Source: Ilumatobacteraceae bacterium
GTDB taxonomy: Bacteria > Actinomycetota > Acidimicrobiia > Acidimicrobiales > Ilumatobacteraceae
Reading direction: 5' to 3'
Length of the DNA: 64,000 bases
Assembly (NCBI GenBank): GCA_044340485.1
Contig: JBIITN010000004.1
Span: forward strand, 28,357-92,356
Notes under the pieces: model-generated
Seen by the model: the letters and a program-made list of their open reading frames with translations, nothing else
Databases searched by the model: none
What the model was told of the DNA's origin: nothing
Position numbers and translations under genes: made by a program
Shown: positions 1 to 64,000 of the stretch, piece by piece
How positions within the stretch are numbered: position 1 is the first letter of the stretch
Layout: each line of letters begins with the position of its first letter

Positions 1-1456
1 CACCTTTCACCACAACCACTGGCTTACGGTTCGTCGATTGGCCAAGGCGACGCATGAGCGATGTGCCATCGGTAATGCCTTCGATGTATGCAAGGGACAC
101 TTTCGACTTGTCATCATTTGCGTACCACTCGATGAGATCAGCAACACCGAGTGCAGCTGCATTGCCCGCTGACACTGCACGACTAATGCCTACGCCGCTT
201 TGACGTGCGTAATTCATAAAACTTGATACGAAGTTGCCGCTTTGACTCGCAACTGCAATCTGTCCTGCCGGTGGGTAAGGAGCCACAATTTGTGCGCACA
301 GATGAGCTGGTGTCGACACCACTCCTTGTCCATTTGGGCCTGCAAGCAAGATGCCTAATTCGTCGGCGAGTGCAATAAGTTCGCGCTCCATCTCTTGGCC
401 TTCTGGGCCGGCTTCGCCATATCCCGCAGAAGTAAGAAATGCCGCTTGAATTCCCTTTGCTGCACAGGCTCGAAGCAAATCAGGATTCGCTGAAGCAGGT
501 GTACACACAAAAACAAGATCGATCTCATTCTCCGGTAACTGCGCAATATCGGCAACTGTCGTAATACCCAACACTTCCTCACCATTGAGGTTTGTCCCGT
601 AGACCCCACCTGCATATCCACTTGCCAACATGTTGTGTAACGACACGAAACCAAATTTGCCTGGATGAGAAGACGCTCCCGTCACAAGAACGCCACGCGG
701 TTCAAATAACGCGCGGAACTGCTCGTCACTATAAGGCGCACGTTGCACTGTGCTGACTACCTCTCGTACACCCTTTTCGACTAGCGCATCAACGGCGACT
801 ACAGATCCTCTTGGGGTAATAATCATTGGGTTGATATCGATCGACACAATGTCGGTGTGGGTCTCGGCTGCCCGCGATAACGCCATCAAACAGGCCACGA
901 CCTCGTTGACGTTCACAGCTGACTCACCACGGAATTCACCGAGAATTTTTTGGGTACGCAATGACGACACCATCGCGCGCGCGATGTTTTCAGTGAGAGG
1001 AATCGGACGAAACGCGACATCAGCGATGGCTTCAGCAAAAATGCCACCAATACCCAGCATCACGTTTGGACCAAATTGTGGATCAACCACGACACCAGCG
1101 ATGAGTTCACGATTGCCGTGCACCATTGGCGCCACTAGTAAGTGAACCTCTCCATCTTCTGGGCGAGCAGCCGCTAGTAGGTCGGTTGCTGCGTCACACA
1201 CCGCTGCAGCATCTGAAAGACGTAAGCGCACTAGACCGCGTTCTGTCTTATGTGCAATCGCGTCCCCACCAAGTTTGACAACAACAGGAAAGCCAACCTC
1301 CGCAGCTGCCGCTTCGGCCTCTTGCGCCGTTGACACCACACGTTCAGGTGCAAAAGGAACACCAAGTGGAGCCAATAATGCCTTTGAATCGGTCTCTGAA
1401 AGAGTGGCACCTCGTGATGTATCACTTGAATGCGAAGCGGGGTTCTGAGAAGTCAC
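1..1456 (-). CDS. acetate--CoA ligase family protein (ADP-forming acyl-CoA synthetase; ATP-grasp domain followed by CoA-binding/CoA-ligase domains); 3' end runs off the window
   Basis: Absent from the ORF track because it has no stop in the window. Manual minus-strand translation from GTG at 1456 is uninterrupted to position 1. It gives ...GFPVVVKLGGDAIAHKTERGLVRL... (ATP-grasp), then ...RGVLVTGASSHPGKFGF...VFVCTPASANPDLLRACAAKGIQAAFLTSAGYGE...LAGPNGQGVV...VASQSGNF. Start codon choice is uncertain. Confidence 0.75.
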   Translation of the reverse strand, partial: MTSQNPASHSSDTSRGATLSETDSKALLAPLGVPFAPERVVSTAQEAEAAAAEVGFPVVVKLGGDAIAHKTERGLVRLRLSDAAAVCDAATDLLAAARPEDGEVHLLVAPMVHGNRELIAGVVVDPQFGPNVMLGIGGIFAEAIADVAFRPIPLTENIARAMVSSLRTQKILGEFRGESAVNVNEVVACLMALSRAAETHTDIVSIDINPMIITPRGSVVAVDALVEKGVREVVSTVQRAPYSDEQFRALFEPRGVLVTGASSHPGKFGFVSLHNMLASGYAGGVYGTNLNGEEVLGITTVADIAQLPENEIDLVFVCTPASANPDLLRACAAKGIQAAFLTSAGYGEAGPEGQEMERELIALADELGILLAGPNGQGVVSTPAHLCAQIVAPYPPAGQIAVASQSGNFVSSFMNYARQSGVGISRAVSAGNAAALGVADLIEWYANDDKSKVSLAYIEGITDGTSLMRRLGQSTNRKPVVVVKG

Positions 1457-1475
1457 CTCACTACGGTAGCGATGT

Positions 1476-2102
1476 TTATCCCACCAAAGCCGCATGAAAG
1501 AAGCTGATAACAGCATCACAATGATCTGATACGGCTTCTCTGCTGAGCACGCTCTCTGTGATCAGTCCATCTATCAATGGAGCATCACTGAAGTACGTCA
1601 AAATCGCACCATAGCCAGTGATGAGCAAATGACGTGGTTCGTGATATCGAAACGTTCCAGCAGACATTTCCCGCTCGAGGTATGACACAGACGCATCAAA
1701 CAGCGGTTTGATCACAGCAGCAAGATCAATACCGAGATGAGTGCCGCCGTCCAAAGCCTCTCGTCTCATGATGCGCACATAGTCGGGATTCTCTTCAAAC
1801 AGTTCGAACCCGGCACGAACCACAATTTCAAATTTCTCCCACCCTGTTGCAGTACTGGTGATCGCATCAGCGATGCGTTCCAACCAATCCGACAACAAAG
1901 TCTCAAACACATCTCCGTACAGAGCTTCTTTGCTGGGAAAATGATGCAAGAGACTGGGACGGCGAATTCCCACTCCTGCGGCGATGTCATTAAGAGAAGT
2001 GCCCTCGTATCCGGCATGAGCAAAGCAACGCAGAGCCTCCGTCAAAATCTGCTCTCTCGTGCTTGGGAGGGGGGCCTCGACCAAAGGGGCGACCGATGAC
2101 AT
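1476..2102 (-). CDS. TetR/AcrR family transcriptional regulator
   Basis: N-terminal HTH ILTEALRCFAHAGYEGTSLNDIAAGVGIRRPSLLHHFPSKEALY. Start taken at the internal ATG 2102 (MSSVAPL...); the ORF-track start 2177 would overlap the divergent desaturase. Confidence 0.85.
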   Translation of the reverse strand: MSSVAPLVEAPLPSTREQILTEALRCFAHAGYEGTSLNDIAAGVGIRRPSLLHHFPSKEALYGDVFETLLSDWLERIADAITSTATGWEKFEIVVRAGFELFEENPDYVRIMRREALDGGTHLGIDLAAVIKPLFDASVSYLEREMSAGTFRYHEPRHLLITGYGAILTYFSDAPLIDGLITESVLSREAVSDHCDAVISFFHAALVG

Positions 2103-2124
2103 AATCCACAGGCTACACCTGTGT

Positions 2125-2142
2125 CTACCTACCGGTAGGTAG
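2125..2142. promoter_or_regulatory. perfect 18-bp palindrome CTACCTACCGGTAGGTAG, candidate TetR operator
   Basis: Self-complementary when read directly from the sequence. It lies in the 57-bp gap between the divergent TetR (start 2102) and desaturase (start 2160) genes. Confidence 0.6.
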
Positions 2143-2159
2143 CGCACTAGACTTTCGCA

Positions 2160-2936
2160 ATGAACTGGTTTCTTCAAGCATTGTTGTTGGGAACTCTTGT
2201 TGGGCTTGGCGTCTCAATCGTTGCCAACACGTGCACCACTGTCTTTTTACATCGAGCACTTAGTCATCGTGCATTGACACTGCGTCAACCTGCCACTTTT
2301 GTCTTCCGACTGTTCGTATGGATCACTACCGGCATCCGTCCACGCCAATGGGTTGCGGTTCATCGCAAACACCACGCGTACACCGACATTGAGGGTGATC
2401 CTCATTCGCCCGTTCTATTGGGTTGGGTGACGGTGCAGATGAAAAACGTTGCGCTGTATCGGGCTGCTGCAAAAGATGAAGAACTCCTCAACAAGTACGC
2501 CAAAGATCTGCCCTATGACGCGTGGGATCGGGCACTCTTTAACCGAGCATTCCTCGGACTTGGAGTCGGAATTGTGCTGCTCATTGTCGTTTTTGGACCT
2601 ATCGCTGGACTTATTGCGGCGGTGGTGCACATGAATTTCTACCTAGCTGGTTCGGCAGCTGTGAATGCCATTGGTCATCGCTTTGGACGTCGCACGTACC
2701 CGAACGGTGCCACCAACTTGCAGTGGCTTGCACTTCTCACGATGGGCGAAGGGCTGCACAACAATCATCACGCTGCACCCTCATCTCCGCGTCTTTCTCA
2801 TCGACGTTCAGAGTTTGACCCTGGATGGTGGGTAGTTCGAATTCTTGCGTGGTCTCGCCTTGCCCACTTGCGTTTCACAGACGTTCGTCTCACTGCTCGC
2901 GCAAAAAGCATGCAATCTACATCTGAAGCCGCGTAG
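2160..2936 (+). CDS. membrane fatty-acid (acyl-CoA/acyl-lipid) desaturase
   Basis: Three histidine boxes HRALSH, HRKHHAYTD and HNNHHAAP, plus hydrophobic segments. Confidence 0.85.
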   Translation: MNWFLQALLLGTLVGLGVSIVANTCTTVFLHRALSHRALTLRQPATFVFRLFVWITTGIRPRQWVAVHRKHHAYTDIEGDPHSPVLLGWVTVQMKNVALYRAAAKDEELLNKYAKDLPYDAWDRALFNRAFLGLGVGIVLLIVVFGPIAGLIAAVVHMNFYLAGSAAVNAIGHRFGRRTYPNGATNLQWLALLTMGEGLHNNHHAAPSSPRLSHRRSEFDPGWWVVRILAWSRLAHLRFTDVRLTARAKSMQSTSEAA

Positions 2937-2951
2937 GCCGTAACGATCTAT

Positions 2952-4961
2952 GTGGTAGCTCCCGCATCGATCATCTCCCACATAGAGGTCACCGATTACG
3001 ATTCGAACGTGACTAACGCACCGCGCCTTGATTCCAGCCTTGACACTGCAGCAATTGCAATTATTCGATCGTTAGCAATGGATGCGCCACTGGCTGCAAA
3101 AAGTGGACATCAAGGTACGGCCATGGCTCTTGCTCCGCTTGCTCATGTTCTCTACAGCCGAGTGATGAAACATCATCCTGTCGATGCACAATGGCCAGAT
3201 CGCGATCGTTTCATCTTGTCGATCGGTCACGCATCTATCTTGCAGTACGCGCTGTTGTATTTGGCTGGATACGGACTCGAAATGAATGATCTCAAATCTT
3301 TTCGCCAGTGGGATTCATTAACGCCAGGCCACCCAGAAGTTGGGCACACAGTGGGTGTCGAAGTCACCACCGGTCCACTTGGTCAGGGTTTTGCAAACGC
3401 AGTCGGTATGGCAATTGCAGAGGAGCACTTGCGTGCACGCTTTGGTATCGAAAACCAAAACCACCATACGTGGGTAATAGCAGGTGATGGTTGTCTGATG
3501 GAAGGCGTCAGCCACGAAGCGGCGTCGCTTGCAGGCCATCTCAAACTAGAGCGCTTAATCTGCATATTCGACGACAACAAAATCACGATTGACGGATCAA
3601 CATCACTCACGTGTTCCGACGATGTACCTGCTCGTTTTCGCTCGTACGGCTGGAATGTGATTGAAGCTGGAGAAATTGCAGAAGATTGTGACGCACTCGA
3701 GTTAGCACTCCTACAAGCAAAGGAACACACTGGATCTCCCACTCTTGTCGTGCTTCGCTCACACGTGGGATTCCCATCGCCAGACTTCACCGACAGACAT
3801 GAAGCACACGGAAATCCGTTTACTGCTGAACACGTGAGTGCAACAAAAAAAGTGATGGGCATCCCCAACGAACCATTTTGGGCTCCCGCCGACATCGTGA
3901 ACACATACCGCAGTTTCTGTGCGACACGTTGTATTGATGCATACGCGACATGGTCCACACAACCATCCGACAAAAGATCAGCGTTTGCGACAATGTGGAA
4001 TTCACCACCGTCAGTACGTGATTTGCCGGAGTTTGGATCAGACTCACAACTTGCAACTCGTGTTGCATTCCAACAGGTCCTCGATGCCACACTTCCCTCG
4101 CTTCCCCAAGTGGTGAGCGGCTCTGCGGACCTCACGGGAAATACCGGTGTAAAGCTCTCGGGACAAAGCGGGTTCTCCGTCTCATCTCGAGAGGGCCGAC
4201 AGGTGTATTACGGGATTCGCGAACACGCGATGGGTGCCGCACTCGTGGGTATGGCTCTCCACGGTGGCGTCGTTCCTGTTGGTGGCACATTCTTTGTGTT
4301 CGCCGACTACATGCGTCCAGCCATTCGTCTCGCTGCACTTTCCGGTGCACGCTGTGTCTTTGTGTTCAGCCATGACTCGGTGGGAGTGGGCGAAGATGGC
4401 CCCACTCACCAACCAGTGGAACACCTTGCGACACTGCGCGCAATTCCTGGATTACAAGTAATTCGTCCTGCTGACCAAAACGAAACTGCCCAAGCATGGA
4501 GCGCTGCACTGCAATACAACGGCCCGACAGCTTTGATCTTGTCACGACAAAACGTTCCGGCTATCACAGATGGTGCCGCTGTTGCTACGGGTGCAGCAGC
4601 CCTCAAAAAAGTTGACTCACCCCATGTTGTGCTCGTCGCAACTGGTAGCGAAGTCTCCGTCGCTGTGGCAGCAGCTGAAGCACTTGCTTCTGAATCTGTG
4701 CGAGCCCAAGTGGTGTCAATGCCGTCATGGGATCGATTCGCTGCACAAAGCAAATCCTTCCAACTAAGTGTTTTTCCCGACGGCGTTCCCGTGATCAGCA
4801 TCGAAGCAGCCACCACATTTGGATGGGATCGATATGCAGATGCAATGGTTGGCATCGATCGGTTCGGGGCAAGTGCGCCGGGCAATGTTGTTATGGAACA
4901 ATTGGGAATCAATGTTGCAAATGTCGTTGCAACCGTAAAGAAAGTGATGTCACCGCAATGA
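2952..4961 (+). CDS. tkt: transketolase
   Basis: 669 aa. Motifs GHQGTAMALAP, GDGCLMEGVSHEAASLAGH and FSHDSVGVGEDGPTHQPVEHLA. Confidence 0.95.
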   Translation: MVAPASIISHIEVTDYDSNVTNAPRLDSSLDTAAIAIIRSLAMDAPLAAKSGHQGTAMALAPLAHVLYSRVMKHHPVDAQWPDRDRFILSIGHASILQYALLYLAGYGLEMNDLKSFRQWDSLTPGHPEVGHTVGVEVTTGPLGQGFANAVGMAIAEEHLRARFGIENQNHHTWVIAGDGCLMEGVSHEAASLAGHLKLERLICIFDDNKITIDGSTSLTCSDDVPARFRSYGWNVIEAGEIAEDCDALELALLQAKEHTGSPTLVVLRSHVGFPSPDFTDRHEAHGNPFTAEHVSATKKVMGIPNEPFWAPADIVNTYRSFCATRCIDAYATWSTQPSDKRSAFATMWNSPPSVRDLPEFGSDSQLATRVAFQQVLDATLPSLPQVVSGSADLTGNTGVKLSGQSGFSVSSREGRQVYYGIREHAMGAALVGMALHGGVVPVGGTFFVFADYMRPAIRLAALSGARCVFVFSHDSVGVGEDGPTHQPVEHLATLRAIPGLQVIRPADQNETAQAWSAALQYNGPTALILSRQNVPAITDGAAVATGAAALKKVDSPHVVLVATGSEVSVAVAAAEALASESVRAQVVSMPSWDRFAAQSKSFQLSVFPDGVPVISIEAATTFGWDRYADAMVGIDRFGASAPGNVVMEQLGINVANVVATVKKVMSPQ

Positions 4962-6058
4962 CTCAACGTCTACTTGCCCTCTATGAACAGCAAGGACAGA
5001 GTCCGTGGCTCGACAATCTTCAACGGGGATACATCACAACAGGTCAGTTGCACGAACTCATCGCATCGGGCATCCGTGGACTGACCTCAAATCCCACCAT
5101 TTTTCAAAAGGCCATACAATCCTCAAGCGACTATGACCAACAATTCACGCAAGAGATAGGGGCTGGCAATACACCAGAAGATGCGTACTGGTCACTTGTC
5201 ATTTCAGACATCTGGGGAGCGCTCGATGCATTTGCCCCTCTTTACGAGACATCACACGGACGTGATGGTTTCGTAAGTGTTGAAGTCGATCCATGGTTGG
5301 CTCACAAAGGCACAGACACATTGTCTGCTGCTCGTGCACTTGATGAACGCATTTCGCGCCCCAATGTAATGATCAAGATCCCCGCGACAAAAGAAGGCAT
5401 ACCGGCGATCAAACAGATGATCGCTGAGGGCCGCAATGTCAACGTCACGCTCATTTTCAGTCTTGATCGCTATCGAGAAGTGATGACCGCATACATCGAC
5501 GGGCTCGAACAACGAATGACCTCAGGTGACGACATCTCGAAAATTGCCAGTGTTGCGAGTTTCTTCATTAGCCGCGTTGACACCGAGATTGATCGCCGTC
5601 TTGAAACAATCGGAACGAATGAGGCATTAGAACTTCGCGGTACGGCAGCTGTCAATCAAGCCAAGTTGGCTTACAACATGTTTGAGTCACTGTTTTCCGG
5701 ACCACGCTGGGAAAAACTGGCAACTGCCGGCGCACAAGTACAACGACCGCTTTGGGCGTCCACGTCCACAAAGAATCCCGCTTACCCAGACACGTTGTAC
5801 GTCGACCAACTCATCGGGCCACACACGGTCAATACTTTGCCTGACGCCACTGTGGCCTCCTTTGCCGATCACGGCACCGTGGCTCGCACTATCGACATTG
5901 ACGTTGATAAGGCGAAAGATCAATGGTCACAGCTCGAGACATTAGGCGTTGATGTCGCAGATGTTGCCGAGCTGCTTGAGCGTGAAGGCGTATCGTCATT
6001 TCAGAAAAGTTTTGATGAATTGCTGACCGCTTTAAGAGCGAAAGCCACCGACCTATAG
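4958..6058 (+). CDS. tal: transaldolase (long actinobacterial type)
   Basis: ATG 4958 overlaps the tkt stop (ATGA). Sequence MTQRLLALYEQQGQSPWLDNL..., LTSNPTIFQKAI, VMIKIPATKEGIPAIKQMI. The ORF-track start 4727 is an in-frame extension inside tkt. Confidence 0.93.
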   Translation: MTQRLLALYEQQGQSPWLDNLQRGYITTGQLHELIASGIRGLTSNPTIFQKAIQSSSDYDQQFTQEIGAGNTPEDAYWSLVISDIWGALDAFAPLYETSHGRDGFVSVEVDPWLAHKGTDTLSAARALDERISRPNVMIKIPATKEGIPAIKQMIAEGRNVNVTLIFSLDRYREVMTAYIDGLEQRMTSGDDISKIASVASFFISRVDTEIDRRLETIGTNEALELRGTAAVNQAKLAYNMFESLFSGPRWEKLATAGAQVQRPLWASTSTKNPAYPDTLYVDQLIGPHTVNTLPDATVASFADHGTVARTIDIDVDKAKDQWSQLETLGVDVADVAELLEREGVSSFQKSFDELLTALRAKATDL

Positions 6059-6079
6059 TCGCCACCGCTCCAGATGTAA

Positions 6080-6277
6080 CTAGCGCAACAGCGAAATTGC
6101 CTTCTCGATCGCCCGCCGGGCTTGAATGACTTTCTTCTCCTTAGCCGAAGGCTTCTGTTCTCCAGCCTCAATGGTTTCTCGCAGCATGCTCATCGCACGC
6201 TCGTCCAAAATGTCAGCAATCGAGCGCAACTGGTCGACTACCTCGGAAAAGTCCTCAGACTCATGTGACTGTGACAC
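6080..6277 (-). CDS. small hypothetical protein (65 aa, helical, charged)
   Basis: ORF only; no motif recognised. Confidence 0.35.
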   Translation of the reverse strand: MSQSHESEDFSEVVDQLRSIADILDERAMSMLRETIEAGEQKPSAKEKKVIQARRAIEKAISLLR

Positions 6278-6359
6278 GATGCACTCTCCTCTCGATCACA
6301 ACGTTACGTTGCCGGACACATGTCAAAGAGACATTTAGTGTCCATGTATTACGCGCTGC

Positions 6360-7130
6360 ATGTATGCACGCACTAGCGTTGCACCTGTGGCACAACCAGA
6401 AGACCTACATGAATGGGTAAGTTTCGACGATCCCGATGAGCATCGCACATGGATGGTTGATGCTTCCTTTTTCCGCTCTAACTACATGTGTATTTACGGC
6501 AATGGCTGCAAAGGTGTCCTCGATGACCCGTCCCCAGAGCTAATGCATGGTTGTTGTTCATTTGGCGCGCACTTCATCAATGACGCCGATGTGAAGACAG
6601 TAAAGAGATCCTCAAAGAGACTCACACCGGAAAACTGGGCCAACTACGACGTCGCAAAGAAAAAAGGCTGGTCGATAACTGCAAATGACGGCACCACAAA
6701 AACACGCGTGGTACACGGTGCATGTATCTTTCACAATCCCCCTGGTTTCGAAGGTGGCACGGGTTGTGCTTTGCACATTGCAGCAGAGGAAGCAGGTGAA
6801 CGCCACATGGATTGGAAACCCGACGTGTGTTGGCAGGTCCCGCTACGTCTTGAAGAACACGTCGAAGAATCTGGTCAAGTGGTCTCCATCGTACGAGAAT
6901 GGAAACGACGCGATTGGGGCGAAGGCGGACATGAATTTCATTGGTGGTGCACCGAATCGTCAGACGCCTTTGTGGGCAAAGAGCCTGCCTATGAATACTT
7001 CAAAAATGAGCTCACTGAAATGATGGGGAAAAAGTCATACAAGATTCTTGTGAAATTGCTTTCTCAACCGAAGCCAACGCCAATCCCTCACCCTGTAAAA
7101 CGCGTTGCCAAAGCAAAGACGAAAAACTGA
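6360..7130 (+). CDS. conserved Cys/His-rich hypothetical protein
   Basis: 256 aa with clustered Cys/His motifs CIYGNGCKG, HGCCSFGAHF, GACIFHN, GCALH and HWWC. No family name confidently recalled. Confidence 0.55.
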   Translation: MYARTSVAPVAQPEDLHEWVSFDDPDEHRTWMVDASFFRSNYMCIYGNGCKGVLDDPSPELMHGCCSFGAHFINDADVKTVKRSSKRLTPENWANYDVAKKKGWSITANDGTTKTRVVHGACIFHNPPGFEGGTGCALHIAAEEAGERHMDWKPDVCWQVPLRLEEHVEESGQVVSIVREWKRRDWGEGGHEFHWWCTESSDAFVGKEPAYEYFKNELTEMMGKKSYKILVKLLSQPKPTPIPHPVKRVAKAKTKN

Positions 7131-7131
7131 T

Positions 7132-8961
7132 TTAACTATTTTGTTTTTTAAAGGCACGCCGACGATCTTCCAAGTTCAAAAGGCGCTTGCGAATACGAAT
7201 CTTTGAGGGTGTCACTTCCACCAGCTCATCATCGGCGATCCATTCAATTGCTGTTTCAAGTGTGTGCACTACAGGCGCGGCCAACTTCACACCATCGTCA
7301 TGGCTGTGTGTACGAATGTTGGTTTTTTCTTTGGGCCGGACCGCATTTACGACCATCTCTTCACCGCGGGATCCCTCACCCACGATCATGCCGTCGTAGA
7401 CATCTACACCGGGAGGCACAAACAAAGTGCCTCGTAGCTGAAGATTGTCGAGTGCGTATGCAGTAGTGGAGCCCTGGCGGTCGGCGATCATCGCACCACC
7501 AGTACGGTGTGGCAACTCGCCTGCCCACGCTGTCCATCCCGCGTGATGTTGATGAAGAAGTGCAGTTCCCCGTGTGGCAGTCATCAACATTGATCGGAAG
7601 CCAATCAGGCCTCGTGAGGGTGCCTCAAATGACACAATCGTTCGTCCTGGATCGCCTGGACGTAAATCTGTCACGCGGCCTTTTCGCGGTGCGAGCGCTT
7701 GCGTCACAGTGCCCACGTGCTCGTCGGGCACGTCACACATACCAGATTCAAGAGGTTCGTGTTTTTTCCCGTTGATCTCGCGCGTGATTACTTCAGGTCG
7801 ACTCACCTGCAGTTCGTATCCCTCTCGACGCATACTTTCAATAAGCACCGCTAACTGCAGCTCGCCTCGACCAGCAACAGACATCACGTCTGCATTCTCA
7901 GTATCAGCAATACGAATAGATACGTTGCCAAGTACCTCTTTATTCAAACGGTCACGAATGTGACGGCTCGTGAGATATTTGCCCTCTCGTCCAGCAAACG
8001 GTGACGTGTTCACACCAAAGCTCATCCGAAGTACTGGTTCATCAACCTCTAAACGAGGTAACGGCGTGGTGACTTCCAGCGCGGAAATAGTGTCACCTAC
8101 TTCCACTTCTGCAATGCCCGCAAGAACAAATAGGTCGCCCGCCTCGATGGTTTCGACTTCAGTTCGTCCAATGCCGTCAAACACACTCAGTTGAGCAATG
8201 CGATGTTTAGAAGATGGCGATGCAGTTGCATCTTTGCCCCATAGAGCAACCGCGTCACCTTTTTTCATTTTTCCGGATTGCACGCGACCGACTGCAAGAC
8301 GACCCAAATAGTCAGACGCATCAAGATTGACTACGAGTGCTGTCATGGCCGAGTCTGGGTCAACCTTTGGCGGCGGAATGGTGGAAACAATGCAGTCGAG
8401 CAAACATGACAGATCTGCATCCGCAGCAGGCATACCAATGCCTGTCATCGCCCGTGATTCACGAGCTACGGCAGAGATCACAGGGAACGCCAACTGGTCA
8501 TCGCTATTTGCTAGATCTAGGAATAACTGCTCAACCTCGGTCAGTACTTCTTCAGGACGAGCGTCATGTCTGTCGACTTTATTAATCACCAAGATGACAG
8601 GAAGTCCTAAGCCCAGCGCCTTCGATAAAACGTAACGGGTTTGAGGCAACGGGCCTTCAGCTGCATCAACCAACAGCACAATTCCGTCGACGAGAGCTAG
8701 CGAACGCTCCACTTCGCCACCAAAGTCGGCGTGGCCAGGCGTGTCAACGAGATTGATCAGAGTGTCTTTCCATGTGACTCGGGCGGCCTTGGCCAATATG
8801 GTGATTCCACGTTCTCGCTCTTGGTCATTGGAATCCATGACGCGATCCACCACAGCTTCATGAGCGGCAAACGTGCCGGTGGAGCGCAAGAGAGCGTCTA
8901 CAAGTGTTGTTTTTCCATGGTCAACATGGGCCACGAGGGCGACATTACGAAGATGAGGCAT
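7132..8961 (-). CDS. typA: translational GTPase TypA/BipA
   Basis: 609 aa. Motifs [29 protein letters not shown] and NKVDR, with an EF-G-like C-terminal architecture. Confidence 0.95.
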
Positions 8962-9008
8962 TGATCACTAACGATTGAGAGGGTTTATAACTACATTGAC
9001 GAATCGAG

Positions 9009-9233
9009 CTACTGCTCGTCGTCGTCGACGACTTCTTCATCGTCGTCAAAACTCACGCCGTAGCGCTGAGCGATTTCGGCGTATTCATCCTCTTCCGTAC
9101 GTGAGGTACGGGAGGATTCTCCAAAACCTAAGTCGGCCGCAGTAGGACCAGCTTGCTTTAATTTCCGGGCTTCTTCAAACCGGCGATGTCGACCCTTTTT
9201 CACGGTCGGTCTCCGAACATTGAGTGGCAACAA
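9009..9233 (-). CDS. small hypothetical protein with basic N-terminus and acidic C-terminal tail
   Basis: ORF only: ...KKGRHRRFEEARKLKQ... ending DDDEEVVDDDEQ. Confidence 0.4.
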   Translation of the reverse strand: MLPLNVRRPTVKKGRHRRFEEARKLKQAGPTAADLGFGESSRTSRTEEDEYAEIAQRYGVSFDDDEEVVDDDEQ

Positions 9234-9291
9234 GTGCCTATGGACGATCTTTGTTTATTGTATCGCCCAATAGCCCCATTTGTACGGCATT

Positions 9292-10488
9292 TCAGGTGCC
9301 CTCTGGGGTATCGACCAGACGAAGCCCTCGAGCGCCACCAGTGAGTGGTCCAAATGAGAGGGCCCTCTTGCCTTGCAACAGGTCCTCAACATCGTTTCCA
9401 ACGATGTCAGCGCGCCAGCCTTCCATCAGCCTCGCATTGGGTGCATGACGTAATAAATCAACTATGTCTGATCTTGTTGCAAGTAACTGAGGGTCGATGT
9501 GTTGCTGTCGAGCCAACTCATTCACCCATGCCGAAATCAATGTCACCGCGGGCCGCAAACTGCGATCAAGATCATCGCCATCGCTCGTGGGAAATGCCAA
9601 ATCCCCCTCGGCGCGGGAGATTCCGTCGGCGACAGCATCCAGAATCGCTGTACCTACTGAACCACGAGCGAGTTTGTCATCAAGTCCGCGAATGTGCCCC
9701 AGTTCATTAGCAGTTCGAGGCATACGTGAAGCAACACTGACAATGACAATGTCCGACAGCACATGGCGAACTGGTATGTCGAGTTCCTGAGCTCGCTTCT
9801 CCCGCCACATTGCAAGTGATTGGGCCACCCAACGAGACTGTCCACGCAGACCACGAACGTCTTTCACCCGTAGCCAGGCATTCATGGGATCACCAGGGCC
9901 AGTTGGACGAGTTCTCAATTCCTCGCATGCCTCTTGTGCCCACACGTAGCGACCACGCTCGTGCAATTGGTGAGACACCAATGCAGACAGTTCAGGTAGG
10001 TAGGCAACATCATTTGCCGCATATGTCACTTGATTTTCTGTGAGAGGACGACGTAACCAATCGGTCAATCTGTCCCCTTTAGGCAATGTGGTCTTGAGAA
10101 ACGTCGACAGTAACGACGTTAAGGACGGTGTTGAATGCCCGAGGAATCCTGCTGCCAACTGCGTGTCAAACAGCTTTGAAGGAATCGCACCACAGGCATA
10201 CGACAACACGTCGAGATCCTGCTGTGCGGCATGCACCACGGCCAATGAATGCGATGTGAGAAGAGGTCCCAGCAATGAGATGTCGAGCGCTAAAGGATCA
10301 ATAATTGCAAGTCGATCATCAACTGCAATTTGAACGAGAGCAATACGCGGAAAATACGTGCGCTCTCTGTGAAATTCTGTGTCGAGGTAGTACTCGCTAT
10401 GACCTACTGCGAATGAGACAAAATCTCGTAGCGCGAGATCCGTGTCGATCCACTCGATTCGATCATTGACAGATGATCGATTGGTCAT
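9292..10488 (-). CDS. rnd: ribonuclease D (DEDD 3'-5' exonuclease + HRDC)
   Basis: 398 aa. LDTEFHRERTYFPRIALVQI and YAANDVAYL exonuclease motifs, followed by an HRDC-like region. Confidence 0.85.
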   Translation of the reverse strand: MTNRSSVNDRIEWIDTDLALRDFVSFAVGHSEYYLDTEFHRERTYFPRIALVQIAVDDRLAIIDPLALDISLLGPLLTSHSLAVVHAAQQDLDVLSYACGAIPSKLFDTQLAAGFLGHSTPSLTSLLSTFLKTTLPKGDRLTDWLRRPLTENQVTYAANDVAYLPELSALVSHQLHERGRYVWAQEACEELRTRPTGPGDPMNAWLRVKDVRGLRGQSRWVAQSLAMWREKRAQELDIPVRHVLSDIVIVSVASRMPRTANELGHIRGLDDKLARGSVGTAILDAVADGISRAEGDLAFPTSDGDDLDRSLRPAVTLISAWVNELARQQHIDPQLLATRSDIVDLLRHAPNARLMEGWRADIVGNDVEDLLQGKRALSFGPLTGGARGLRLVDTPEGT

Positions 10489-11051
10489 TCTTCGGTGGCT
10501 GGCTCGAGGTCAGCCGGGGAGTTGATATTGCGTACAGCAACAGCAGGAACGGGAACTTCAATGACATCTAACAACACAGCTGCACGATGTACCGCTCGTT
10601 CCTTGCGCTTCCACACAGATTCCAAAGTTTTGAGACACTCTGTGGTATCCCACGCCGCACATAACCAATTCAATCGATCGGTGCGTCCGACTGCGGCTTG
10701 AGCATCAGAAAGACCGCGGACAAGACTTGTCACAACCGCTGGGGTCAAAAACGGCATGTCACATGACAACACCACCACATTGTTATGTGTCGCGGCGCGC
10801 AATGCCGTAATCACACCACCAAGGGGGCCTTCACCTGGATATGCGTCCTTTTTCCATGTACCCGTCAGCTTCTTTGACTTTGCCTGTGTACCACCGACGA
10901 ACAGAACCTCAGTTGCCCCAGCCTCGCGAGCAGCGTTGCCCACACGCTCAGCCATGGCGACACCATCGACTTCGAAATGCGCCTTATCAGTCCCCATGCG
11001 GGAACTATCTCCCCCAATGAGGATTGCTACGGTGAACTCGGAACCAGACAT
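10485..11051 (-). CDS. MobA-like NTP transferase (molybdenum cofactor nucleotidyltransferase family)
   Basis: AILIGGDSSRMGTDKA motif. Start moved to the internal ATG (MSGSEF...). The stop overlaps the rnd start by 4 nt. Confidence 0.72.
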   Translation of the reverse strand: MSGSEFTVAILIGGDSSRMGTDKAHFEVDGVAMAERVGNAAREAGATEVLFVGGTQAKSKKLTGTWKKDAYPGEGPLGGVITALRAATHNNVVVLSCDMPFLTPAVVTSLVRGLSDAQAAVGRTDRLNWLCAAWDTTECLKTLESVWKRKERAVHRAAVLLDVIEVPVPAVAVRNINSPADLEPATEE

Positions 11052-11092
11052 AAAGACCACGCTTAGACGTTTCAGGCATCTAGGGTACGGGC

Positions 11093-11386
11093 ATGGGCGG
11101 AAATTCAGGCTCTCTTGATGCAGAACTCGTGAAAAATATCGCACTCGGTGTGGGCATTGGCGTAATTGTTGTGGGGCTCATCCTCCTGAAGATTGTGCGC
11201 TCCATAGTGGGCAAGGTCATCTCTGCTGTTGTGCTCTTAGCTATTGCAATTGCGGTGTTCAGCCAAAGAGCAGCAATTGATGACTGCGCCAACAAAGTTC
11301 AAGAGCAAGCAGCATCTGGTCAAATCTCAACCATCCAGTGTCGTTTCTTTGGGCAGGATGTCAAAGTAGACGTCCCCGACCTATAA
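11093..11386 (+). CDS. small membrane protein, hypothetical
   Basis: 97 aa with two hydrophobic helices (IALGVGIGVIVVGLILL, AVVLLAIAIAVF). Confidence 0.5.
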   Translation: MGGNSGSLDAELVKNIALGVGIGVIVVGLILLKIVRSIVGKVISAVVLLAIAIAVFSQRAAIDDCANKVQEQAASGQISTIQCRFFGQDVKVDVPDL

Positions 11387-11425
11387 CAAACAGCTCGCTG
11401 CACTTTTCATAATGTGACAAGGTGC

Positions 11426-12214
11426 TCATAGTGCGACAAGGTGTGGCATCACTACGGCATCGACATATTCTTGCGGATGAGAAGTTGGCGCTCCATGGCC
11501 TGCTCCAGCGATCATCACTAACGTTCCGTGTCGCACGTTGTGTGCAACGTGTTGTGCGCCATCGCAATGTCTCGATGCTCCTAGTTCGCCGTATCCACAC
11601 AACACCGGAACTAAGACGTCCGAAAAATCGTATGGCGCAGATGATCGCAATGACGTCAACTCACCCACCAGTGCAACCCCTTCACGCTGACGTGCAAGTT
11701 TCGTCGGTTCCGGGAGAGAATCCCATTTCTTGTCACCCACTAGTCGACGCATAAAAACCTCCGCTGCTTCTGCGGGGTCTGTCGCCATCGCTTGGTTGCC
11801 TGCCGTGGTGCCTGGCCACCAAGGCATCCACGACAGTGGAGATTCGTATATTGAAGCCCCAATAACTTGAGTCGGACACGCAATGGCACCCGCGAGTGCG
11901 ACATGACCCCCGAAACTATGACCGATCAATAGCGCCTGTGAAACATGTCCAGCGGTGTCCATCACCTCACAAAGATCCGACACATGATCTGACACATGAA
12001 ACGGACCATCGTGAGAAAGCGATCGTCCGTAGCCACGACGGTCGTATCTAATGACACGCCATTGGCGTTGAAGAATGCGCGCTACATGGGCCATTCCTGC
12101 CATTCGATCAAGCGAACCATGGATCAAGACAACGGCCATGTCGCTTCTAGGACCTGTATCGCTAAAGGCAATACCCGAATCCGTGATGGACATTGTGGGT
12201 GAAGAATCGGTCAT
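11426..12214 (-). CDS. alpha/beta hydrolase
   Basis: Nucleophile elbow LIGHSFGGHVAL and an HG oxyanion region VVLIHGSLD. Confidence 0.8.
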   Translation of the reverse strand: MTDSSPTMSITDSGIAFSDTGPRSDMAVVLIHGSLDRMAGMAHVARILQRQWRVIRYDRRGYGRSLSHDGPFHVSDHVSDLCEVMDTAGHVSQALLIGHSFGGHVALAGAIACPTQVIGASIYESPLSWMPWWPGTTAGNQAMATDPAEAAEVFMRRLVGDKKWDSLPEPTKLARQREGVALVGELTSLRSSAPYDFSDVLVPVLCGYGELGASRHCDGAQHVAHNVRHGTLVMIAGAGHGAPTSHPQEYVDAVVMPHLVAL

Positions 12215-12226
12215 TGATGCCCTAAC

Positions 12227-13555
12227 GTGATGCCGTTGAACTACGCGCCAACGACAGTAGTGCGTGAAGAAATTGCAGGTACGCGTTCTATGACATCTAC
12301 ATCTCGCAGACCAGATATAACTATCGATTCGCTACGACAGTGGCTCGATGCATGTCCAACGCCTTTTCATGTCGTTGATCTCGCAGCACGCACTCTCACC
12401 GATGCCAACTTTCTTGAGACGACCGAGCTAGGTATCGAACTGCCAACACGGGGATTTATTCGTCGTGATGGTGCAATCGTTGCTTGGCGCCGCGCAACCC
12501 ATAATGGTGCGCCGTTTCATGTAGTTGGCGCACACACCGATTCCCCAAATTTACGGGTTCAACCTCAACCTGATCTCTATCAGGCGGGATGCAGTCAATT
12601 GGCAGTCGAAATCTACGGCGGAGTGTTATTGAACTCTTGGCTTGACCGCGACCTAGGAATCGCCGGACGTATTGTCACTAGCGATGGAGAACAACATCTT
12701 TTCCATGTCGGCGAATCCATGGCTCGCATTCCTCAACTTGCTATTCACCTTGACCGTGAGGTCAACGACAAAGGATTAGTACTTAATAAGCAGACTCACA
12801 TGATGCCGTTGTGGGCGACCGGCACGAACTTCTCTTTTGTTGAGTGGTTGAGCTCACACACTGGAGTCGCAACGTCAGCCATTGCCGCTTTCGATGCGCA
12901 CCTTTTTGACAACACACCGGCCGCTCTCCTCGGACACGACCAATCGTTTTTGGCTAGCGGCCGACTCGATAATCAAGTGTCATGCTGGGCAGCGATCCAC
13001 GCCCTCGTCAGCGTTGAGCCACAGAGCTACATCTCGGTCGTTGTACTTAATGATCATGAAGAAGTGGGTTCGGTAAGCACGACGGGCGCCGATGGACCAC
13101 TTCTTGACCATGTCTTGACGTCGTTGTCGATAACTGACGGTTCAAACATCTCACAGCATTCAGACACACTTCGTGCCTCTATGGCTTTGTCAGTCGACAA
13201 TGCTCATGCACTTCATCCGAACTATCAAGAGCGCCATGATCCTCGCCATGCCCCGATCGTGAATCAGGGCATTGCATTGAAAGTCAATGGAAACCAACGC
13301 TACGCATCAAGCGCTACCGGAGTTGCATATGTGAAAACACTCGCAGCAAAACACACAATTAATCTCCAAAACTTTGTAACGAGAAATGACATACCCTGTG
13401 GCTCAACAATTGGGCCCATCACTGCTGGACGCCTGGGAATAGACACTGTCGACATTGGCGTTCCGCAGCTCTCAATGCACAGCGCTCGAGAGATGTGTGG
13501 GGCGAAAGATCCAATGACGCTGCTGTCTCTTCTCGCAGCATTCTTCAGCGAATGA
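12227..13555 (+). CDS. M18 family aminopeptidase (aspartyl aminopeptidase-like)
   Basis: GAHTDSPNL, NDHEEVGS and the SMHSAREM C-terminal motif. The true start may be ATG 12290 (MTSTSRRPD). Confidence 0.85.
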   Translation: MMPLNYAPTTVVREEIAGTRSMTSTSRRPDITIDSLRQWLDACPTPFHVVDLAARTLTDANFLETTELGIELPTRGFIRRDGAIVAWRRATHNGAPFHVVGAHTDSPNLRVQPQPDLYQAGCSQLAVEIYGGVLLNSWLDRDLGIAGRIVTSDGEQHLFHVGESMARIPQLAIHLDREVNDKGLVLNKQTHMMPLWATGTNFSFVEWLSSHTGVATSAIAAFDAHLFDNTPAALLGHDQSFLASGRLDNQVSCWAAIHALVSVEPQSYISVVVLNDHEEVGSVSTTGADGPLLDHVLTSLSITDGSNISQHSDTLRASMALSVDNAHALHPNYQERHDPRHAPIVNQGIALKVNGNQRYASSATGVAYVKTLAAKHTINLQNFVTRNDIPCGSTIGPITAGRLGIDTVDIGVPQLSMHSAREMCGAKDPMTLLSLLAAFFSE

Positions 13556-13565
13556 TCACGCGCAC

Positions 13566-14243
13566 TCAATCGCCTGCCCGTGTTTTTGCATCATCAAAAA
13601 GTCGCTGCAACTCGGTGGTGAGTTGAGTCGTGACATCTTTGACAGCTGAGCGAGGTACCCGACCTTCGGCGTCAAGTGCAACACTGATGGGCTCGCCCAC
13701 TACCAACACACATTTCTTCAGACGCAAAAACTTCGCACCTTTTGGCATGACGCCTTCTGTTCCGCCGACACCGACAGGAATAATCGGGACTCGTGCCTTC
13801 ACCGCTATGTATGCCGAGCCATCCATCAGCGGCTGAACAGTTGGCCCAGATTTCCGTGTGCCTTCAGGAAACAACACGAGTGGTTCACCTGCTTCAAGCA
13901 CCTGAATGCAACGCTTTAAGGCTTCACGATCAGCACTTCCACGGGTCACAGGGAAACCACCGAGCGCAGATAACAACATTGCAGCTGGCTTCTTTTTCCA
14001 CAATGAGTCTTTCCCCATGAAACGAAGACGACGTGTGGTGATCAAACCCACCAATGGAATGTCAATGTTAGAACGGTGAATGGGAGCCACGACAAAAGCT
14101 CCGGTACGAGGGATGTTGTGGCGACCTACAACTTTCACGCGAAACATGATCAACGACAAACCAAGCACTATTGCTCGGCAGAAACGATAGAACGCCTTAC
14201 TTCCGATGGATTGACCTGCCAAAAAGGAATCAACTTCAGCCAC
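13566..14243 (-). CDS. plsC: 1-acyl-sn-glycerol-3-phosphate acyltransferase
   Basis: HRSNIDIP (HX4D) and FPEGTRK motifs. GTG 14243 overlaps the cmk stop (GTGGCTGA). The ORF-track start 14453 lies inside cmk. Confidence 0.8.
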   Translation of the reverse strand: MAEVDSFLAGQSIGSKAFYRFCRAIVLGLSLIMFRVKVVGRHNIPRTGAFVVAPIHRSNIDIPLVGLITTRRLRFMGKDSLWKKKPAAMLLSALGGFPVTRGSADREALKRCIQVLEAGEPLVLFPEGTRKSGPTVQPLMDGSAYIAVKARVPIIPVGVGGTEGVMPKGAKFLRLKKCVLVVGEPISVALDAEGRVPRSAVKDVTTQLTTELQRLFDDAKTRAGD

Positions 14244-14901
14244 GACCGCTCTCTTTCTCACGTTGTTCAAAAATCTGTGCAATGACTTCAACCACGTCGT
14301 TAATTGGCATTGCACTTGAATCAACAATGATCGAGTCTTCATGCGGACGCAACGGACTGTCTTCACGAGATGAATCCAAGTGGTCCCTCTCAGCAATGGC
14401 TTTCTCAATAAGATCCACGTCACCACCAGACTGCAACACGCGTCGGCGAGCACGTTCTTTCGGCGACGCAGTGAGAAATACCTTCACCATCGCATCTGGG
14501 AAGACAACAGTTCCGATATCACGGCCTTCCACTACACCGCCCCCATGTGCACGGATCCAAGCACGTTGCTGTTCCCTCATCGCTGCACGCACACTGGAGT
14601 GGGCAGCAATAATGCTCACCACTGAAGTCACTTCGTGCCCTCGAATGACATCACTCACGTCATCACCGTTGATCACGGCGCTGTCTTTTTCAATCACAAT
14701 TTTGCTGGTCTCAGCTAACTCACCAACACGATTCACATCATGTACGTCGACGCCATCACGGATTACTGCAAACGCGACGCATCTGTACATTGCCCCAGTA
14801 TCGAGATACGGCAAACCCGTTACACCGGCGACCTTTTTAGCCACCGTTGACTTTCCAGCACCCGCAGGACCATCTATCGCGATGACACGCACACTCACCA
14901 A
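14236..14901 (-). CDS. cmk: cytidylate kinase
   Basis: P-loop IAIDGPAGAGKSTVAK; 221 aa. Confidence 0.92.
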   Translation of the reverse strand: MVSVRVIAIDGPAGAGKSTVAKKVAGVTGLPYLDTGAMYRCVAFAVIRDGVDVHDVNRVGELAETSKIVIEKDSAVINGDDVSDVIRGHEVTSVVSIIAAHSSVRAAMREQQRAWIRAHGGGVVEGRDIGTVVFPDAMVKVFLTASPKERARRRVLQSGGDVDLIEKAIAERDHLDSSREDSPLRPHEDSIIVDSSAMPINDVVEVIAQIFEQREKESGRG

Positions 14902-16331
14902 CTTGTGCCCTGCGGACGTCCTTCGTCGTAACCGGCAGCACTTTGTAGTCCAACCACTGCACGATCCTGAAATTCACGAACAGTCGCGGCGCCCGCATAA
15001 GTGCAAGACGAACGCAATCCTGCAACGATTTGATCGATGATGTCTTCAACACTTGGTCGCACAGGATCCAAATACATACGCGAGGTGCTAATGCCCTCTT
15101 CAAATAGTTCTTTCTTTGCACGATCGAGAGCAGACTCTGAACGAGTTCTGTTCTTTACAGCACGGTTCGATGCCATGCCGAAACTCTCCTTGTACAAGCG
15201 CCCTTCGGTGTCACGCATTGTGTCGGCAGCTGATTCGTAGGTGCCCGCTAGCCAAGAACCAAACATGACATTGGATGCCCCAGCAGCGAGTGCAAGTGCG
15301 ACATCTCTCGGATATCGCACACCGCCATCTGCCCACACATGCTTTCCGTGGGATTCGGCTTCTGCTGCGCATTCTAAGACGGCAGTAAATTGTGGTCGAC
15401 CAACTCCGGTCATCATACGAGTGGTGCACATAGCGCCGGGTCCTACACCTACCTTGATGATGTCTGCACCTGCATTAATGAGATCCCTGGTGCCTTGAGC
15501 AGTCACAACATTTCCGGCAACAATTTTGGCATCGGGAGCGACAGCACGGACTTCTTCGATTGCCCGAATAGTGCGACCTTGGTGGCCATGCGCTGTGTCG
15601 ATCACAAGCACATCGACCCCCATGTTCAAAAGAGCTTTTGCACGAGTTGCGGGATCACCGTTAATACCCACAGCAACGGAAGTCAGTAAACGACCGTTGG
15701 CATCGGTTGCTGGACGATAAATGGTGCTTCTCACCGCACCTTTGCGCGTAATGCAACCAACGAGTGCACCGTCATCGTCCACTACCGGGGCAAAACTTAA
15801 ACGTTCCTCTGCCAGTTTGTCGTGCATCTCTTCGGCTGATAAGCGATCGGACAATGAGAAGATTTCTCGATTCATGACGTTGCGCAACTGAGAAAAACGA
15901 TCAAAACCCTGCGCGTCATGTTCGGTAAAGATCCCAAGGGGCCGATTGTCGGGATCAACAACCACCACAGCACCATGAGCCCGCTTATGAATAAGACTCA
16001 TTGCCTCCCCCAATGTGTCAGTTTCAAGCAATGTGATGGGCGTTTCAAAAATTGGATGACGTGACTTCACATAATCAATCACGATTTCGACAATGTCGAC
16101 AGGAATGTCTTGTGGCAAGACCGCCACACCGCCACGACGTGCCACTGTTTCTGACATTCGTCGTCCCGCCACAGCAGTCATGTTTGACACCACAATGGGA
16201 ATGCTGGTGCCGAGTTCATCTGGCGTCGTCAGGTCTACTTCCAAACGAGATCCAACAGTGGAAAGGCTTGGAACCATGAAGACGTCGTTATACGTCAGAT
16301 CATGTGAGGGTATGTCGTTGAGGAAGCGCAT
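14895..16331 (-). CDS. IMP dehydrogenase family protein, GuaB1-like (GMP reductase-type)
   Basis: N-terminus MRFLNDIPSHDLTYNDVFMVPS, an internal CBS pair, and the catalytic loop GVGPGAMCTTRMMTGVGRPQ. Start taken at the internal ATG. Confidence 0.86.
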   Translation of the reverse strand: MRFLNDIPSHDLTYNDVFMVPSLSTVGSRLEVDLTTPDELGTSIPIVVSNMTAVAGRRMSETVARRGGVAVLPQDIPVDIVEIVIDYVKSRHPIFETPITLLETDTLGEAMSLIHKRAHGAVVVVDPDNRPLGIFTEHDAQGFDRFSQLRNVMNREIFSLSDRLSAEEMHDKLAEERLSFAPVVDDDGALVGCITRKGAVRSTIYRPATDANGRLLTSVAVGINGDPATRAKALLNMGVDVLVIDTAHGHQGRTIRAIEEVRAVAPDAKIVAGNVVTAQGTRDLINAGADIIKVGVGPGAMCTTRMMTGVGRPQFTAVLECAAEAESHGKHVWADGGVRYPRDVALALAAGASNVMFGSWLAGTYESAADTMRDTEGRLYKESFGMASNRAVKNRTRSESALDRAKKELFEEGISTSRMYLDPVRPSVEDIIDQIVAGLRSSCTYAGAATVREFQDRAVVGLQSAAGYDEGRPQGTSW

Positions 16332-16352
16332 AGAGCATTTCAAGAGTACCGT

Positions 16353-17054
16353 GTGAACATGAGCAACTCTGCGAACACTCCTGTTGTGCTTATCCACGGA
16401 TGGGCAGGCTCATACCGAGAAACATGGGAGAAACCGGGGATTAACGCCCTTCTTGAAGATGTGGGTCGCACAGTGCTGGGAATTGACTTATTAGGTCACG
16501 GCGATGCCGAGAAACCCCACGATCCCAATGCTTACGAACATCTCGATACATGGCTTCTCGATCAACTTCCGCCCGACCGGCCAGTTGATGTGGTGGCATT
16601 TTCTCTTGGCGCTCTCACTACATTGTCTGCGCTCGTCGCGGCACCGCACAGATTCCGTCGGGTTGTTCTTGCTGGCATTGGCGATGGCGTTTTCCACGAA
16701 GCTGATCCCGCGCGAGCTGAGCGCATCATCGCTGGTATGGAGGGTCGCGCTGACGAAACAGATACTTTTGCAGCGCTATTTCGTCAGTATGGACACACTC
16801 GTGGAAACGACACCGCGGCTCTAATTGCAGTTTTGAAACGACCCCGACAATCTCCTCTATCTAGGGCCCAACTGTCAGCCATTACTAACGACGTCACCGT
16901 CGTGATTGGTGACAAGGATTTCGCCGGACCGGCAGACGAACTCGCTACATCTTTCCCTAATGGTCGTCTTGTCACGTTGCGAAATACGGACCATTTCGCG
17001 ACACCGGAGTCATTTCCATTTATTGATGCGGTTCTCGAGGTCATGTCGGCGTAG
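16353..17054 (+). CDS. alpha/beta hydrolase
   Basis: VVLIHGWAGS, the nucleophile region VAFSLGAL, and a C-terminal His (NTDHF). Confidence 0.75.
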   Translation: MNMSNSANTPVVLIHGWAGSYRETWEKPGINALLEDVGRTVLGIDLLGHGDAEKPHDPNAYEHLDTWLLDQLPPDRPVDVVAFSLGALTTLSALVAAPHRFRRVVLAGIGDGVFHEADPARAERIIAGMEGRADETDTFAALFRQYGHTRGNDTAALIAVLKRPRQSPLSRAQLSAITNDVTVVIGDKDFAGPADELATSFPNGRLVTLRNTDHFATPESFPFIDAVLEVMSA

Positions 17055-17116
17055 TCGGCTGTTTTGCATCATGCTCTACACAGTTGGCTTTGCACAGTTA
17101 GATTCGCACTCATTTC

Positions 17117-18046
17117 ATGACTAGATCAGCCCCGATAACAACAGATGTTGACCGTGCGATTGACATCTTGCAACACGGTGGTGTTGTCGCAATCCCGACA
17201 GAAACCGTGTATGGCTTGGGTGCCTGTGTCAGCCATCATGCAGCAATTCGTCGCGTTTTTGAAATAAAAAAGCGTCCACATGATCACCCACTTATTGTTC
17301 ACATCGGTCCAGAAGCAGACATCGAACATTGGGGCCTCTTTAACAGCGATGCATTGCAATTGGCACAGACGTGCTGGCCTGGCCCCATCACACTTTTAGT
17401 GCCCCGCACTACTGCCGTGCCTGACATCGTGACGGGAGGACGTGACAGCGTTGCAATTCGAATGCCCTCTCATCCGATCACTCAAGATCTTTTGTCACGA
17501 GTTGCCGATGGCGTTGTCGCTCCCTCTGCAAACACATTCGGACATGTCAGTCCCACCACGGCACAACATGTGCATGATGACATCGGAGCAGAGGTCGATC
17601 TCATCCTTGATGGCGGATCTTGCGACATCGGCGTTGAGTCCACGATCGTTGACTGCACTACATCACCTCCACAAATTGTTCGCCCAGGAGCAATCACACG
17701 AGTTGAAATTGAAAAAATACTGTCGATAACTGTGGCCGATACCGAGGGACCATCGCGTGCGCCCGGAATGCTCGCCTCTCATTACGCACCGCGCATCCCA
17801 GTAGAGCTAGTGGAATCGACCCGTGAAGGCCGTGATCTTCTCACCCGACACAAAAGGCAGTACCGCCATAGCGTGATGATTCACCATGATGATCTCGCGG
17901 AGTATGCCGCACTTTTGTATCGAGATCTGCGTCATGCCGAAGACATGGATTACGACGCAATCATCGCAGTCTTGCCTCCCAATGAAGGACTTGGCATTGC
18001 AATTCGCGATCGCCTTCAAAAGGCAGCCACACCAAAGCAGCAGTAA
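17117..18046 (+). CDS. L-threonylcarbamoyladenylate synthase (Sua5/YwlC type, YrdC + Sua5 domains)
   Basis: IPTETVYGLG, KKRPHDHPLIVHI, SANTFGH. Confidence 0.88.
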   Translation: MTRSAPITTDVDRAIDILQHGGVVAIPTETVYGLGACVSHHAAIRRVFEIKKRPHDHPLIVHIGPEADIEHWGLFNSDALQLAQTCWPGPITLLVPRTTAVPDIVTGGRDSVAIRMPSHPITQDLLSRVADGVVAPSANTFGHVSPTTAQHVHDDIGAEVDLILDGGSCDIGVESTIVDCTTSPPQIVRPGAITRVEIEKILSITVADTEGPSRAPGMLASHYAPRIPVELVESTREGRDLLTRHKRQYRHSVMIHHDDLAEYAALLYRDLRHAEDMDYDAIIAVLPPNEGLGIAIRDRLQKAATPKQQ

Positions 18047-18050
18047 CACG

Positions 18051-18638
18051 TTATGTATGAAGCTCTTCCCAATTGATCTGATTCACAGACTCAACAAACA
18101 GGTCACGGACCTCTTCGGCAGACACACGTCTTTGACCCGAAATAGCTGACACTGTGATACTCACCATGCTCGCCCCCGCTTCGGGCACAATGTCAAATCG
18201 CACCCAGCAAGCAAATGGATCACGCACCACCATTTCCAAGACATAGGGACTCTCATCTATAGCGACATCTCCGTGCCACGACGACGCAATGAGCAATGCC
18301 TCAAATGCTTCCACTGGCAGACAATCGATTGTGAACGAAGAAACATCTCGAGACAAACGATGTGTATCCACTGTTTTCACATCGGACGATATTTTGTCGC
18401 CGGAGGAGGTCCTTTTGCCAGACGATGACATGCCGGACTGTGCTGTGACATCTGAAGTTGACTTCGCAGTAGATGTCACTTCTAACAGAGCAAGGCGAAG
18501 CGCTTCATTTAACTGTTGCATTGCTTCATGAGTTCCCCCAACATCTGGATGACACACGCGTGCTTTTTCTCGCCACGCATCTTTAATAACATCCACTGAG
18601 GAATCTGCAGAGATGCCGAGCGTGACAAATGGGTCCAT
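18051..18638 (-). CDS. J-domain protein lacking DnaJ G/F, zinc-finger and C-terminal domains
   Basis: DPFVTLGIS...DVIKDAWREKARVCHPDVGG (HPD motif). The remaining ~130 aa are unrelated to DnaJ. Confidence 0.7.
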   Translation of the reverse strand: MDPFVTLGISADSSVDVIKDAWREKARVCHPDVGGTHEAMQQLNEALRLALLEVTSTAKSTSDVTAQSGMSSSGKRTSSGDKISSDVKTVDTHRLSRDVSSFTIDCLPVEAFEALLIASSWHGDVAIDESPYVLEMVVRDPFACWVRFDIVPEAGASMVSITVSAISGQRRVSAEEVRDLFVESVNQINWEELHT

Positions 18639-19468
18639 TAGCGACCTTTGAAATCAGGTTCGCGCTTTTCCATAAACGCAGCGACTCCCTCTCGGAAGTC
18701 CTTTGTACGAAACAGCGGCAATAGTTGCAAAAACACGTGGTGAACGTTCTGCTCAAATGTCTCTGTTTCTGCAGCCCTCATCATTCGCTTAATCGCGCGC
18801 ACAGCAAGAGGTGCATTGGCTGCGATTTCCGAAGCCAGTTGACGACTAAATGTCATCAGTTCCTCTGGAGCCACCACGTGGTTCACTAAACCCAACTCCA
18901 ACGACTCTTGTGCCATCAAGGTGCGCCCAGTGAATGAGATCTCAGCAGCTTTGGCGTATCCAACAATGCGTGGCAGTAACCATGTACCACCACTTTCTGG
19001 CAGAATGCCCCGCTTGGCAAACCCCGGCGCCAATTTGGCGGTATTAGACGCAATTCGAATGTCCGCACCCAGTGCAATGTCGAGACCGTACCCAGCAGCA
19101 CCACCATTCAGTGCACAAATCACCGGTGTATCAATACCGTGCAACACGATGGGCGGAGCATTCCGCAAATCGAACTCCACAATGTTGGCACTGCCATCAC
19201 CATCGAGAACTCCCAATGATTCACTTTTGCCCGACTGTGAACCAAGATCTAGCCCTGCGCAGAAGGCACGGCCTGCACCAGTCAAGATGATGCATCGCGC
19301 ATCTGGATTGTGATCAGCTTCAAGAAATGCGGCAGAAAGTTGATCAAGCATTGGGCCACTGATCGTGTTCATTCGCTCCGGCGCATTCAAGGTAATGGTG
19401 GCAATGTGGTCAGAGACCTCAAGGAGTACTTCGGGCTGTGTCGTCATGGCATAACCGTAGCGGTACAA
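18638..19468 (-). CDS. enoyl-CoA hydratase/isomerase family protein
   Basis: RAFCAGLDL and GGAAGYGLDIALGADIRIA. Confidence 0.88.
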   Translation of the reverse strand: MYRYGYAMTTQPEVLLEVSDHIATITLNAPERMNTISGPMLDQLSAAFLEADHNPDARCIILTGAGRAFCAGLDLGSQSGKSESLGVLDGDGSANIVEFDLRNAPPIVLHGIDTPVICALNGGAAGYGLDIALGADIRIASNTAKLAPGFAKRGILPESGGTWLLPRIVGYAKAAEISFTGRTLMAQESLELGLVNHVVAPEELMTFSRQLASEIAANAPLAVRAIKRMMRAAETETFEQNVHHVFLQLLPLFRTKDFREGVAAFMEKREPDFKGR

Positions 19469-19516
19469 CTATCCCTGCATAGAAGAATGCATACGCGGGC
19501 ATGAGAGAATGGCGCC

Positions 19517-20194
19517 GTGGCTGATCATGTCGACTCAACAAGCGTTGCCCAACCCACTCTTGATGCGGTACTCGGTGATGTTTGCCGGGTGCTCTTGATT
19601 CGCCATGGACGTTCGGCAAATGTTGTGCCAGGTAGTCCTGAGAGCGCCGATCCCGACCTACACGAGTCAGGCATCGAACAAGCAATTGCATTGGGAGAAA
19701 GACTCTCTGGAGTTTCTTTATCCGGGGTGTACTCAAGCCATTTAAAACGCGCATTCCGTACCGCCCATCATGTAGCAGCACATCACAATCTCGATGTCAC
19801 CGTGTACGAAGATCTCGAAGAGGTACGCCTTGGCGATTGGTCAAATGGTGAATTTCGTCGACGCGCCGCACTTAAAGATCCCGAATTTCTTGCTTGGTAT
19901 GCAACTGGTCGCTGGGACGGCATACCAAATGCCGAAACCGACGAACAATTGCGCACGCGCGTCACTACACGCGTTGATGCCATTGCAGCTCAGCATCTCG
20001 GTGAGACCATTGCAGTTGTTGCCCATGGCGGAGTAATCAACGCCTATCTCGCCGCATCTCTTCACACTCCTCGGTCACTGTGGATGAAAGTGGAAAACAC
20101 CAGTATCACAACAGTCAATGTGAACCACACCAATAAAAGTGTTCTTACAATTAATGACTGCCACCATCTGTACGACCATCTGTATAACGACTAG
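19517..20194 (+). CDS. histidine phosphatase family protein
   Basis: LLIRHGRS catalytic RHG motif and VVAHGGVI. Confidence 0.8.
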   Translation: MADHVDSTSVAQPTLDAVLGDVCRVLLIRHGRSANVVPGSPESADPDLHESGIEQAIALGERLSGVSLSGVYSSHLKRAFRTAHHVAAHHNLDVTVYEDLEEVRLGDWSNGEFRRRAALKDPEFLAWYATGRWDGIPNAETDEQLRTRVTTRVDAIAAQHLGETIAVVAHGGVINAYLAASLHTPRSLWMKVENTSITTVNVNHTNKSVLTINDCHHLYDHLYND

Positions 20195-20221
20195 TTTTAA
20201 AAATCAGAAAGAAACAGCACC

Positions 20222-21169
20222 ATGACTACTAAACCGGCCCCTATTCGGTCCACCATCAGTGAGAAACTCGGCATCGAATACCCAATCGTGCAAGCACCTA
20301 TGGGCTGGATTGCGCGTTCACAGTTAGCTTCTGCGGTGTCGAATGCCGGAGGATTAGGAATCATTGAAACATCTTCTGGTGAACTTGATGAAGTGAAACA
20401 AGAGATCGCCACGATGCGACAACTCACCGACAAACCATTCGGAGTGAACATCGCCCAATTGTTCGTGCGCGATCCAGCCATTGTTGATTTCGTCATTGAA
20501 CAAGGTGTCACATTTGTGACCACTTCGGCTGGCGATCCCACCAAGTACACCCAGAAACTCAAATCCGCCGGACTCACCGTCTTTCACGTGGTACCCACGT
20601 TGGCCTCCGCATTGAAAGCGGTTGATGCTGGCGTTGACGGACTTGTAGTGGAAGGCGCTGAAGGAGGCGGCTTTAAAAATCCCCGCGATGTCTCGACAAT
20701 GGTGTTGTTGCCTCTCGTCGCCGAACGCGTGAACGTGCCAATCATTGCGGCTGGTGGAATTACTGATGGTGTGTCCATGGCTGCCGCATTTGCTCTCGGT
20801 GCCCACGGGGTTCAGATGGGAACACGAATGGTGTCTGCGAAGGAGTCACCCGTCCATGACAACTGGAAGAATGCGATTGTTAACGCCGCAGAGACAGACA
20901 CTGTCTTTTTGAATCGCTTTGGTAAGCCTTCACTTCGTGCACTGCGCACCGAACGCACCACGCGACTCGAGCGTGAAGACTCTTTCGGCATGGAAGAATT
21001 GTCACGCGCACAAGAGCTGTATTTCGGTGGCGACATGGAGGCTGCAGTGGCGCTCACAGGTCAAGTGTGTGGGCGAATCACCTCGATCGAGTCAGTGCAA
21101 GACATCCTGTGGTCAACGGCGCAAGAATTTCATGATCGTGTGAATCAGTTGCAACGCCACAGCATCTGA
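20222..21169 (+). CDS. nitronate monooxygenase / FMN-dependent enoyl reductase family
   Basis: GIEYPIVQAPMGWIA and IIAAGGITDG. Confidence 0.85.
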   Translation: MTTKPAPIRSTISEKLGIEYPIVQAPMGWIARSQLASAVSNAGGLGIIETSSGELDEVKQEIATMRQLTDKPFGVNIAQLFVRDPAIVDFVIEQGVTFVTTSAGDPTKYTQKLKSAGLTVFHVVPTLASALKAVDAGVDGLVVEGAEGGGFKNPRDVSTMVLLPLVAERVNVPIIAAGGITDGVSMAAAFALGAHGVQMGTRMVSAKESPVHDNWKNAIVNAAETDTVFLNRFGKPSLRALRTERTTRLEREDSFGMEELSRAQELYFGGDMEAAVALTGQVCGRITSIESVQDILWSTAQEFHDRVNQLQRHSI

Positions 21170-21170
21170 A

Positions 21171-22094
21171 TCACAAAGACACGGTTTCAGACGTAGTCAC
21201 TTTTATTTGCGCTACATCGGAAGATGACTGCAGCACCAGGTTGCATGTAGCCAACCAAAAAGCGGTCGCGCCTGCAATGTGTAGTGCAACTAACCCGGCA
21301 GGTACTCCCGTGAAGTATTGCCAATACCCCACACCTGCTTGTGTCAGCGTCACAATCACAAGAGTATTCATCGCAGAGTCCAAATTGGATCGCATGGTCC
21401 CCGTAGGCAATGACCGAATCGACATGTACAAGAGCACCATTAATGCCAGCGTCAGCAATACAAACACACTGTGTGTTTGAACAACCATGCGTAACTCGAA
21501 TCCAAAACGAGGTGCATTTTCATCACCAGCGTGTGGACCTGTTGCAGTTACTACAGTTCCCAACACGATGGTGACCGCAGATGCAATCACCATCGCAACT
21601 AGGTAGCGATCCACATACGTTCTGGTCGTACGAAAAAACGGAGTATTTACCGGCACCAACGCACGTTTATGCAACGCAAGGGCACATGCCACCAAGACCA
21701 TAGAAACAAGAAAGTGCGTCATGTTCGATAATGGATGTAAGCCGGTGAGCACCACCACTCCACCGATCACAATCTGTGCAAGAACTCCAACCACAAGCGA
21801 CCATGCCAGCCACACAAGATCCCGTCGAAAAGGACGAATGCCATGTGCGGCAAGTACTGCCAGAATCACCGAAACGGATACCACTCCTGTGAACAGACGA
21901 TTGATTTGCTCAATTGCCGTATGACTAGACGACACATCAATCAATTTTTCAGAGTTGCAATTCGGCCAATCTTCACAGCCGAGCCCAGATCCCGTCAGTC
22001 GAACAGCAGCGCCAGACACAACGATGATGCACAGTGACGCAAGTGCAGCAGCAGTGAGTCGACGAAACGTGGTATCTGAAACCCGTAACGCCAT
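21171..22094 (-). CDS. ctaA: heme A synthase (COX15/CtaA family)
   Basis: Polytopic membrane protein carrying GSGLGCEDWPNC, the Cys pair typical of CtaA. Confidence 0.78.
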   Translation of the reverse strand: MALRVSDTTFRRLTAAALASLCIIVVSGAAVRLTGSGLGCEDWPNCNSEKLIDVSSSHTAIEQINRLFTGVVSVSVILAVLAAHGIRPFRRDLVWLAWSLVVGVLAQIVIGGVVVLTGLHPLSNMTHFLVSMVLVACALALHKRALVPVNTPFFRTTRTYVDRYLVAMVIASAVTIVLGTVVTATGPHAGDENAPRFGFELRMVVQTHSVFVLLTLALMVLLYMSIRSLPTGTMRSNLDSAMNTLVIVTLTQAGVGYWQYFTGVPAGLVALHIAGATAFWLATCNLVLQSSSDVAQIKVTTSETVSL

Positions 22095-22103
22095 AACAAA
22101 AAA

Positions 22104-22895
22104 CTAATGCTTAATCGTCATTCCCCCATCAACAACCACTGTGGCTCCGTTCACAAACGATGAACATGGCATTGCCAAGTTCACGGTCATATGAGCCACC
22201 TCTTCAGGATCTCCATACCGGCGTAGGGGCACACGACGCCTTGCGTACACCTCTTTGGCATCTTCTGTGATGTCTGCGGTCATGTTTGTGCGAATAGGGC
22301 CGGGACATACTGCATTCACGGTGATGTGTCGGCGGCCCAATTCGGCGGCCAAGCTCTTCGTAAGCCCGACAACACCGTGCTTGGCGGCCGTATACGCCGC
22401 CAGTCCTGGGGTCGCGACGATCGCCTCGGTAGATGCGATGTTGATGATGCGTCCCCCATTCGGCGCCGTCATGAGATGTGGAACTGCGAGACGTGCCAAG
22501 TGCACATGAGCCGACAGGTTGATGGCCAATGTTGCATCCCACGCGTGCAAAAAATCGTCTTCCTCAGAAAACACCGACGAAACCGCACTGATCCCGGCGT
22601 TATTCACCAACACGTCCAACCCGCCAAAGGAGTCGAGACAACGTTGAATGATTGCCTGGCGAGCCGAAGGATCCGACACGTCACCAGCTATCCCCACACA
22701 CACTCCCTCGCCATGAGCCCCTTCTATTTCTGACACCACCACAGAGACCGCCTCACCTGAGCGATCCGCCACCACAACACGGGCTCCTTCATCAGCAAAA
22801 AGATGAGCGGTGGCTCGACCCATCCCGCTTCCTGCACCGGTCACGATGACCCGCAGTCCCTCTACAGATCGGGACAATTTCGACAATCTCACCAT
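22104..22895 (-). CDS. SDR family oxidoreductase
   Basis: TGAGSGMGRA (TGxxxGxG), NNAG, YTAAKHG (YxxxK). Confidence 0.9.
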   Translation of the reverse strand: MVRLSKLSRSVEGLRVIVTGAGSGMGRATAHLFADEGARVVVADRSGEAVSVVVSEIEGAHGEGVCVGIAGDVSDPSARQAIIQRCLDSFGGLDVLVNNAGISAVSSVFSEEDDFLHAWDATLAINLSAHVHLARLAVPHLMTAPNGGRIINIASTEAIVATPGLAAYTAAKHGVVGLTKSLAAELGRRHITVNAVCPGPIRTNMTADITEDAKEVYARRRVPLRRYGDPEEVAHMTVNLAMPCSSFVNGATVVVDGGMTIKH

Positions 22896-23073
22896 GGGAC
22901 CACCCTATTTCACGCTAGGTAATCGCCTCGTTCTCGCGAAGTCTCACCACTTTTTGTGGTTAGATCACCACCGTTGTCACTCTGAGTAGTGACATCAACA
23001 TTTTCCGTGAGAAATCCCTCAAGTTCTGCTCCGTGCTGCCGATCCCTTACCCGGATCACACAAGGAGCAAGAA

Positions 23074-24423
23074 ATGGCCCCCACAACTCACACACAAAAA
23101 ATCGTTCGCATGACCACCGGTTGCCTCGTCGCCGTGGCTCTTTTCGTTGGTGTCTCGCCAGCCATTTCGGCTGATGCATCGACTGGCAGCAAGTCATCGA
23201 TGCAAAAGTCTTCGACGAAAAATGCTCCGGTTCGCCTTCCCCGTTTTGGCGACAAGGGCGACATCGTGGTCGCTGTTCAGAATGCGCTCATGCAAAATGG
23301 ATTCACTCTTCGCGGTGGAGCCACCGGGGTATTCGATCAGAACACACGTACCACTCTGCGTAATTTCCAAAAAGTGGTCGGCCTGAAGGTGACTGGTCGC
23401 GTTGACGCAGCCACGGCAAAAGTCCTGAAGATCAATGTTGAGGCCCCCTCTTCTGCCCCAACGTCCACCAGTTTCCCTTTCACCATGGACACCCTTCCAC
23501 AACGTGGTGCGCAAGGCGATGCAGTGATTGCAGTACAAAAAGCCATCGAAGCTGCAGGTACACCAGTGCGTGGTGGCATTGACGGTGTATTTGGTCTCGG
23601 AGTAACCCGCACTCTTGAAGATTTCCAACGTGCAAAGGGACTCACAGTAAATGGTCTTCTTGATGAAGCAACCGCTACTGCGCTTGGTCTTGTTGCGCCA
23701 GCGTCACAAGCTCCCGCAGCTCAAACTTCGACAGCGACCACAGTCGCATTCACTATTGATTCATTGCCACAACGTGGCGAACGTGGCGATCGCGTGCGCG
23801 TACTCCAACAAGCACTCGTGTCCTCTGGCATCAAAATCAAAGGTGGCGCAGACGGAATCTTTGGTCGATTAACCACTACAGCAATTAAGCGTTTTCAGCG
23901 TCTCAATGCCATGACTGCTACTGGCGTCATGAATGCACAAACTGCATACAAGCTGGGGCTCATCGAAGCTCCTGCAATGCAATTGAATGTTTTCCCAGTG
24001 CAGGGTCCTTGCTCCTTTATCGACACATGGCACGATCCACGCGGTGCAGGTCGCCTCCACATTGGTGTCGACATCATCGCTCCAAAAGGCAATCTCGTGT
24101 ACGCCGTTGCTGACGGAACCATCACTCGCACATACCATGTAGGCCGGGACAAACTGTCGGGCAATGGAGTTCGCCTCACCCTTGCTGATGGAACGTATTT
24201 CTTCTACGGACACTTCGACACCATCGCCCCCGGCATCGCAGTAGGAACCACTGTGACCGCCGGACAAGTCATCGGAACGATTGGCGCGACAGGCAACACC
24301 ACTACACCACATCTCCACCTTGAAATTCATCCTGGTGGTGGCGAAGCAATCAACCCATACCCAATCATGAAGGCAATTGATGGATGCGGCGTCACCACCG
24401 CACGTTCTGCAAAAGCTCGGTGA
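23074..24423 (+). CDS. secreted M23 family peptidase with three peptidoglycan-binding (PG_binding_1-like) repeats
   Basis: A signal peptide, then three repeats of the form G(D/A/E)xGDxVxxxQxAL...GG.DG.FG..T....FQ....L...G, then M23 motifs HIGVDI and PHLHLEIH. Confidence 0.88.
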   Translation: MAPTTHTQKIVRMTTGCLVAVALFVGVSPAISADASTGSKSSMQKSSTKNAPVRLPRFGDKGDIVVAVQNALMQNGFTLRGGATGVFDQNTRTTLRNFQKVVGLKVTGRVDAATAKVLKINVEAPSSAPTSTSFPFTMDTLPQRGAQGDAVIAVQKAIEAAGTPVRGGIDGVFGLGVTRTLEDFQRAKGLTVNGLLDEATATALGLVAPASQAPAAQTSTATTVAFTIDSLPQRGERGDRVRVLQQALVSSGIKIKGGADGIFGRLTTTAIKRFQRLNAMTATGVMNAQTAYKLGLIEAPAMQLNVFPVQGPCSFIDTWHDPRGAGRLHIGVDIIAPKGNLVYAVADGTITRTYHVGRDKLSGNGVRLTLADGTYFFYGHFDTIAPGIAVGTTVTAGQVIGTIGATGNTTTPHLHLEIHPGGGEAINPYPIMKAIDGCGVTTARSAKAR

Positions 24424-24460
24424 TCCAAAACAAAAGAGCCGTTCGTAACAGAACTATGAG

Positions 24461-25567
24461 CTATGGCCTGACTTCATAAAACGCATTGACGGAGTGATCC
24501 ACGTCGAGACGTCGAAAAGAAGAAAAGCCAGCATCTGTAGTCATCTGTTGTGCACGAGATGCAGAGAGCCCGAGGGTGCCCAAACCGGCGCCTTCGGGCT
24601 CTGACATTGCCGACGACATACAACTGAGGACGCTGATTCCATACAACAACGCAGCCATCGGATTCTTCGTGACGTTGTCCTTCAACGTGTCATGAGCCTT
24701 GATGTCGACAAGTAACCACGTACCAGTATCTGATACCGCGTTACGAATAAGGTTCATCATTTCTTGTGGACGAGTCATGTCATGGATGCAGTCAAACGTG
24801 CATACCAAGTCAAACGATCCATCTTGCGGGATGGGATTCTCACGCGGATCAACAAACTCCACGTTGTTGATGCCTTCCTCGCGTTGACGATCCTTGGCTC
24901 GCTCAAGCGCAAATTGTGAAATGTCATACCCGACAACGTGGCTATTTGGAAATGTCTTGGCAATCAACAGTGCGAGACCGCCGGCACCACAACCGATATC
25001 AGCTACACGTGCACCCTTTTGTAACGTGTCAGTGACGCCGTTAAGAAGTGGCAACACCTTTGGAAGAAAGAACGCTTGATTCCATGGTTCAAAACTGCGC
25101 TCAATCCCCACTGCACCTTCTGGACCATGTGAGTCGTAATCGAATCCCACACCCGTTGAAAATGCTTCAGGCATATCGTTTAAAGCGTTCATGGTTTGTG
25201 GAAGTCGATGAAACATCCCCATACCAAAGGCCGGATGGTTCGGCGATGCAAGTACGGCAACGGCTTCTGGGCTTAAATACACGCGTGGGGTGTCAGCCTC
25301 GAGATCTTCAACTTGCAGCATCTTTGCAGCAATCTGGTTATACATCCACTCTCGAACCCACCGTTCATGAAGCTTCGAACGGAGAGCTAATTCTTGTGAC
25401 GTCATTGGTGATGATGTATCGGCAAGCACTCTGTAGAGGCCAAGTCTGTCTCCAAGGTGAATCATTCCCGCAGTTACTGCGCCGTCAAGTTTCGAAAAGA
25501 CGTTGAACGAGAACATCTTTAATGCATCGGGGTCAGCCTCGCGATTTGTTACATCTTTAGAAGTCAT
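24461..25567 (-). CDS. class I SAM-dependent methyltransferase with N-terminal winged-helix-like domain
   Basis: SAM motif I VADIGCGAGG; 368 aa. Confidence 0.8.
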   Translation of the reverse strand: MTSKDVTNREADPDALKMFSFNVFSKLDGAVTAGMIHLGDRLGLYRVLADTSSPMTSQELALRSKLHERWVREWMYNQIAAKMLQVEDLEADTPRVYLSPEAVAVLASPNHPAFGMGMFHRLPQTMNALNDMPEAFSTGVGFDYDSHGPEGAVGIERSFEPWNQAFFLPKVLPLLNGVTDTLQKGARVADIGCGAGGLALLIAKTFPNSHVVGYDISQFALERAKDRQREEGINNVEFVDPRENPIPQDGSFDLVCTFDCIHDMTRPQEMMNLIRNAVSDTGTWLLVDIKAHDTLKDNVTKNPMAALLYGISVLSCMSSAMSEPEGAGLGTLGLSASRAQQMTTDAGFSSFRRLDVDHSVNAFYEVRP

Positions 25568-25586
25568 ACGAAGAGACTAGATGGCT

Positions 25587-26273
25587 TTAATACGTGCGCA
25601 TGTCGTTGGGAAGGTGTTCATCGTCGGACAAACTGGTGAGACCAAACGTGATGCCATCACCCAAGGTGATCGAGCGAATTCGACTCACCGTCGCGTGCCC
25701 GATAACAAAACGCTCCCATTCCCATGGAGTGGTGAGCAACCCTAAAAGATGACACATCACCACACTGTTTGTGCCGGCATGAGCAACAAGTGCAATACGC
25801 ACGTCGGGATCGAAGCGATCATTGGTTTCCCATACGGGCAACTCATGTTCTTTTCGCTCGATCCCACGTTCTTGGAGAAATAACGAACAACCCAAATGGA
25901 TCCGTTCGACAAAATTATTCACGGGTTCTCCGCCCTCGAGACCTTTCCAACGTTCGCGAGCAGCCTGCTGGCGCACCGCGCGATAGGCCTCTTCGGCGCG
26001 TTCCTCAGGCGTACCGTGCCAAATAGGGTTACGGATTTCCTCTAACCACGGCTCGATCACAAGTTCGTGATTGAGCATCTCGAGCAGTGGTGCTGCGGTC
26101 TGCTGAGTACGCACAAGCGGTGACACCAATACCTCGTCGAAGTGTTCGTCAGCCAAGAACTTCGCTAACAACTGCGCTTGGTCGTGACCACGAGACGTGA
26201 GGGGCGGATTATCGACATTTAATCCACCGAGCACCCACTGCGGTTCTGCGTGACGAATAAGGGTGATGTCCAT
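25587..26273 (-). CDS. histidine phosphatase family protein
   Basis: ITLIRHAEP and LVAHAGTN. Confidence 0.78.
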   Translation of the reverse strand: MDITLIRHAEPQWVLGGLNVDNPPLTSRGHDQAQLLAKFLADEHFDEVLVSPLVRTQQTAAPLLEMLNHELVIEPWLEEIRNPIWHGTPEERAEEAYRAVRQQAARERWKGLEGGEPVNNFVERIHLGCSLFLQERGIERKEHELPVWETNDRFDPDVRIALVAHAGTNSVVMCHLLGLLTTPWEWERFVIGHATVSRIRSITLGDGITFGLTSLSDDEHLPNDMRTY

Positions 26274-26279
26274 ACGTAA

Positions 26280-27071
26280 TTACTCCTCGCCCAGTTCAGC
26301 ATCTGGAGTGGTGTCCAAAGGAATTGTGAAATCAAGTCCGCATACATCAAAAGCTCTTTGAAACTGCGCTTGATACTCGGCGGCATTTCGTTCTGAAGTA
26401 TCTGTGATCTCCGATAGTGCCCGGCCAAGACACAGTGCCACTTCTGATTCCACGTCAATCCCAAATAATGCTGCAATCGTCTCGCCTAATGCGCGCGCTT
26501 CATTGTCGACATCCAGCATTTCAATGGGTGGATCAGTTGCAGTTGGTGACGAAATGGCCGGTGGAGGCAAAGTGGGTAAACCGGCATCTTCGCCCATCAC
26601 ATTTTCAGATTCCGTGTCACACTCGCTCGAGATATATGAATCAACTGCAGTAATCGCATACACGCCAACATCACTATTTAATTCAGCGACCACAGCATCG
26701 ATACGCATGTCACTCGACATCAATGTGTCATCCCACACCACCTCATCTGCGACATCGAGAAATTCCTCGAACTGAGTTCTCACTAAGGTTGCTTGTTGTC
26801 CAAGTTCGTTTGAAGCGTCCTCTGTCACGATCTCGAGTTGACTAATAGATGACAGCACGGACACCCGCATAGTGGCTCCTCCGTCTGTCTCGTCAAACTC
26901 GTATTGCCCCACAGCAATAGATGCCGCAACCACTCCCAAAGATTGTTCGGGACCACACAACGCATCTCGCTCTGATGAACAAGCAGCGAGCGACAGAACA
27001 GAGACCGGTGCAACACACATCGCTGCCGTCCACCGTGAGTATCTACAGACGGTGGCTAGCGCGGACATCAC
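26280..27071 (-). CDS. acidic hypothetical lipoprotein
   Basis: Signal peptide with lipobox LSLAAC; otherwise no recognised motif. Confidence 0.55.
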   Translation of the reverse strand: MMSALATVCRYSRWTAAMCVAPVSVLSLAACSSERDALCGPEQSLGVVAASIAVGQYEFDETDGGATMRVSVLSSISQLEIVTEDASNELGQQATLVRTQFEEFLDVADEVVWDDTLMSSDMRIDAVVAELNSDVGVYAITAVDSYISSECDTESENVMGEDAGLPTLPPPAISSPTATDPPIEMLDVDNEARALGETIAALFGIDVESEVALCLGRALSEITDTSERNAAEYQAQFQRAFDVCGLDFTIPLDTTPDAELGEE

Positions 27072-27128
27072 ACCAGTGTTGTCGCTAGTGATGGCCCTTT
27101 TCCGTCATCCTCAAAGTAGATTGACCCG

Positions 27129-27644
27129 GTGACTGCTGTTGATACCGCTCTATTGGTCTTACGCGTCGCTTTTGGTCTTTCCCTGGCCTACCACGGCTAT
27201 AACAAGATCTTTGGATCAGCAGGTCTTGCTGGCACTGCATCGTGGTTCGAATCTCTCGGCATGCGCGCGCCGAAACTACAGGCACGGTTGGCGTCTGGTA
27301 CTGAGATACTTGCTGGAATTGCTCTTGCTGCGGGCCTCTTGACCCCAGTTGCGTCAGCGGCGTTTGTCGCCCTCATGATTGTTGCAATCGTTACGTCTCA
27401 CTGGAAGAACGGTTATTTCATTTTCTTACCTGGCGGTGGATGGGAATACTGCGCATCAATTATTGCTGTAGCTCTTGCTATTGGTATCGCAGGTCCGGGC
27501 AGTGCATCTCTCGACAACGCACTCTCAATTGATTGGGGTGTCGCTGGCGGGATACTTACCGCTTCTATCGGCGTGGGATCAGCGATCGCGCAACTTTTAT
27601 TGTTTTATCGACCCAAGAATCAGCCTGCGCAGCCCGCGCAATAA
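27129..27644 (+). CDS. DoxX family membrane protein
   Basis: Four hydrophobic helices and the N-terminal LLVLRVAFGLSLAYHGYNKIFG signature. Confidence 0.78.
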   Translation: MTAVDTALLVLRVAFGLSLAYHGYNKIFGSAGLAGTASWFESLGMRAPKLQARLASGTEILAGIALAAGLLTPVASAAFVALMIVAIVTSHWKNGYFIFLPGGGWEYCASIIAVALAIGIAGPGSASLDNALSIDWGVAGGILTASIGVGSAIAQLLLFYRPKNQPAQPAQ

Positions 27645-27656
27645 CAGCCTTTTCTC

Positions 27657-28202
27657 ATGGATAAACGACCCCCAAAATCATCATCGAGCTTCCAACGCAT
27701 TGGTCGGCTCATCGTTGTGATTGCGTGCGTCCTGATCGGAGCGATGTGGTTGTATGCGTTTGTGTTCGCATCACGCGAAAGTATCAACAGGATTTACGAC
27801 GATGAATGGGCAGCGCGTTCCCAAACTCGTTGCGAGCAAGCAGCAACGCAGCGAACTGCGCTCGCCAACCTCACTCGCATCGACGAAAATGACCCCGCAA
27901 CACTGATGGTGCGCGCAGATCTCGTCGATAAAGCAACCGACACACTCGAGACAATGCTGAACGACATCGAGAGTGATCAACCATCGACCGAAAAAGGGCT
28001 TGCACTGGTTCCTAAATGGATCGCCGACTATCGCCTCTACATCGAGGATCGCCGTGACTATACGGCTGAACTACGTACCGGATCCTTGCCCACCTTCTCA
28101 GAAACCCTTGTTGACGATGTGCCAGTGAGTGAACGTGTTGGAAAATTTGCTCGCGAGAACAAGATGCGCGCTTGTCAGCCGCCTTTTGATCTCATCTTGT
28201 AA
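27657..28202 (+). CDS. membrane-anchored hypothetical protein
   Basis: A single N-terminal TM (LIVVIACVLIGAMWLYAFVF); no recognised motif. Confidence 0.5.
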   Translation: MDKRPPKSSSSFQRIGRLIVVIACVLIGAMWLYAFVFASRESINRIYDDEWAARSQTRCEQAATQRTALANLTRIDENDPATLMVRADLVDKATDTLETMLNDIESDQPSTEKGLALVPKWIADYRLYIEDRRDYTAELRTGSLPTFSETLVDDVPVSERVGKFARENKMRACQPPFDLIL

Positions 28203-28877
28203 CTAGAAGTGTGCGTCGCTCTCATTGGGCGACACGTCTATCCAGCCATCGCCTTTCACAAATCGACGAATCACTCTCGCCGGCGCACCGACTGCTACGC
28301 AATAGTCAGGGATATCTCTCGTCACAACTGAATTAGCACCAATCACCACATGGTGACCAATGGTGACGCCCGGAAGGACAACACTTCCATGACCAATCCA
28401 TGATCGGTTTCCGATACGCACCGCTTTTTCTGGCTGGCTTTGCCGTGAGATCGGAACAGACACATCTTCATATCCATGATTTTGATCGGTGATGTACACG
28501 TGATGGCCAGTCCATACATCGTCACCAATCTCGATCAGAAAATGAGCAACGATTCCACTTCCTCGCCCAATCAAACAACGATCACCAATTCGTACTACAG
28601 GCGAATGAAGCGCGTCTTGACCTTCCACCATCCCCACTGACAACGCAACATGTGGCCCTACCATCGTGTGCTCTCCAATTGAGATGTGATGTTCATTCAT
28701 GATTGTGGTCGGAGGCCAGCAAATCACGCTTTTGCTTCCAAAGCTATGAAACCGTTTGCCACGACGTGTGGACGGACCAATTGCGGCCCATCGTTGCAGC
28801 GTCTGTGTGGTGCGGGCATATGCTGCTCCGAGCGACTGTCTGAACACGATGGTCAACTTATCTCTCACCGCAAGCAC
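28203..28877 (-). CDS. hexapeptide-repeat (LbH) acyltransferase
   Basis: Left-handed beta-helix repeats IGDRCLIGRGSGI / IGNRSWIGHGSVV / IGHHVVIGANSVV. Confidence 0.8.
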   Translation of the reverse strand: MLAVRDKLTIVFRQSLGAAYARTTQTLQRWAAIGPSTRRGKRFHSFGSKSVICWPPTTIMNEHHISIGEHTMVGPHVALSVGMVEGQDALHSPVVRIGDRCLIGRGSGIVAHFLIEIGDDVWTGHHVYITDQNHGYEDVSVPISRQSQPEKAVRIGNRSWIGHGSVVLPGVTIGHHVVIGANSVVTRDIPDYCVAVGAPARVIRRFVKGDGWIDVSPNESDAHF

Positions 28878-28967
28878 TACACCGCAAGGGAAAATTCCAC
28901 CGTGTGGGGTACCCGGTGGTAATCGCCATAGCCTGTAGAGGTCGTTTCACTTGTCTGAAAGGAGACC

Positions 28968-29792
28968 GTGATGACCACCTCGCAACGTCCTCGCGTCACG
29001 GTTCCGTCTCTTCTTGCTCGGAAATCATCCGACGCTCTGATTGCCATGATCACTGCCTATGACACCACTTTCGCGTCGATTGTTGATGAGGCAGGCGTCG
29101 ATATGATTTTGGTCGGAGATTCAGTTGCGACAGTAATGCAAGGCGAGAAAACGACGTTGCCCGTTTCTCTTCAAGAAATGGAATACCACGTCCGAATGGT
29201 CGCCCGTGCGAACACAAAAGCCCTCGTAGTGGGAGACCTTCCATTTGGGTCATACCAGTCGAGTATTTCTCAAGCCATCGATAGCAGTGTGTGTTTAGTG
29301 AAAGCTGGCGCACAAGCAATCAAACTTGAAGGCGGTATCTACATGGCCGACACCATTGATGCAATCGCCCGTGTCGACATTCCAGTGGTCGGGCACATTG
29401 GATTAACTCCCCAGAGTTATCACCGTATGGGTGGGAACCGGATCCAAGGTCGAACACCAGGTCTAGAGGCTGGAAGTCGCGAACGATTGCTGCAAGACGC
29501 ACATGCCGTCGAACAAGCGGGTGCGTTCTGTCTCGTCATCGAAGGCGTTCCCGAAGAAGTAGCACACGAAATCACCGACAAGGTTGCGATTCCTACCATC
29601 GGCATTGGCGCAGGACACCACTGTGATGGTCAAGTTCTCGTGCTCCACGATGTTCTCGGATTATCCGAACGCAAACTTTCATTTGCAAAGCCCTATGCGT
29701 CATTGCGTGAAGATGCCTTGCGTGCTGTCGGACAGTACGTCAGCGAAGTACGCGATGGTACGTGGCCAGACGCAGATCACACCTTCCACTAA
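28968..29792 (+). CDS. panB: 3-methyl-2-oxobutanoate hydroxymethyltransferase
   Basis: MITAYD, VGDSVATVMQG, IKLEGG, GHIGLTPQ. Confidence 0.93.
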   Translation: MMTTSQRPRVTVPSLLARKSSDALIAMITAYDTTFASIVDEAGVDMILVGDSVATVMQGEKTTLPVSLQEMEYHVRMVARANTKALVVGDLPFGSYQSSISQAIDSSVCLVKAGAQAIKLEGGIYMADTIDAIARVDIPVVGHIGLTPQSYHRMGGNRIQGRTPGLEAGSRERLLQDAHAVEQAGAFCLVIEGVPEEVAHEITDKVAIPTIGIGAGHHCDGQVLVLHDVLGLSERKLSFAKPYASLREDALRAVGQYVSEVRDGTWPDADHTFH

Positions 29793-29799
29793 TTTCTTC

Positions 29800-30648
29800 A
29801 TGTTCATCGCGTCAACACCAGACGACATACGTACATGGGTTCGTCATCAGCGAACCTCGCCTGATTTCACCGTAGGCTTTGTCCCCACTATGGGCGCGTT
29901 ACATGACGGCCATCTCTCTCTCATGCGACAGGCAAAAAATGAGTGTGACATCGTTGTCGTGTCGATCTTTGTGAATCCCCTGCAATTCAATGTGCAATCC
30001 GATTACGACAAATACCCACGCACCACTGATAGCGATCTCGGCCAATGCGAACTCATGGGTGTTGACGCTGTGTTCTTACCCACCAGAGAAATCATGTACC
30101 CGGCGGGACATGAGACAACCGTGCTTCCCGGGCGAACCGCTGAACCGATGGAGGGTGCTGGACGACCTGGACACTTTGCCGGAGTCACAACGATTGTCAC
30201 CAAACTCTTTCTCTCGGTGCAACCAGACCGCGCATACTTTGGCCAAAAGGACTACCAACAGCTAGCAGTGGTTAAGAGAATGGTCCTTGATCTCGACATG
30301 GGTATCACCGTTATTGGATCACCGACTGTGCGGGAACAAGATGGTCTTGCAATGTCAAGCCGAAACGTGAGGCTCAATCCAGACCAACGGAAAGCATCGT
30401 CAATCATCTATCGCGGACTGCAAAAAGCACACGACGCATTCAATAACGGTGAGCGCAATCCCGCACAACTCACCACACTGGTATCGCAGACTTACGACTC
30501 CGAACCACTTGCTCGTACTGAATATGTCTCTATTGCCGATGCGGCGACGCTGCAACCAGTGTCAGAGGTAATAGATCGCGCTGTCATCGCAGTCGCCGTC
30601 TGGTTTGGCGACGTTCGCCTAATTGACAACATCGAATTACAGCCCTAA
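29800..30648 (+). CDS. panC: pantoate--beta-alanine ligase
   Basis: VPTMGALHDGHLSLM and SIFVNPLQF. Start at ATG 29800; the ORF-track start 29584 is an extension inside panB. Confidence 0.92.
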   Translation: MFIASTPDDIRTWVRHQRTSPDFTVGFVPTMGALHDGHLSLMRQAKNECDIVVVSIFVNPLQFNVQSDYDKYPRTTDSDLGQCELMGVDAVFLPTREIMYPAGHETTVLPGRTAEPMEGAGRPGHFAGVTTIVTKLFLSVQPDRAYFGQKDYQQLAVVKRMVLDLDMGITVIGSPTVREQDGLAMSSRNVRLNPDQRKASSIIYRGLQKAHDAFNNGERNPAQLTTLVSQTYDSEPLARTEYVSIADAATLQPVSEVIDRAVIAVAVWFGDVRLIDNIELQP

Positions 30649-30682
30649 TTCACGACACACAGGGCCTTCTTGACCACCACTC

Positions 30683-32203
30683 CTACCGGTGAATGTCGCT
30701 TCTTTCTTGAACCACTTTTAAACGCACCGTGTATGCAGAATCTCCCGACAACACTCCACTTCGACCAAACAGTCGACCGTGTTGCCAATTAGACAGTCCA
30801 AGTTCGGGGCGCTCAAGAGCAAACTGTCCATCCACCCAACGCGTAAATCCGTTCCCCACAAATGGTGCATTTACTTGCGACCACACTGTGTCAATTTCTT
30901 TTGAGTCATCGGCGATCACGCTGACCACAAATTGTGGACTGTAGGCATTGCATAAATCAATTGCATGCGCAAGATCATCAGCGACCACTAAGAAGAATTC
31001 AGGAGTTCCCTCCCACTCCCATTCCCTCGCCAGGTCAGACTCACTCGCACTACTGACCTGCTGTTCGCGGACAGTGCCACCAGCGCGAACAACATCGATT
31101 TCCACACTCGTCTGAAGCCACCGCTCAGCTCCAAACACACAGTGAATACGAGCGTGCGTATTGTGTTTTGCAGAGGCGCGCTCGGCGGCATCGAACACCA
31201 GCGGAATGTGAACAGCTGCTCTATCTTTCACTACACAGATGACGTTTGCGGTGTTGCAGACTTTCCGATCAAGCGAGAACTCAACAGCATCAGCCAACGA
31301 CCGATCCCCTGCACTCATCCCTGCCAGAATCCAGGCTCCGCCGGTTCCGTGAAGACTCACGGGTGTTCCCACTTGTTGTGCGATCGCCCCAAGTTCTGCG
31401 ACCGCTTCTCCGGATCCGCGCGCCACAGCAAGCGACACGCGAGCGTCATTAAATAACGCCCACCCCGCAGCGTGCTCGGGAGAGTCGATCAATGTCACCG
31501 CACCGCGCGGCAAACCCGCAGCCGCTAATGACGGCTCGATGATTGTGTCCATAATCGCGCGAGCAGTTCCGAGTGCATCGCTGCCAATGCGAAACACCAC
31601 CGTGTTTCCACCGCGTAGTACTCCCGTTGCGTCAGCAAAGACATTTGGTCTGCCTTCAAAAACAAAAGCTAAACAACCGAGCGGAGATCTCCATTGTTCG
31701 ACAGTCCATCCGTCGTGGGCAACCTCATCTATTTTCTCAGAGGTTGCCAGATCTAATGACTGCCACATACGAAGTGCGCCCACCATGTCGGCGCGCATTC
31801 CATCGGACAGAACCAGACGTGTGGTGGAACGTCCACGTTGTTTGGCCTGTGCTACATCGACCTCATTCGCAGACCGAATAGATGCAAACACATCGTCGTC
31901 TGCCAAACGTTGCGCAGACAGTTCAAAAAATCTGGTGATCTGTTCATCAGACACCAGCGACATCTGAGAAAAAGCACTGATAGCCCGAGTCACAGCGTTC
32001 TCTACCGTCTCTGCGACCCCAGTCGGAATGCGGCGCAACGCACCAGAATGAGCAATTCCCAGCACGACATCTCCTGGCTGGAGTGACTTTTCGAATTCCT
32101 GATCGATCTCGATGACACGAGAACCGACCAACACTCGATCGCCCGCCCGAAGAGTACGTGGCCCATCATTTGTGACACCAGGTGTATCTGAAGGCTCTTT
32201 CAC
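30683..32203 (-). CDS. divergent gamma-glutamyl phosphate reductase (ProA)-like aldehyde dehydrogenase with N-terminal extension
   Basis: FEGRPNVFADATGVLRGGNTVVFRIGSDA and a KVCNTANVICV Cys motif resemble ProA. Start uncertain: GTG 32203 was chosen to avoid overlap with the divergent 32222 gene (ORF-track start 32299). Confidence 0.6.
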   Translation of the reverse strand: MKEPSDTPGVTNDGPRTLRAGDRVLVGSRVIEIDQEFEKSLQPGDVVLGIAHSGALRRIPTGVAETVENAVTRAISAFSQMSLVSDEQITRFFELSAQRLADDDVFASIRSANEVDVAQAKQRGRSTTRLVLSDGMRADMVGALRMWQSLDLATSEKIDEVAHDGWTVEQWRSPLGCLAFVFEGRPNVFADATGVLRGGNTVVFRIGSDALGTARAIMDTIIEPSLAAAGLPRGAVTLIDSPEHAAGWALFNDARVSLAVARGSGEAVAELGAIAQQVGTPVSLHGTGGAWILAGMSAGDRSLADAVEFSLDRKVCNTANVICVVKDRAAVHIPLVFDAAERASAKHNTHARIHCVFGAERWLQTSVEIDVVRAGGTVREQQVSSASESDLAREWEWEGTPEFFLVVADDLAHAIDLCNAYSPQFVVSVIADDSKEIDTVWSQVNAPFVGNGFTRWVDGQFALERPELGLSNWQHGRLFGRSGVLSGDSAYTVRLKVVQERSDIHR

Positions 32204-32221
32204 ACGCCTATTCTGACCTGT

Positions 32222-32950
32222 GTGAGTACGACATCCACAGACGAATCCATTTACTTCCGCCAACTTCTCAGTGGGCGTGATTTTGCCAAGGATGATCAAG
32301 TCGCAGTAGGCATGGTGAATTTTGCCTACATCATTGGTGATCGGGCCACGGGTGAGTGCGTACTCATTGATCCGGCGTACTCGGTCAATGAGCTAATAGA
32401 CATCGTTGAAGCAGACGACATGCGTGTAACAGGCGTGCTTGCGACCCACTATCACCCCGATCACATTGGCGGTTCAATGATGGGCTTCAACATCGAAGGC
32501 ATCACCACCCTTCTTGAACGAATCCAGGTTCCCATTCACGTTCAAAAAGCTGAAGTTGATTCTGTGATCAAGGTAACTGGCGTATCACCCACCGAACTTT
32601 CTGCTCATGAACCAGGCGACGTCATTAGTGTTGGCAACCTCGATATCACTATGGTGCACACTCCAGGTCACACTCCAGGAAGCCAATGTTTCCTCGTGCG
32701 TGGAGCGCTCGTATCTGGAGACACTTTGTTTCTCGATAGCTGCGGTCGTACGGATCTACCCGATAGCAATGTTGAGGACATGTACGAGAGTTTGTCAACG
32801 TTGGCTCGTTTGCCCGATGACACCATTGTTTTACCCGGTCACCTGTACTCGCCAGCACCTGCTGCGTACTTAGGCGAAATAAAAGAGAAGAACATCGTCT
32901 ATAAACCCACAACCAAAGAGGCGTGGATGATGATGTTTCGTCGCGACTAA
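32222..32950 (+). CDS. MBL-fold metallo-hydrolase (glyoxalase II / persulfide dioxygenase-like)
   Basis: HYHPDHIGG (HxHxDH) and HTPGHTPGS. Confidence 0.83.
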   Translation: MSTTSTDESIYFRQLLSGRDFAKDDQVAVGMVNFAYIIGDRATGECVLIDPAYSVNELIDIVEADDMRVTGVLATHYHPDHIGGSMMGFNIEGITTLLERIQVPIHVQKAEVDSVIKVTGVSPTELSAHEPGDVISVGNLDITMVHTPGHTPGSQCFLVRGALVSGDTLFLDSCGRTDLPDSNVEDMYESLSTLARLPDDTIVLPGHLYSPAPAAYLGEIKEKNIVYKPTTKEAWMMMFRRD

Positions 32951-32958
32951 CGAGACCT

Positions 32959-33690
32959 TCACGACAACACTGCCGAAACGATGGTGGAAATTCCAGAAAT
33001 CACGAGCAGCGTTAATACCAAGATTCGAAATCGTTGTTGGTTGACATATTTTCGTGTCCTGAAGCCAAGCGCAATCGCGACGACAAGGATCGGCAATGAC
33101 ACCACTGTTGCGATGATTGAATCCGCCGTGATCTTGCCCGCAACAGCAAAGATTGTCACGGTCACAACGTTGGAGAAAATAAAAATGCGACTGACCGTGG
33201 CACGAAACACCTCCTGGGGCATTTGTCGCGCTTGAAACAGGAAAACCAGCGGTGGACCGTTTGTACCAACTGAGGTAGAGAGTGCTCCACTGGCTCCACC
33301 TAACCACCAATCAGCAGACCGGGATGCTCCTCGTAATGTGAATCCACGCATCAAAAGAAACGTCACAAACAACACAACAACCCCAAGACCAATCTTCAGA
33401 ATGGTCTCAGAGAGATAGATAAACGCAACCAATCCGATGGGCATCCCCATCACTGCTGCAATGGTCACTCGAACAGCTAGTCGAGCATTCGCATGCTCCT
33501 TTTCTTTCCATGCTTGCGCCGAAGTGGTGACTAAGCCGATGAGATTGACAACCACCACCGAGAGCCGTACATCAGCAAAAAGAGACATCAAAGGCACCGA
33601 CAACAATGCAAGCCCGAACCCGGATATTGACTGCACAAATGCAGCAATTGCCATCGCGCTGGCAATGCCGATGAGTTCAAGAACACTCAT
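32959..33690 (-). CDS. TauE/SafE family anion (sulfite-type) exporter
   Basis: 243-aa polytopic membrane protein with a Gly-rich repeated half structure. Its start overlaps the stop of the upstream aminotransferase by 4 nt. Confidence 0.75.
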   Translation of the reverse strand: MSVLELIGIASAMAIAAFVQSISGFGLALLSVPLMSLFADVRLSVVVVNLIGLVTTSAQAWKEKEHANARLAVRVTIAAVMGMPIGLVAFIYLSETILKIGLGVVVLFVTFLLMRGFTLRGASRSADWWLGGASGALSTSVGTNGPPLVFLFQARQMPQEVFRATVSRIFIFSNVVTVTIFAVAGKITADSIIATVVSLPILVVAIALGFRTRKYVNQQRFRILVLTLLVISGISTIVSAVLS

Positions 33691-35078
33691 GCAGACATCA
33701 ATACGTTGACAGCTTCAGCAAACACTTCAGTATGGGTGTCGACATCTTTTTCGGTATGAAAGGGCGACAGTAACGCCATGTTATGAAATGGTGTCAGCAA
33801 GATGCCACGGTTGAGAGCAAAGAGATGCATGAAAGCATCTAGTTCCCCATCGATTGCTGCAGCCGCTTGGGCGCCATTAACTGGAGGTGGGCAAAACCAG
33901 TATTCGGCTCTGCAGCCCAACTGCTGAACATTCCACGCGAGACCATGTCGCTCGTACCCTGATCGCACTCCCTCTGTCCATTGTGTTGCAAGCGGAATCA
34001 TGTGATCAAAATCTTCTTGTCGCAAGGTGGACGACAACGTGGCTCGCACTGCTGCAAGTGCTAGCGCATTCCCAGTGAGTGTTCCACCAACTCCCGATAC
34101 GTCAACGCCATCACTACGCAGATACGGCTCCAATTTGTCTGCAACTTCATCAGTCATGCCGTAGATAGCAGCAGGCATTCCCCCACCAATGGGTTTTCCA
34201 ATGACGAAAAAATCCGGCTCTAGATTCCACGCCTTTGTACATCCGCCTGGCCCTGCACAAATTGTGTGGGTCTCATCGATGATGAGCAACACTCCGTGCC
34301 GACGAGTGATCTCACGAACTTTCTCTAGATATCTGGGCTGTGGCAACACGATTCCGATGTTTGTGAGAGCTGGCTCCATGAGAAGACATGCAACATCTCC
34401 GTGTGCGAGAACTTTGTCTAGTGCATCTGCATCATTAAACGGCACAACACGTGTTGTTAGTGCGGGGTCCACCTGAGGACCAATCGCGCCGGGACGACTG
34501 ATGGTATTGCCCTTTTCATCCATGATGACGAGCGTTTCGTCGACCGTGCCGTGGTAACACCAGTCCATGACGGCAATTTTCGAACGTCCAGTCAATTGTC
34601 GTGCAAAACGAAGCACAAAACGATTGGCATCAGTTGCAGTCATCGCAAACTGCCACTTGGCGAGACCAAAGCGTTCCGTCAGTTCATCTCCGATCACGAC
34701 GGCATCTGTACTTGGCAACATCGTTGTGATGCCACGTCGGGCGCGCACAGCAAGTGCCTCTGCTACTTGGCTCAACCCGTGACCCGTCATTGCCCCGGTA
34801 TCGCCCAAGCAGAAGTCGATGAACTCATTTCCGTCGATGTCCACAAAATGGGCCCCATGCGCCTCTTCAAAAAAGACAGGGAACCCACCTGGCCAGCGAG
34901 TCATCCATGGCATCGGCACACCTGTCACCAGATGCTGCTGAGCGCGCAATGAATTCTCATACGAATTGGGGTGACGTGAAGCAAATACGTCACGTTCATC
35001 AGCAAGTGCAAGAGATAGACGATCGCGGTCGATTGATGCAGCCATGGTGTATCCACGATAGGACCCACCACTGACCAA
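33687..35078 (-). CDS. class-III (GSA-aminomutase-like) PLP-dependent aminotransferase
   Basis: LLIIDETHT and FFVIGKPIGGGMP (PLP lysine). The true start is probably ATG 35045 (MAASIDRD...). Confidence 0.85.
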   Translation of the reverse strand: MVSGGSYRGYTMAASIDRDRLSLALADERDVFASRHPNSYENSLRAQQHLVTGVPMPWMTRWPGGFPVFFEEAHGAHFVDIDGNEFIDFCLGDTGAMTGHGLSQVAEALAVRARRGITTMLPSTDAVVIGDELTERFGLAKWQFAMTATDANRFVLRFARQLTGRSKIAVMDWCYHGTVDETLVIMDEKGNTISRPGAIGPQVDPALTTRVVPFNDADALDKVLAHGDVACLLMEPALTNIGIVLPQPRYLEKVREITRRHGVLLIIDETHTICAGPGGCTKAWNLEPDFFVIGKPIGGGMPAAIYGMTDEVADKLEPYLRSDGVDVSGVGGTLTGNALALAAVRATLSSTLRQEDFDHMIPLATQWTEGVRSGYERHGLAWNVQQLGCRAEYWFCPPPVNGAQAAAAIDGELDAFMHLFALNRGILLTPFHNMALLSPFHTEKDVDTHTEVFAEAVNVLMSA

Positions 35079-35082
35079 CTCC

Positions 35083-36423
35083 GTGAATTTCCCACACGAT
35101 GGCCCGCATCATCAGTCTCTCCAAACCCCTGTCATTCCGAGATGTGGGGTTTACTTTTTGTACACTTGGAGTGTGTCTGTCTCGACCACCACGACATCTC
35201 GCATTGACGGCAACCGTCTAATGGAGCGTCTGTTTGCACTGGCAGACATTGGCGCGATTGATAACGGAGGCTGTGCTCGACTTGCACTCACCGATGACGA
35301 CAAGGCAGGTCGCGATCTCGTGGTGTCATGGATGCGCGATCTTGGTCTCGACATCTCTATTGACACCATTGGCAATGTCATCGGAGTGTGGAATGTTGGC
35401 ACCGGAGCCCCCGTCATGACAGGTTCCCACATTGACACCGTACGAACTGGCGGCAAGTACGACGGAAACCTTGGAGTTCTTGCCGGCCTTGAAGTCATTC
35501 AGTCGTGTCAAGAACAAGGGATCACTCCATCTCGACCACTCGCAGTTGGTTTCTTTACCGATGAGGAAGGTTCCCGCTTTCCTCCCGACATGCTCGGATC
35601 ACTGGTGTATGTCGGCGGTTTACCAGTGGAAGAAGCACACGATATTGTCGGAATTGATGGCGCACGTGTCGGTGACGAACTTGCACGTATCGGATATCTC
35701 GGTGCAACACCCTGTCCTGGTCTCGTACCTCACGCATTCGTTGAGTTACACATCGAACAAGGCCCAGTCCTCGAACAGAAAAACACTGTCATTGGCGCCG
35801 TCACATCTGTGCAAGGAATCAGCTGGCTTGAAGTAACGATCGACGGACAATCCAATCACGCAGGTACAACTCCAATGTCGATGCGACGCGATCCTGCGTA
35901 TGTGGCAGCGCGTATCGTGGTGTTTCTTCGCGAGATAGCCCATCGTTATGGCGGCCATCAAGTGTGCACAGTTGGCAAGATCGATGTGTTCCCCAATCTT
36001 GTCAACGTGGTGCCAGCAACCGCAACCATGACTCTTGATGTGCGCAACACTGACGAAGAGATATTGCAGAGAGCAGAAAAAGAGATTGCCGATTTCCTTA
36101 CCTCAATTGCCGTCGAAGAAAACGTCACAATCACCACGCGTTCGCTCGCTCGTTTTGAGCCAGTTCTTTTCCACCATGCGGTGATCGATACGGTCGAGAA
36201 CCTCGCACGGCAGCAAGGTCTCTCGGTCATGCAGATGCCATCTGGAGCCGGCCACGATGCGCAAATGCTCGCACGTGTGTGCCCAAGTGGGATGATTTTT
36301 GTGCCATCTCACAAAGGGATTAGCCACAACCCTGCTGAGTACACCGATCCCGACCAGCTCGTCGACGGTGCGAATCTTTTACTCCACGTGATGTTGCAAC
36401 TTGCTGAAACGAGTTTCTCATGA
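35083..36423 (+). CDS. M20 family amidohydrolase (allantoate amidohydrolase / N-carbamoyl-L-amino-acid hydrolase / beta-ureidopropionase type)
   Basis: GSHIDTVRTGGKYDGNLGV, FTDEEGSRF, SGAGHDAQ. The start is probably downstream (about 35158-35173). Confidence 0.85.
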   Translation: MNFPHDGPHHQSLQTPVIPRCGVYFLYTWSVSVSTTTTSRIDGNRLMERLFALADIGAIDNGGCARLALTDDDKAGRDLVVSWMRDLGLDISIDTIGNVIGVWNVGTGAPVMTGSHIDTVRTGGKYDGNLGVLAGLEVIQSCQEQGITPSRPLAVGFFTDEEGSRFPPDMLGSLVYVGGLPVEEAHDIVGIDGARVGDELARIGYLGATPCPGLVPHAFVELHIEQGPVLEQKNTVIGAVTSVQGISWLEVTIDGQSNHAGTTPMSMRRDPAYVAARIVVFLREIAHRYGGHQVCTVGKIDVFPNLVNVVPATATMTLDVRNTDEEILQRAEKEIADFLTSIAVEENVTITTRSLARFEPVLFHHAVIDTVENLARQQGLSVMQMPSGAGHDAQMLARVCPSGMIFVPSHKGISHNPAEYTDPDQLVDGANLLLHVMLQLAETSFS

Positions 36424-37346
36424 GTCGAATATTGACTATTGGCGCGGCCCAACTGGGCCCCATTCAGCGCGATGATTCTCGCGAGAATGTTGTGAAGCGC
36501 CTCGTTGCTCTGTTGCGACAAGCCTCTGAGCATCAATGTGATCTTGTGGTCTTTCCGGAACTTGCACTGACTACGTTTTTCCCTCGCTGGTTTGTCGATG
36601 ACATTGCAGAAGCTGATCATTGGTACGAAAAATCCATGCCGTCATCTGCTACTCAACCACTTTTTGATGAAGCGAGACGCCTGGGACTCGGCTTTTGTCT
36701 CGGCTACGCAGAAATAACCGAAGACGGACATCGATTCAACACACAAATTTTGGTGGAGCGAGATGGATCAGTGGTTGCGAAATATCGCAAAGTCCATATC
36801 CCTGGCCACGAGCACCACGAACCCGACCGCCCCTTTCAACATGCAGAGCGTTACTACTTTGAACCTTCAATGGAAGGTTTTGGAGTATGGAAAGCGTTCG
36901 ACGGACACGTGGGAATGATGATCTGCAACGATCGTCGTTGGCCAGAGTCATATCGTGTGATGGGACTTCAAGGGGCAGAATTAATTCTGTGTGGATACAA
37001 CACCCCCATTCACTATGTCCCCGATCCCAGCCAAGACATTTTGCAGGGATTTCACAACGCACTTGTTATGCAATCAGGTGCCTATCAAAACGGAACGTGG
37101 GTTGTAGGAGTTGCTAAGGCAGGTGTTGAGGAAGGCGTTGACAGCTTGGGCCAAAGCATGATTGTGGCGCCTTCCGGCCAAATCGTTGCTCAAACATTAA
37201 GTACCGATGACGAATTGATCATGGCGCGCTGCGATCTTGACTGGTGCAATAAATATAAGAACACCTTGTTTGACTTTGACCGCTACCGCCGTCCTGAGGT
37301 GTACGGACGAATCACATCACAACGCGGCGTCAAGCTCGAGGATTAG
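36420..37346 (+). CDS. carbon-nitrogen hydrolase, N-carbamoyl-D-amino-acid hydrolase-like
   Basis: Glu-Lys-Cys triad contexts VVFPELALTTFFPRW, KYRKVHIPG and MMICNDRRWPE. Collinear with my recollection of Agrobacterium D-carbamoylase. The ATG overlaps the upstream stop. Confidence 0.88.
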   Translation: MSRILTIGAAQLGPIQRDDSRENVVKRLVALLRQASEHQCDLVVFPELALTTFFPRWFVDDIAEADHWYEKSMPSSATQPLFDEARRLGLGFCLGYAEITEDGHRFNTQILVERDGSVVAKYRKVHIPGHEHHEPDRPFQHAERYYFEPSMEGFGVWKAFDGHVGMMICNDRRWPESYRVMGLQGAELILCGYNTPIHYVPDPSQDILQGFHNALVMQSGAYQNGTWVVGVAKAGVEEGVDSLGQSMIVAPSGQIVAQTLSTDDELIMARCDLDWCNKYKNTLFDFDRYRRPEVYGRITSQRGVKLED

Positions 37347-37348
37347 GC

Positions 37349-38410
37349 GTGTTAGAAACTCACGGTCTTGTGTGCGCCCACCATCACTTGTATTCGGCGC
37401 TCGCACGTGGGATGCCGGCGCCGCCAAAAACGCCTCACACATTTATTGAAGTACTCGAACAGGTGTGGTGGCGACTTGACGCCGCTCTCGATCTCGACAT
37501 GCTCTATTGGTCTGGAGCTCTCGGTGCAGCCGAAGCAGTGCTGTGTGGGACAACAGCCATCATCGACCATCACGAATCTCCGAATGCCATCGAAGGAAGC
37601 CTCTCAGCGCTTGCAGATGGAGCCGCCCTCGTTGGCGTGCGAACCAACTTGTGTTATGGCGTCACTGATCGCTGGGACGAAGCAGGTTTGTCTTCTCACG
37701 TCCCAACTCAACGTGCAATAACCGACGCGGCCCGTCGAGGACTTCTCGAGAATGAACGTTATTTACATGATGGCGGTCGGGGCATGATTGGCGTGCACGC
37801 GTCGTTTACATGTAGCGATGAATTACTGCACACAGCCGCAGACGCAGCACAACGCCTAGGGGTGGGAGTTCATATCCATGTAGCTGAAGGACCAGATGAT
37901 GCTGATGCATATTCGCGCCTAAAAGATCTTGCAACTGACGATTGGCTTCTTGTGCACTGTGTGAATCTGAAAGAAGAACTTCCCGGCACCATCGTGCACA
38001 ATCCACGATCAAACATGAATAACGCAGTCGGTTACGCAAGACCGACACGGTTCTCGAATCGAGTCGTGTTGGGAACTGATGGGATCGGCGCAGACATGTT
38101 TGATGAAGCACGACTCACGTATGTGAAACTTCGCGAAGACAATCTGACGGCAACTCCCGACACTGCATGGCAGTGGCTGACCAATGGTGAGGAACTTTTC
38201 CCGGAGGTTCGACAAGACCGCGTTATGTGGAATTACGATCACGTCGATAGTCCATGGCACATGGCATTCACCACAGGCGTTCGTCCAAACGACGTCTTTA
38301 TAAGCGGCAAACACGTTGTAAAAGACGGACAACCCGTCTCGTTCGACATTAATGAGATTCGAGCCAAAAGTGCTGAAGCTGCCATCCGACTACACAAGCG
38401 ACTCGCTTAG
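37349..38410 (+). CDS. SsnA-like amidohydrolase-superfamily protein, N-terminally short
   Basis: CAHHHLYSALARG, IIDHHESP, HIHVAEG, HNPRSNMNNAVGY and LGTDGIGADMF. GTG start lies 3 nt after the upstream stop. An in-frame stop at 37295-37297 forbids a longer N-terminus. Confidence 0.75.
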   Translation: MLETHGLVCAHHHLYSALARGMPAPPKTPHTFIEVLEQVWWRLDAALDLDMLYWSGALGAAEAVLCGTTAIIDHHESPNAIEGSLSALADGAALVGVRTNLCYGVTDRWDEAGLSSHVPTQRAITDAARRGLLENERYLHDGGRGMIGVHASFTCSDELLHTAADAAQRLGVGVHIHVAEGPDDADAYSRLKDLATDDWLLVHCVNLKEELPGTIVHNPRSNMNNAVGYARPTRFSNRVVLGTDGIGADMFDEARLTYVKLREDNLTATPDTAWQWLTNGEELFPEVRQDRVMWNYDHVDSPWHMAFTTGVRPNDVFISGKHVVKDGQPVSFDINEIRAKSAEAAIRLHKRLA

Positions 38411-38419
38411 GAGATACCG

Positions 38420-39283
38420 ATGACAGTTTTACTTCCTACTTCGCTTGATGAAGCACTACAGATGCTGTCAGAGCATCCGTCCGCAGATCTTTTGACTGGC
38501 GGAACAGATCTGATGGTGGAGGTCAATTTCAATCACCGCAAACCAACCACAGTGATTGCATTGCGGCAACTCGCCGAGTTGCACACCTGGTCGATAGACC
38601 AGCAAACACAACGGATCACAATCGGCGCCGGGGTTCCGTACGCCGAGATGGAACACGGCCCCTTGGCTGATGCTTTGCCGTGTTTGGCAGAAGCGGCGCG
38701 TACTGTGGGGTCTCCACAGATTCGCGCGGCAGGAACGTTGGGTGGCAACTTAGGAACCTGTTCACCCGCTGGTGATGGCCTACCTGTTTTGTCTGCTCTC
38801 GACGCAACGATTCATCTGTCTTCTCAGTCCGGTAGTCGCGAGATTTCCTTTCATGACTTCATGACGGGACCAAAACGCAATGCTCGACAACCGGGTGAGA
38901 TCATCACCAGCGTTTCAATGAACATCCCAACCGGCTGGCAAGGATACGCAAAAGTCGGAGTACGTAATGCAATGGTGATTTCCGTGGCCTCTGCGTGTTT
39001 AGTGATCGACAGCGGCTCCAATAGTAAAGACAACGACCAACCATCTGTTCGTATCGCTCTTGGTTCAGTAGGTCCCACCATCATTCGTTGTCGCGAGACC
39101 GAGAATTGGTGGAACAACCTCCCCAATGCTGAGAAACGTTCTGCGTCCGTTATTCAAGAATTTGGAGTTCGTGCGGGTCAAGAATCGCGACCTATTGATG
39201 ACCATCGATCCACCGCCGAGTATCGCCGTCATGCGATTTCTGTTTTGTCCAGTCGTCTTCTACACAGAGGAACACAATCATGA
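38420..39283 (+). CDS. xanthine dehydrogenase family FAD-binding (medium) subunit
   Basis: LLTGGTDLMVE and AGTLGGNLGT. Confidence 0.9.
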   Translation: MTVLLPTSLDEALQMLSEHPSADLLTGGTDLMVEVNFNHRKPTTVIALRQLAELHTWSIDQQTQRITIGAGVPYAEMEHGPLADALPCLAEAARTVGSPQIRAAGTLGGNLGTCSPAGDGLPVLSALDATIHLSSQSGSREISFHDFMTGPKRNARQPGEIITSVSMNIPTGWQGYAKVGVRNAMVISVASACLVIDSGSNSKDNDQPSVRIALGSVGPTIIRCRETENWWNNLPNAEKRSASVIQEFGVRAGQESRPIDDHRSTAEYRRHAISVLSSRLLHRGTQS

Positions 39284-39768
39284 GCGAACACGAGATCTAC
39301 ACACTGCGCATTAATGGTGACGAACACCATGTGAAAGACGCATGGATCGGAGAGTCACTTCTCTATGTTTTACGCGAGAGACTCGGACTTCCCGGCGCAA
39401 AGGGTGCCTGCGAGCAAGGCGAGTGTGGAAGTTGCACCGTGGTACTAGATGGCGATGCCGTGTGTAGCTGCTTGGTTCTCGCCGCTTCCGCGGTTGGTTC
39501 AGAGATTGCAACCGTCGAGGGTCTGAGCCCGGACGGATCACTCACTGATGTGCAGCAAGCGTTCATTGATGAAGGTGCAGTGCAGTGTGGCTTTTGCACG
39601 CCTGGTTTGATCATGGCTGTACACCATCTTCTTGACCACAACACAACACCAACCGAACTTGAGGTCAAAGAAGCACTGTCAGGAAACATTTGTCGCTGTA
39701 CGGGGTATGGACGAATCTTTGCAGCAGTTGACAAAGTTGTATCAGTTCGCTTAGGAGCATCGCAATGA
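39280..39768 (+). CDS. xanthine dehydrogenase family [2Fe-2S] (small) subunit
   Basis: CEQGECGSCTV, CGFCTPGLIM, CRCTGY. Overlaps the upstream stop. Confidence 0.93.
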   Translation: MSEHEIYTLRINGDEHHVKDAWIGESLLYVLRERLGLPGAKGACEQGECGSCTVVLDGDAVCSCLVLAASAVGSEIATVEGLSPDGSLTDVQQAFIDEGAVQCGFCTPGLIMAVHHLLDHNTTPTELEVKEALSGNICRCTGYGRIFAAVDKVVSVRLGASQ

Positions 39769-42035
39769 GCAGCGTCTCTACGTCCACTCGTCAACGTGAT
39801 GTATTGGGCACAAGTGCACTACGTCCAGACGGCGGAGCCAAAGTACAGGGATCATTTGCGTTCTCTTCAGACCTGTGGGCAGAAAACATGTTGTGGGGTG
39901 CAACACTTCGCTCGCCACACCCGTATGCGCGCATTATCTCGATTGATACAACTGCTGCATGGAAGATTGCAGGTGTTGAAACCATCATCACCCATGAAGA
40001 TGTACCCGGGCAGTTGACATACGGCCTCATTTCCAGTGATCAACCCGTGTTTGCCAAAGATTTTGTACGTTACATGGGGGAACCTATCGCAGCAGTAGCT
40101 GCGGATCATCCTGAGACATGCCGTCGTGCACTCGCAGCGATTGTTGTGGAGTACGAAGTTCTCACCCCTCTAGCAGACGGAGAACGCGCTCTCGACCCAA
40201 CAGTTGCTCCTATTCACCCAGACGGAAATGTGATTCGCGAGTTACAGATCATTCGCGGTGATCAAAGCGCCACCGGGCCAATTGTTGTCGAAGGTACCTA
40301 TGAGTTAGGCATTCAAGATCAAGCGTTCTTAGGCACAGAAGCAGCACTTGCACTTCCCGATCATGATGGAAAAGGCGTGGACGTGTATGTGGCCACACAG
40401 TGGTTGCATGAAGACCAAAAGCAAATGGCTGCATGCCTCAACCTGCCTGTCGACAAGGTTCGCCTCACTTTGGGCGGTGTTGGAGGTGCATTCGGCGCGC
40501 GGGAAGACATCAGTCTGCAAGTGCACTGTGCGCTACTGGCACTGCGCACATCGCGACCAATCAAAATGCAATATGGACGCGAAGAGAGTTTCTTTGGCCA
40601 TGTCCATCGCCATCCGGCCAAGATTTGGATGCGTCACCACGCAGATGCCGACGGACGAATCATCAGAGTCGAGTCGCGGATGTTGCTCGACGGTGGAGCG
40701 TATGCCTCTACATCGTCTGCAGTGTTGACCAACGCAGCAACTCATGCACAGGGTCCGTACAAATGTGACAACGCAACCGTCTATAGCTATGCGGTGCGCA
40801 CCAATAATCCACCGTGCGGTGCGATGCGTGGATTTGGCGTTGTTCAAGCCTGTTTTGCTCATGAAAGTCAAATGGACAAGATTGCAGCTGCTGCTCTTAT
40901 CAGCCCAGTTGAAGTGCGACTGCGCAATGCGATGGAAACCGGCGATTTACTCATCACCGGTCAACCCGTTGAAAGCGTCGCACCAGTTGCTCGTTGCATT
41001 CGTGAGACTGCGGCACTTCCAATGCCAGATGAATTATCACCTACACCCGATCCGCTGGAATTACCCGGCGGATCTGGGCGCACAGCTGACCGTCAACACA
41101 TCAAGCGCGGTATTGGCTGGGGTGTCTCAATTAAGAACATCATGTACTCAGAGGGCTTCGATGATTACTCCACAGCACGCGTGACCTTGCAAGACGGTGT
41201 AGTGACCTTGAAATTCGCCACCAGCGAAGTGGGACAAGGTTTTGTCACTCTTGCGCCACAGATAGCTCGCACAGTTCTTGGCGTTGATCAGATACTGATT
41301 GATCCCATGGATACAAGCATTGGATCAGCCGGCTCCACCAGTGCGTCACGACAAACATGGATGAGTGGCGGTGCCGTTGATGGAGCATGTCGCCTCGTTC
41401 GTGAACGCCTCTTTGAACGCGTGGGTCAACAACACAACATTGATCCCCTGCGCCTTGCCATCGATGGGACTGACGTGGTCGACACAATGGGCGATCTTCG
41501 CATCTCTGTCGCTGAAGCGACACTTGGCCAGCGTTTTGAGGAAACATTCGAGTATCACCATCGCCCAACTGAAGACCTTGACGAGAACGGACAAGGAAAC
41601 TGCCATGTGGCGTTCGCATTTGTTGCACACCGCGCAGTTGTTGATGTCGATACAGAACTCGGATTAGTCAAGGTCGTGCAGGTTGCTACTGCACAAGACA
41701 TTGGACGAGCTCTCAACCCACTATCAGTAGTAGGTCAAATTGAAGGTGGCATTGCCCAAGGACTTGGTCTTGCTGTTATGGAAGAAATCATTGTCGACAA
41801 TGGCCGGGTACGAAATCCTAGTTTCACCGATTACTTGTTGCCCACCGCTCTCGATGCGCCAGTAGTTGTCGCATCATTTGTGGAGGAACCAGATCCACAG
41901 GCGCCGTTAGGCGCAAAGGGCGTGGGAGAGCCACCGTGTATTTCGGTTACCCCAGCCATTGTTGCTGCTATTCGCGACGCAACCGGCAAGGATCTCTCTC
42001 GCGTCCCTGTGCGACCGTACGATATTTGTTTGTGA
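39765..42035 (+). CDS. xanthine dehydrogenase family molybdopterin-binding (large) subunit, XdhA/PucD-like
   Basis: 756 aa. GGVGGAFGARED, PPCGAMRGFG, GAKGVGEPP. Overlaps the upstream stop. Confidence 0.92.
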   Translation: MSSVSTSTRQRDVLGTSALRPDGGAKVQGSFAFSSDLWAENMLWGATLRSPHPYARIISIDTTAAWKIAGVETIITHEDVPGQLTYGLISSDQPVFAKDFVRYMGEPIAAVAADHPETCRRALAAIVVEYEVLTPLADGERALDPTVAPIHPDGNVIRELQIIRGDQSATGPIVVEGTYELGIQDQAFLGTEAALALPDHDGKGVDVYVATQWLHEDQKQMAACLNLPVDKVRLTLGGVGGAFGAREDISLQVHCALLALRTSRPIKMQYGREESFFGHVHRHPAKIWMRHHADADGRIIRVESRMLLDGGAYASTSSAVLTNAATHAQGPYKCDNATVYSYAVRTNNPPCGAMRGFGVVQACFAHESQMDKIAAAALISPVEVRLRNAMETGDLLITGQPVESVAPVARCIRETAALPMPDELSPTPDPLELPGGSGRTADRQHIKRGIGWGVSIKNIMYSEGFDDYSTARVTLQDGVVTLKFATSEVGQGFVTLAPQIARTVLGVDQILIDPMDTSIGSAGSTSASRQTWMSGGAVDGACRLVRERLFERVGQQHNIDPLRLAIDGTDVVDTMGDLRISVAEATLGQRFEETFEYHHRPTEDLDENGQGNCHVAFAFVAHRAVVDVDTELGLVKVVQVATAQDIGRALNPLSVVGQIEGGIAQGLGLAVMEEIIVDNGRVRNPSFTDYLLPTALDAPVVVASFVEEPDPQAPLGAKGVGEPPCISVTPAIVAAIRDATGKDLSRVPVRPYDICL

Positions 42036-42038
42036 GAA

Positions 42039-43964
42039 CTAACTCAGAGCGTTGTACTGCTCTGGTTTGATCTCTTGCACTTGTTGCCAGTACTCAAGCA
42101 GGCTAAACGGCCAGTTTTGTGCAACACGGTTGTATTCGTTGCGGTACCACGAATTCACTGTGGCAACTCCCCACACCATGCCGGCATTGCCCTGGTCGAC
42201 ACGCTCGTTATACGCGTTGTGCACTTCTTGCTTCACATCAAGGGCTTTCAAGTTGTTTCGCAATAAGTGTTCGACATAGCGCATCACATAGGTGACTTCG
42301 CATTCAGTGAAATAGATGATGCTTCCGTTTACAACGATGTTGGTGTTTGGACCGTAGAGAATGAAGAAGTTCGGGAACTTTGGAACTGTGACACCCATGA
42401 ATGCACGAGCGTCGCCTTTCCATTCGCGCTGCAATTCGACTCCATTCAAGCCGACAACTTCCATTGGCATAAGGAACTTTGATGGCTGGAAGCCAGTTGC
42501 GTAGATGATGATATCCACTTCACGAAGTACACCTTCCACGTCACGAACGCCGTTTTCCTCAATTGATGCGATTCGATCGGTTACAAGCGACACGTTGTCA
42601 CGCTTTAGCGTGCGCGCCCAAATGCCGTTATCAACCACAATTCGCTTCGATGCTGGCGGATACTGGGGAATCACTTTCTCGAGTAGATCAGGGCGGTCGC
42701 CGAATTGCTCAGTGAGGTAATCCACGAGCATCGCGCGCATTTCTTGGTTTGCCGGACTCACCGAAAGAGTTTGATCTTTCCAATTTGGGTCCACCTGACA
42801 TGCGGGCAACATGCCCTCACTTCCACGCCAGAACAGCCAGAAGCGATACCACTGGGCGTAGCCAGGAATATTTCCAAACAACCACTGTAAACCTGGTGCT
42901 ACTGACTCGTGGTACTCAGGAATTCCAAAGAACCAGTTTGGCGTGCGTTGATACAAATCAACATGAGCAGCTTGCGCCGCGACAGTTGGCATCAACTGAA
43001 CTGCGCTAGCAGCAGAACCTATGACTGCCACACGCTTTCCTTTGATGTCGACATCTGTGCGATAGCGAGCTGTATGCCAACTTTCGCCCTTGAACTTATC
43101 GATGCCAACAACATCTGGCATGTTGGGACGATTCAACTGACCGACAGCTGAGATGACTGCATCTGCTTCAAAATTCTTTTTCTGACCATTTGAAGTGGTC
43201 TCCACCGTCCACTTGCCTGATTTTTCATCAAATACACTGCGGTGTACTTCGGTATTGAAGTTGATCAATGGACGAATGCCGAATTTGTCTGCACAATTGC
43301 GGAAATAATCAAGCAAAGTTGCTTGTGCTGAGTAATAACCTGGCCAGTCATTGCGTTGTTCGAACGAGTAGCTATACATGTGGTTCGCGACATCTACGCG
43401 ACAACCTGGGTACACGTTCTCGAGCCATGTACCACCAACGTCGGCATTCTTATCGACTAATTCAACCTCGACACCTGCCTGACGCAAACGGTGAGCGGCA
43501 AGGATGCCAGACATTCCTGCACCGACTATCAACACCTTGAACGAGCGTCCGGGGGCAATGTCTTTCAAGTTCCACTGCGGAGCACGAAGATCATCGCCAG
43601 TCACTGACAACTCTTCTTTGAGCAACGGCAAATAGTTGGCGTCCATTGACGTTCCCGACGCCCATTCCATTGCTTTGCGCATGTCATCGTCCGAACGAGA
43701 CAACTCAACATTTGCACCGCTATCACGGAACTTCTTCAGCACAGCCAGGGCAATCGTGCGAATCTCGGCCTGCTGTTCGTCTGTCATTCCACCTTGTGGC
43801 ATTCCTACGAGTGCGGGGTCAGGTCGAAGGTGTGGCTTCAAGATCGTGTAGTTACCTGTGATATACGCAAGTGCCGGCAACAACGACGGACACGAGGCGT
43901 CGGCCAAGTGCTGCTCGAGTTCTGAGTCGGACACGTTTTTCGGGAATGAAACGGCTTTTGTCAT
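42039..43964 (-). CDS. Baeyer-Villiger monooxygenase, long HAPMO-like type with ~140-aa N-terminal extension
   Basis: IVGAGMSGI, GGTWLENVYPGCRVD (BVMO-specific motif), FKGESWHTARY (fingerprint with His retained, Trp to Tyr), VIGSAASAVQ. Start taken at ATG 43964. Confidence 0.85.
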   Translation of the reverse strand: MTKAVSFPKNVSDSELEQHLADASCPSLLPALAYITGNYTILKPHLRPDPALVGMPQGGMTDEQQAEIRTIALAVLKKFRDSGANVELSRSDDDMRKAMEWASGTSMDANYLPLLKEELSVTGDDLRAPQWNLKDIAPGRSFKVLIVGAGMSGILAAHRLRQAGVEVELVDKNADVGGTWLENVYPGCRVDVANHMYSYSFEQRNDWPGYYSAQATLLDYFRNCADKFGIRPLINFNTEVHRSVFDEKSGKWTVETTSNGQKKNFEADAVISAVGQLNRPNMPDVVGIDKFKGESWHTARYRTDVDIKGKRVAVIGSAASAVQLMPTVAAQAAHVDLYQRTPNWFFGIPEYHESVAPGLQWLFGNIPGYAQWYRFWLFWRGSEGMLPACQVDPNWKDQTLSVSPANQEMRAMLVDYLTEQFGDRPDLLEKVIPQYPPASKRIVVDNGIWARTLKRDNVSLVTDRIASIEENGVRDVEGVLREVDIIIYATGFQPSKFLMPMEVVGLNGVELQREWKGDARAFMGVTVPKFPNFFILYGPNTNIVVNGSIIYFTECEVTYVMRYVEHLLRNNLKALDVKQEVHNAYNERVDQGNAGMVWGVATVNSWYRNEYNRVAQNWPFSLLEYWQQVQEIKPEQYNALS

Positions 43965-44094
43965 ATACAAGTTTTTAGCGCATCCGACGCCCTCGTGGCG
44001 AGCGATTCGATCAATTAGATGAATGAAAAAGACACACCCTGGAGCAATTAGCCTGTGAGGCGACCCCGCCACCACGACTCACCAGAGGTTTTGC

Positions 44095-44490
44095 ATGTCC
44101 AGCACTGTTGTCCCCCACGTTGATTACCTTGTATTAGGCGACAATCCACACCTGGTCGCAAATGAATGCACCAACTGCTCTGCGCGTTTTTTCGGACGCC
44201 GCAACGCCTGTGCCAATTGCTCGGGAACTGACTTTCGTATCGTCCCCATAGCGACAGAAGGGGTCTTACGCTCATTCACGATCGTCACTTTTGCACCACC
44301 AGGAGTGCCTGTGCCATTTACGGCCGGAATCATCGACTGCGGCGGAACCAGTGTTCGTGCAAACATCATCAACGTAGATCCCACTCCAGACAAAGTCTCA
44401 CTTGGTATGAAAGTGAAACTCGCCACCTATTCGCTCGGAAAAGACGACAACGGCGTCGAAGCAATCGCTTTTGGCTACGAACCCGCGTGA
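44095..44490 (+). CDS. DUF35 Zn-ribbon/OB-fold protein
   Basis: CTNCSARFFGRRNACANCSG (CxxC-x10-CxxC) followed by an OB-fold-length segment. It sits immediately upstream of a thiolase, as is typical of DUF35. Confidence 0.8.
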   Translation: MSSTVVPHVDYLVLGDNPHLVANECTNCSARFFGRRNACANCSGTDFRIVPIATEGVLRSFTIVTFAPPGVPVPFTAGIIDCGGTSVRANIINVDPTPDKVSLGMKVKLATYSLGKDDNGVEAIAFGYEPA

Positions 44491-44559
44491 TCAAATAACA
44501 CACTCACCAACAACGACGACAAATTCGCACTTACATCCACTTACAACAGGAGAACGACC

Positions 44560-45759
44560 ATGGCTACAGAAGACATTTACATCCTCGGAATCAACATGAC
44601 AAAGTTTGGAAAACATCCAGACAAAGACACCGTTGACCTCGCTGCGCAAGCGGCCCTCGCGGCGCTCAAAGACGGCGGCGTCACAATGAAGGACATGGGC
44701 GTGATGGCGGCTGGTTGTCTATTCGGTGAAGGCAGTGTTGCACAGTCGATTCAAAAACAAATTGGCCAGACCGGAATTCCGGCATATAACGTGTCGAATG
44801 CTTGTGCCACAGGGGCAACTGCTTTACGCACAACGATTATGGCCATTAAAGCTGGCGAGTGCGACATGGGACTAGCCGTAGGAGTTGAAAAACTCGCTGG
44901 CGCTGGACTACTTGGCGCAAAGTCACGCACAGATGGAAAAGTGTTTGAGCCAAAGGGGCGCTTTGGTGCCGTAGTTCCCACCGACGGTCTTATTGGTACC
45001 GACAATATGCCAGGAACCTTCGCCCAGGTTGGCATGGAATATGGACACAAATACGGCGGTGCAACATTTGAGTTGTTCGCCAAGATTGCCGAGAAGAACC
45101 ATGCACACTCCACGCTAAATCCCCTTGCTGCCTACACCAAGCGAATGACGCTTGACGAGATCATGAACGACGTCATGATCGCCTACCCCAATACCCGTTC
45201 CATGTGTTCAGCAAACTGCGACGGTGCAGCCGCTGCGGTAGTGGTGAGCGGCAACAAATTGAAGACCCTCTCGAAGGAACAACAGCGCCGCGCGATCAAG
45301 GTGTCAGCATCGATCTTGACAAGCGATCCATATCAAGAAGCTTGCCAAGTGCTACCAGACGTCAACACCCTTACTCGCATTGCCGCTAAGCAAGCATATG
45401 AACAAGCTGGCGTTGGCCCAGAAGATCTGGACCTAGTAGAGCTACATGACTGCTTCGCAACTGCTGAACTTGTTCACTACGACAACTTGATGTTGTGCGA
45501 AGAAGGTGGTGCAGTCGACTTCTTTAACTCCGGCGCGACATGGCGCGATGGTCGTCTTCCTGTCAATGTCTCTGGTGGCCTTGAATCCAAGGGCCACCCC
45601 ATTGCGGCAACAGGCATCGCCAACATCTGGGAAGTGTGTCATCACCTCCGTGGCGAAGCGGGCGACCGCCAGATTGAAGGAGCAAAGGTCGGTATGGCTC
45701 ATGTCATTGGCCTCGGATCTGCGTGTGGCCTTCATATCTTGGAGAAATCAGCCCTCTAA
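44560..45759 (+). CDS. SCP-x/lipid-transfer-type thiolase family protein
   Basis: NVSNACATGATAL (active-site Cys context), GLESKGHPIAATG, HVIGLGSACG. Confidence 0.88.
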   Translation: MATEDIYILGINMTKFGKHPDKDTVDLAAQAALAALKDGGVTMKDMGVMAAGCLFGEGSVAQSIQKQIGQTGIPAYNVSNACATGATALRTTIMAIKAGECDMGLAVGVEKLAGAGLLGAKSRTDGKVFEPKGRFGAVVPTDGLIGTDNMPGTFAQVGMEYGHKYGGATFELFAKIAEKNHAHSTLNPLAAYTKRMTLDEIMNDVMIAYPNTRSMCSANCDGAAAAVVVSGNKLKTLSKEQQRRAIKVSASILTSDPYQEACQVLPDVNTLTRIAAKQAYEQAGVGPEDLDLVELHDCFATAELVHYDNLMLCEEGGAVDFFNSGATWRDGRLPVNVSGGLESKGHPIAATGIANIWEVCHHLRGEAGDRQIEGAKVGMAHVIGLGSACGLHILEKSAL

Positions 45760-45833
45760 GAAGCACTTTCTTTACCAGTATCAATCTGGCGTGGTGGGAG
45801 TCGCCTCGAGCGTTCTACACTGGTTTTCCAATC

Positions 45834-45849
45834 AGTGACGTGCGTCATG
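45834..45849. promoter_or_regulatory. AGTGA-CGTGCG-TCATG inverted repeat (GTGA-N6-TCA geometry) upstream of the EthD gene
   Basis: Read from the sequence, 32-47 nt upstream of ATG 45881. Confidence 0.4.
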
Positions 45850-45880
45850 TCCTGATCTTCTACTGAAGGGAACAACAACC

Positions 45881-46177
45881 ATGATTCGAGTCAGCGTGCT
45901 CTATCCAAAGAGCGACGGAACCACCTTTGACATGGACTACTACAAGACCAAGCACCGCGATCTTTGCTTCCAAGTCCTCCCAGACTTGAAGAAAATGGAC
46001 GTGGAGCAAGGCCTTGATGGTCCATACATCGCAGCAGGTCATCTCTTTTTCGACAACATGGAAGAGTTGCAGCGCAGCATGGGTGGCGCAGATGCAGTGA
46101 AGGCACAAGAAGATGTGCGTAACTACACAAACTGCGAACCAGCAATTCAGATCTCACAGGTCATTCCCGTTAACTGA
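45881..46177 (+). CDS. EthD family protein
   Basis: 98 aa; MIRVSVLYPKSDGTTFDMDYYKTKH is typical of the EthD/TIGR02118-like family. Confidence 0.78.
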   Translation: MIRVSVLYPKSDGTTFDMDYYKTKHRDLCFQVLPDLKKMDVEQGLDGPYIAAGHLFFDNMEELQRSMGGADAVKAQEDVRNYTNCEPAIQISQVIPVN

Positions 46178-46188
46178 AATAGTTCAAT

Positions 46189-46224
46189 CAAAAAAGGCGG
46201 CAGGGTCACCTGCCGCCTTTTTTA
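46189..46224. terminator. bidirectional rho-independent terminator
   Basis: AAAAAA-GGCGGCAGG-gtca-CCTGCCGCC-TTTTTT between the convergent EthD and livF genes. Confidence 0.85.
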
Positions 46225-46257
46225 TGTTCTGAAAGAATTTCTCGCAGTCGTCAGCCT

Positions 46258-46974
46258 CTAGCCACGAGACATGTACGACGCTTCGATCTCGTCGATGCGG
46301 CTTGCTAAATCGGTAGCCGTACCTGAGATCTCGATCACCCCACGACGCATCACGTACGCACGATCTGCATACTTCAATGCTTGGCGAACGTGTTGTTCAA
46401 CCAATACCACTGCAGTTCCACGCTGATCAGCTGCATCGCGCACCGCTTGCAAAAGACGTTGCACCACGATCGGAGCAAGACCCATCGACAATTCATCGGC
46501 CAAGAGCACCGAAGGTTTACGACCTAAGTTTCGAGCGAGACTAAGCATTTGCTGCTCACCACCAGAGAGCGAGCCTCCAGAGACATTGATGCGTTTTTCC
46601 AATTCGGGAAACAGTTGCAATGCTTCATCAATATCGGCGCCGGCCACGCGGAGATTCTCGCGAGTGGTAAGTCCCATGAAAACCGACTTCTCTTCGGTTA
46701 CAAAGGTCAGTCCGTTACGCGCACGCACGTGAAGTGGACCAGTGGCCACTTCACCGCCGATCACCACGTCGCCTTCCATTGGAGATAGTTCCCCCGCCAA
46801 GGTCAACATGGTGGTTGTCTTTCCCGCACCGTTAGGTCCAAGAATTGCCACTACTTCACCGGGGTTGGCTACAAGGTTGATCCCTTTGATTACTGCTTGT
46901 TGGCCACCGTATCCCGATGACAAGTTACGGGCTTCGATTCCCATCGAGCCAACTGCTGTTGCTGTGTCACTCAT
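46258..46974 (-). CDS. livF: branched-chain-amino-acid-type ABC transporter ATP-binding protein (LivF-like)
   Basis: GPNGAGKTT, LSGGEQQML, LLADE. Confidence 0.9.
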   Translation of the reverse strand: MSDTATAVGSMGIEARNLSSGYGGQQAVIKGINLVANPGEVVAILGPNGAGKTTTMLTLAGELSPMEGDVVIGGEVATGPLHVRARNGLTFVTEEKSVFMGLTTRENLRVAGADIDEALQLFPELEKRINVSGGSLSGGEQQMLSLARNLGRKPSVLLADELSMGLAPIVVQRLLQAVRDAADQRGTAVVLVEQHVRQALKYADRAYVMRRGVIEISGTATDLASRIDEIEASYMSRG

Positions 46975-46986
46975 GTGTGTTCCCTA

Positions 46987-49689
46987 CTAGTGGTCCGCGT
47001 GCTCGCCGCCAAGATAGGCAGCAATCACCAACGGGTTGGATTGAATTTCGGCTGGAGTTCCTTCTGCGATCTTGCGACCAAAGTCAAGAACAACAATGTT
47101 GTCGCACACGCTCATCACGAAGTTCATGTCATGCTCGACAAGCAAGATACTCATACCCCACTCATCTGCAAGGCGACGAACCAGAGAAGCGAGTTCTGCA
47201 GTCTCGGCATCACCGAGTCCAGCACCAGGCTCGTCAAGAAGCAACACGTTTGGCTGTGTTGCAACTGCGCGAGCAATGGCAAGGAGTCGACGATTTCCGT
47301 ACGACAAGTCCTCTACTTTTCGCAATAAGTCATCTTCGAGACCAAACTCGTTGATTGCAGCCACCACCGCTCCAGGAAGCGGCGGGTTCACTGGCCAGAA
47401 CAGATCCGTAAAGTACGACTTTTGATCGCGGGGATCAGACGCTGCGCGAAGGTTGTCGAGCACCGACAAGTCTTCGAATAACTCTAGCGACTGGAATGAA
47501 CGAGACATTCCAAGTCGTGCACGCTTCGGTGCGTTCAACTTGGTGACATCCACACCGTCCAAAGTGATTGAGCCAGCTGCTGCACGGGTAAAACCTGTAA
47601 CGGCGTCGATAAATGAGGTCTTTCCAGCACCGTTTGGTCCGATAAGTCCGGTGATTTTCCCGGGTGGAACCTGAAGGGTGACGTCTTCAACAGCGGTTAC
47701 ACCGCCGTAACGAACAGTCAGTCCCTCCACCTTCAATGTTACTGGTGCGACCCGATCGCGAGTTTCTGGTGGAAGCACCACTTTCTCAACGACTACTTCA
47801 GCATTTGGATCCGTCTTCTTCACCAAGCCCTTCAGTTTCGAGCCGACCCACTTCACTTGCATTGCAGACTCTTTAGCAATGCCATCTTGGTTCAGCAACA
47901 CGATCAACACCACGAAGATTCCACCAATGAGCTGCACATATTGCTCAATCCCCGAGAAGATCGAATTCGAAATGCGTGCGCCAATGGAACCTGACGTCAA
48001 CGTGGCACCAAAAATGGGACCCATTAGCCAACCGATACCTCCAAGGAAGGCCCAACCAACCGAAGTGACAGATATGAAGTTGTTGAACTCGGACGAGAAC
48101 AAGATGGTGTCTTTACGGAATGAAATAAGAATTCCACCAAGACCAGCAATGGAGGCGCCAACAGCGAAGGCATACAACTTGGCACCCACAACACTGATTC
48201 CTAATGCTGCAGCTGCGCGCTCGTTAGTACGCACAGCAAGCAGACGTCGACCACTTCGACCTCGACGCATCGCAGCAACTGCTAACGCGGCCAAGATGAA
48301 GCCAACCATGCAGAAGATGGCGTAGCGACTCGGGTTACGAGTTGCTGAAATATCAATTCCAAAAACGCTCGGCTTACCGATCTTTGTACCAATAAAACCA
48401 CCAGTCCACGCGCTGTTGCCAAAGATGATCAACTGAATCGCGCTACCAAGACCGAGGGTCACAATTGCCAAGTTCAGTCCACGTGCTCGCACGGCAGGCA
48501 GAGCAAACAGTGCACCAAGCGGCGCAATAACCATCAATGCAAATGGGATTGATAATAGGAATGGAAAATTCCATACATCAATTGCGCGACCCGCAATGTA
48601 GGCACCAAGACCAGCAAGTGCATACTGACCAAGTGACAACTGCCCCGCATAACCCGTCACAACAACTATTGACAACAGAATTGTGGCCATTGCAAAGGTA
48701 GTGACCATGGAGTCTTGCCACAATGTTGGCAACTGCGTAATCAGAACAAGCGAAATCACTACACCAATTGCCACGTGCAACGGCCGCACACGACCATCAC
48801 CAACAGCTGGTAGTCGGGACAGGAAGTATCCACGGACTGGGAGCGCGGTTCCGCGAAACACCATCACTGCGATAATCACAAGGAAAGGAAATGATTGTGA
48901 AATACCTGGAGTGCTGACGTAGTTCACTAACTCTGTTTGACCAACGCCAATCAGAAGTCCAGCAACAAGGGCCACCGGAAACGAACGGAAACCTGCAACT
49001 AGTGCTGCAGCAAGTGCCGCAAGAACGAGGTTTGTCATTGTGGTCACTTGCAGAGTCACGATCGGCGATACAAGAATCGCAGCAAGACCTGCCAAAGCCG
49101 AACCAATTGCCCAGTTGAGTGTTGCAATTTTGTCGGGGGAAAGACCGATAGCGGCAGCTGCACGTTGGTTCTCTGCTACTCCAGAAGTTGCAAGACCAAA
49201 GTTGGTGAATTTGTAGAACGCCCACAAGACGAACGTCAAAACAGTTGCAATGATCACCAAAATGATGCGATCTAGCGCAATGGTAATGCCACCCACTTCA
49301 TAAAGATTGTCTGGCAACTCAGTTTGAACAAACGTGACGCGTCCGCCGTATCGAATAACGGCAGCGGACTGCAAAATAATTAACACACCAAGCGTTGCAA
49401 CAATTCGAGCTAACGGAGACGCACGACGCAACTGACGCATCACAACCAAGTGTGTGAGTGCACCGATTAACGCTGACAGGGCGACACCAAACAACAATGC
49501 GAGAATGAACGGCCAATTTTGCTTTTCTCGCAATTCCCACGAGAAATACGCGCCAACCATGCCCACTGCACCGTGGCCAAAATTCAATACGCCCGAGCCG
49601 CGATAGATCACCATCAGGCCCTGCGAAGCAAGTGCATACAGAGCACCTACACCTAAGCCCAAAATGGCAAACTTAATGAACTCCTGCAT
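46987..49689 (-). CDS. fused ABC transporter protein: LivH-like permease + LivM-like permease + LivG-like ATPase in one 900-aa polypeptide
   Basis: An N-terminal LivH-like start (MQEFIKFAILGLGVGALYALASQGLMVIYRGSGVLNFGHGA) and a second block of TM helices. The C-terminal ATPase has LKVEGLTVRYGG, GPNGAGKTS, LSYGNRRLL, LLLDEP and an HD motif. The frame is uninterrupted. Confidence 0.88.
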   Translation of the reverse strand: MQEFIKFAILGLGVGALYALASQGLMVIYRGSGVLNFGHGAVGMVGAYFSWELREKQNWPFILALLFGVALSALIGALTHLVVMRQLRRASPLARIVATLGVLIILQSAAVIRYGGRVTFVQTELPDNLYEVGGITIALDRIILVIIATVLTFVLWAFYKFTNFGLATSGVAENQRAAAAIGLSPDKIATLNWAIGSALAGLAAILVSPIVTLQVTTMTNLVLAALAAALVAGFRSFPVALVAGLLIGVGQTELVNYVSTPGISQSFPFLVIIAVMVFRGTALPVRGYFLSRLPAVGDGRVRPLHVAIGVVISLVLITQLPTLWQDSMVTTFAMATILLSIVVVTGYAGQLSLGQYALAGLGAYIAGRAIDVWNFPFLLSIPFALMVIAPLGALFALPAVRARGLNLAIVTLGLGSAIQLIIFGNSAWTGGFIGTKIGKPSVFGIDISATRNPSRYAIFCMVGFILAALAVAAMRRGRSGRRLLAVRTNERAAAALGISVVGAKLYAFAVGASIAGLGGILISFRKDTILFSSEFNNFISVTSVGWAFLGGIGWLMGPIFGATLTSGSIGARISNSIFSGIEQYVQLIGGIFVVLIVLLNQDGIAKESAMQVKWVGSKLKGLVKKTDPNAEVVVEKVVLPPETRDRVAPVTLKVEGLTVRYGGVTAVEDVTLQVPPGKITGLIGPNGAGKTSFIDAVTGFTRAAAGSITLDGVDVTKLNAPKRARLGMSRSFQSLELFEDLSVLDNLRAASDPRDQKSYFTDLFWPVNPPLPGAVVAAINEFGLEDDLLRKVEDLSYGNRRLLAIARAVATQPNVLLLDEPGAGLGDAETAELASLVRRLADEWGMSILLVEHDMNFVMSVCDNIVVLDFGRKIAEGTPAEIQSNPLVIAAYLGGEHADH

Positions 49690-49760
49690 TTTCCCCCCTC
49701 AGATGTGTGGTTCCCCACAAGCCCGCAACTGTTATTGCAGTTATCGAACTGACGCCCTAC

Positions 49761-49776
49761 GGTGACGGCAGTCACA
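49761..49776. promoter_or_regulatory. GGTGA-CGGCAG-TCACA, CRP/FNR-geometry inverted repeat upstream of the fused liv gene
   Basis: Read from the sequence, 72-87 nt upstream of ATG 49689. Confidence 0.5.
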
Positions 49777-49931
49777 ATTTCTTGAGACTACTCCACCGCA
49801 AGGCGTCTGTGAAACGTATCACACCGATAAAAACCCTCACCAACTTAAGACGACGCAACCGCCAAAAATCCTCACACGTGCGCACATTCACAACGCGTAC
49901 AGAAACTGCTCTGGCCCAGAGAATCAATAAG

Positions 49932-49968
49932 AAGAGGGGTTGTACCCGTTACAGGCACAACCCCTCTT
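49932..49968 (-). terminator. 12-bp perfect hairpin AAGAGGGGTTGT-n13-ACAACCCCTCTT
   Basis: Read from the sequence. On the minus strand it is followed by CTTATTGATT. Function (terminator or leader structure) is uncertain. Confidence 0.45.
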
Positions 49969-50074
49969 GCGCCCGGACTTCATTTCACACAGGGTGGCAT
50001 TTCATCCAACTACTCAGAGGCGCACATGGACTTGGTCAAGGACTCCGCACACTGCCCTGATCAGGTCTCGATTT

Positions 50075-50090
50075 CGTGACAGTGGTCACT
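50075..50090. promoter_or_regulatory. CGTGA-CAGTGG-TCACT, orphan CRP/FNR-geometry inverted repeat
   Basis: Read from the sequence. It lies between two hairpins in a 544-bp non-coding gap. Confidence 0.4.
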
Positions 50091-50154
50091 TCACATGGGC
50101 ACAGAGTAACACCCACGCCGCAACCCCCTGCACACGCGATCCACCCGAGATCGC

Positions 50155-50181
50155 AAAAACCCCACACCTTTCGGTGTGGGG
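50155..50181 (-). terminator. rho-independent terminator of binding-protein gene 1
   Basis: Minus strand CCCCACACC-gaaa-GGTGTGGGG followed by TTTTT, 53 nt after the stop at 50234. Confidence 0.8.
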
Positions 50182-50233
50182 TCTTCACTAGCGGCTAAGC
50201 GCTCATAGTTCTTTCGAACGTATCTGACCAGAA

Positions 50234-51523
50234 TCAGTCAGCGTGATATGGCGTCATGTCGTATGTCTTGTCATCCATTGGTGACAACTTGCCACCAGAG
50301 AAGATGTCGTATGCGACTGAGCGGTTGAAGATACGTGGGAATGCTCCACCTTCACCAGTCCATGGTGATGTGAAGTCAAGGTCGCCCACCATGTTGTCCA
50401 TTGGCAGGTTGCTTGTTGCATTCGCAGCATCAATAAACGTGTTGTTGTTGACTTCAAGACCGTCTGCAATCATCTGCTCGACGATCTTGCGGAAGCCTTC
50501 AAAAGCTGCCCATGTTCCAAGACCGGCAAGTGAGTTCCAGTCGAGATCCGGTGCGTCGTACTTCTCAAGTGCTGCACGATAGTCATCCCACATTGGTCCA
50601 GCAATGTTCGGGTATGCGTTGATTGAAACGCCACCTTCTGTTTCTGCTGGGAATGCTTCGCCAACTTTTTCATTCAAGTTGCCCTGTGGACCGTAGAGAC
50701 GCTGAGTGCCACCTACTGCCTTCATTGCAGGAATGAATCCGAGCCACTGAATGTCACCCATGAAACCATGGATGCAGTCTGTGCCGCTTGCTGCCTTGGC
50801 AGCCAAAGCGCTGTAGTCAGAAGTGGTCAATGGGAACGTGAGGTACTTGACTTCGTTGGTGTAACCGAGCTTCTCGAAAGCAGCCTTGGTCTGACCAATG
50901 AAGTAATCCTGTGAACCGTTTTCACCAAATAAGAATGCAGGTGCTTCACAACCGTCTTCCGACATCTTGTACGCAGCACCAGCGTTGAACGAGAACACTG
51001 AACCCATGTTGAATGCGATTGGGCTTGAGAATTCCTTCGCCACAACTGGACAACATGCACCGAACCATGCGGTGTTTGACTCTTCCAACACTTCAATGAG
51101 CAAGCTCACGTCTGTGTCGTAACCGCCAACAAGTGCAATCGCACCAGCCTCAACAGCCTGACGAGCACACGCTGCGTCTTCGTTCGGGTCGGTCTTACCG
51201 TCACAGAATGTCATATCGAGCGGACGTCCGCCGATGCCACCATTGTCATTGATGTATTGCTCATAGATCTCAGCTGCAGCCTCGATGTTTGGATATGACT
51301 GAACTGATGAGTCAACAGTTGACACAACCCACACGACCAATGGATCACCAGTTGGTGCTGGTGCCGCTGAATCTGCAGTGGTGTCGTCGGTGCCGCCATC
51401 TGATGATGAATCATCATCACCACATGCGGCAAGTGTTAATGAACCGACAAGCGCAAGACTTGTCATGACCCGAAGCGTCCGGCGCGAACGCCCAGAGCCC
51501 GAGGTACGCGAAAACATCGACAT
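50234..51523 (-). CDS. ABC transporter substrate-binding lipoprotein, LivK/Peripla_BP_6-like (paralog 1)
   Basis: Start set at MSMFSRTS... by alignment with paralogs (MGMFAR...). Lipobox LTLAAC|GDDDSSS. Collinear with paralogs 2-4. Confidence 0.87.
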   Translation of the reverse strand: MSMFSRTSGSGRSRRTLRVMTSLALVGSLTLAACGDDDSSSDGGTDDTTADSAAPAPTGDPLVVWVVSTVDSSVQSYPNIEAAAEIYEQYINDNGGIGGRPLDMTFCDGKTDPNEDAACARQAVEAGAIALVGGYDTDVSLLIEVLEESNTAWFGACCPVVAKEFSSPIAFNMGSVFSFNAGAAYKMSEDGCEAPAFLFGENGSQDYFIGQTKAAFEKLGYTNEVKYLTFPLTTSDYSALAAKAASGTDCIHGFMGDIQWLGFIPAMKAVGGTQRLYGPQGNLNEKVGEAFPAETEGGVSINAYPNIAGPMWDDYRAALEKYDAPDLDWNSLAGLGTWAAFEGFRKIVEQMIADGLEVNNNTFIDAANATSNLPMDNMVGDLDFTSPWTGEGGAFPRIFNRSVAYDIFSGGKLSPMDDKTYDMTPYHAD

Positions 51524-51606
51524 GCGATGATCCCCCCTGTGTGTTAAGAGCAAGTCCTCCCCGGGACTCACTGATTTTTTGACTTTCGTCGAGTACAGAG
51601 TAGCAG

Positions 51607-51628
51607 TTTGGTGACTGCAGTCACCAAA
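51607..51628. promoter_or_regulatory. perfect 22-bp palindrome TTTGGTGACTGCAGTCACCAAA (core GGTGA-N6-TCACC)
   Basis: Self-complementary on inspection, 84-105 nt upstream of the paralog 1 start. Confidence 0.6.
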
Positions 51629-51686
51629 CGAGGACACAATAATGAATCACAAATTCACTTGCGCTATGCAAATAAATCTGATGACG

Positions 51687-51723
51687 GGTGGCGTGGAACC
51701 CCATTGCGAGGTCCCACACCACC
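51687..51723 (-). terminator. hairpin terminator of binding-protein gene 2
   Basis: 14-bp stem. The two non-Watson-Crick positions are G-U on the minus-strand RNA but C-A on the plus strand, which supports minus-strand function. A T-rich tail follows. Confidence 0.6.
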
Positions 51724-51736
51724 TGTACTCAGGCAG

Positions 51737-53029
51737 TTAGCCGGCGTGATATGGCGTCATGTCGTATGTCTTGTCATCCAATGGCGCCAACTTGCCGCCG
51801 GAGATGATGTCGAATGCAACGGAACGGTTGAAAATGCGTGGGAATGCCCCACCTTCACCATTCCATGGAGCAGTGAAGTCAAGATCGCCCACCATGTTGT
51901 CCATCTGCAAATTGTTTGTGGCACTCGCCGCTTCAATAAATGTGTCGCTGTTGACCTCAGTACCGTCAGCGATCATCTGCTCAACAATCTTGCGGAAACC
52001 TTCAAAGGCTGCCCAAGTACCAAGACCAGCAAGTGAATTCCAGTCAAGATCAGGAGCGTTATAGCGCTCGAGTGCGTCACGGTAGTCATCCCACATCGGA
52101 CCAGCAATGTTCGGGTATGCGTTGATCACAACGCCACCCTCGGTTTCTGCTGGGAACGCTTCGGCTACTTTGCCGTTGAGATTTCCCTGCGGACCATAGA
52201 GTCGCTGCGTGCCGCCCACTGCCTTCATCGCAGGAATGAAACCAAGCCACTGAATGTCACCCATGAAACCGTGAATACAGTCAGTTCCACTAGCTGCCTT
52301 GGCGGCCAAAGCGCTGTAGTCAGAGATCGTCAACGGATATGTGAGGTACTTCACTTCGTTTGTAAAACCGAGTTTCTCGAAAGCAGCCTTAGTTTGGCCA
52401 ATGAAGTAATCCTGCGATCCATTATCGCCGTAGATGAAGGCGGGTGCTTCGCAACCATCTTCAATCATTTTGAACGCTGCACCAGCATTAAACGAAAAAG
52501 TTGCACCCATGTTAAATGCATTTGCACTCGTGAATTCTTTCGCCACACTCGGACAACACGCTCCGAACCAAGCAACATTCTCTGATTCAAGTACTTCAAT
52601 TAACAGACCCACATCAACGTCAAAACCACCGACGAGAGCGATCGCTCCGTCATCGACAGCCTTTCGTGCACATGCAGCATCTTCATTGGGATCGGCCTTA
52701 CCGTCACAGAAAGTGACGTCTAAAGGACGACCACTAATCCCACCCTTATCGTTGATGTATTGCTCATAAATTTCAGCCGCGGCCTCAATGTTTGGATACG
52801 ACGCGATAGATGAATCGACTGTCGTAACAACCCAAACGTTGAGCGCTTCACCAGTGGGTGTCGCACCACCAGTTTCTGCTGTGGTGTCATCTGATGAGTC
52901 ACCGCTACTTGATGAATCATCATCACCACATGCAGCCAGTGCAAGCGCACCAACGAGAGCCAAACTGACTCCCACTCGAATACCGCGTCGCCGACTATTG
53001 GCAGACGAAGTCCGTGCAAACATCCCCAT
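51737..53029 (-). CDS. ABC transporter substrate-binding lipoprotein (paralog 2)
   Basis: 430 aa; lipobox LALAAC|GDDDSSSS. Confidence 0.9.
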   Translation of the reverse strand: MGMFARTSSANSRRRGIRVGVSLALVGALALAACGDDDSSSSGDSSDDTTAETGGATPTGEALNVWVVTTVDSSIASYPNIEAAAEIYEQYINDKGGISGRPLDVTFCDGKADPNEDAACARKAVDDGAIALVGGFDVDVGLLIEVLESENVAWFGACCPSVAKEFTSANAFNMGATFSFNAGAAFKMIEDGCEAPAFIYGDNGSQDYFIGQTKAAFEKLGFTNEVKYLTYPLTISDYSALAAKAASGTDCIHGFMGDIQWLGFIPAMKAVGGTQRLYGPQGNLNGKVAEAFPAETEGGVVINAYPNIAGPMWDDYRDALERYNAPDLDWNSLAGLGTWAAFEGFRKIVEQMIADGTEVNSDTFIEAASATNNLQMDNMVGDLDFTAPWNGEGGAFPRIFNRSVAFDIISGGKLAPLDDKTYDMTPYHAG

Positions 53030-53080
53030 GAGATGCCCCCCTTATTTTAAAACACCAACGATCCCCCGATTGCTGGTGAT

Positions 53081-53099
53081 GTGACGTAGAGGACGTCAC
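53081..53099. promoter_or_regulatory. inverted repeat GTGACGT-agagg-ACGTCAC upstream of paralog 2
   Basis: Read from the sequence, 52-70 nt upstream of ATG 53029. Confidence 0.5.
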
Positions 53100-53140
53100 G
53101 TAATGAAACTTGCCACCTGTGTTGGGCCGCAATGAACGAA

Positions 53141-53172
53141 CATGGGATCCGAGTCGATACCCGGATCCCATG
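53141..53172 (-). terminator. hairpin CATGGGATCCG-n10-CGGATCCCATG after paralog 3
   Basis: 11-bp perfect stem. An identical copy lies at 54624-54655. Confidence 0.6.
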
Positions 53173-53219
53173 TCGTCAGTGAGTTGTCGTGTTTAACAAC
53201 TGGGGAGAATTCTTGCTTT

Positions 53220-54512
53220 CTACTCTGGGTGGTATGCCGTCATGTCGTAGGTCTTGTCATCCATTGGTGACAGCTTTCCGCCAGAGAACACATCAAAGGC
53301 GACTGATCGGTTGAAAATACGTGGGAAAGCCCCACCTTCAGCAGCCCACGGGGTGGTGAAATCAATGTCACCCACCATGGAATCCATTTGAAGGTTGCTT
53401 GTGGCATTTGCAGCCTCAATGAATGTGTCGTTGTTTACTTCAACTCCATCAGCAATCATCTGCTCCACAATCTTACGGAAGCCCTCGAACGCTGCCCATG
53501 TACCAAGACCAGCAAGTGAGTTCCAGTCAAGATCAGGAGCGTTATAGGTCTCAAGAGCTGCACGATAGTCATCCCACATCGGACCTGCGATGTTCGGGTA
53601 TGCGTTGATCACAACGCCACCTTCAGTCTCAGTCGGGAATGCCTCGCCAACCTTTTCATTGAAGTTGCCCTGAACTCCATAGAGTTTTTGTGTGAAGCCC
53701 ACCGATTTCAATGCAGGCACAAACGCCATCCACTGAATGTCACCGAGTGCTCCATAAATGCAGTCTGAACCACTTGTTGCTTTCGCTGCCACGGCACTGA
53801 AATCTGAGATTGTTGCTGGGACGGTAATGAAATCGAGTCCACCGGAGTACTCCAACTGTTCAAACGCGTACTTTGCCTGCGCCACTGAAATGTCCTGGCT
53901 TCCATTTTCTAGGTAGATGATCTTTACATTCTTGCAACCATCTTGTGTCATCTTGTATGCGGCACCTTGGTTAAATGAGAAAGTCGAACCCATGTTGAAT
54001 GCAATCGGGCTCGAAAACTCTTTTGCGACAACCGGACAACATGCACCAAACCATGCAGTATTTTCAGCCTCAAGTACCTCCATCATCAAACTGACGTCGA
54101 GATCGAAACCACCGACAAGAGCAATTGCTCCATCGTCGACTGCTTTACGCGCACAGGCGGCGTCCTCGTTCGGGTCAGTTTTGCCATCACAAAAAGTGAC
54201 TTCAAGCGGACGACCGCCGATGCCGCCTGCATCGTTGATGTACTGCTCATAAATGTCTGCAGCGGCTTCAATGTTTGGATACGACAACAATGACGAATCA
54301 ACTGTTGTGACTACCCACACGTTTAGTGGTTCACCCGTGGGTGCCGCACCGCCAGTTTCTGCAGTGGTGTCATCTGATGAGTCACCGCTACTTGATGAAT
54401 CATCATCACCGCAAGCCGCCAGTGCCAATGCACCAACGAGAGCCAAACTGACTCCTACTCGAATACTGCGCCGCCTCTTTATGGCCGACGACTTCCGTGC
54501 AAACATCCCCAT
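53220..54512 (-). CDS. ABC transporter substrate-binding lipoprotein (paralog 3, divergent central block)
   Basis: 430 aa with the same leader as paralog 2. Its central segment QDGCKNVKIIYLENGSQDISVAQAKYAFEQLEYSGGLDFITVPATISDF differs from paralogs 1 and 2. Confidence 0.9.
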   Translation of the reverse strand: MGMFARKSSAIKRRRSIRVGVSLALVGALALAACGDDDSSSSGDSSDDTTAETGGAAPTGEPLNVWVVTTVDSSLLSYPNIEAAADIYEQYINDAGGIGGRPLEVTFCDGKTDPNEDAACARKAVDDGAIALVGGFDLDVSLMMEVLEAENTAWFGACCPVVAKEFSSPIAFNMGSTFSFNQGAAYKMTQDGCKNVKIIYLENGSQDISVAQAKYAFEQLEYSGGLDFITVPATISDFSAVAAKATSGSDCIYGALGDIQWMAFVPALKSVGFTQKLYGVQGNFNEKVGEAFPTETEGGVVINAYPNIAGPMWDDYRAALETYNAPDLDWNSLAGLGTWAAFEGFRKIVEQMIADGVEVNNDTFIEAANATSNLQMDSMVGDIDFTTPWAAEGGAFPRIFNRSVAFDVFSGGKLSPMDDKTYDMTAYHPE

Positions 54513-54560
54513 GAGATGCCTCCCTTATTTTGAAACACCAACGATCCCCCGATTGCTGGT

Positions 54561-54585
54561 TATGTGACGCAGAGCACGTCACATA
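54561..54585. promoter_or_regulatory. inverted repeat TATGTGACG-cagagca-CGTCACATA upstream of paralog 3
   Basis: Read from the sequence, 49-73 nt upstream of ATG 54512. Confidence 0.5.
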
Positions 54586-54623
54586 ATGAAACATACCACC
54601 AGTGTTGGGCCCCGATGAACGAA

Positions 54624-54655
54624 CATGGGATCCGAGTCGATACCCGGATCCCATG
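54624..54655 (-). terminator. hairpin CATGGGATCCG-n10-CGGATCCCATG after paralog 4
   Basis: Identical copy of 53141-53172. Confidence 0.6.
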
Positions 54656-54702
54656 TCGTCAGTGAGTTGTCGCGTTCAACAACTGGGGAGAATTTTCCAG
54701 AC

Positions 54703-55995
54703 TTACTCGGCGTGATACTGCGTCATGTCGTAAGTCTTGTCATCCATTGGAGTCAACTTGCCACCAGAAATAATGTCAAAAGCAACTGAACGATTGAAGA
54801 TTCGTGGGAAGGCCCCGCCTTCACCAGCCCACGGTGTAGTGAAGTCGAGATCGCCGACCATGGAATCCATTTGAAGGTTGCTTGTGGCATTTGCAGCCTC
54901 AATGAATGTGTCGTTGTTTACTTCAAGTCCATCAGCAATCATTTTCTCGACAATCTTTCGAAATCCCTCGAAGGCTGCCCACGTACCTAAACCAGCAAGC
55001 GAGTTCCAGTCAAGGTCCGGAGCGTTGTACTTCTCAAGAGCCGCGCGATAGTCATCCCACATCGGACCGGCAATGTTCGGGTACGCGTTGATCACAACGC
55101 CACCTTCAGTCTCTGCGGGGAATGCTTCTGCGACTTTGACGTTGAGATTTCCTTGAGGACCGTACAAACGTTGAGTGCCACCGACAGATTTCAAGGCAGG
55201 TATGAATCCCAACCACTGGATGTCGCCCATAAAACCGTGAATGCAATCTGAGCCATCACCTGCTTTTGCAGCGATCGCGCTGTAATCGGATGCGTTGAGT
55301 GGAACCATCACGTACTTTGGCACAGATGGATCTCCCCCGACTGCTTCCCATGCGGCCTGAGTCTGACCTTGGAAATAGTCATAGGTGGAACCTTCACCAA
55401 TAATAAATGCTGGATTTGTGCACCCGTCTTCTTTCATCTTCCATGCTGCTGCAACGTTGAAAGAGAATACTGCGCCCATGTTGAATGCAATTGGGCTTGA
55501 AAACTCTTTTGCGACAACCGGACAACATGCACCGAACCATGCGGTGTTTTCAGATTCCAACACTTCGATAAGCAAGCTCACATCAACATCAAAGCCTCCA
55601 ACTAATGCGATCGCGCCCGCGTCTACTGCTTTACGCGCACACGCTGCGTCTTCATTTGGATCTGCTTTTCCATCGCAAAATGTGACATCTACCGGACGTC
55701 CGCCGATGCCACCTTTGTCGTTGATGTACTGCTCATAAATATCTGCTGCAGCTTCAATGTTTGGATATGAAGAGATCGAAGAATCAACAGTTGAAACAAC
55801 CCAAACAACCAATGGTTCTCCAGTCGGCGCTGGTGCCGCTGAATCTATTGTTGTGTCATCTGTACCGCCGTCAGATGATGAATCATCATCCCCACACGCA
55901 GCAAGTGATAACGCACCCACCAACGCCAGGCTGATGCCCACGCGCAAACCACGTCTCTTCGTGCTTTGCGACGTTGTACCTTTACACATCCTCAT
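54703..55995 (-). CDS. ABC transporter substrate-binding lipoprotein (paralog 4, divergent central block)
   Basis: Start set at MRMCKGTT... by paralog alignment. Lipobox LSLAAC|GDDDSSS. Its central block EDGCTNPAFIIGEGSTYDYFQGQTQAAWEAVGGDPSVPKYVMVPLNASDY is unique. Confidence 0.87.
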   Translation of the reverse strand: MRMCKGTTSQSTKRRGLRVGISLALVGALSLAACGDDDSSSDGGTDDTTIDSAAPAPTGEPLVVWVVSTVDSSISSYPNIEAAADIYEQYINDKGGIGGRPVDVTFCDGKADPNEDAACARKAVDAGAIALVGGFDVDVSLLIEVLESENTAWFGACCPVVAKEFSSPIAFNMGAVFSFNVAAAWKMKEDGCTNPAFIIGEGSTYDYFQGQTQAAWEAVGGDPSVPKYVMVPLNASDYSAIAAKAGDGSDCIHGFMGDIQWLGFIPALKSVGGTQRLYGPQGNLNVKVAEAFPAETEGGVVINAYPNIAGPMWDDYRAALEKYNAPDLDWNSLAGLGTWAAFEGFRKIVEKMIADGLEVNNDTFIEAANATSNLQMDSMVGDLDFTTPWAGEGGAFPRIFNRSVAFDIISGGKLTPMDDKTYDMTQYHAE

Positions 55996-56043
55996 AAGAT
56001 GCCCCCTTGTATTCAGACACCGACGTCCTTTAACCGTTGGTGC

Positions 56044-56059
56044 TGTGACGTTAGTCACG
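56044..56059. promoter_or_regulatory. TGTGA-CGTTAG-TCACG, CRP/FNR-geometry inverted repeat upstream of paralog 4
   Basis: Read from the sequence, 49-64 nt upstream of ATG 55995. Confidence 0.5.
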
Positions 56060-56123
56060 TTTAAGGAGTCAAGATATCATAAATTCACAATCGCGCGAAC
56101 AGGGGTAACAGGGAAATGGTGCG

Positions 56124-57734
56124 TCAGGAGATGGAAAAGCCCTTATAACCCTCAGCGGCCACTTGGTTGCACAGCTCTCGATACGGCCCAACGCCACCAA
56201 GGTATGGCAGGAACACACGTGGCTTACCAGGAACATTGGCACCCATGTACCACGAGTTCGCCAGCGGATACAACGTCATGTTTCCAACTTCGGTGCTGTG
56301 TGCCACCCATTCATCTTGAGCCTGTTGGGTTGCCTCAATGACGTGTTGATCTTTATCACGCATTGCGACGAAGAGATCCGTCAACCAATCAACATGTTGC
56401 TCAATTGACACCATCATGTTCGACAGCACCGATGGACTTTGCGGACCAGTGATGGTGTACATGTTCGGGAAGTTCGCAATAGCAAGTCCTAAATACGTGG
56501 TGGGACCATCTTTCCATTGATCAGACAGTTTGATGCCATGTTTTCCACGGATATCGATTTTCAACAGCGAACCAGTCATTGCATCGAAACCAGTTGCGTA
56601 CACAATGGCATCGAACTCATACTGTTCGTCGGTGGTGTTGATTCCAACTGGCGTGATCTCAGTAATAGGCGTTTTGCGCAAATTAACCAATCGAACATGA
56701 TCAAGATTGAATGTTGCGTAATAGTCAGTATCGACACACGGACGCTTTGTGCCAAGCGGATGATCGTACGGACACAACGCTTCGGCCACCTCTTGATCTT
56801 TGACAATCGTTCGGATCTTGTCGCGAGCGAAATCAGCAACAACGTCATTTGCTTTTTTGTTGATCAGGATGTCTTCAAATGATGCCAGGAATCGAGCAAA
56901 GTCTGCAGTTTCCCAACTGTCTTCAAGAATCTGCTGTTGCGTTTTTTCGTCTACTGAAAACATCGGTATCGGTGTAAAGCTGATTGGGACTCCACCACGT
57001 GATTCTTTCGCACGCTGACGATACTCGCGATACTGAGACTTCACTTCTGTCACTTCTTCACTGGTCAATGCGCGATTACCTGCAGGCACGGAAAAATTCG
57101 GAGTGCGTTGAAACACTGTTAACTGCTTTGCTTGTTTGGCGATGAGCGGTATTGACTGAATAGCTGACGAACCAGTACCAATTACTGCGACACGTTTTCC
57201 TGTGAAGTCCACTCCTTCATGGGGCCATTTTGATGTTTGATATGTAGCGCCTTTATACGTGTCGATGCCAGGAATCTCTGGCAATTTTGGCGTTGACAAA
57301 GTGCCTACAGCCAACACCAAATGCTGTGTGTCAATGACATCACCGCTATCAGTGGTGATGGTCCAATGCGTATTGACTTCATCCCAGATAGCCGACGTGA
57401 TGGCAGTGTTAAATTGCATGTCAGGCCACAGGTTGTAACGATCCGCAACATGATTTGCATATTTTAAGATTTCTGGCTGGGTGGCATACTTTTCCGTCCA
57501 CTCCCACTCTTGCTCCAACTCGGGATCAAAAGAGTACGAATAGTCAAGTGAACGCACATCACAACGTGCACCTGGATAACGATTCCAATACCACGTACCA
57601 CCAACTCCGCTTGCTTTGTCAAAGACTCGGACGTTAAATCCCAGTCCACGTAACCGATGTAACAAGTACATTCCGGCAAAGCCTGCACCGACGACAACAA
57701 TGTCGCGTGTTGATGTCACTGATGAGTCAGCCAT
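56124..57734 (-). CDS. type I Baeyer-Villiger monooxygenase (paralog A)
   Basis: VVGAGFAGM, GGTWYWNRYPGARCD, VIGTGSSAIQ. The fingerprint is YKGATYQTSKWP, with Gln at the canonical His. Confidence 0.9.
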   Translation of the reverse strand: MADSSVTSTRDIVVVGAGFAGMYLLHRLRGLGFNVRVFDKASGVGGTWYWNRYPGARCDVRSLDYSYSFDPELEQEWEWTEKYATQPEILKYANHVADRYNLWPDMQFNTAITSAIWDEVNTHWTITTDSGDVIDTQHLVLAVGTLSTPKLPEIPGIDTYKGATYQTSKWPHEGVDFTGKRVAVIGTGSSAIQSIPLIAKQAKQLTVFQRTPNFSVPAGNRALTSEEVTEVKSQYREYRQRAKESRGGVPISFTPIPMFSVDEKTQQQILEDSWETADFARFLASFEDILINKKANDVVADFARDKIRTIVKDQEVAEALCPYDHPLGTKRPCVDTDYYATFNLDHVRLVNLRKTPITEITPVGINTTDEQYEFDAIVYATGFDAMTGSLLKIDIRGKHGIKLSDQWKDGPTTYLGLAIANFPNMYTITGPQSPSVLSNMMVSIEQHVDWLTDLFVAMRDKDQHVIEATQQAQDEWVAHSTEVGNMTLYPLANSWYMGANVPGKPRVFLPYLGGVGPYRELCNQVAAEGYKGFSIS

Positions 57735-57808
57735 GATCTCAGTCCCCTATTTCTTATATGAGGTATTTTTGCAACTAGTTGTTGTAGATGTGGTTTTGTG
57801 TTCACCGC

Positions 57809-59425
57809 TCAGGCGAACACAAAACCTCTGTAATCCTCTGCGGCCACGTTGTCACAAATCTCACGATAGGGACCTACGCCTCCGAGATACGGCAAGAACA
57901 CACGTGGTTTACCAGGAACATTGGCGCCCATGTACCACGAATTTGCTAATGGATATAGTGATGCGTTACCCACATCAGAACTGTGATGGATCCACTCATC
58001 TTGTGCCTGCTGTGTTGCCTCAATCACTGAACGACCCTTGTCGCGCATGGTGACAAACAAATCCGTCAACCAATCAACGTGTTGCTCGATGGACACCATC
58101 ATGTTCGACAGCACTGACGGGCTCTGTGGGCCCGTAATGGTGTACATGTTCGGGAAGTTTGCGATTGCAAGACCCAGATATGTGGTGGGACCATCTTTCC
58201 ACTGGTCTGCGAGATTGGTTCCGTTCCTACCGCGGATGTCAATCTTCAAGATTGAGCCAGTCATCGCATCGAAACCAGTTGCAAAGACAATGGCATCGAA
58301 CTCGAAACTCTCGTCTGTTGTCTTAATGCCAGTGGGCGTGATCTCGGTGAGCGGTGTCTTGCGGAGGTTTACTAAGCGAACATGATCCAAGTTGTAGGTG
58401 GCGTAATAGTCGGTGTCAACACACGGACGTTTCGTACCAATCGGATGGTCGTATGGGCACAATGCTTCAGCAATTTCTGGATCTTGCACGATGGAGCGGA
58501 TCTTATTGCGGAAGAAATCTGCAACAACATCGTTTGCTTTCTTGTCGATAAGAACGTCTTCAAATGACGCGATCATTCTCATGAAGTCAGCCGTATCCCA
58601 TGCATTATTAAGGATCTTTTGCTGCTCGTCTGACGACACGGAAAATGTCGGCACTGGTGTGAAGTCAAATGGGATGCCGTTTGCCGATACCTTCGCACGT
58701 TGCCGATGCTCGCGATAGTTCGACTTCACTTCGGACACCTCTTTGGTTTCCAACTTGCGGTTTCCGGCAGGCCCAGAAAAGTTTGGTGTGCGTTGGAACA
58801 CAGTGAGCTGTTTTGCTTGTTTTGCAATAAGTGGAATCGACTGAATTGCTGATGAACCGGTTCCGATCACAGCAACGCGCTTTCCTGTGAAGTCGACACC
58901 CTCATGCGGCCACAGTGATGTCTGATACTTGGGTCCTTTGAAACTCTCGATACCGGGAATCTCGGGAAGTTTTGGTGTTGACAGAGTTCCAACTGCCAGC
59001 ACGAAATGTTGCGTGTCAATCACGTCGCCTTTGTCAGTTGTGACTGTCCAACGCCCACGCGCATCGTCGAAAATTGCTGAGGTAATTGCCGTTTCAAACT
59101 TCATGTTGGGCCACAAGTTGTAACGCTCTGCAACATGATTTGCGTATCTCAGAATCTCTGGTTGAGTGGCGTACTTCTCTGTCCACTCCCACTCTTGTTC
59201 CAACTCGGGATCGAATGAGTACGAGTAATCAAGTGAGCGCACATCACAACGTGCACCTGGATAACGGTTCCAGTACCACGTACCGCCAACTCCGCTTGCT
59301 TTGTCAAACACCTGAACCTGGAAACCCAAACTACGTAAACGGTGAAGTAGGTACATGCCGGCAAAACCAGCTCCTACGACGACGACATCTTGTGTCGATG
59401 TGACTGCTTTGGTTGACATAACCAA
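57809..59425 (-). CDS. type I Baeyer-Villiger monooxygenase (paralog B)
   Basis: Same motifs as paralog A; the fingerprint is FKGPKYQTSLWP. Confidence 0.9.
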   Translation of the reverse strand: MVMSTKAVTSTQDVVVVGAGFAGMYLLHRLRSLGFQVQVFDKASGVGGTWYWNRYPGARCDVRSLDYSYSFDPELEQEWEWTEKYATQPEILRYANHVAERYNLWPNMKFETAITSAIFDDARGRWTVTTDKGDVIDTQHFVLAVGTLSTPKLPEIPGIESFKGPKYQTSLWPHEGVDFTGKRVAVIGTGSSAIQSIPLIAKQAKQLTVFQRTPNFSGPAGNRKLETKEVSEVKSNYREHRQRAKVSANGIPFDFTPVPTFSVSSDEQQKILNNAWDTADFMRMIASFEDVLIDKKANDVVADFFRNKIRSIVQDPEIAEALCPYDHPIGTKRPCVDTDYYATYNLDHVRLVNLRKTPLTEITPTGIKTTDESFEFDAIVFATGFDAMTGSILKIDIRGRNGTNLADQWKDGPTTYLGLAIANFPNMYTITGPQSPSVLSNMMVSIEQHVDWLTDLFVTMRDKGRSVIEATQQAQDEWIHHSSDVGNASLYPLANSWYMGANVPGKPRVFLPYLGGVGPYREICDNVAAEDYRGFVFA

Positions 59426-59543
59426 ACCCCCTATGGCTCTTTGACGGCCGCGTCGGACCGATCAAACCTTCACCACCCCCCAGTGGCGAATTGAGATCAA
59501 CGTATCACATATTTGCACAGCACAATGATCGGACAGACAGCAC

Positions 59544-59573
59544 AGAGCCGGCGTCCCAGGAGACGCCGGCTCT
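59544..59573 (-). terminator. hairpin AGAGCCGGCGTC-n6-GACGCCGGCTCT after esterase 1
   Basis: 12-bp perfect GC-rich stem 39 nt past the stop. No clear U-tract. Confidence 0.5.
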
Positions 59574-59611
59574 GATTGAACTGATATGTACGTTGATTAA
59601 CGCGTAGAGAT

Positions 59612-60562
59612 CTACGGGCGAGGTGGCCACACGTTCACGGAATAGCGCAAATGTCGGCCAGCGTCGTCATAGGCAGCGGTTGCTGATGGAAACACTCCGC
59701 CCATTTGAAAAAACCCGTGAATCTGACCATCAAAACGAGTGAGGTGGACATCTACGCCATGTTCTTTCAATTTGTTGGCATACGCCTCGCCCTCATCGCG
59801 CAAGGGATCGAATTCCGCGGTGTACACAATTGCCGGCGGCAGACCTTTTAAGTCTTTTGCTTGCAACGGACTGGCGTACGGGTTCTTGCCATCTGCTGGG
59901 CTCGCCAAGTAGTGATCCCAGAACCATTCCATCATGTCTTTGGTAAGTAGGTAGTTGTCGCCATTGTCCTTGTAGGAGACGGTGTCGTAGGCGTGATTTG
60001 TCACTGGGTACACAAGCAATTGCAACTGGATATTTGAAAGACCCTCATCACGAGCCTTCAATGCAACAGCAGCAGCAAGATTTCCTCCTGCAGAGTCTCC
60101 ACCCACGGCAAGCTTCATCGGATCAACTTTGACTGATTCTCCATTTTCAGCAAACCATTTAAATACTGCGTAGCAATCGTTGAATGGAGTCGGGAACTTA
60201 TGTTCTGGAGATAAACGATATTCCACATTTGCAACACGACAACCACCGCGCGATGCAATTGCATTACATGCGGGAGACAGACTTGCACGATCGCCTATCA
60301 CCCAACCACCACCGTGGTAATAAATGAGGCAACCTGATACTCCGTAAAGCCCACGAGGCGTAATCAAAGTAACCAGAATTTCTCCACCTTCAACAGGAAT
60401 GGAGATCTCTTGTGTCTCTGCAACTGGTTCAGCTTCTCCAGCTAGAGCTGCGAAACCTTCTGCTGCTTGTCTCGCTTCATTTGGAGCCAACGTGTTCAAC
60501 GGTGGCGCACCCGCTTCTTCCATTTGTTGAAGTAGTCCCGCTGCGATTGGATCTAATGGCAT
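59612..60562 (-). CDS. alpha/beta hydrolase, HSL-family (family IV) esterase (paralog 1)
   Basis: YYHGGGW oxyanion motif, the GDSAGG nucleophile elbow, DPLRDEG, and GQIHGFF. Confidence 0.9.
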   Translation of the reverse strand: MPLDPIAAGLLQQMEEAGAPPLNTLAPNEARQAAEGFAALAGEAEPVAETQEISIPVEGGEILVTLITPRGLYGVSGCLIYYHGGGWVIGDRASLSPACNAIASRGGCRVANVEYRLSPEHKFPTPFNDCYAVFKWFAENGESVKVDPMKLAVGGDSAGGNLAAAVALKARDEGLSNIQLQLLVYPVTNHAYDTVSYKDNGDNYLLTKDMMEWFWDHYLASPADGKNPYASPLQAKDLKGLPPAIVYTAEFDPLRDEGEAYANKLKEHGVDVHLTRFDGQIHGFFQMGGVFPSATAAYDDAGRHLRYSVNVWPPRP

Positions 60563-60634
60563 TGTGTTTCTCCTTGTTCCTCGTTGGCAACCCCCGCTAC
60601 CAACGTCGATGTACTGTCACGTGTGAAGTACAAG

Positions 60635-60647
60635 TTGACGACGTCAA
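60635..60647. promoter_or_regulatory. palindrome TTGACG-a-CGTCAA upstream of esterase 1
   Basis: Read from the sequence, 73-85 nt upstream of ATG 60562. Confidence 0.35.
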
Positions 60648-60827
60648 TGTCGTCTCCCCTACTTCCCGACCGTAGCAAGAATTTTCACACCCAAATTCCA
60701 CGACGCCCGCCCCACAAATACCCATTGGTAGAAACAACGTGGTGGGTGAAGTCATCGGAAAATGACAAGTGGCCGACACACCGAAAGGCATGCCGACCAC
60801 TGTTGTCAATTATCTGTGTGTACAGAA

Positions 60828-61760
60828 TCAGGCAAGCGCCTTCTTCATGTGGTTGGCAGCATCTGCATATGCATCAGACGCTGCTGGGAACACGCCACCC
60901 ATCTGGAAGAACGCATGGATCTGTCCGTCATACCGCTTTGAGTGAACGAGGAGACCAGCATCTTTCAGACGTGCAGCATATGCTTCGCCTTCGTCACGCA
61001 ATGGATCGAACTCTGCGGTATACACCACTGCTGGAGCAATGCCTTTCACGTCGGCAGCTTGCAATGGGCTCACGTATGGGTTCTTACTATCTGCTGGGCT
61101 CGCCAAGTAATGATTCCAGAACCATTCCATCATCGAACGGGTGAGCAAATAGTTTTCGCCATTGTCTTTGTATGACTGTGTTCCGTATGAGTGGTCTGTC
61201 ACTGGATACACCAACAACTGCAATTTCAGTCCCGACACCTTTTCGTCACGGGCTTTCAGCGCAACTGCTGCGGCAAGGTTTCCACCAGCTGAGTCTCCGC
61301 CAACAGCAAGCTTGGTGGGGTCAACACCCACTGATGCGCCATTTTGTGTGAACCACTTGAAAACTGCGTAGCAATCATCGAATGGAGCGGGGAACTTATG
61401 CTCTGGTGCCAATCGGTATTCCACGTTTGCAACGCGCATTCCCGAGCGGGCAGCAAGTTGATGACATGCCGGATCAAGCGTGCTGCGGTCACCGATAACC
61501 CAACCACCACCGTGGTAGTAAATCAAACAACCAGAGGTTGCTGCTGCACCCTTTGGAGTGATCAAGGTAACGAGGATGTCGCCACCAGGACCAGGAATCT
61601 TCAATTCCTTTGTCTCTTGCACTTCTTCAAGTTCGCCAGCAAGAGCGGCGAAACCGGCAGCGGCTTCACGAGCTTCTGGTGGTGCAAGGGAATCAATCGG
61701 CGGTGCGCCTGCTTCTTCCATTTGCTGAAGCAGTCCGGCTGCGATGGGATCTAATGGCAT
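60828..61760 (-). CDS. alpha/beta hydrolase, HSL-family esterase (paralog 2)
   Basis: YYHGGGW, GDSAGG, DPLRDEG, GQIHAFF. The first 21 residues are identical to esterase 1. Confidence 0.9.
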   Translation of the reverse strand: MPLDPIAAGLLQQMEEAGAPPIDSLAPPEAREAAAGFAALAGELEEVQETKELKIPGPGGDILVTLITPKGAAATSGCLIYYHGGGWVIGDRSTLDPACHQLAARSGMRVANVEYRLAPEHKFPAPFDDCYAVFKWFTQNGASVGVDPTKLAVGGDSAGGNLAAAVALKARDEKVSGLKLQLLVYPVTDHSYGTQSYKDNGENYLLTRSMMEWFWNHYLASPADSKNPYVSPLQAADVKGIAPAVVYTAEFDPLRDEGEAYAARLKDAGLLVHSKRYDGQIHAFFQMGGVFPAASDAYADAANHMKKALA

Positions 61761-61811
61761 GATGTCTCCTCATGTTGAATAGTTGCGACACATCCTAAAT
61801 GTCGCGACCTG

Positions 61812-61828
61812 TTGCACGTTACGTGCAA
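61812..61828. promoter_or_regulatory. palindrome TTGCACGT-t-ACGTGCAA upstream of esterase 2
   Basis: Read from the sequence, 52-68 nt upstream of ATG 61760. Confidence 0.4.
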
Positions 61829-62015
61829 GAAATGATTTGTGCTGCATCAAGTAACAGCAATAAGTAATTACGAAACGTAATTCAAACGAATCCTGCTCGT
61901 TGCATGCACACTTGCGCACACAACGAGCAGGTCGTCTGAGGTTAAATCAGCGAAATGTTTAATTTCGCATATGAACTAAGTATCAATGAAAAGCTGTTGT
62001 AGCTACAGGCTTCGC

Positions 62016-63626
62016 TCAGGAAAGAACAAAGCCGGGGTAACCAGCAGCTGCGATTTCATCACACTTTTCACGGTATGGACCTACACCGCCGAGGTATGGC
62101 AAGAACACGCGTGGCTTGCCAGGAACGTTGGCACCCATGTACCAAGAGTTCGCCAGCGGATACAACGTTGCGTTTCCAACCTCTGCGTTGTGTGCCACCC
62201 ACTCGTCCTGAGCTGACTGAGTTGCCTCAATGACCTTCTGGCCTTTGTCGCGCATTGTGACGAACAAATCAGTGACCCAGTCGATGTGCTGCTCGATCGA
62301 CACCATCATGTTCGAAAGCACTGAAGGGCTTTGCGGACCGGTGATGGTGTACATGTTCGGGAAGTTTGCAACCGAGATACCAAGGTATGTGGTTGGGCCG
62401 TCTTCCCACTGATCTGACAACTTACGACCACCCTTACCGCGGATGTCAATCTTCAAGAGTGATCCAGTCATTGCGTCGAAGCCAGTTGCATACACAATGG
62501 CATCAAACTCGAACTGCTCATCAGTTGTATTGATGCCGTTAGGTGTGATTTCAGTGATTGGTGTCTTCCGCAAGTTCACCAAACGCACATGCTCAAGGTT
62601 GTACATGGCGTAGTAGTTGGTATCGAGGCAAGGACGCTTGGTGCCAACTGGGTGATCGTATGGGCAAAGCGCCTCAGCAACTTCTTGATCTTTCACGATC
62701 GTGCGAATCTTGTCACGAATGAAGTCAGCTGCTGTGTCGTTTGCTTTCTTGTCGATGAGGATGTCGCTGTATGCGCCAATCAAACCAACAAGGTCACCAC
62801 GATCCCAACCGCCTTGGAACGTCTTACGACGATCTTCTTCGGTCACGCTGAATGCGGGAACTTGTTCAAAGTTAATTGGCTGACCAAAGAACGATGTTTG
62901 CTGGGCGATGCGGTAGTTGCGGTAGTCACTCTTTACTTCGTGAATCTCTTCCTTGGTGAGTGCACGGTTACCAGCAGGCATCGAGAAGTTCGGTGTGCGC
63001 TGGAAAACGGTCATCTGCTTTGCTTGTGCAGCAATAAGTGGGGCCGACTGGATAGCCGATGAACCAGTTCCGATCAATGCAACACGCTTGCCGGTGAAGT
63101 CAACACCTTCGTGTGGCCACAGTGATGTTTGGTAGGTCTCACCCTTGTAGGACTGGATACCTGGAATTTCTGGCAACTTAGGAGTCGACAAAGTACCTAC
63201 TGCCAACACGAAGTGCTGTGCATCAATAACATCACCCTGGTCGGTCTCGATTGTCCAACGCTGACGTGAATCGTCCCATGTGGCAGATGTGATTGCAGTG
63301 TTGAACTGGATGTCGGTACGCAAGTTGTAACGATCTGCTACGTGGTTTGCATACTTCAAGATTTCTGGTTGTGGTGCGAACTTCTCGGTCCACTCCCACT
63401 CTTGTTCGAGTTCTGGGTCGAAAGAGTATGAGTAATCAAGCGAACGAATATCACAACGTGCACCGGGATAACGGTTCCAGTACCACGTGCCACCTACACC
63501 AGCTGCCTTGTCATATACGCGAGCTGAAAAACCAAGGCCACGCATACGATGCAACAAGTACATTCCAGCAAAGCCTGCTCCGACGATGAAAACATCGTGA
63601 GAAGCTGTGAACTTCTTATCTGACAT
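62016..63626 (-). CDS. type I Baeyer-Villiger monooxygenase (paralog C)
   Basis: Start at MSDKKF... by paralog alignment. Same motifs as paralogs A and B; the fingerprint is YKGETYQTSLWP. Confidence 0.9.
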   Translation of the reverse strand: MSDKKFTASHDVFIVGAGFAGMYLLHRMRGLGFSARVYDKAAGVGGTWYWNRYPGARCDIRSLDYSYSFDPELEQEWEWTEKFAPQPEILKYANHVADRYNLRTDIQFNTAITSATWDDSRQRWTIETDQGDVIDAQHFVLAVGTLSTPKLPEIPGIQSYKGETYQTSLWPHEGVDFTGKRVALIGTGSSAIQSAPLIAAQAKQMTVFQRTPNFSMPAGNRALTKEEIHEVKSDYRNYRIAQQTSFFGQPINFEQVPAFSVTEEDRRKTFQGGWDRGDLVGLIGAYSDILIDKKANDTAADFIRDKIRTIVKDQEVAEALCPYDHPVGTKRPCLDTNYYAMYNLEHVRLVNLRKTPITEITPNGINTTDEQFEFDAIVYATGFDAMTGSLLKIDIRGKGGRKLSDQWEDGPTTYLGISVANFPNMYTITGPQSPSVLSNMMVSIEQHIDWVTDLFVTMRDKGQKVIEATQSAQDEWVAHNAEVGNATLYPLANSWYMGANVPGKPRVFLPYLGGVGPYREKCDEIAAAGYPGFVLS

Positions 63627-63734
63627 TGATCTACCCCCCAGATAGATAAGCCTGCTCCCTACAGTGGTCACAGGTTGTTGGTTTGAACCGTAGCAATTTT
63701 GCTTGTACTGGTCAAACGGAAGCGTCAGAAATAT

Positions 63735-63983
63735 TCACTCCTGCGAGGCGGGAACATACGCCAAAATGACCAGGCGAGACCCCTCTGGGACGGGACCTGA
63801 TGGCTGGATCAGCTGACCCTCTGAGAGGTCGGGCTCATCAATAATAAGGAGCGCTATTGATTGCCCTCGGCGATAGAAAAACTGAGCTGATTCCACAGCA
63901 CCTTTAGCGTCGGAGTTTTCTGGGGAGAACCCTGCACCTGCTAGCCGCGTCACGTAGTCGTTGTATGTGGCGTCTGCCGTCAA
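63735..63983 (-). CDS. hypothetical protein (the frame stays open to the window end, so the 5' end may be missing)
   Basis: ORF only, with a TTG start in the track. No stop lies upstream before position 64000. Confidence 0.3.
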   Translation of the reverse strand: MTADATYNDYVTRLAGAGFSPENSDAKGAVESAQFFYRRGQSIALLIIDEPDLSEGQLIQPSGPVPEGSRLVILAYVPASQE

Positions 63984-64000
63984 TATGGTGGCACGATATT

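What the first reader, a model, noticed from the sequence alone, without database searches (positions are those of the whole stretch)
33687..42035. Operon joining L- and D-type carbamoylases, an SsnA-like amidohydrolase and a three-subunit XDH-family molybdoenzyme
Six plus-strand genes (35083-42035) are joined by 4-nt overlaps or gaps of 9 nt or less, so they are very likely one transcript. The combination suggests a route: hydroxylation of an N-heterocycle by the molybdoenzyme, ring opening by the amidohydrolase-superfamily protein, decarbamoylation, then transamination by the divergent class-III aminotransferase. It matches neither the standard hydantoin-utilisation set (no hydantoinase or racemase) nor the standard purine set (no uricase or allantoinase). 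This may be an uncharacterised heterocycle catabolic route.
Basis: partly seen in the sequence, partly recalled or inferred. Interest (0 to 1): 0.6.

Follow-up and report, generated by a model that had tools for sequence, protein, structure and literature searches.

The report
Split F420-type reductive urate-breakdown operon
This six-gene operon of a small freshwater actinobacterium is most likely one half of a purine (uric acid) breakdown pathway related to the "reductive" route solved in gut anaerobes in 2025, with several enzymes swapped and two key genes moved to another place in the genome.

Summary
Six + strand genes are chained by ATGA overlaps or gaps of 2 and 9 nt: an M20 carbamoylase, a D-carbamoylase, a short SsnA-like amidohydrolase and PucC/E/D-like xanthine dehydrogenase subunits. 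A class-III aminotransferase lies divergent to them.

The route is not wholly uncharacterised. In other Acidimicrobiia the same genes form an eight-gene cluster in which SsnA is flanked by a FAD-less FeS-Mo hydroxylase (TIGR03311, XdhAC type) and a Mer-like F420-dependent reductase. That trio mirrors XdhD/XdhAC, SsnA and YgfK of the reductive uric-acid (2,8-dioxopurine) pathway.

In this genus the hydroxylase-reductase pair has moved to another contig (C28). It is kept in 17 of 18 congeners, and both halves carry the same palindromic promoter element.

The genome makes F420 (FbiC) and has an unlinked HyuA-like hydantoinase that co-occurs with short SsnA. It lacks OHCU decarboxylase, YgfK, YgeW/X/Y and YqeB/C.

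Best reading (about 0.6): xanthine goes to urate, then 2,8-dioxopurine, then F420H2 reduction, SsnA ring opening, hydantoinase and two carbamoylases. This is a new variant of a known pathway. All chemistry is inferred from homology and gene context.

The parts
33687..35045 (-). Class-III (GSA-aminomutase-like) aminotransferase, PRK07046 subfamily. It is divergent from the operon and is an optional neighbour of the cluster.
   Evidence: Pfam Aminotran_3 and NF005453 at 640 bits (cut-off 425). Closest solved structure is 5ykr, 'probable aminotransferase', E 2e-127. Present in 10 of 40 well-flanked loci and absent from L001, L009, L012 and L025.
35150..35166 (+). Conserved promoter/operator-like element TTTACTTTTTGTACACT (family consensus TTTACA-N3-TGTAAA). 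Its right half holds a -10-like TACACT, 6 nt before GTG 35173.
   Evidence: The same element precedes M20 in 7 relatives and XdhAC-like genes in 14 congeners. A PWM built from the XdhAC-upstream sites of other genomes ranks this site 4th of 3.6 million positions in the own genome. The element is the best hit in whole loci of eight-gene relatives, where it lies in the CNh|XdhAC gap.
35173..36423 (+). M20-family N-carbamoyl-L-amino-acid / beta-ureidopropionase-type amidohydrolase ('L-type carbamoylase'). Proposed to remove one ureido group of 2,3-diureidopropionate.
   Evidence: TIGR01879 at 424 bits (cut-off 204) and NF006771 at 431 bits (cut-off 399). Closest solved structures are 5thw/5i4m, L-carbamoylase 3n5f and N-carbamoyl-beta-alanine amidohydrolase 8c46. 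No similarity to E. coli YgeY at E 1e-3.
36420..37346 (+). N-carbamoyl-D-amino-acid hydrolase (DCase, CN-hydrolase superfamily). Proposed to remove the second ureido group.
   Evidence: Pfam CN_hydrolase. Full-length match to solved DCases: 8i99 E 2e-122, 1fo6 E 2e-101. It is the most constant neighbour of short SsnA, present in 31 of 40 loci.
37349..38410 (+). Short SsnA-family amidohydrolase (353 aa, beginning at the HxH metal motif). Proposed ring-opening enzyme.
   Evidence: SsnA models are by far the best hits but fall below their cut-offs (252 against 444). It is 34% identical to E. coli SsnA residues 57-438 and is its reciprocal best hit. It is nested inside the SsnA clade in a tree. 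The 353-aa form is conserved in thousands of sequences. The AlphaFold model has pLDDT 92.6 and a complete amidohydrolase barrel.
38420..39283 (+). FAD-binding subunit of a three-subunit xanthine-dehydrogenase-family enzyme (PucC/XdhB-like).
   Evidence: Pfam FAD_binding_5 and CO_deh_flav_C. XdhB NF043083 scores 179 bits, below its cut-off of 310.
39280..39768 (+). 2Fe-2S subunit (PucE/XdhC-like).
   Evidence: Pfam Fer2 and Fer2_2. NF043084 scores 176 bits, below its cut-off of 217.
39765..42035 (+). Molybdopterin subunit (PucD-like). Probable xanthine/hypoxanthine hydroxylase that feeds urate into the route.
   Evidence: TIGR03196 pucD at 831 bits (cut-off 784). Equivalents of Glu802, Arg880, Phe1009 and Glu1261 are kept in the alignment with rat XDH, but the Phe914 equivalent is not.
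42044..42065 (+). Terminator-like hairpin just after the Mo-subunit stop. It lies inside the 3' end of the convergent BVMO gene.
   Evidence: Consensus scan only. This is weak evidence.

Best explanation
The operon is one half of a purine (urate) catabolic system. That system is a re-tooled version of the reductive uric-acid / 2,8-dioxopurine pathway.

Proposed flow:
1. The PucCED-like dehydrogenase of the operon oxidises hypoxanthine/xanthine to urate.
2. The FAD-less FeS-Mo hydroxylase encoded on contig C28 (XdhAC/DOPDH type) removes the 6-oxo group to give 2,8-dioxopurine.
3. The Mer-like F420H2-dependent LLM reductase encoded next to it dearomatises this compound. It takes the place of YgfK/UacX.
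4. The short SsnA of the operon opens the six-membered ring.
5. An unlinked HyuA-like D-hydantoinase opens the five-membered ring, giving 2,3-diureidopropionate.
6. The D-carbamoylase and the M20 carbamoylase of the operon hydrolyse the two ureido groups. They take the place of YgeW/UacY and YgeY. The products are 2,3-diaminopropionate, NH3 and CO2.
7. The fate of diaminopropionate is open. There is no YgeX, and the divergent aminotransferase is one candidate.

Shown here: gene order, conservation, orthology relations, genome inventory and a shared cis element. Inferred: every substrate, product and cofactor.
For: 1. In 80 species-level Acidimicrobiia loci, short SsnA has an XdhAC-like gene within 4.5 kb upstream in 40 of 61 evaluable loci and the LLM gene within 3.5 kb downstream in 43 of 69. 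In 40 loci with at least 6 kb on both sides, CNh is present in 31, M20 in 23 and the PucD-like XDH in 18.
2. The XdhAC-like protein passes the TIGR03311 cut-off (848 against 830). The LLM is closest to F420-dependent Mer.
3. The own genome keeps both as an overlapping gene pair on C28. 17 of 18 same-genus genomes keep the pair in the same arrangement.
4. Short SsnA is the reciprocal best hit of E. coli SsnA (34%) and is nested in the SsnA clade, away from 8-oxoguanine and guanine deaminases.
5. A 41%-identical SsnA relative (L118) sits with YgfK-like, OTCase-like, M20, PALP and an XdhAC-like protein that is 51% identical to the own one, next to urate oxidase and OHCU decarboxylase genes.
6. 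A marine relative (L065) adds 8-oxoguanine deaminase, a purine phosphoribosyltransferase-like gene and a D-hydantoinase to the cluster.
7. The own genome has FbiC and a HyuA reciprocal best hit (39%). It has no OHCU decarboxylase.
8. Short SsnA and the hydantoinase orthologue co-occur in 151 genomes of the order: 45 have both, 5 SsnA only, 8 hydantoinase only and 93 neither.
9. The same palindromic element precedes both halves of the split cluster.
10. PMC12507026 shows that E. coli XdhD reduces urate to 2,8-dioxopurine, that YgfK with SsnA reduces it and opens the ring, and that HyuA with YgeW/UacY and YgeY completes the breakdown to diaminopropionate. It also notes an F420-type luciferase-family enzyme in place of YgfK in Chloroflexota.
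Against: - No enzyme of this lineage has been assayed.
- Short SsnA misses the curated SsnA cut-offs and lacks about 55 N-terminal residues.
- There are no orthologues of YgfK, YgeW, YgeX, YgeY or YqeA.
- There are no YqeB/YqeC selenium-cofactor genes, although the XdhAC family is described as selenium dependent.
- The electron donor for urate reduction in an apparent aerobe is unknown.
- The hydantoinase is unlinked and could serve pyrimidine catabolism instead.
- No NCS2 nucleobase permease was found.
- The phyletic association is not corrected for phylogeny.
- Co-transcription and co-expression of the two loci were not tested.
Confidence: 0.6

Rival explanations
1. The architecture is the same (Mo hydroxylases, F420 reductase, SsnA-type ring opening, two carbamoylases) but it acts on a different N-heterocycle: another oxopurine, a pteridine/lumazine or a pyrimidine derivative. 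Urate and 2,8-dioxopurine would then not be the intermediates.
For: - All substrate assignments rest on homology at 24-51% identity.
- The downstream enzymes are not orthologous to YgeW, YgeY or YgeX.
- The short SsnA clade is a distinct, long-branched subfamily with its own insertion and a lost N-terminus.
- The closest solved relative of the LLM acts on a pterin derivative (Mer).
Against: - Purine-linked genes recur in the wider clusters: the PucD equivalog, 8-oxoguanine deaminase and a purine PRT-like gene. A related cluster lies next to urate oxidase and OHCU decarboxylase genes.
- The active-site motifs of short SsnA match those of E. coli SsnA closely.
- The XdhAC-like protein keeps the Glu/Arg/Glu set typical of purine hydroxylases.
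Confidence: 0.2
2. A reductive pyrimidine-type route. The LLM would stand in for dihydropyrimidine dehydrogenase and SsnA or the hydantoinase would act as dihydropyrimidinase. The DCase or M20 enzyme would act as beta-ureidopropionase and the aminotransferase as beta-alanine/beta-aminoisobutyrate transaminase. The xanthine dehydrogenase would merely be co-located.
For: - The M20 enzyme resembles beta-alanine synthases and N-carbamoyl-beta-alanine amidohydrolase.
- The hydantoinase passes the dihydropyrimidinase model TIGR02033.
- The aminotransferase has beta-transaminases among its solved relatives.
Against: - This route gives no role to the two Mo hydroxylases, which are the tightest partners of SsnA.
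- The aminotransferase is present in only a quarter of loci.
- SsnA groups with experimentally defined uricolytic SsnA, not with dihydropyrimidinases.
Confidence: 0.07
3. The genes are an operon of convenience. Under this reading a xanthine dehydrogenase serves purine salvage or oxidation, and two carbamoylases scavenge N-carbamoyl amino acids. The SsnA-like protein acts as an unrelated deaminase, so there is no shared pathway.
For: - Each protein family has known stand-alone roles.
- The cluster has been rearranged in this genus without loss of genes.
Against: - The set is conserved across many families of Acidimicrobiia with translational coupling.
- Both halves are kept after the split.
- They share a cis element.
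Confidence: 0.05

Closest known systems
Reductive uric-acid / 2,8-dioxopurine pathway cluster of E. coli (xdhD-ygfM, ygfK, ssnA, hyuA, ygeW, ygeY, ygeX, yqeA) and of Clostridium sporogenes / C. difficile (xdhAC, ygfK or uacX, ssnA, hyuA, ygeW or uacY, ygeY, ygeX). Sources: PMC12507026 and bioRxiv 10.1101/2025.04.24.650524.
   Same: - An SsnA-family ring-opening amidohydrolase (34% identity, reciprocal best hit).
- A FAD-less fused FeS-Mo hydroxylase of the XdhAC type (TIGR03311), paired with SsnA in relatives.
- A reductase next to SsnA.
- A HyuA-like hydantoinase in the genome (39% identity).
- Two separate enzymes that remove ureido groups.
- An accompanying xanthine dehydrogenase.
   Different: - The reductase is a Mer-like F420-dependent LLM enzyme, not YgfK or UacX.
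- The ureido groups are removed by a DCase and an M20 L-carbamoylase-type hydrolase, not by a carbamoyltransferase with carbamate kinase (so no ATP gain) or by YgeY.
- There is no diaminopropionate ammonia-lyase.
- There are no YqeB/YqeC selenium-cofactor genes.
- SsnA lacks the N-terminal 55 residues.
- The host is a small-genome freshwater Acidimicrobiia bacterium, not a gut anaerobe.
- In this genus the cluster is split over at least three loci.
Earlier agents of this scan reported the same cluster in other genomes.
   Same: Orthologous genes at 56-88% identity in the same order. The same divergent aminotransferase/TauE/MBL neighbourhood occurs in Ilumatobacteraceae-type genomes. The same palindromic cis element is present.
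   Different: In this window XdhAC and LLM have been cleanly removed from either side of SsnA (remaining gaps of 2 and 9 nt). They sit together as an overlapping pair on another contig. The cis element now precedes both M20 and XdhAC.
Bacillus subtilis PucABCDE xanthine dehydrogenase with the oxidative urate pathway (PucLM uricase, PucH allantoinase, PucF allantoate amidohydrolase).
   Same: The Mo subunit passes the PucD equivalog model. The M20 enzyme belongs to the same broad family as PucF.
   Different: There is no OHCU decarboxylase in the genome, and no uricase or allantoinase genes in the cluster. The M20 enzyme is closer to L-carbamoylases and beta-ureidopropionases than to allantoate amidohydrolases.
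Hydantoin-utilisation (hyu) clusters: hydantoinase, hydantoin racemase and a D- or L-carbamoylase.
   Same: A genuine DCase and an L-carbamoylase-type M20 enzyme.
   Different: There is no hydantoinase or racemase in the operon. Both carbamoylase types occur together and are coupled to SsnA and Mo hydroxylases.

Membership tests
Reductive uric-acid / 2,8-dioxopurine pathway | An SsnA-family amidohydrolase, judged by orthology to the assayed E. coli SsnA | tested here: met
   34% identity over E. coli residues 57-438, reciprocal best hit in the genome. Nested within the SsnA clade (96/98 support) and separated from 8-oxoguanine and guanine deaminases (100/99).
Reductive uric-acid / 2,8-dioxopurine pathway | SsnA reaches the curated family cut-off (NF005540 / TIGR03314) | tested here: not met
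   252 and 242 bits against cut-offs of 444 and 455. The match covers model positions 60-354 only.
Reductive uric-acid / 2,8-dioxopurine pathway | A FAD-less FeS-Mo hydroxylase (XdhD / XdhAC, DOPDH) encoded with SsnA | tested here: inconclusive
   Absent from the window's operon. Present on contig C28 (861 aa, TIGR03311 at 848 bits against a cut-off of 830) and adjacent to SsnA in other genera. It is 51% identical to the homologue in a canonical YgfK-type cluster but only 24% identical to E. coli XdhD.
Reductive uric-acid / 2,8-dioxopurine pathway | A YgfK or UacX reductase | tested here: not met
   No YgfK orthologue; there is only a partial 28% match to a different gene on C9. A Mer-like F420 LLM enzyme occupies the position next to SsnA or XdhAC instead.
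Reductive uric-acid / 2,8-dioxopurine pathway | A HyuA hydantoinase | tested here: met
   C44:7248-8702 passes TIGR02033 (466 bits against 393) and is 39% identical to E. coli HyuA as reciprocal best hit. It is unlinked to the operon but co-occurs with short SsnA: 45/5/8/93 in 151 genomes.
Reductive uric-acid / 2,8-dioxopurine pathway | YgeW/UacY and YgeY for ureido removal, YgeX diaminopropionate ammonia-lyase and YqeA carbamate kinase | tested here: not met
   tblastn with the E. coli proteins gave no hits at E 1e-6. TIGR01747 scored at best 39 bits against a cut-off of 274. A DCase and an M20 carbamoylase are present instead.
Reductive uric-acid / 2,8-dioxopurine pathway | The selenium-cofactor trait (SelD with YqeB and YqeC) for the Mo hydroxylases | tested here: not met
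   SelD is present but sits with SelA and SelB, which is the selenocysteine trait. YqeB scored 20 bits against a cut-off of 220, and YqeC was absent.
Reductive uric-acid / 2,8-dioxopurine pathway | Conversion of urate through 2,8-dioxopurine to diaminopropionate | not testable with these tools
   This needs enzymology or labelled-substrate experiments.
Xanthine dehydrogenase, PucCDE type | The Mo subunit reaches the PucD equivalog cut-off and keeps the catalytic Glu and the substrate-binding Glu and Arg | tested here: met
   TIGR03196 at 831 bits against 784. GAREd, MRGFG and GVGEPP align with Glu802, Arg880 and Glu1261 of rat XDH. The Phe914 equivalent is not kept.
Xanthine dehydrogenase, PucCDE type | The FAD and FeS subunits reach the PucC and PucE equivalog cut-offs | tested here: not met
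   pucC scored 75 bits against 306 and pucE 152 against 254. XdhB- and XdhC-type models score higher but also fall below their cut-offs.
N-carbamoyl-D-amino-acid hydrolase (DCase) | Full-length similarity to solved DCases, and the Glu-Lys-Cys triad motifs | tested here: met
   8i99 E 2e-122 and 1fo6 E 2e-101 over residues 1-304. FPELAL, YRKVHIPG and MMICNDRRW are readable in the translation. Assigning these motifs to the catalytic triad rests on my own knowledge of the Agrobacterium DCase.
Oxidative urate pathway (uricase, HIU hydrolase, OHCU decarboxylase, allantoinase) | OHCU decarboxylase in the genome | tested here: not met
   PF09349 gave no match in a genome that is 99.9% complete, and the control genomes responded. 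Uricase itself was not searched for.
Hydantoin-utilisation cluster | A hydantoinase and a racemase next to the carbamoylase | tested here: not met
   Neither is in the operon or its flanks. The only D-hydantoinase lies on another contig next to argJ.

The most novel reading that the evidence does not exclude
An abundant oxygen-respiring freshwater actinobacterium cleaves the purine ring without oxygen-dependent uricase chemistry. It would use a selenium-cofactor-independent 2,8-dioxopurine dehydrogenase and F420H2.

The FAD-containing xanthine dehydrogenase of this operon would hand the electrons it takes from xanthine to the FAD-less XdhAC-type enzyme. Xanthine would thereby be isomerised, redox-neutrally, to 2,8-dioxopurine before F420-dependent reduction and SsnA ring opening.

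After the cluster split, the physically separated halves would be held together as a regulon by one dedicated regulator that binds TTTACA-N3-TGTAAA.
Probability: 0.15. Interest if true: 0.75.

Novelty: new variant of a known kind. Interest (0 to 1): 0.55.

Why it matters
The reductive urate pathway was described in 2025 as a trait of anaerobic gut bacteria that depends on selenium and on YgfK or UacX. If the reading here is right, a variant runs in Acidimicrobiia, which are widespread in lakes, soils and the sea. About a third of genomes sampled from this order carry short SsnA.

That variant would use an F420-dependent reductase, purely hydrolytic carbamoylases and no selenium-cofactor genes. 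It would change which organisms are credited with purine-nitrogen recycling in oxic waters. It would add a physiological role for F420 in Actinomycetota and give a function to a very large family of unannotated 353-aa "cytosine/adenosine deaminase-related" proteins.

The split form in this genome is also useful in its own right. It offers a natural test of which genes must stay co-regulated, and it points to a candidate operator.

Tried and rejected
- **Oxidative urate pathway.** Rejected because the genome has no OHCU decarboxylase. Uricase and allantoinase models were not run separately.
- **Selenium-dependent Mo hydroxylase maturation.** SelD was found but belongs to a selA-selB-selD set, and YqeB and YqeC are absent. 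The label "selenium-dependent" is therefore not adopted.
- **Truncated-pseudogene reading of short SsnA.** Rejected. The 353-aa form is conserved in thousands of sequences, the metal and catalytic motifs are invariant, and the model is a confident full barrel.
- **M20 enzyme as allantoate amidohydrolase.** Not favoured. L-carbamoylase and beta-ureidopropionase structures score higher than AllC.
- **Naive ORF clustering of loci.** This mis-called genes in high-GC loci and fused the LLM with the FAD subunit. It was replaced by tblastn mapping.
- **PWM from the seven M20-upstream sites.** These sites are nearly identical, so the PWM is over-fitted and ranked the XdhAC site only 305th. Only the reciprocal test was informative.
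- **Other top genome hits of the motif.** They are not next to related genes.
- **NCS2 nucleobase permease.** None was found, so the uptake route is unknown.
- **PDB entry 5ykr.** A literature search gave nothing useful on the aminotransferase.

Full report
**Observation.**
The junctions, read directly, are:
- M20/CN-hydrolase: ATGA overlap.
- CN-hydrolase/SsnA-like: TAG-GC-GTG, a 2-nt gap.
- SsnA-like/FAD subunit: TAG then 9 nt, with an AGGAG overlapping the stop.
- FAD/FeS and FeS/Mo: ATGA overlaps.

The Mo gene ends 3 nt before the stop of a convergent BVMO gene. No internal terminator-like site stands out above chance. The packing is typical of one translationally coupled transcript.

Two coordinates need correction. 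Homology of the M20 protein starts near residue 35 of the 35083 ORF, and a -10-like TACACT (35161-35166) lies 6 nt before GTG 35173. The gene therefore probably starts there on a leaderless mRNA. The aminotransferase probably starts at the ATG at 35045.

**Gene identities.**
- Gene 1 is an M20 amidase of the hydantoinase/carbamoylase family. It is closest to L-carbamoylases and N-carbamoyl-beta-alanine amidohydrolases, and less close to allantoate amidohydrolase.
- Gene 2 is a full-length N-carbamoyl-D-amino-acid hydrolase (8i99, E 2e-122).
- Gene 3 is a 353-aa amidohydrolase. Its best family by far is SsnA (252 bits; the next family scores 83), but it starts at the HxH motif and misses the curated cut-off.
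- Genes 4-6 are the FAD, 2Fe-2S and Mo subunits of a xanthine-dehydrogenase-family enzyme. The Mo subunit passes the PucD equivalog cut-off and keeps the Glu802, Arg880, Phe1009 and Glu1261 equivalents.
- The divergent gene is a PRK07046 class-III aminotransferase.

**The organism and the short SsnA.**
Homologues and loci place the window in freshwater Acidimicrobiia of the Ilumatobacteraceae type. The assembly is 1.80 Mb and 99.9% complete.

The 353-aa SsnA form is not a truncation artefact:
- Thousands of sequences have this length.
- 34 diverse members keep all metal and catalytic motifs invariant.
- The AlphaFold model is confident (pLDDT 92.6) and is a complete amidohydrolase barrel.

**What the neighbours show.**
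I mapped the window's proteins onto 80 species-level loci found with a short-SsnA profile. They revealed a fuller and evidently older arrangement: M20, CN-hydrolase, a fused 2Fe-2S/Mo protein of about 870 aa, short SsnA, a 335-aa luciferase-like protein, then FAD-FeS-Mo.

The fused protein passes the TIGR03311 'selenium-dependent xanthine dehydrogenase' cut-off. The luciferase-like protein is closest to F420-dependent methylene-H4MPT reductase.

Linkage counts:

| Neighbour of short SsnA | Loci with it | Loci evaluable |
|---|---|---|
| Fused hydroxylase within 4.5 kb upstream | 40 | 61 |
| LLM gene within 3.5 kb downstream | 43 | 69 |
| DCase (at least 6 kb flanks on both sides) | 31 | 40 |
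| M20 | 23 | 40 |
| PucD-like dehydrogenase | 18 | 40 |
| Aminotransferase | 10 | 40 |

**The window is one part of a split cluster.**
The own genome encodes the fused hydroxylase (861 aa, 848 bits against a cut-off of 830) and the LLM reductase as an overlapping gene pair on a different contig, C28. The operon lies in the middle of a 95-kb contig, so the pair is not a near neighbour.

All same-genus genomes with a hit (17 of 18) have the same hydroxylase-LLM pair without SsnA between them. Other genera of the order keep M20-DCase-hydroxylase-SsnA. The split is therefore a fixed, genus-level rearrangement in which no gene was lost.

**Link to a known pathway.**
Two 2025 studies solved the reductive uric-acid (2,8-dioxopurine) route. 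One is PMC12507026; the other is bioRxiv 10.1101/2025.04.24.650524. Its steps are:
- XdhD-YgfM or XdhAC (a FAD-less FeS-Mo enzyme) reduces urate to 2,8-dioxopurine.
- YgfK or UacX reduces that compound.
- HyuA opens the hydantoin ring.
- YgeW/UacY and YgeY remove two ureido groups.
- YgeX deaminates diaminopropionate.

PMC12507026 also remarks that Chloroflexota have an F420-type luciferase-family enzyme in place of YgfK.

Against the E. coli proteins:
- Short SsnA is 34% identical and is the reciprocal best hit. It shares the motifs WWRLD-ALD, IDHH-SP, HIH-AE, HN-RSNMNN-VGY and LGTDGIG-DMF-E.
- A gene on contig C44 is 39% identical to HyuA, is its reciprocal best hit, and passes the D-hydantoinase model.
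- YgfK, YgeW, YgeX, YgeY and YqeA have no orthologues.

In a maximum-likelihood tree the short clade is nested inside the SsnA family, which includes E. coli SsnA, and is well separated from 8-oxoguanine and guanine deaminases.

Its sister group contains a 400-aa protein (L118). That protein's neighbours are YgfK-like, OTCase-like, M20 and PALP genes, plus an XdhAC-like protein 51% identical to the own one. The cluster lies beside urate oxidase and OHCU decarboxylase genes.

A marine relative (L065) adds a purine PRT-like gene, 8-oxoguanine deaminase, an amidase, a creatininase-family protein and a D-hydantoinase to the cluster.

**Genome inventory.**
- FbiC (FO synthase) is present, so F420 can be made.
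- OHCU decarboxylase is absent.
- SelD is present but sits with SelA and SelB. YqeB and YqeC are absent, so the selenium-cofactor trait tied to these hydroxylases in gut bacteria is not present.
- An 8-oxoguanine deaminase equivalog lies on C41.
- No NCS2 permease was found.

Across 151 genomes of the order, short SsnA and the hydantoinase orthologue co-occur strongly: 45 have both, 5 SsnA only, 8 hydantoinase only and 93 neither. The odds ratio is 105 and Fisher's p is 2e-24, uncorrected for phylogeny. In several genomes the two genes are within 10 kb of each other. This makes the unlinked hydantoinase a credible pathway member.

**A shared cis element.**
Directly upstream of M20 in this genus, and directly upstream of the relocated hydroxylase gene, lies the same element. 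Its consensus is TTTACA-N3-TGTAAA, and the right half doubles as a -10 box a few bases before the start codon.

A matrix built only from hydroxylase-upstream sites of other genomes ranks the window's site (35150-35166) 4th among 3.6 million positions of the own genome. The reverse test was uninformative because its training sites are nearly identical.

In eight-gene relatives the element is the single best hit in whole 15-21 kb loci, and it falls in the DCase|hydroxylase gap. It is thus a cluster-specific element older than the split. It is the best available sign that the two halves are still co-regulated.

**Proposed mechanism.**
The steps are those given in the best explanation: xanthine, urate, 2,8-dioxopurine, F420H2-dependent reduction, SsnA ring opening, hydantoinase, then DCase and M20 carbamoylase acting on the two ureido groups of (R)-2,3-diureidopropionate.

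The D-specific DCase fits the alpha-ureido group of a D-configured acid. The M20 enzyme, which is related to beta-ureidopropionases, fits the beta-ureido group.

The end of the route is open. The aminotransferase (with the syntenic ProA-like aldehyde dehydrogenase) might handle diaminopropionate, but it is missing from most loci.

Shown here: gene order, coupling, conservation, orthology relations, presence and absence of partner genes, and the cis element. Inferred: all substrates, the use of F420, the direction of the hydroxylase reaction, and the electron donor.

**Rivals.**
- The same architecture could act on another heterocycle (0.2).
- A pyrimidine-type reductive route leaves the two Mo enzymes without a role (0.07).
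- An operon of unrelated functions is hard to reconcile with class-wide conservation and with retention of both halves after the split (0.05).

**Novelty and limits.**
The pathway type is known. The variant has the following features:
- an F420 LLM reductase;
- hydrolytic DCase and M20 carbamoylases;
- a short SsnA;
- no selenium-cofactor genes;
- a host that appears to be aerobic.

This variant is, to my knowledge and per three literature searches, not described beyond the one-line remark on Chloroflexota.

Earlier agents of this scan reached the same reading for the eight-gene form in other genomes. I reached it before reading their notes, and they are not independent evidence. What this window adds is the split form, the shared operator-like element and the hydantoinase co-occurrence.

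No expression data and no biochemistry exist for any member of this lineage.

Noticed in passing
Own genome contig C28 (locus L086) 4726-8315, minus strand; outside the window: The XdhAC-like FeS-Mo hydroxylase (5730-8315) and the F420 LLM reductase (4726-5733) overlap by 4 nt. Together they form the relocated half of the cluster. A PRK07487 amidase-signature gene (3279-4688) lies convergent to them, and a different amidase follows the LLM gene in marine relatives (L065, L059).
   Followed up: partly
window 37346-37349 and 38410-38420: Relatives carry the hydroxylase gene (about 2.6 kb) and the LLM gene (about 1 kb) at these two junctions. Here only 2 nt and 9 nt remain, with no gene remnants. 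How two non-adjacent genes left one operon and ended up adjacent elsewhere is unexplained; duplication followed by reciprocal loss is one possibility.
   Followed up: partly
Own genome C12 (locus L090) 4497-8581: A selB-selA / selD gene set (the selenocysteine decoding trait) occurs in a 1.8-Mb freshwater actinobacterium. Pre-mycofactocin synthase MftD lies nearby (9968-11143). The selenoprotein(s) it serves were not identified.
   Followed up: no
window 57531-57547, minus strand (C39:85887): This is a weaker match (score 16) to the cluster's TTTACA-N3-TGTAAA-type element. It lies 12 nt upstream of a possible start of a 464-aa BVMO-like ORF, and it may be a chance hit.
   Followed up: no
window 30683-33690: A ProA-like aldehyde dehydrogenase, an MBL-fold hydrolase and a TauE-family membrane protein are syntenic with the aminotransferase and the cluster, but only in Ilumatobacteraceae-type genomes. 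They are absent from more distant clusters, and their relation to the pathway is unknown.
   Followed up: partly
Locus L065 963-20368 (marine Acidimicrobiales MAG): This extended cluster contains a purine PRT-like gene, XDH and M20, followed by DCase, XdhAC, SsnA and LLM. After those come an amidase, an unknown 301-aa protein, a MATE transporter and 8-oxoguanine deaminase. It ends with a creatininase-family protein, a D-hydantoinase and a second F420 LLM enzyme. It is a good starting point for finding the missing terminal steps.
   Followed up: partly
Own genome, whole: No NCS2 (xanthine/uracil permease) family transporter was detected, although the genome carries a purine-catabolic gene set. 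The route of substrate entry is unknown.
   Followed up: no
Own genome C31:19406-21631 and C35:20731-24359: There are two further xanthine-dehydrogenase/CO-dehydrogenase-family loci in this 1.8-Mb genome, 25-28% identical to the operon's Mo subunit. They were not characterised.
   Followed up: no

Follow-up and report, generated by a model that had tools for sequence, protein, structure and literature searches.

Do the Baeyer-Villiger monooxygenases (BVMOs), the esterases and the multi-receptor ABC importer encoded side by side in a freshwater Ilumatobacteraceae population from Lake Mendota form one system, and which compounds would such a system handle? Our analysis covered the window, a stretch of 64,000 nucleotides, and Pfam and NCBIfam searches confirmed every gene class that the initial annotation had named between 42039 and 63626 (Table 1). 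The same locus was carried by 16 independent metagenome contigs. We favor, with a probability of roughly 60%, the reading that the array is an Acidimicrobiia-conserved cassette for the uptake and Baeyer-Villiger catabolism of some class of ketones or secondary alcohols. The array had been described as an island, a term that finds no support if it is meant to imply foreign DNA: G+C stays even along the window, no tRNA genes were found at the array, and its flanks are housekeeping genes, so that nothing marks it as horizontally acquired.

Table 1. Features of the array, with window coordinates, strand, and supporting evidence
Feature	Position	Strand	Evidence
Long HAPMO-like type I BVMO, 641 aa	42039..43964	-	Pfam FMO-like + Pyr_redox_3
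DUF35 protein, OB fold + zinc ribbon	44095..44490	+	PF01796, E = 1.3e-10; PF12172
SCP2-type thiolase	44560..45759	+	Thiolase_C_1, E = 8e-37
EthD-family protein, 98 aa	45881..46177	+	TIGR02118, 59.5 bits (cut-off 30.5)
Bidirectional terminator hairpin, EthD/LivF gap	46180..46224	.	-26.6 kcal/mol; flanking A run and T run
LivF-type ABC ATPase	46258..46974	-	ABC_tran, E = 9e-27
Fused LivH-LivM-LivG, 900 aa	46987..49689	-	Two BPD_transp_2 stretches, ABC_tran, BCA_ABC_TP_C
Two terminator-like hairpins, SBP1/permease spacer	49931..50181	-	Sequence and folding energy
SBP1, lipoprotein binding protein	50234..51523	-	Peripla_BP_6; lipobox LAAC
SBP2, lipoprotein binding protein	51737..53029	-	Peripla_BP_6, E = 7e-29
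SBP3, lipoprotein binding protein	53220..54512	-	Peripla_BP_6
SBP4, lipoprotein binding protein	54703..55995	-	Peripla_BP_6; alignment
Short BVMO A (STMO/PAMO-like), 536 aa	56124..57734	-	Matches 4ap1 and 1w4x
Short BVMO B, 536 aa	57809..59425	-	Pfam; 82% identical to A
HSL-family esterase 1	59612..60562	-	Abhydrolase_3, E = 1e-77
HSL-family esterase 2	60828..61760	-	Abhydrolase_3, E = 6e-77
Short BVMO C, 536 aa	62016..63626	-	Pfam
Lipoprotein alpha/beta hydrolase, 3' end only in window	63735..64000	-	Abhydrolase_1 + Abhydrolase_4, TAP-like

A scan with the SBP alignment, taking one genome per species, returned 35 loci, all from Acidimicrobiia or other Actinomycetota, and the 33 with a transporter core were counted. 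In 25 of these 33, a BVMO was no more than 5.8 kb away from the SBP-LivHMG-LivF core, with median distances to the core of 1.5 kb for the short type and 2.2 kb for the long type; of the 16 loci whose sequence extends 5 kb or more on each side, 13 had a BVMO. An HSL esterase occurred in 16/33 loci (median distance, 0.6 kb) and an NDMA-type alcohol dehydrogenase (541.7 bits against TIGR03989; cut-off 440) in 12/33. Co-location of BVMO, esterase, SBP, and LivHMGF persisted at SBP identities of 45-65% and through varied gene orders and orientations: one locus reads BVMO-Est-SBPx3-LivHMG-LivF with gaps of 27-220 bp, another reads tandem MarR / Est-SBP-LivHMG-LivF / BVMO / ADH / long BVMO, and on a Desertimonas flava-like contig the long BVMO is divergent from SBP-LivHMG-LivF. 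A tandem MarR regulator is common alongside the cassette. The reciprocal test, based on five BVMO C homologs (63-70% identity) picked solely for the length of the surrounding sequence, revealed a full transporter in three, an esterase in four, and an NDMA-type alcohol dehydrogenase in three. The BVMO-esterase-SBP-Liv synteny is thus conserved in both directions (25/33 SBP-side and 3/5 BVMO-side loci), which supports the proposal that the oxygenase/esterase module and the importer act as one system. Full-text literature searches found no paper describing BVMO/esterase coupling to such an importer, in agreement with the original claim, and the recurring pairing points to an undescribed uptake-and-breakdown system.

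An improbable alternative is that the importer, carrying amino acids or another nutrient, has no substrate in common with the oxygenase and esterase, their adjacency reflecting shared regulation or history. The transporter does belong to the HAAT (Liv) superfamily, some loci separate the two modules (no BVMO was found within 10 kb of the transporter in the full-length loci L015, L019, and L036, and no transporter near the BVMO-esterase pair of L054), and hairpins and terminators stand between the units. Hairpins of -25 to -33 kcal/mol lie 3' of most array genes, and the 544-bp SBP1/permease spacer holds two terminator-like ones, at 50181-50154 (CCCCACACC-GAAA-GGTGTGGGG-TTTTT) and at 49975-49931 (17-bp stem, -29.8 kcal/mol); because such strong hairpins break it up, the array is probably not a single operon. 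A CsrC match on both strands of 46180-46224 was rejected as spurious, the same bases forming the terminator hairpin. Against unrelated substrates, however, stand the linkage of 25/33 species-level loci at 45-65% SBP identity, seen also from the BVMO side, the small size of the SBP family (503 clusters at E <= 1e-30, of 1.84 billion) and its distance from LivJ, and a pocket with a remodeled A100-T102 loop in which an invariant Gln aligns with the ammonium-binding Glu of LivJ.

The four SBPs bear lipoprotein signal peptides, each with the lipobox LAAC, and share 76-83% identity, SBP3 being the most divergent paralog (76-79% to the other three). In a Foldseek search with the AlphaFold2 model of SBP2 (pLDDT 84), all hits were cluster-B SBPs, with no more than 19% identity to any solved structure, and the binders of fatty acids, amino acids, aromatic acids, and urea among them matched to a similar degree. 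The receptors had been called LivK-type, which applies to the superfamily as a whole (a phmmer comparison with LivJ gave E about 1e-5) but not as a closer kinship, and the label "amino-acid-type" is not supported, given the low identity to solved structures and the invariant Gln. Because the SBPs are so distant from LivJ (<=19% identity), their ligand is not inferable. The ~900-aa LivH-LivM-LivG fusion (LivG match, E = 9e-64, NCBIfam) recurs in 26 related loci, and LivF identity in related loci is 62-76%. A point against the preferred reading is that small neutral ketones should pass through membranes unaided; the presence of an ABC importer suggests a ligand that is polar or charged and may be other than the ketone itself.

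In a second reading, which we regard as unlikely, the importer brings in a precursor (secondary alcohol, diol, hydroxy-ketone, or ester conjugate), which the neighboring TAP-like lipoprotein hydrolase could release outside the cell, and an NDMA-type alcohol dehydrogenase makes the ketone inside the cell before Baeyer-Villiger cleavage. The dehydrogenase is found near the transporter in 12/33 loci and in 3/5 BVMO-chosen loci, and the secreted hydrolase gene lies directly upstream of BVMO C. Moreover, the SBP family has Asp or Gln at several positions aligned with LivJ ligand contacts, a pattern that would be more compatible with a hydroxylated or neutral ligand than with a carboxylate, although this pocket mapping comes from a low-confidence, 18%-identity alignment. 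The window array, however, contains no alcohol dehydrogenase, and in the other lineages covered the TAP-like hydrolase does not adjoin the cassette. This hydrolase (620-641 aa at full length, 108-bp gap to BVMO C), whose translation in the window ends ...LVILAYVPASQE* as in L047 (8030-9892), may be an extracellular component of the system.

In line with the preferred reading, uptake followed by Baeyer-Villiger catabolism, signal peptides are present on the SBPs but were found in none of the BVMOs and esterases. The three short BVMOs share 75-82% protein identity, and the exact 536-aa product of BVMO C is present on 16 contigs. BVMO A matched steroid monooxygenase 4ap1 (E = 2e-185) as well as PAMO 1w4x, and carries GGTWYWNRYPGARCD and the fingerprint YKGATYQTSKWP. 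The short BVMOs have Gln where the canonical fingerprint has His, and in this clade the position is taken by Gln, Met, or Phe. Against steroid monooxygenase and PAMO the short BVMOs give E values of about 1e-185, and they retain the catalytic Arg (GTKR) and the Asp of the YPGARCD motif. The open frame of the long BVMO extends to a GTG at 44075, but gene callers place the start codon at 43964; the resulting 641-aa product is extended at its N terminus by ~140 aa. It contains the BVMO motif GGTWLENVYPGCRVD and a variant fingerprint, FKGESWHTARYR, with Y-R where W-P/D is expected. Its homologs number thousands at 53-60% identity, many JGI-named 4-hydroxyacetophenone monooxygenase, and orthologs (53-55% identity) adjoin the transporter in 9/33 loci. 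Since the fingerprint deviates in both types, BVMO activity is assumed. Esterases 1 and 2 are 75% identical and both possess HGGG, GDSAG, DPL, and HGF/HAF (HGF in esterase 1); esterase 1 scored 371.5 bits against the NCBIfam LipP1-family HSL model (cut-off 350), its closest solved relatives being Est8 and EST2.

Type I BVMOs are known to perform sulfoxidation and N-oxidation, and the substituted fingerprint His, together with a putative Asp-rich pocket that could tentatively suit a cationic ligand, would accommodate flavoenzymes acting mainly as N/S oxygenases or on aldehydes, with imported amines or organosulfur compounds as substrates and the esterases acting on other compounds. We consider this very improbable: the BVMO-specific motif GGxWxxxxYPGxxxD is intact, as are the catalytic Arg and the active-site loop of the PAMO type, and the conserved tight pairing with HSL esterases and an 867-aa esterase-BVMO fusion protein are as predicted by an ester-forming reaction.

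The paralogs are 72-79% identical in DNA over their full length, far beyond chance, and their third-codon-position identity of 0.33-0.70 contrasts with 75-83% protein identity; these values fit old tandem duplications under purifying selection. The variable segments are residues 181-240 in the SBPs and 241-300 in the BVMOs, and the paralogs may differ in specificity. In the SBP tree, the window lineage and the L009/L044 lineage each amplified their receptors separately, which shows the amplification to be independent in two freshwater lineages. The module had been called triplicated; it is indeed amplified, but as three short BVMOs, two esterases, and four SBPs, in copy numbers that vary between near-identical strains.

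As for the remaining unit, the DUF35 gene is divergent from the long BVMO, and its product matched OB_ChsH2_C, with a zinc ribbon of the form CxxC...CxxC (CTNC and CANC). The top NCBIfam match of the thiolase, "lipid-transfer protein" PRK08256, fell under its cut-off. The EthD gene is convergent with LivF, <=100 bp apart, in L007-L011 and L044. The suggestion that the DUF35/thiolase pair supplies ketones is not borne out: the SCP2-thiolase catalytic set is complete in the thiolase (Cys in NACATG at 80, HDCF at 296, GHP at 345), the locus comparison confines the pair to the closest relatives (L007 and L008), and it looks thiolytic rather than ketone-releasing.

We propose that surface-anchored lipoprotein receptors of a small divergent Peripla_BP_6 / HAAT branch would capture a small organic compound and pass it to the LivH-LivM-LivG + LivF importer. 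A cytoplasmic type I BVMO (STMO/PAMO-like, HAPMO-like, or both) would then insert oxygen beside the carbonyl, and an HSL-type esterase would cleave the ester or lactone to an alcohol and an acid. In many genomes, the NDMA-type alcohol dehydrogenase may convert a secondary alcohol to the ketone or oxidize the alcohol product. By inference, what the importer delivers is either the substrate of the BVMO or a direct precursor of it, and the BVMO carries out a Baeyer-Villiger oxidation. In the window's own freshwater Ilumatobacteraceae lineage, the old duplications yielded the present set of receptors, short BVMOs, and esterases, which differ mainly in one segment each and most likely widen the range of related substrates served by one permease.

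In LivJ, Glu226 binds the alpha-ammonium group, whereas the window SBPs have Gln at the aligned position. The Ltp2 aldolase is not known to have the nucleophilic Cys that the window thiolase carries in NACATG. The short BVMOs share the SPSVLSNM active-site loop type of PAMO but not the fingerprint His of canonical BVMOs.

The region 42039-63671 encodes every gene class that the initial annotation had named there, as seen in the ORF listing and in Pfam and NCBIfam searches. Paralogy within the array is genuine: protein identity was 75-82% among the three short Baeyer-Villiger monooxygenases (BVMO A, B, and C), 75% between the two hormone-sensitive lipase (HSL)-type esterases, and 76-83% among the four lipoprotein binding proteins (SBP1 to SBP4), with 72-79% DNA identity across full gene lengths, and a search of window positions 1-42000 found no further paralogs. 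We read the array, with a probability of roughly 60%, as an uptake-coupled Baeyer-Villiger catabolic cassette, in which a dedicated uptake system together with the conversion of alcohol or ketone to ester, and of ester to alcohol and acid, would make up a complete catabolic set.

Features of the array, its surroundings, and related loci (window positions unless a locus is named; L007, L009, and the like denote homologous loci in other genomes or contigs)
Feature	Position	Strand	Source or remark
BVMO C (short)	62016-63626	-	ORF listing, Pfam
Esterase 2 (HSL-type)	60828-61760	-	ORF listing, Pfam
Esterase 1 (HSL-type)	59612-60562	-	ORF listing, Pfam, NCBIfam
BVMO B (short)	57809-59425	-	ORF listing, Pfam
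BVMO A (short)	56124-57734	-	ORF listing, Pfam
Fingerprint variant in BVMO A	57222-57257		same motif in BVMO B and BVMO C
SBP4, Peripla_BP_6 lipoprotein	54703-55995	-	
SBP3, Peripla_BP_6 lipoprotein	53220-54512	-	
SBP2, Peripla_BP_6 lipoprotein	51737-53029	-	
C158-C159 of SBP2	52553-52558		same column in all SBPs of the 24-SBP alignment
SBP1, Peripla_BP_6 lipoprotein	50234-51523	-	
LivH-LivM-LivG fusion (LivHMG), 900 aa	46987-49689	-	Pfam, NCBIfam
LivF	46258-46974	-	Pfam, NCBIfam
EthD	45881-46177	+	convergent with LivF
Thiolase	44560-45759	+	69 bp downstream of DUF35 gene end
DUF35	44095-44490	+	first gene of unit convergent with the array
Long BVMO	42039-43964	-	641 aa per gene callers; divergent from DUF35
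Hairpin after SBP4	54616-54660		45 nt; identical in sequence to that after SBP3
Hairpin after SBP3	53133-53177		45 nt
Further array hairpins	51683-51727, 49931-49975, 59540-59584, 60762-60806, 61890-61934		
Canonical terminator	50181-50154		in 544-bp spacer before permease gene
TAP-like lipoprotein hydrolase	63735-64000, continued in L047 8030-9892	-	108 bp upstream of BVMO C, same strand
Mo-hydroxylase cluster	35083-42035	+	adjoins array, convergent with long BVMO
Tandem SBPs of second freshwater lineage	L009 8678-12902; L044 10001-14474		counterpart of window 50234-55995

The oxygenases carry most of the marks of type I BVMOs. Both Rossmann motifs (GxGxxG/A) were present, as GAGFAG and GTGSSA in the short enzymes and as GAGMSG with a second site aligned at GSAASA in the long one, and the BVMO-specific motif [A/G]GxWxxxx[F/Y]P[G/M]xxxD reads GGTWYWNRYPGARCD in the three short BVMOs and GGTWLENVYPGCRVD in the long BVMO, with GGxWxxxxYPGxxxD common to all four. 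The closest solved relatives of the short BVMOs were steroid monooxygenase (STMO) of Rhodococcus rhodochrous (PDB 4aos/4ap1) and phenylacetone monooxygenase (PAMO) of Thermobifida fusca (PDB 1w4x), with full-length matches at E values of about 1e-185, the one to 4ap1 spanning residues 6-535 at E = 2e-185. The short enzymes share with these two the domain order, the catalytic Arg (equivalent to PAMO R337, the Arg of GTKR being aligned to that of STMO GAKR), and the SPS(A/V)LSNM loop, present as SPSVLSNM. The long BVMO matched PAMO in two stretches (E = 3e-61) and is one member of a very large group of ~640-aa proteins to which JGI gives the name 4-hydroxyacetophenone monooxygenase (HAPMO). The classical fingerprint FxGxxxHxxxW[P/D] is altered in all four: the short BVMOs have [F/Y]KGxxYQTSxWP, with Gln at the position held by His in STMO and PAMO, and the long BVMO has FKGESWHTARYR, with Tyr-Arg in place of Trp-Pro/Asp. 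The same Gln occurs in the loci L007-L011, L023, L044, L053, and L054, which include freshwater relatives; within the clade closest to the window the His is otherwise replaced by Met (L031) or Phe (L034 and L051), and it is kept in more distant soil Acidimicrobiia orthologs. Because all other BVMO features are kept, we read the window enzymes as a variant clade of type I (FAD/NADPH) BVMOs and not as proteins outside that family. The Gln-for-His clade would escape motif-based BVMO searches.

Both esterases display the HSL family IV residues (HGGG at 83, GDSAG at 155, DPL at 252, and HGF/HAF at 282) and matched Abhydrolase_3 with E values of about 1e-77; the NCBIfam scan covered esterase 1 only, which scored above the curated cut-off of the LipP1-family HSL model. 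A BVMO combined with an ester hydrolase turns a ketone into an ester and the ester into an alcohol and an acid, often with an alcohol dehydrogenase nearby. The same pathway is also described in PMC13609444. Adjacent BVMO-esterase pairs were found in 4/5 loci picked through homologs of BVMO C, and one 867-aa protein (P0353; L056 6925-9528) fuses an HSL-type esterase domain to a BVMO part 64% identical to BVMO C; its 13-kb contig showed no transporter.

The transporter has the composition of a HAAT-family (Liv-type) LivHMGF importer, namely two BPD_transp_2 domains, two ABC ATPases, one of them with a BCA_ABC_TP_C tail, and a Peripla_BP_6 receptor. The SBP signal peptides are of the lipoprotein type, with an Arg-rich n-region (e.g., SRRRGIRV), a LAAC lipobox, and a Ser/Asp-rich linker, which predicts that the SBPs are surface-anchored receptors of a Gram-positive cell. 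The N-terminal 35 residues of all SBP genes may represent twin-arginine (Tat) lipoprotein signals. Signal peptides were not found on the BVMOs and esterases, so that the substrate must be imported. The receptor family is small: of 1.84 billion cluster representatives searched, 503 matched at E <= 1e-30. An AlphaFold2 model of SBP2 (pLDDT 84) showed a clear fold, and the best Foldseek matches in the PDB were cluster-B SBPs for fatty acid, Leu, 4-hydroxybenzoate, and urea; since these bind unrelated ligands at <=19% identity, ligand assignment by structural match fails. In an alignment of SBP2 with E. coli LivJ (1z15) at ~18% identity, Y18 of LivJ corresponds to an invariant Y78, S79 to D137, the A100-T102 loop to a two-residue insertion with an invariant C158-C159-P160, Y150 to D206, Y202 to a nearly invariant D258, and E226 to an invariant Q281, invariance being judged on an alignment of 24 SBPs of the family. 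We take S79, A100-T102, Y202, and E226 of LivJ to anchor the alpha-amino and alpha-carboxylate groups of the ligand, with E226 binding the ammonium. The loop insertion was backed by a second alignment, of SBP2 to Atu2422. At 18% identity this mapping is only a lead, one that makes an amino-acid site less likely and, to a lesser degree, a simple carboxylate as the ligand. Six cysteines are invariant in 24/24 aligned SBPs, including the vicinal Cys-Cys-Pro of the motif FGACCP, which may form a vicinal disulfide in the predicted binding site.

The initial annotation had proposed that the oxygenases are coupled to a multi-receptor importer and had suggested a synteny check, which we ran from both sides and which upheld the coupling. 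On the SBP side, the 24-SBP alignment was used to scan one genome per species, followed by tblastn with the window proteins; loci with high G+C, for which longest-ORF calling gave spurious antisense ORFs, were handled with a third-position G+C filter and precomputed gene calls. The scan returned 35 loci, all from Acidimicrobiia or other Actinomycetota and including the cultured Desertimonas flava (SYSU D60003), whose long BVMO is divergent from SBP-LivHMG-LivF, and 33 of them contained the SBP-LivHMG-LivF core. A BVMO lay within 5.8 kb of the core in 25/33 loci, a raw count that is not scaled to the number of BVMO genes per Acidimicrobiia genome, at a median distance of 1.5 kb (one gene away) for the short type and 2.2 kb for the long type. 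Five of the eight core loci without a BVMO were truncated contigs, and a BVMO was present in 13 of the 16 core loci flanked by 5 kb or more on each side. The core loci further contained an HSL esterase (16/33; median distance, 0.6 kb), an alcohol dehydrogenase matching the NDMA-dependent model TIGR03989 above its cut-off (12/33), and EthD (7/33); other genes co-located in related loci encode a tandem MarR regulator, oxygenases of the HpaB-like and luciferase-like kinds, and an acyl-CoA ligase. Gene order and orientation differ between the core loci; genes that stay together while their arrangement changes are expected under selection for linkage. On the BVMO side, among five homologs of BVMO C (63-70% identity) selected solely for long contigs, the full SBP-LivHMG-LivF set adjoins the BVMO in three (L052, L053, and L055), and L054 has the BVMO-esterase pair only. 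In L051 the BVMO adjoins an unrelated Peripla_BP_6 protein without detectable similarity to the window SBP family, and this locus was not counted as a transporter-linked case.

The exact LivHMG and BVMO C proteins each occurred on 16 metagenome contigs (JGI, ENA), and the scan of species-representative genomes retrieved a 98%-identical locus in the metagenome-assembled genome Ilumatobacteraceae bacterium ME2006-07-18D11_3300042451_group2_bin17; by these matches the window is assigned to a Lake Mendota Ilumatobacteraceae population. One of its two closest relatives, L008 (CAYVAV010000017.1), is titled 'uncultured Bifidobacterium sp.' in its record, a label that is probably wrong because the locus is 84-98% protein-identical to the Ilumatobacteraceae cassette.

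The divergence among the paralogs was unevenly distributed. Among the SBPs it peaks at residues 181-240 (53-57% identity versus 78-96% in the rest of the mature protein), and among the BVMOs at residues 241-300 (43-50% versus 69-96% elsewhere), a stretch whose strong divergence among paralogs sets the short enzymes apart from STMO and PAMO. Third-codon-position identity between SBP genes was 0.33-0.55 over most of the gene and 0.57-0.70 in the last third, at a protein identity of ~80%, which fits old duplications maintained under purifying selection; some gene conversion may have occurred at the 3' end. In a neighbour-joining tree, the four SBPs of the window and their orthologs in the closest relatives L007 and L008 formed one clade, and the three tandem SBPs of a second freshwater Acidimicrobiia lineage (L009/L044) formed a separate one, so that receptor amplification arose at least twice independently. 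SBP copy number was three in L007 and L008 versus four in the window and L001. The initial annotation had called the array an island; taken as horizontally acquired DNA, that description did not hold, as G+C is flat (0.48-0.52 in the array versus 0.50-0.54 in the rest of the window), no tRNA was found in the window, and all contigs share the same flanks: one side carries the Mo-hydroxylase cluster, the other the TAP-like hydrolase and then SecG, tpi, pgk, gap, and uvrC. For these reasons, 'island' can mean only a functional cluster.

The DUF35/thiolase pair had been suggested as a source of ketones through retro-aldol cleavage of the Ltp2-ChsH2 type, and here the residues pointed elsewhere: the thiolase retains the full thiolytic SCP2-type set, with NACATG at 80 (the nucleophilic Cys), HDCF at 296, and GHP at 345, next to DUF35. 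Ltp2-ChsH2-type retro-aldolases are known for a thiolase fold without the catalytic Cys and a DUF35 that is a domain of a MaoC hydratase, whereas the window thiolase keeps this Cys and its DUF35 is a free-standing 131-aa protein. We also rejected DUF35 and the thiolase as a core of the system, as they were found only in L007 and L008. The EthD protein scored 59.5 bits against TIGR02118 (curated cut-off, 30.5), had no Pfam match at E <= 0.001, and lies within 100 bp of LivF, convergent with it, in two freshwater lineages; it may be part of the system. The TAP-like gene encodes a 620-641-aa lipoprotein alpha/beta hydrolase (Abhydrolase_1 and Abhydrolase_4; N-terminus ...AISAC) that matched no NCBIfam model. 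The hydrolase could serve the system outside the cell, but in other examined lineages it does not adjoin the cassette. On the far side, an M20 peptidase, a CN-hydrolase, an amidohydrolase, and a three-subunit Mo-hydroxylase (FAD_binding_5, Fer2_2, and MoCoBD) probably constitute a separate pathway for the degradation of an N-heterocycle or an amide.

Very stable hairpins (-25 to -33 kcal/mol), most of which lack a U tract, lie 3' of BVMO C, esterase 2, esterase 1, SBP4, SBP3, SBP2, SBP1, and LivF, a strong one being absent only between BVMO B, BVMO A, and SBP4, and the spacer before the permease gene holds a second hairpin beside its terminator. Candidate roles for the array hairpins are as terminators, mRNA stabilisers, or recombination sites that change copy number. 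Since hairpins and terminators split the array, one simple operon of eleven genes is unlikely, and the receptors are likely expressed above the permease. A permissive Rfam search of 42-64 kb found no riboswitch or leader, its matches to CsrC, L20 leader, and Rev39 being mis-scored terminator hairpins. A sigma-70 promoter scan was uninformative, with fewer sites (9) than in shuffled sequence (16.9).

BVMOs have been heavily studied as biocatalysts, yet for most of them, including PAMO, neither the natural substrate nor the physiological role is known. The conserved link of BVMO-esterase pairs to a dedicated receptor of high affinity opens this question to testing. The carriers include abundant lake Ilumatobacteraceae that the multi-year Lake Mendota time series has tracked, and the parallel receptor amplification in two freshwater lineages suggests that the substrate class matters for lake carbon turnover. 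It is conceivable, although we consider it doubtful, that this is the first recognised SBP-dependent ABC uptake system devoted to BVMO substrates, with which freshwater and soil Acidimicrobiia would scavenge small carbonyl and hydroxy-carbonyl compounds at very low concentration, and that parallel amplification of receptors, oxygenases, and esterases in separate freshwater lineages widens the substrate range. Candidate substrates would then include photochemically or biologically formed ketones, hydroxy-ketones, and alicyclic or aryl ketones derived from dissolved organic matter. On that reading, the receptors would also allow the largely unknown natural substrates of PAMO/STMO-type and HAPMO-type BVMOs to be approached directly by experiment.

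The predicted enzymology matches that of known BVMO-esterase catabolic pairs, and the transporter is of the HAAT-family type with several receptors. Systems such as acmAB (acetone; Gordonia sp. TY-5), mekAB (Pseudomonas veronii MEK700), hapE/hapD (Pseudomonas fluorescens ACB), and subterminal alkane oxidation likewise place a type I BVMO beside an ester hydrolase, whereas the window combines HSL family IV esterases, two BVMO types, and tandem amplification. To our knowledge, none of the acmAB/mekAB/hapED-type systems is tied to an SBP-dependent ABC importer, and full-text searches for BVMOs linked to an ABC transporter or SBP, or for BVMOs of Acidimicrobiia, yielded only general pathway descriptions and no account of such coupling; the transporter in the genomic context likewise distinguishes the short BVMOs from STMO and PAMO. 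Several receptors on one permease is a known arrangement, as LivJ and LivK share LivHMGF in E. coli, and that system belongs to the same superfamily, with a Peripla_BP_6 receptor, two BPD_transp_2 domains, and two ATPases. The window receptors differ in being <=19% identical to LivJ-type structures, in aligning an invariant Gln to Glu226, in the invariant Cys-Cys-Pro insertion in the A100-T102 loop, and in being Gram-positive lipoproteins; in addition, a single 900-aa protein combines the permeases with an ATPase. Peripla_BP_6 receptors with a role in the catabolism of organic compounds other than amino acids have precedents among the best structural matches, namely the lignin-aromatic-acid SBPs of Rhodopseudomonas palustris (e.g., RPA0668, PDB 4evq) and the 'fatty acid' SBP of Thermomonospora curvata (PDB 4n03), but these are only 13-18% identical to the window SBPs, bind carboxylates, and have no described connection to a BVMO. 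In SAR202 (Chloroflexota), monooxygenase paralog expansions have been proposed to oxidize recalcitrant dissolved organic matter (PMC5395668), and these aquatic bacteria resemble the window in their paralog-rich Baeyer-Villiger-type oxygenases, dehydrogenases, and esterases/lactonases. Their enzymes are type II, FMN- or F420-dependent, luciferase-like, and scattered over the genome, and ABC transporters have no occurrence in that paper, whereas those of the window are type I FAD/NADPH enzymes in one importer-linked array. What appears new is that, across Acidimicrobiia, BVMO and esterase are physically coupled to an importer in a conserved manner, and that this coupling is combined with receptors of a divergent family, two types of BVMO, and amplification specific to certain lineages.

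Follow-up and report, generated by a model that had tools for sequence, protein, structure and literature searches.

Why do four adjacent genes, encoding what is ostensibly the same binding protein, resemble one another in one way along one segment and in a different way along the next? The question is raised by a tandem array on the minus strand of a 64,000-nucleotide stretch of DNA (the window) from a freshwater Ilumatobacteraceae bacterium, a member of an abundant freshwater actinobacterial group. The array consists of four collinear genes for lipoproteins of 429-430 amino acids, which belong to the LivJ-like Peripla_BP_6 (HAAT) family of type I substrate-binding proteins (SBPs). The answer favoured here, to which we assign a probability of roughly 0.7, is that the genes are ancient LivJ-like paralogues serving one importer, in which the type of each protein is defined by lobe II of the fold, the mosaic arises from exchange at the gene ends, and the array is reshuffled among strains.

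The four genes

All four genes lie on the minus strand, and p4 is the first-transcribed gene of the array. The genes are p4 (54703-55995, 430 aa, type C central block, PF13458 at 5.8e-25; orthologues L004_g1, L012_g1 and L031), p3 (53220-54512, 430 aa, type B, 1.6e-25; L004_g2, L012_g2 and L007_g2), p2 (51737-53029, 430 aa, type A2, 6.6e-29; L001_g2, L011_g1 and P0004) and p1 (50234-51523, 429 aa, type A1, 2.5e-23; L004_g3, L011_g2 and L012_g3). The PF13458 scores are 83.8-102.1 bits, as against a gathering cut-off of 31.7, and each protein has a signal peptide, an L-A-A-C lipobox and an acidic Ser/Thr linker. The open reading frame calls thereby bear out the original prediction of four collinear lipoproteins, although its span of 50234-56058 has to be shortened: position 56058 is an upstream GTG of a longer minus-strand frame, and the p4 ATG that is linked to a ribosome-binding site is at 55995. 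A scan of p1, p3 and p4 against NCBIfam gave zero model matches, and hence no finer functional name.

Compared in pairs, the four proteins are 76-83% identical and their genes 72-77%, and the repeat unit of the array is 1483 nt. A second, independent assembly of the whole array (L021) agrees with it at 99.9% identity over 8 kb, p4 recurs as an exact protein match on 13 contigs, and a chimeric gene of a related array (P0007, see below) was assembled in three different samples. An assembly artefact was rejected on these grounds.

Fold, central block and ligand

The central, type-defining block of each gene is at 55138-55440 in p4 (aa 186-286, inside lobe II), 53655-53954 in p3 (aa 187-286), 52172-52471 in p2 (aa 187-286) and 50669-50968 in p1 (aa 186-285), in each case on the minus strand. 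An AF2 model of p1 (pLDDT 88.4, pTM 0.84) has the two-lobed alpha/beta fold with three crossovers, and a Foldseek search with it returned the LivJ-like SBPs 4n03, 3hut, 3lop, 4evq, 4n0q and 1z15 at E = 1e-15 to 1e-18, the best being 4n03 at 7.5e-18. By hhalign, LivJ is aligned with a probability of 92.9%, and lobe II falls at about residues 176-302. On this predicted correspondence the block is most of lobe II and contains all three of its ligand loops, including the equivalents of LivJ Tyr150, Tyr202 and Glu226; 24 of the 28 type-discriminating positions are within residues 181-270. The suggestion that the variable block contacts ligand is therefore plausible, in that it maps to the cleft side, proximity being judged from the profile alignment to LivJ and the LivJ contact residues rather than from measured distances.

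What might be bound is a separate matter. In LivJ, Ser79, Thr102, Tyr202 and Glu226 form the clamp for the alpha-amino and alpha-carboxylate groups of its ligands. Aligned to these by hhalign are Thr/Val/Leu137, Pro159-Val161, Gly256 and Gln280; in other words, Glu226 is replaced by Gln, Tyr202 by Gly and Ser79 by Thr, Val or Leu, such that the clamp appears to be lost. A branched-chain amino-acid binder proper, equivalent to LivJ/LivK, was accordingly rejected, since the clamp residues are not kept and p1, p3 and p4 gave no NCBIfam match, and the 'branched-chain amino acid' annotation on such proteins is to be read as a family label only. Alpha-amino acids are improbable as substrates. In this regard, the best structural matches (TM 0.66-0.75) are 4n03, a Thermomonospora curvata SBP named as belonging to a fatty acid ABC transporter, and the aromatic-acid SBPs 4evq, 4evs and 4eyq from Rhodopseudomonas palustris, all of the same fold but binders of carboxylic acids rather than amino acids, which fits both the missing clamp and the catabolic gene context; their sequence identity to the array protein is only 12-19%, and the ligand names are those of the depositors. 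A sequence search of the PDB gave only remote matches (best E = 5e-6) and no close ligand-bound template.

From the central-block alignment and segment trees, the genes group by type across genomes and not by genome, and the block defines types (C, B, A2, A1 and D) that are old and conserved, with orthologues elsewhere. The original prediction that the blocks of p3 and p4 are each unique is thus correct within the array but not beyond it. Its further claim, that the p1 and p2 blocks are alike, is upheld by a pN of 0.03, as compared with 0.23-0.37 for other pairs. Segment trees place lobe II of p2 with that of p1 and its lobe I nearer to types C and B, and p1 and p2 have different lobe-I cleft residues on a common lobe II. 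The main determinant of specificity is probably lobe II, with a contribution from a few cleft residues of lobe I.

The mosaic and its statistics

That similarity depends on the segment is a matter of direct observation. Over nt 1-200, the grouping 14|23 is backed by 24 quartet-informative sites versus 1 and 4 for the other groupings, and 12|34 is backed by 19 versus 5 and 7 over nt 546-845 and by 13 versus 1 and 0 over nt 1021-1175; six 13|24 sites are bunched at nt 849-869. A PHI-like permutation test gave 0.533 against 0.643 +/- 0.012 (p = 1e-4), and the segments are incongruent. The 70-nt run common to p3 and p4 (53374-53443 = 54857-54926) is an exact identity, the longest between these two genes, and covers 21 consecutive polymorphic sites (permutation p = 2e-4). 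A 47-nt identical run of p2 and p3 at nt 103-149 (p = 2e-4), with the 14|23 sites, substantiates the predicted pairing of the p2 and p3 leaders. The pairing of p1 with p4 is confined to the linker (about nt 76-175) and does not extend to the leader, the signal peptides being different (nucleotide identity 0.42-0.50 over nt 1-90). Taken with spacers that are 89.5% identical, the incongruent segments and significant identical tracts endorse the original claim of recombination among the copies.

Age of the copies and selection

When dN/dS was examined segment by segment, pS was found to be 0.5-0.9 in nearly all segments and pairs, including the C-terminal third, with lower values only for the p2-p3 leader (0.27), aa 346-392 of p3-p4 (0.38) and aa 393-431 of p1-p2 (0.38). 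The four copies are ancient paralogues. The near-invariance of the C-terminal third, noticed from the start (pN 0.04-0.12), is therefore a product of purifying selection on a sequence whose synonymous sites are saturated almost everywhere; with dS at 0.5-2, this third has not been homogenised.

The central block had been described as hypervariable and diversifying, a description which does not hold. Within a block type across genomes, pN is 0.02-0.13 against a pS of 0.35-0.93, and the p1/p2 block has a pS of 0.64 and a dN/dS of 0.02; in other words, types are conserved across genomes, dN is much below dS, and there is no sign of ongoing diversification. Neither a dN/dS above 1 nor continuing block turnover among close relatives was found within types or in the p1/p2 block. 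Moreover, among distant homologues identity is 0.56 in lobe II versus 0.66-0.69 elsewhere, which makes lobe II the fastest-evolving folded part of the protein family-wide, such that part of the contrast between block and flanks is ordinary rate heterogeneity. Between types, where pS exceeds 0.75 in many comparisons, dN/dS is incomputable; owing to this saturation, older exchanges are undatable and positive selection following duplication is beyond test, and there may have been an old episode of positive selection between types.

Exchange tracts at the gene ends

Two junction tracts lie on the minus strand, each across the end of one gene and the start of the next. The first, J43 (54323-54956), runs from about nt 1040 of p4 to its stop, across the 190-nt spacer and through about nt 190 of p3, and holds the run at 54857-54926; the second, J32 (52840-53473), is its counterpart from p3 to p2 and holds the run at 53374-53443. 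Each is thus some 640 nt of 3' coding sequence, spacer and next leader. The two are about 90% identical, with sliding identities of 0.85-1.00 as against 0.65-0.80 in the flanks, and their spacers match at 170 of 190 positions (89.5%), whereas the third spacer is about 48% identical. The p2/p3 leader pairing and the 70-nt p3/p4 run, which at first sight seem to be separate relationships, are both explained by their position in this one junction-spanning tract. Its identity dips to 70-75% in the final 90 nt or so of coding sequence; there may have been two events, or a single event that was patchily repaired.

The p1/p4 linker pairing is explained by a short exchange tract of p1 type in p4 (55821-55920, nt ~76-175, minus strand; p1 partner 51349-51448), which is nearest to p1 and to the p1 orthologue L004_g3 (0.84). 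From about nt 200 onwards, p4 is nearest to its own orthologue L004_g1, and p3 likewise to its L004 orthologue. Indeed, paralogues within the genome are closer than sister-genome orthologues only in the 5' ~170 nt of p3/p2 with the spacer and in the p4 linker, while lobe I, the central block and most of the 3' part follow orthology rather than genome. Clear exchange is limited to the gene ends and is neither pervasive nor recent.

Variation among strains

Among otherwise near-identical strains, the array keeps a fixed position and differs in gene content. The arrangements seen are C-B-A2-A1, B*-A2-A1, A2-A1-D and C-B-A1, together with chimeric genes. A scan of metagenome contigs returned six loci, three of them useful. 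In L001, the sequence matches the window at 100% identity for ~8 kb on the upstream side of the array and 9.7 kb on the downstream side, yet one chimeric gene, P0007, stands in place of p4 and p3; in 250-nt windows the identity is 1.00 outside 55.9-53.2 kb and 0.76-0.83 inside. Other arrays are those of L007, L011, L004/L012/L031/L032 and L033. In L001 and L007, gene cores have been replaced by divergent B alleles on a background that is otherwise identical; L011_g3 has an A1-type patch inside a D-type central block; and in the sister species (L004, L012, L031 and L032) the type B gene stands between C and A1. These related arrays were assembled from short-read metagenomes, a procedure prone to chimeras in repeats, and replicates exist only for the window array and P0007. 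The locus is a variation hotspot at which assemblies tend to break, with many contigs ending inside the array.

The importer and candidate operators

The sole permease in the locus, downstream of the array, is a fused LivH-LivM-LivG polypeptide (46987-49689, minus strand, 900 aa) with two PF02653 stretches, PF00005 and PF12399. A LivF-like second ATPase (46258-46974, minus strand, PF00005) is also present. Several SBP genes with one permease set are found in the window and in all related loci, and from this arrangement it is most likely that all four SBPs deliver to the single fused LivHMG/LivF importer. Importer and array are within an island that also encodes Baeyer-Villiger monooxygenases (BVMOs), hormone-sensitive-lipase-type esterases and a thiolase-like protein; what this BVMO/esterase island imports would bear on the turnover of dissolved organic matter containing ketones and esters.

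Palindromes precede each gene. An operator-like GTGACGTTAGTCAC at 56045-56058, 50-63 nt upstream of the p4 start, is conserved in related loci; GTGACG-N7-CGTCAC occurs upstream of p3 (54564-54582) and of p2 (53081-53099), and GTGACTGCAGTCAC upstream of p1 (51611-51624). Ahead of the permease gene there is a further palindrome at 49762-49775 with a second copy at 50076-50089, both in the 544-nt spacer. These are candidate operators. A strong hairpin follows each gene, with a T-run only in the one after p1; counts of sigma-70 promoters and intrinsic terminators over 49.6-56.2 kb were not above shuffled expectation, and no regulator emerged from a Pfam scan of 30.7-44.1 kb.

Explanations weighed

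In the favoured reading, the mosaic would go back to misalignment of the 1483-nt repeat units and homologous recombination between them, which would have left one conversion tract of ~640 nt across a gene junction (3' coding sequence, spacer, next leader and linker), a short tract over the p1/p4 linker, and older exchanges of the lobe-I region as well. Each gene would carry its own candidate terminator and operator-like palindrome, while purifying selection would keep lobe I and the C-terminal third nearly the same, plausibly because folding and docking to the common permease depend on them. Differing lobe-II types on this constant frame would widen the substrate range of one transporter, and the common homology arms would permit unequal crossing-over and allelic replacement, giving co-occurring strains with three or four genes, varied types and chimeras. 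It could instead be supposed that conversion is still homogenising the copies, the C-terminal third especially, while positive selection keeps the ligand block hypervariable. Recombination tracts do exist, the cleft loops are inside the block, pN in the block between types is 0.23-0.37 as against 0.04-0.14 elsewhere, and pS runs a little lower in the C-terminal third (0.4-0.7) than in lobe I (0.6-0.9), all of which speaks for such a regime; it is nonetheless unlikely, given the dS that persists in the C-terminal third, the within-type conservation of the block, the very low dN/dS of the p1/p2 block, the clustering of types across rather than within genomes and the family-wide status of lobe II as the least conserved domain. 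Equally unlikely is that unequal crossing-over, as a three-gene array expanded, made p3 a hybrid with a p2-derived 5' end and a p4-derived 3' end, and that homologous recombination later put a foreign B cassette in place of its core. The mosaic would then be chiefly the work of duplication and replacement and not of conversion. This history predicts precisely what is seen, namely the 5' end of the downstream gene, the 3' end of the upstream gene and two identical spacers, and B-allele core replacement is directly observed in L001 and L007. Against it, the sister species also have B between C and A1, which makes that position old, p3 from nt ~200 is nearest to that orthologue, and two events are needed where one conversion tract suffices; a simple hybrid origin was rejected, the core being orthologous to the sister-species B gene.

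That there was no recombination at all, the pattern being the sum of saturation noise, unequal domain rates, shared codon bias or chimeric metagenome assembly, is very improbable. Synonymous sites are indeed saturated, domain rates do differ and contigs often break inside the array, but none of this accommodates the exact 70-nt and 47-nt runs, the contrast between non-coding spacers, the permutation result, the independent re-assembly or the threefold recovery of P0007. A bolder proposal, which goes beyond the favoured reading and which we regard as doubtful if conceivable, is a population-level cassette system: five old SBP types would supply pieces the size of a lobe, to be shuffled repeatedly between strains that occur together as well as inside the array. 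Conserved stretches would serve as recombination arms, namely the linker-coding sequence, the hinges, the C-terminal third with its near-invariant sequence and the terminator/operator spacer; new pairings of lobe I with lobe II would yield new uptake specificities for one fixed permease, and the variants would be maintained by niche partitioning or frequency-dependent selection. Breakpoints are at nt ~120, ~180, ~530 and ~900, close to the fold start and two predicted hinges, and under this proposal their positions would reflect the survival of recombinants broken at domain boundaries.

Relation to known systems

A literature search returned analogues only, with nothing on this locus, on BVMO-linked SBP arrays in Acidimicrobiia or on gene conversion in tandem SBP genes. 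Escherichia coli LivJ and LivK have the same PF13458 family and fold as p1-p4 (Foldseek 1z15, 2liv, 2lbp and 1usg), and are about 80% identical to each other, similar to the identities within the array. LivJ/LivK, like Salmonella HisJ/ArgT, are two paralogous binding proteins for one ABC permease, just as several SBPs here stand beside one LivHMGF-type importer. Unlike LivJ/LivK, the genes here number four and are repeated strictly in tandem, with a unit of 1483 nt; the host is a monoderm bacterium and the products are lipoproteins; a single polypeptide combines LivH, LivM and LivG; and the context is ketone/ester catabolism, not amino-acid uptake.

In Borrelia burgdorferi, the tandem oligopeptide-binding proteins OppA1-3 are encoded upstream of oppBCDF, and it is proposed that their structural variation and their separate regulation widen the range of substrates taken up or set the timing of uptake (PMC7822543). 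The likeness is one of tandem SBP paralogues upstream of one permease, although OppA1-3 are cluster C peptide binders of a host-associated spirochaete. Neither a conversion tract across a gene junction nor core swapping between strains is known to us from OppA1-3. Natural SAR11 populations have variable regions at conserved positions, with paralogous transporter genes including binding proteins, where homologous recombination swaps one or two genes and the variants are divergent but functionally equivalent (PMC11796062). Here, by comparison, the host is a freshwater member of the Acidimicrobiia, the transporter is of the ABC HAAT type rather than the TRAP/TTT type, and variation lies within a tandem array, down to lobe-sized pieces of genes.

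The locus is, then, a clear case of a known bacterial way to vary uptake and not a new mechanism. With one permease and four or five old lobe-II types, it offers a natural experiment on the domain-wise evolution of specificity, in which natural chimeras break near domain borders and p1 and p2 provide a ready comparison of lobe-I clefts on a shared lobe II. For strain-resolved metagenomics, this hotspot is a place at which otherwise identical strains differ.

Organisation of the array

The four substrate-binding protein (SBP) lipoprotein genes lie head to tail on the minus strand and are transcribed in the order p4 (55995..54703, 430 aa), p3 (54512..53220, 430 aa), p2 (53029..51737, 430 aa) and p1 (51523..50234, 429 aa), with start-to-start distances of 1483, 1483 and 1506 nt. 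All four products match Pfam Peripla_BP_6 (83.8-102.1 bits; cut-off 31.7) and begin with a basic N-region, a hydrophobic core and an L-A-A-C lipobox, after which an acidic Ser/Thr-rich linker precedes the fold. The signal peptides carry Arg-Arg (e.g. SRRRGIRV, SRRTLRV) and resemble twin-arginine export signals. Beyond p1 and a 544-nt spacer (49690-50233), the same strand encodes a fused permease/ATPase of 900 aa (49689..46987), in which Pfam recognises two BPD_transp_2 domains and a LivG-type ATPase, followed by a LivF-type ATPase (46974..46258; Pfam). This LivH-LivM-LivG fusion is retained (900-903 aa) in every related locus examined (L001, L004, L008). An intrinsic terminator stands directly 3' of p1 (CCCCACACC-GAAA-GGTGTGGGG-TTTTT, about 50154-50187), and the spacer additionally contains a 17-bp hairpin (49932-49968) and two palindromes; at locus L011 an additional D-type SBP gene stands between the p1 orthologue and this spacer. 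A Lake Mendota MAG of Ilumatobacteraceae (class Acidimicrobiia) is the nearest genome, with 97% identity to p1.

Mosaic similarity and the junction tract

The original prediction held that similarity among the four copies depends on the segment compared, and the patterns on which it was based are all reproduced in a protein alignment of p1-p4. The same segmentation is evident in the DNA, where four-taxon informative sites for the groupings 12/34, 13/24 and 14/23 number 1, 4 and 24 in nt 1-200, 19, 5 and 7 in nt 546-845, 0, 6 and 0 in nt 846-870, and 13, 1 and 0 in nt 1021-1175. Neighbouring-site incompatibility is 0.533 as against 0.643 +/- 0.012 when sites are permuted (p = 1e-4, permutation test). 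The 70-nt run shared by p3 and p4 is exact and covers 21 consecutive polymorphic sites (p = 2e-4), and a 47-nt run is common to p2 and p3 (p = 2e-4). The proposed pairing of p1 and p4 over leader and linker holds for the linker (about nt 76-175) but not for the signal peptide, which differs. An assembly artefact is ruled out: locus L021, from another sample, matches at 99.9% over 8 kb, and the identical p4 protein occurs on 13 contigs.

In an alignment that starts at nt 900 of each upstream gene and ends at nt 400 of the gene after it, the p4-to-p3 and p3-to-p2 junctions are about 90% identical, with flanks at 65-80%. The high identity begins at about nt 1040 of the upstream gene, takes in the entire spacer and ends about 190 nt into the downstream gene; the two 190-nt spacers match without gaps at 170 of 190 positions, and the p2-to-p1 spacer is about 48% identical to either. 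The leader pairing of p2 with p3 and the 70-nt run of p3 with p4 are therefore the two ends of a single tract of ~640 nt. Misalignment of the repeat units by one unit, with heteroduplex formed across the junction, would be expected to leave such a tract. Identity does, however, fall to 0.70-0.75 over the final ~90 nt of coding sequence, and the tract may therefore reflect patchy repair or two events. Strong, near-identical hairpins (stems of 14-19 bp, no T-run) lie 3' of the p4 and p3 stop codons at 54618-54660 and 53135-53177; they probably serve as terminators or RNA-stability elements and were probably carried over together with the tract.

Old paralogues of conserved type

Synonymous differences among p1-p4 are near saturation almost everywhere (Nei-Gojobori pS 0.5-0.9), with dS of 0.5-2 and dN/dS of 0.03-0.12 in the C-terminal third, and pS 0.64, pN 0.03 and dN/dS 0.02 in the p1/p2 central block. 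The similarity of these two segments is therefore due to purifying selection on old paralogues and not to recent homogenisation. Clearly lower pS is confined to three comparisons: the p2-p3 leader and linker (0.27), p3-p4 aa 346-392 (0.38) and p1-p2 aa 393-431 (0.38). The predicted recombination among copies stands in so far as segments are incongruent and a junction tract exists; the paralogues are nonetheless old and under purifying selection, with clear conversion at the gene ends only.

The central block had also been described as hypervariable, and this does not survive comparison across genomes. A profile search returned 405 relatives, the close ones of which fall into recurring central-block types: C (p4, L004_g1, L012_g1, L031, L032, P0016, P0017), B (p3, L004_g2, L012_g2, L007_g1, L007_g2, L001_g1, L033, P0010, P0012, P0019), A1 (p1 and its orthologues), A2 (p2, L001_g2, L011_g1, P0004) and D (L011_g3, P0020-P0022). 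In segment trees, type determines the grouping across genomes for lobe I, for the central block and for the final 84 residues, and only the leader and linker cluster by genome or neighbour. Beyond nt ~200 the nearest sequences to both p4 and p3 are their orthologues in L004, a sister species; p3 is nearest to p2 only over its first ~170 nt, and p4 to the p1 type only over nt 76-175. Between orthologues the pN of the block is 0.088 for C, 0.13 for B and 0.023 for A1, with pS of 0.35-0.93. The block is type-defining and conserved. Part of its contrast with the flanks is ordinary rate heterogeneity, since among the folded parts lobe II shows the lowest conservation across 79 distant homologues (identity 0.56 vs 0.66-0.69). 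Exchange can extend into the block: in the type D gene L011_g3, the patch nt ~592-680 matches the adjacent A1 gene at 93-96% identity against a background of 60-80%. One of the loci, L012 (CAYVAV010000017.1), is labelled 'uncultured Bifidobacterium sp.', yet it is syntenic with the Ilumatobacteraceae locus and 80-87% identical; either the bin or the label has probably been misassigned.

Reshuffling of the array among strains

What is most informative about the system is that an array of old types is reshuffled at the population level. The locus layout of monooxygenases, esterases, SBP array and fused permease is conserved, and the array content varies: C-B-A2-A1 in the window and L021, B*-A2-A1 in L001, B'-B-... 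in L007, A2-A1-D in L011, C-B-A1 in L004, L005, L012, L031 and L032, B-A1 in L033, and three genes of more distant types in L008, L013 and L014. L001 and the window show an identity of 1.00 in all 250-nt intervals across about 8 kb on the upstream side and 9.7 kb on the downstream side, and L001 has a single gene in place of p4 and p3. This chimera follows p4 over nt 1-120, p3 over nt ~121-520 and a divergent B allele (66-83% identity) to nt ~1260, and an identical protein sequence was assembled from three samples. A second chimera, L007_g1, has the p4 5' end to nt ~180, a divergent B-like core to nt ~900 and a p3/p4-like 3' part, and is less secure because it comes from a single assembly. The breakpoints (nt ~120, ~180, ~530 and ~900) fall close to where the fold starts and to the two predicted hinges, albeit in very few cases.

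The array matches known patterns of permease sharing, tandem SBPs and paralogue exchange: several SBPs serve one permease in LivJ/LivK (the sharing here being predicted), tandem OppA genes are found in Borrelia, as outlined in PMC7822543, and in SAR11 populations homologous recombination exchanges variable transporter paralogues (PMC11796062).

The ligand side

A confident AlphaFold2 model of p1 (pLDDT 88.4, pTM 0.84) is disordered over residues 1-50, as expected for a signal peptide and tether. Foldseek matches are exclusively LivJ-like binding proteins at 12-19% identity, the best being 4n03, named a fatty acid ABC transporter binding protein (Thermomonospora curvata), followed by aromatic-acid, leucine and urea binders. 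Profile alignment to E. coli LivJ (probability 92.9%) places LivJ domain 2 (residues 121-248) against p1 residues ~176-302, from which the central block (181-283) is predicted to form most of lobe II. The lobe-II ligand contacts of LivJ, Tyr150, Tyr202 and Glu226, align with 204-207, 254-256 and Gln280, all inside the block, and the variable block thus appears to face the ligand, as had been proposed. Positions that are the same within types and different between them fall largely in 181-270 (24 of 28), mostly in loops after beta-strands. Lobe-I contact equivalents also vary among copies (residues 74-75, Tyr/Phe135, Thr/Val/Leu137), such that p1 and p2 would have lobe II in common but not the lobe-I cleft. 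The array is a convenient system in which to test how lobe II sets specificity.

The LivJ amino-acid clamp is not conserved in the profile alignment, and no NCBIfam equivalog was matched by p1, p3 or p4. Taken with the top structural match and the catabolic setting, this suggests that the substrates may be carboxylic, keto or ester compounds rather than amino acids. Five cysteines (C107, C119, C157, C158 and C192, p1 numbering) are invariant across 102 homologues and C250 is at least 90% conserved; the vicinal C157-C158 pair, within an invariant F-G-A-C-C-P, aligns with LivJ ligand-contact residues Ala100 and Ala101. These cysteines may form disulfides or an unusual cleft feature.

Putative regulatory signals

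Each SBP gene, and likewise the permease gene, is preceded at a distance of 50-100 nt by a palindrome of the form GTGAC-N4-GTCAC or GTGACG-N7-CGTCAC, the sites being 56045-56058, 54564-54582, 53081-53099, 51611-51624, 50076-50089 and 49762-49775. All six fall within 49.7-56.1 kb, the sixth as an extra copy in the long p1-to-permease spacer, and the N4 form occurs four times where 0.09 are expected. The palindrome occupies the same relative position in the related arrays examined, distant ones included (L004, L008, L011, L013, L014). It is probably the operator of a regulator, which was not found within the window. A strong hairpin follows each SBP gene, and each gene is probably transcribed as its own unit, all of them under one regulator.

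Neighbouring genes

Upstream of the array, on the minus strand, are three Baeyer-Villiger-type flavin monooxygenases (56124-57734, 57809-59425, 62016-63671), tandem or nearby paralogues of about 75-79% DNA identity, and two Abhydrolase_3 esterase paralogues (59612-60562, 60828-61760), the one scanned against NCBIfam matching a hormone-sensitive-lipase family model. A fourth monooxygenase, with an N-terminal extension of ~170 aa, lies downstream (42039-44075, minus strand). Also downstream, on the plus strand, an OB-fold protein (DUF35/BbsA-like, 44095-44490) adjoins a thiolase-like lipid-transfer protein (44560-45759); since this pair is kept beside the transporter in L001 and L004, it suggests CoA-dependent cleavage steps in the same pathway. 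Old paralogues abound across the whole island, whose layout is conserved together with the SBP array. Further along, and unrelated to the SBP mosaic, an operon-like plus-strand run (35083-42035) comprises genes for an M20 peptidase, a CN-hydrolase, an amidohydrolase and a molybdenum hydroxylase of three subunits (FAD, 2Fe-2S, MoCo); it may be an N-heterocycle degradation pathway.
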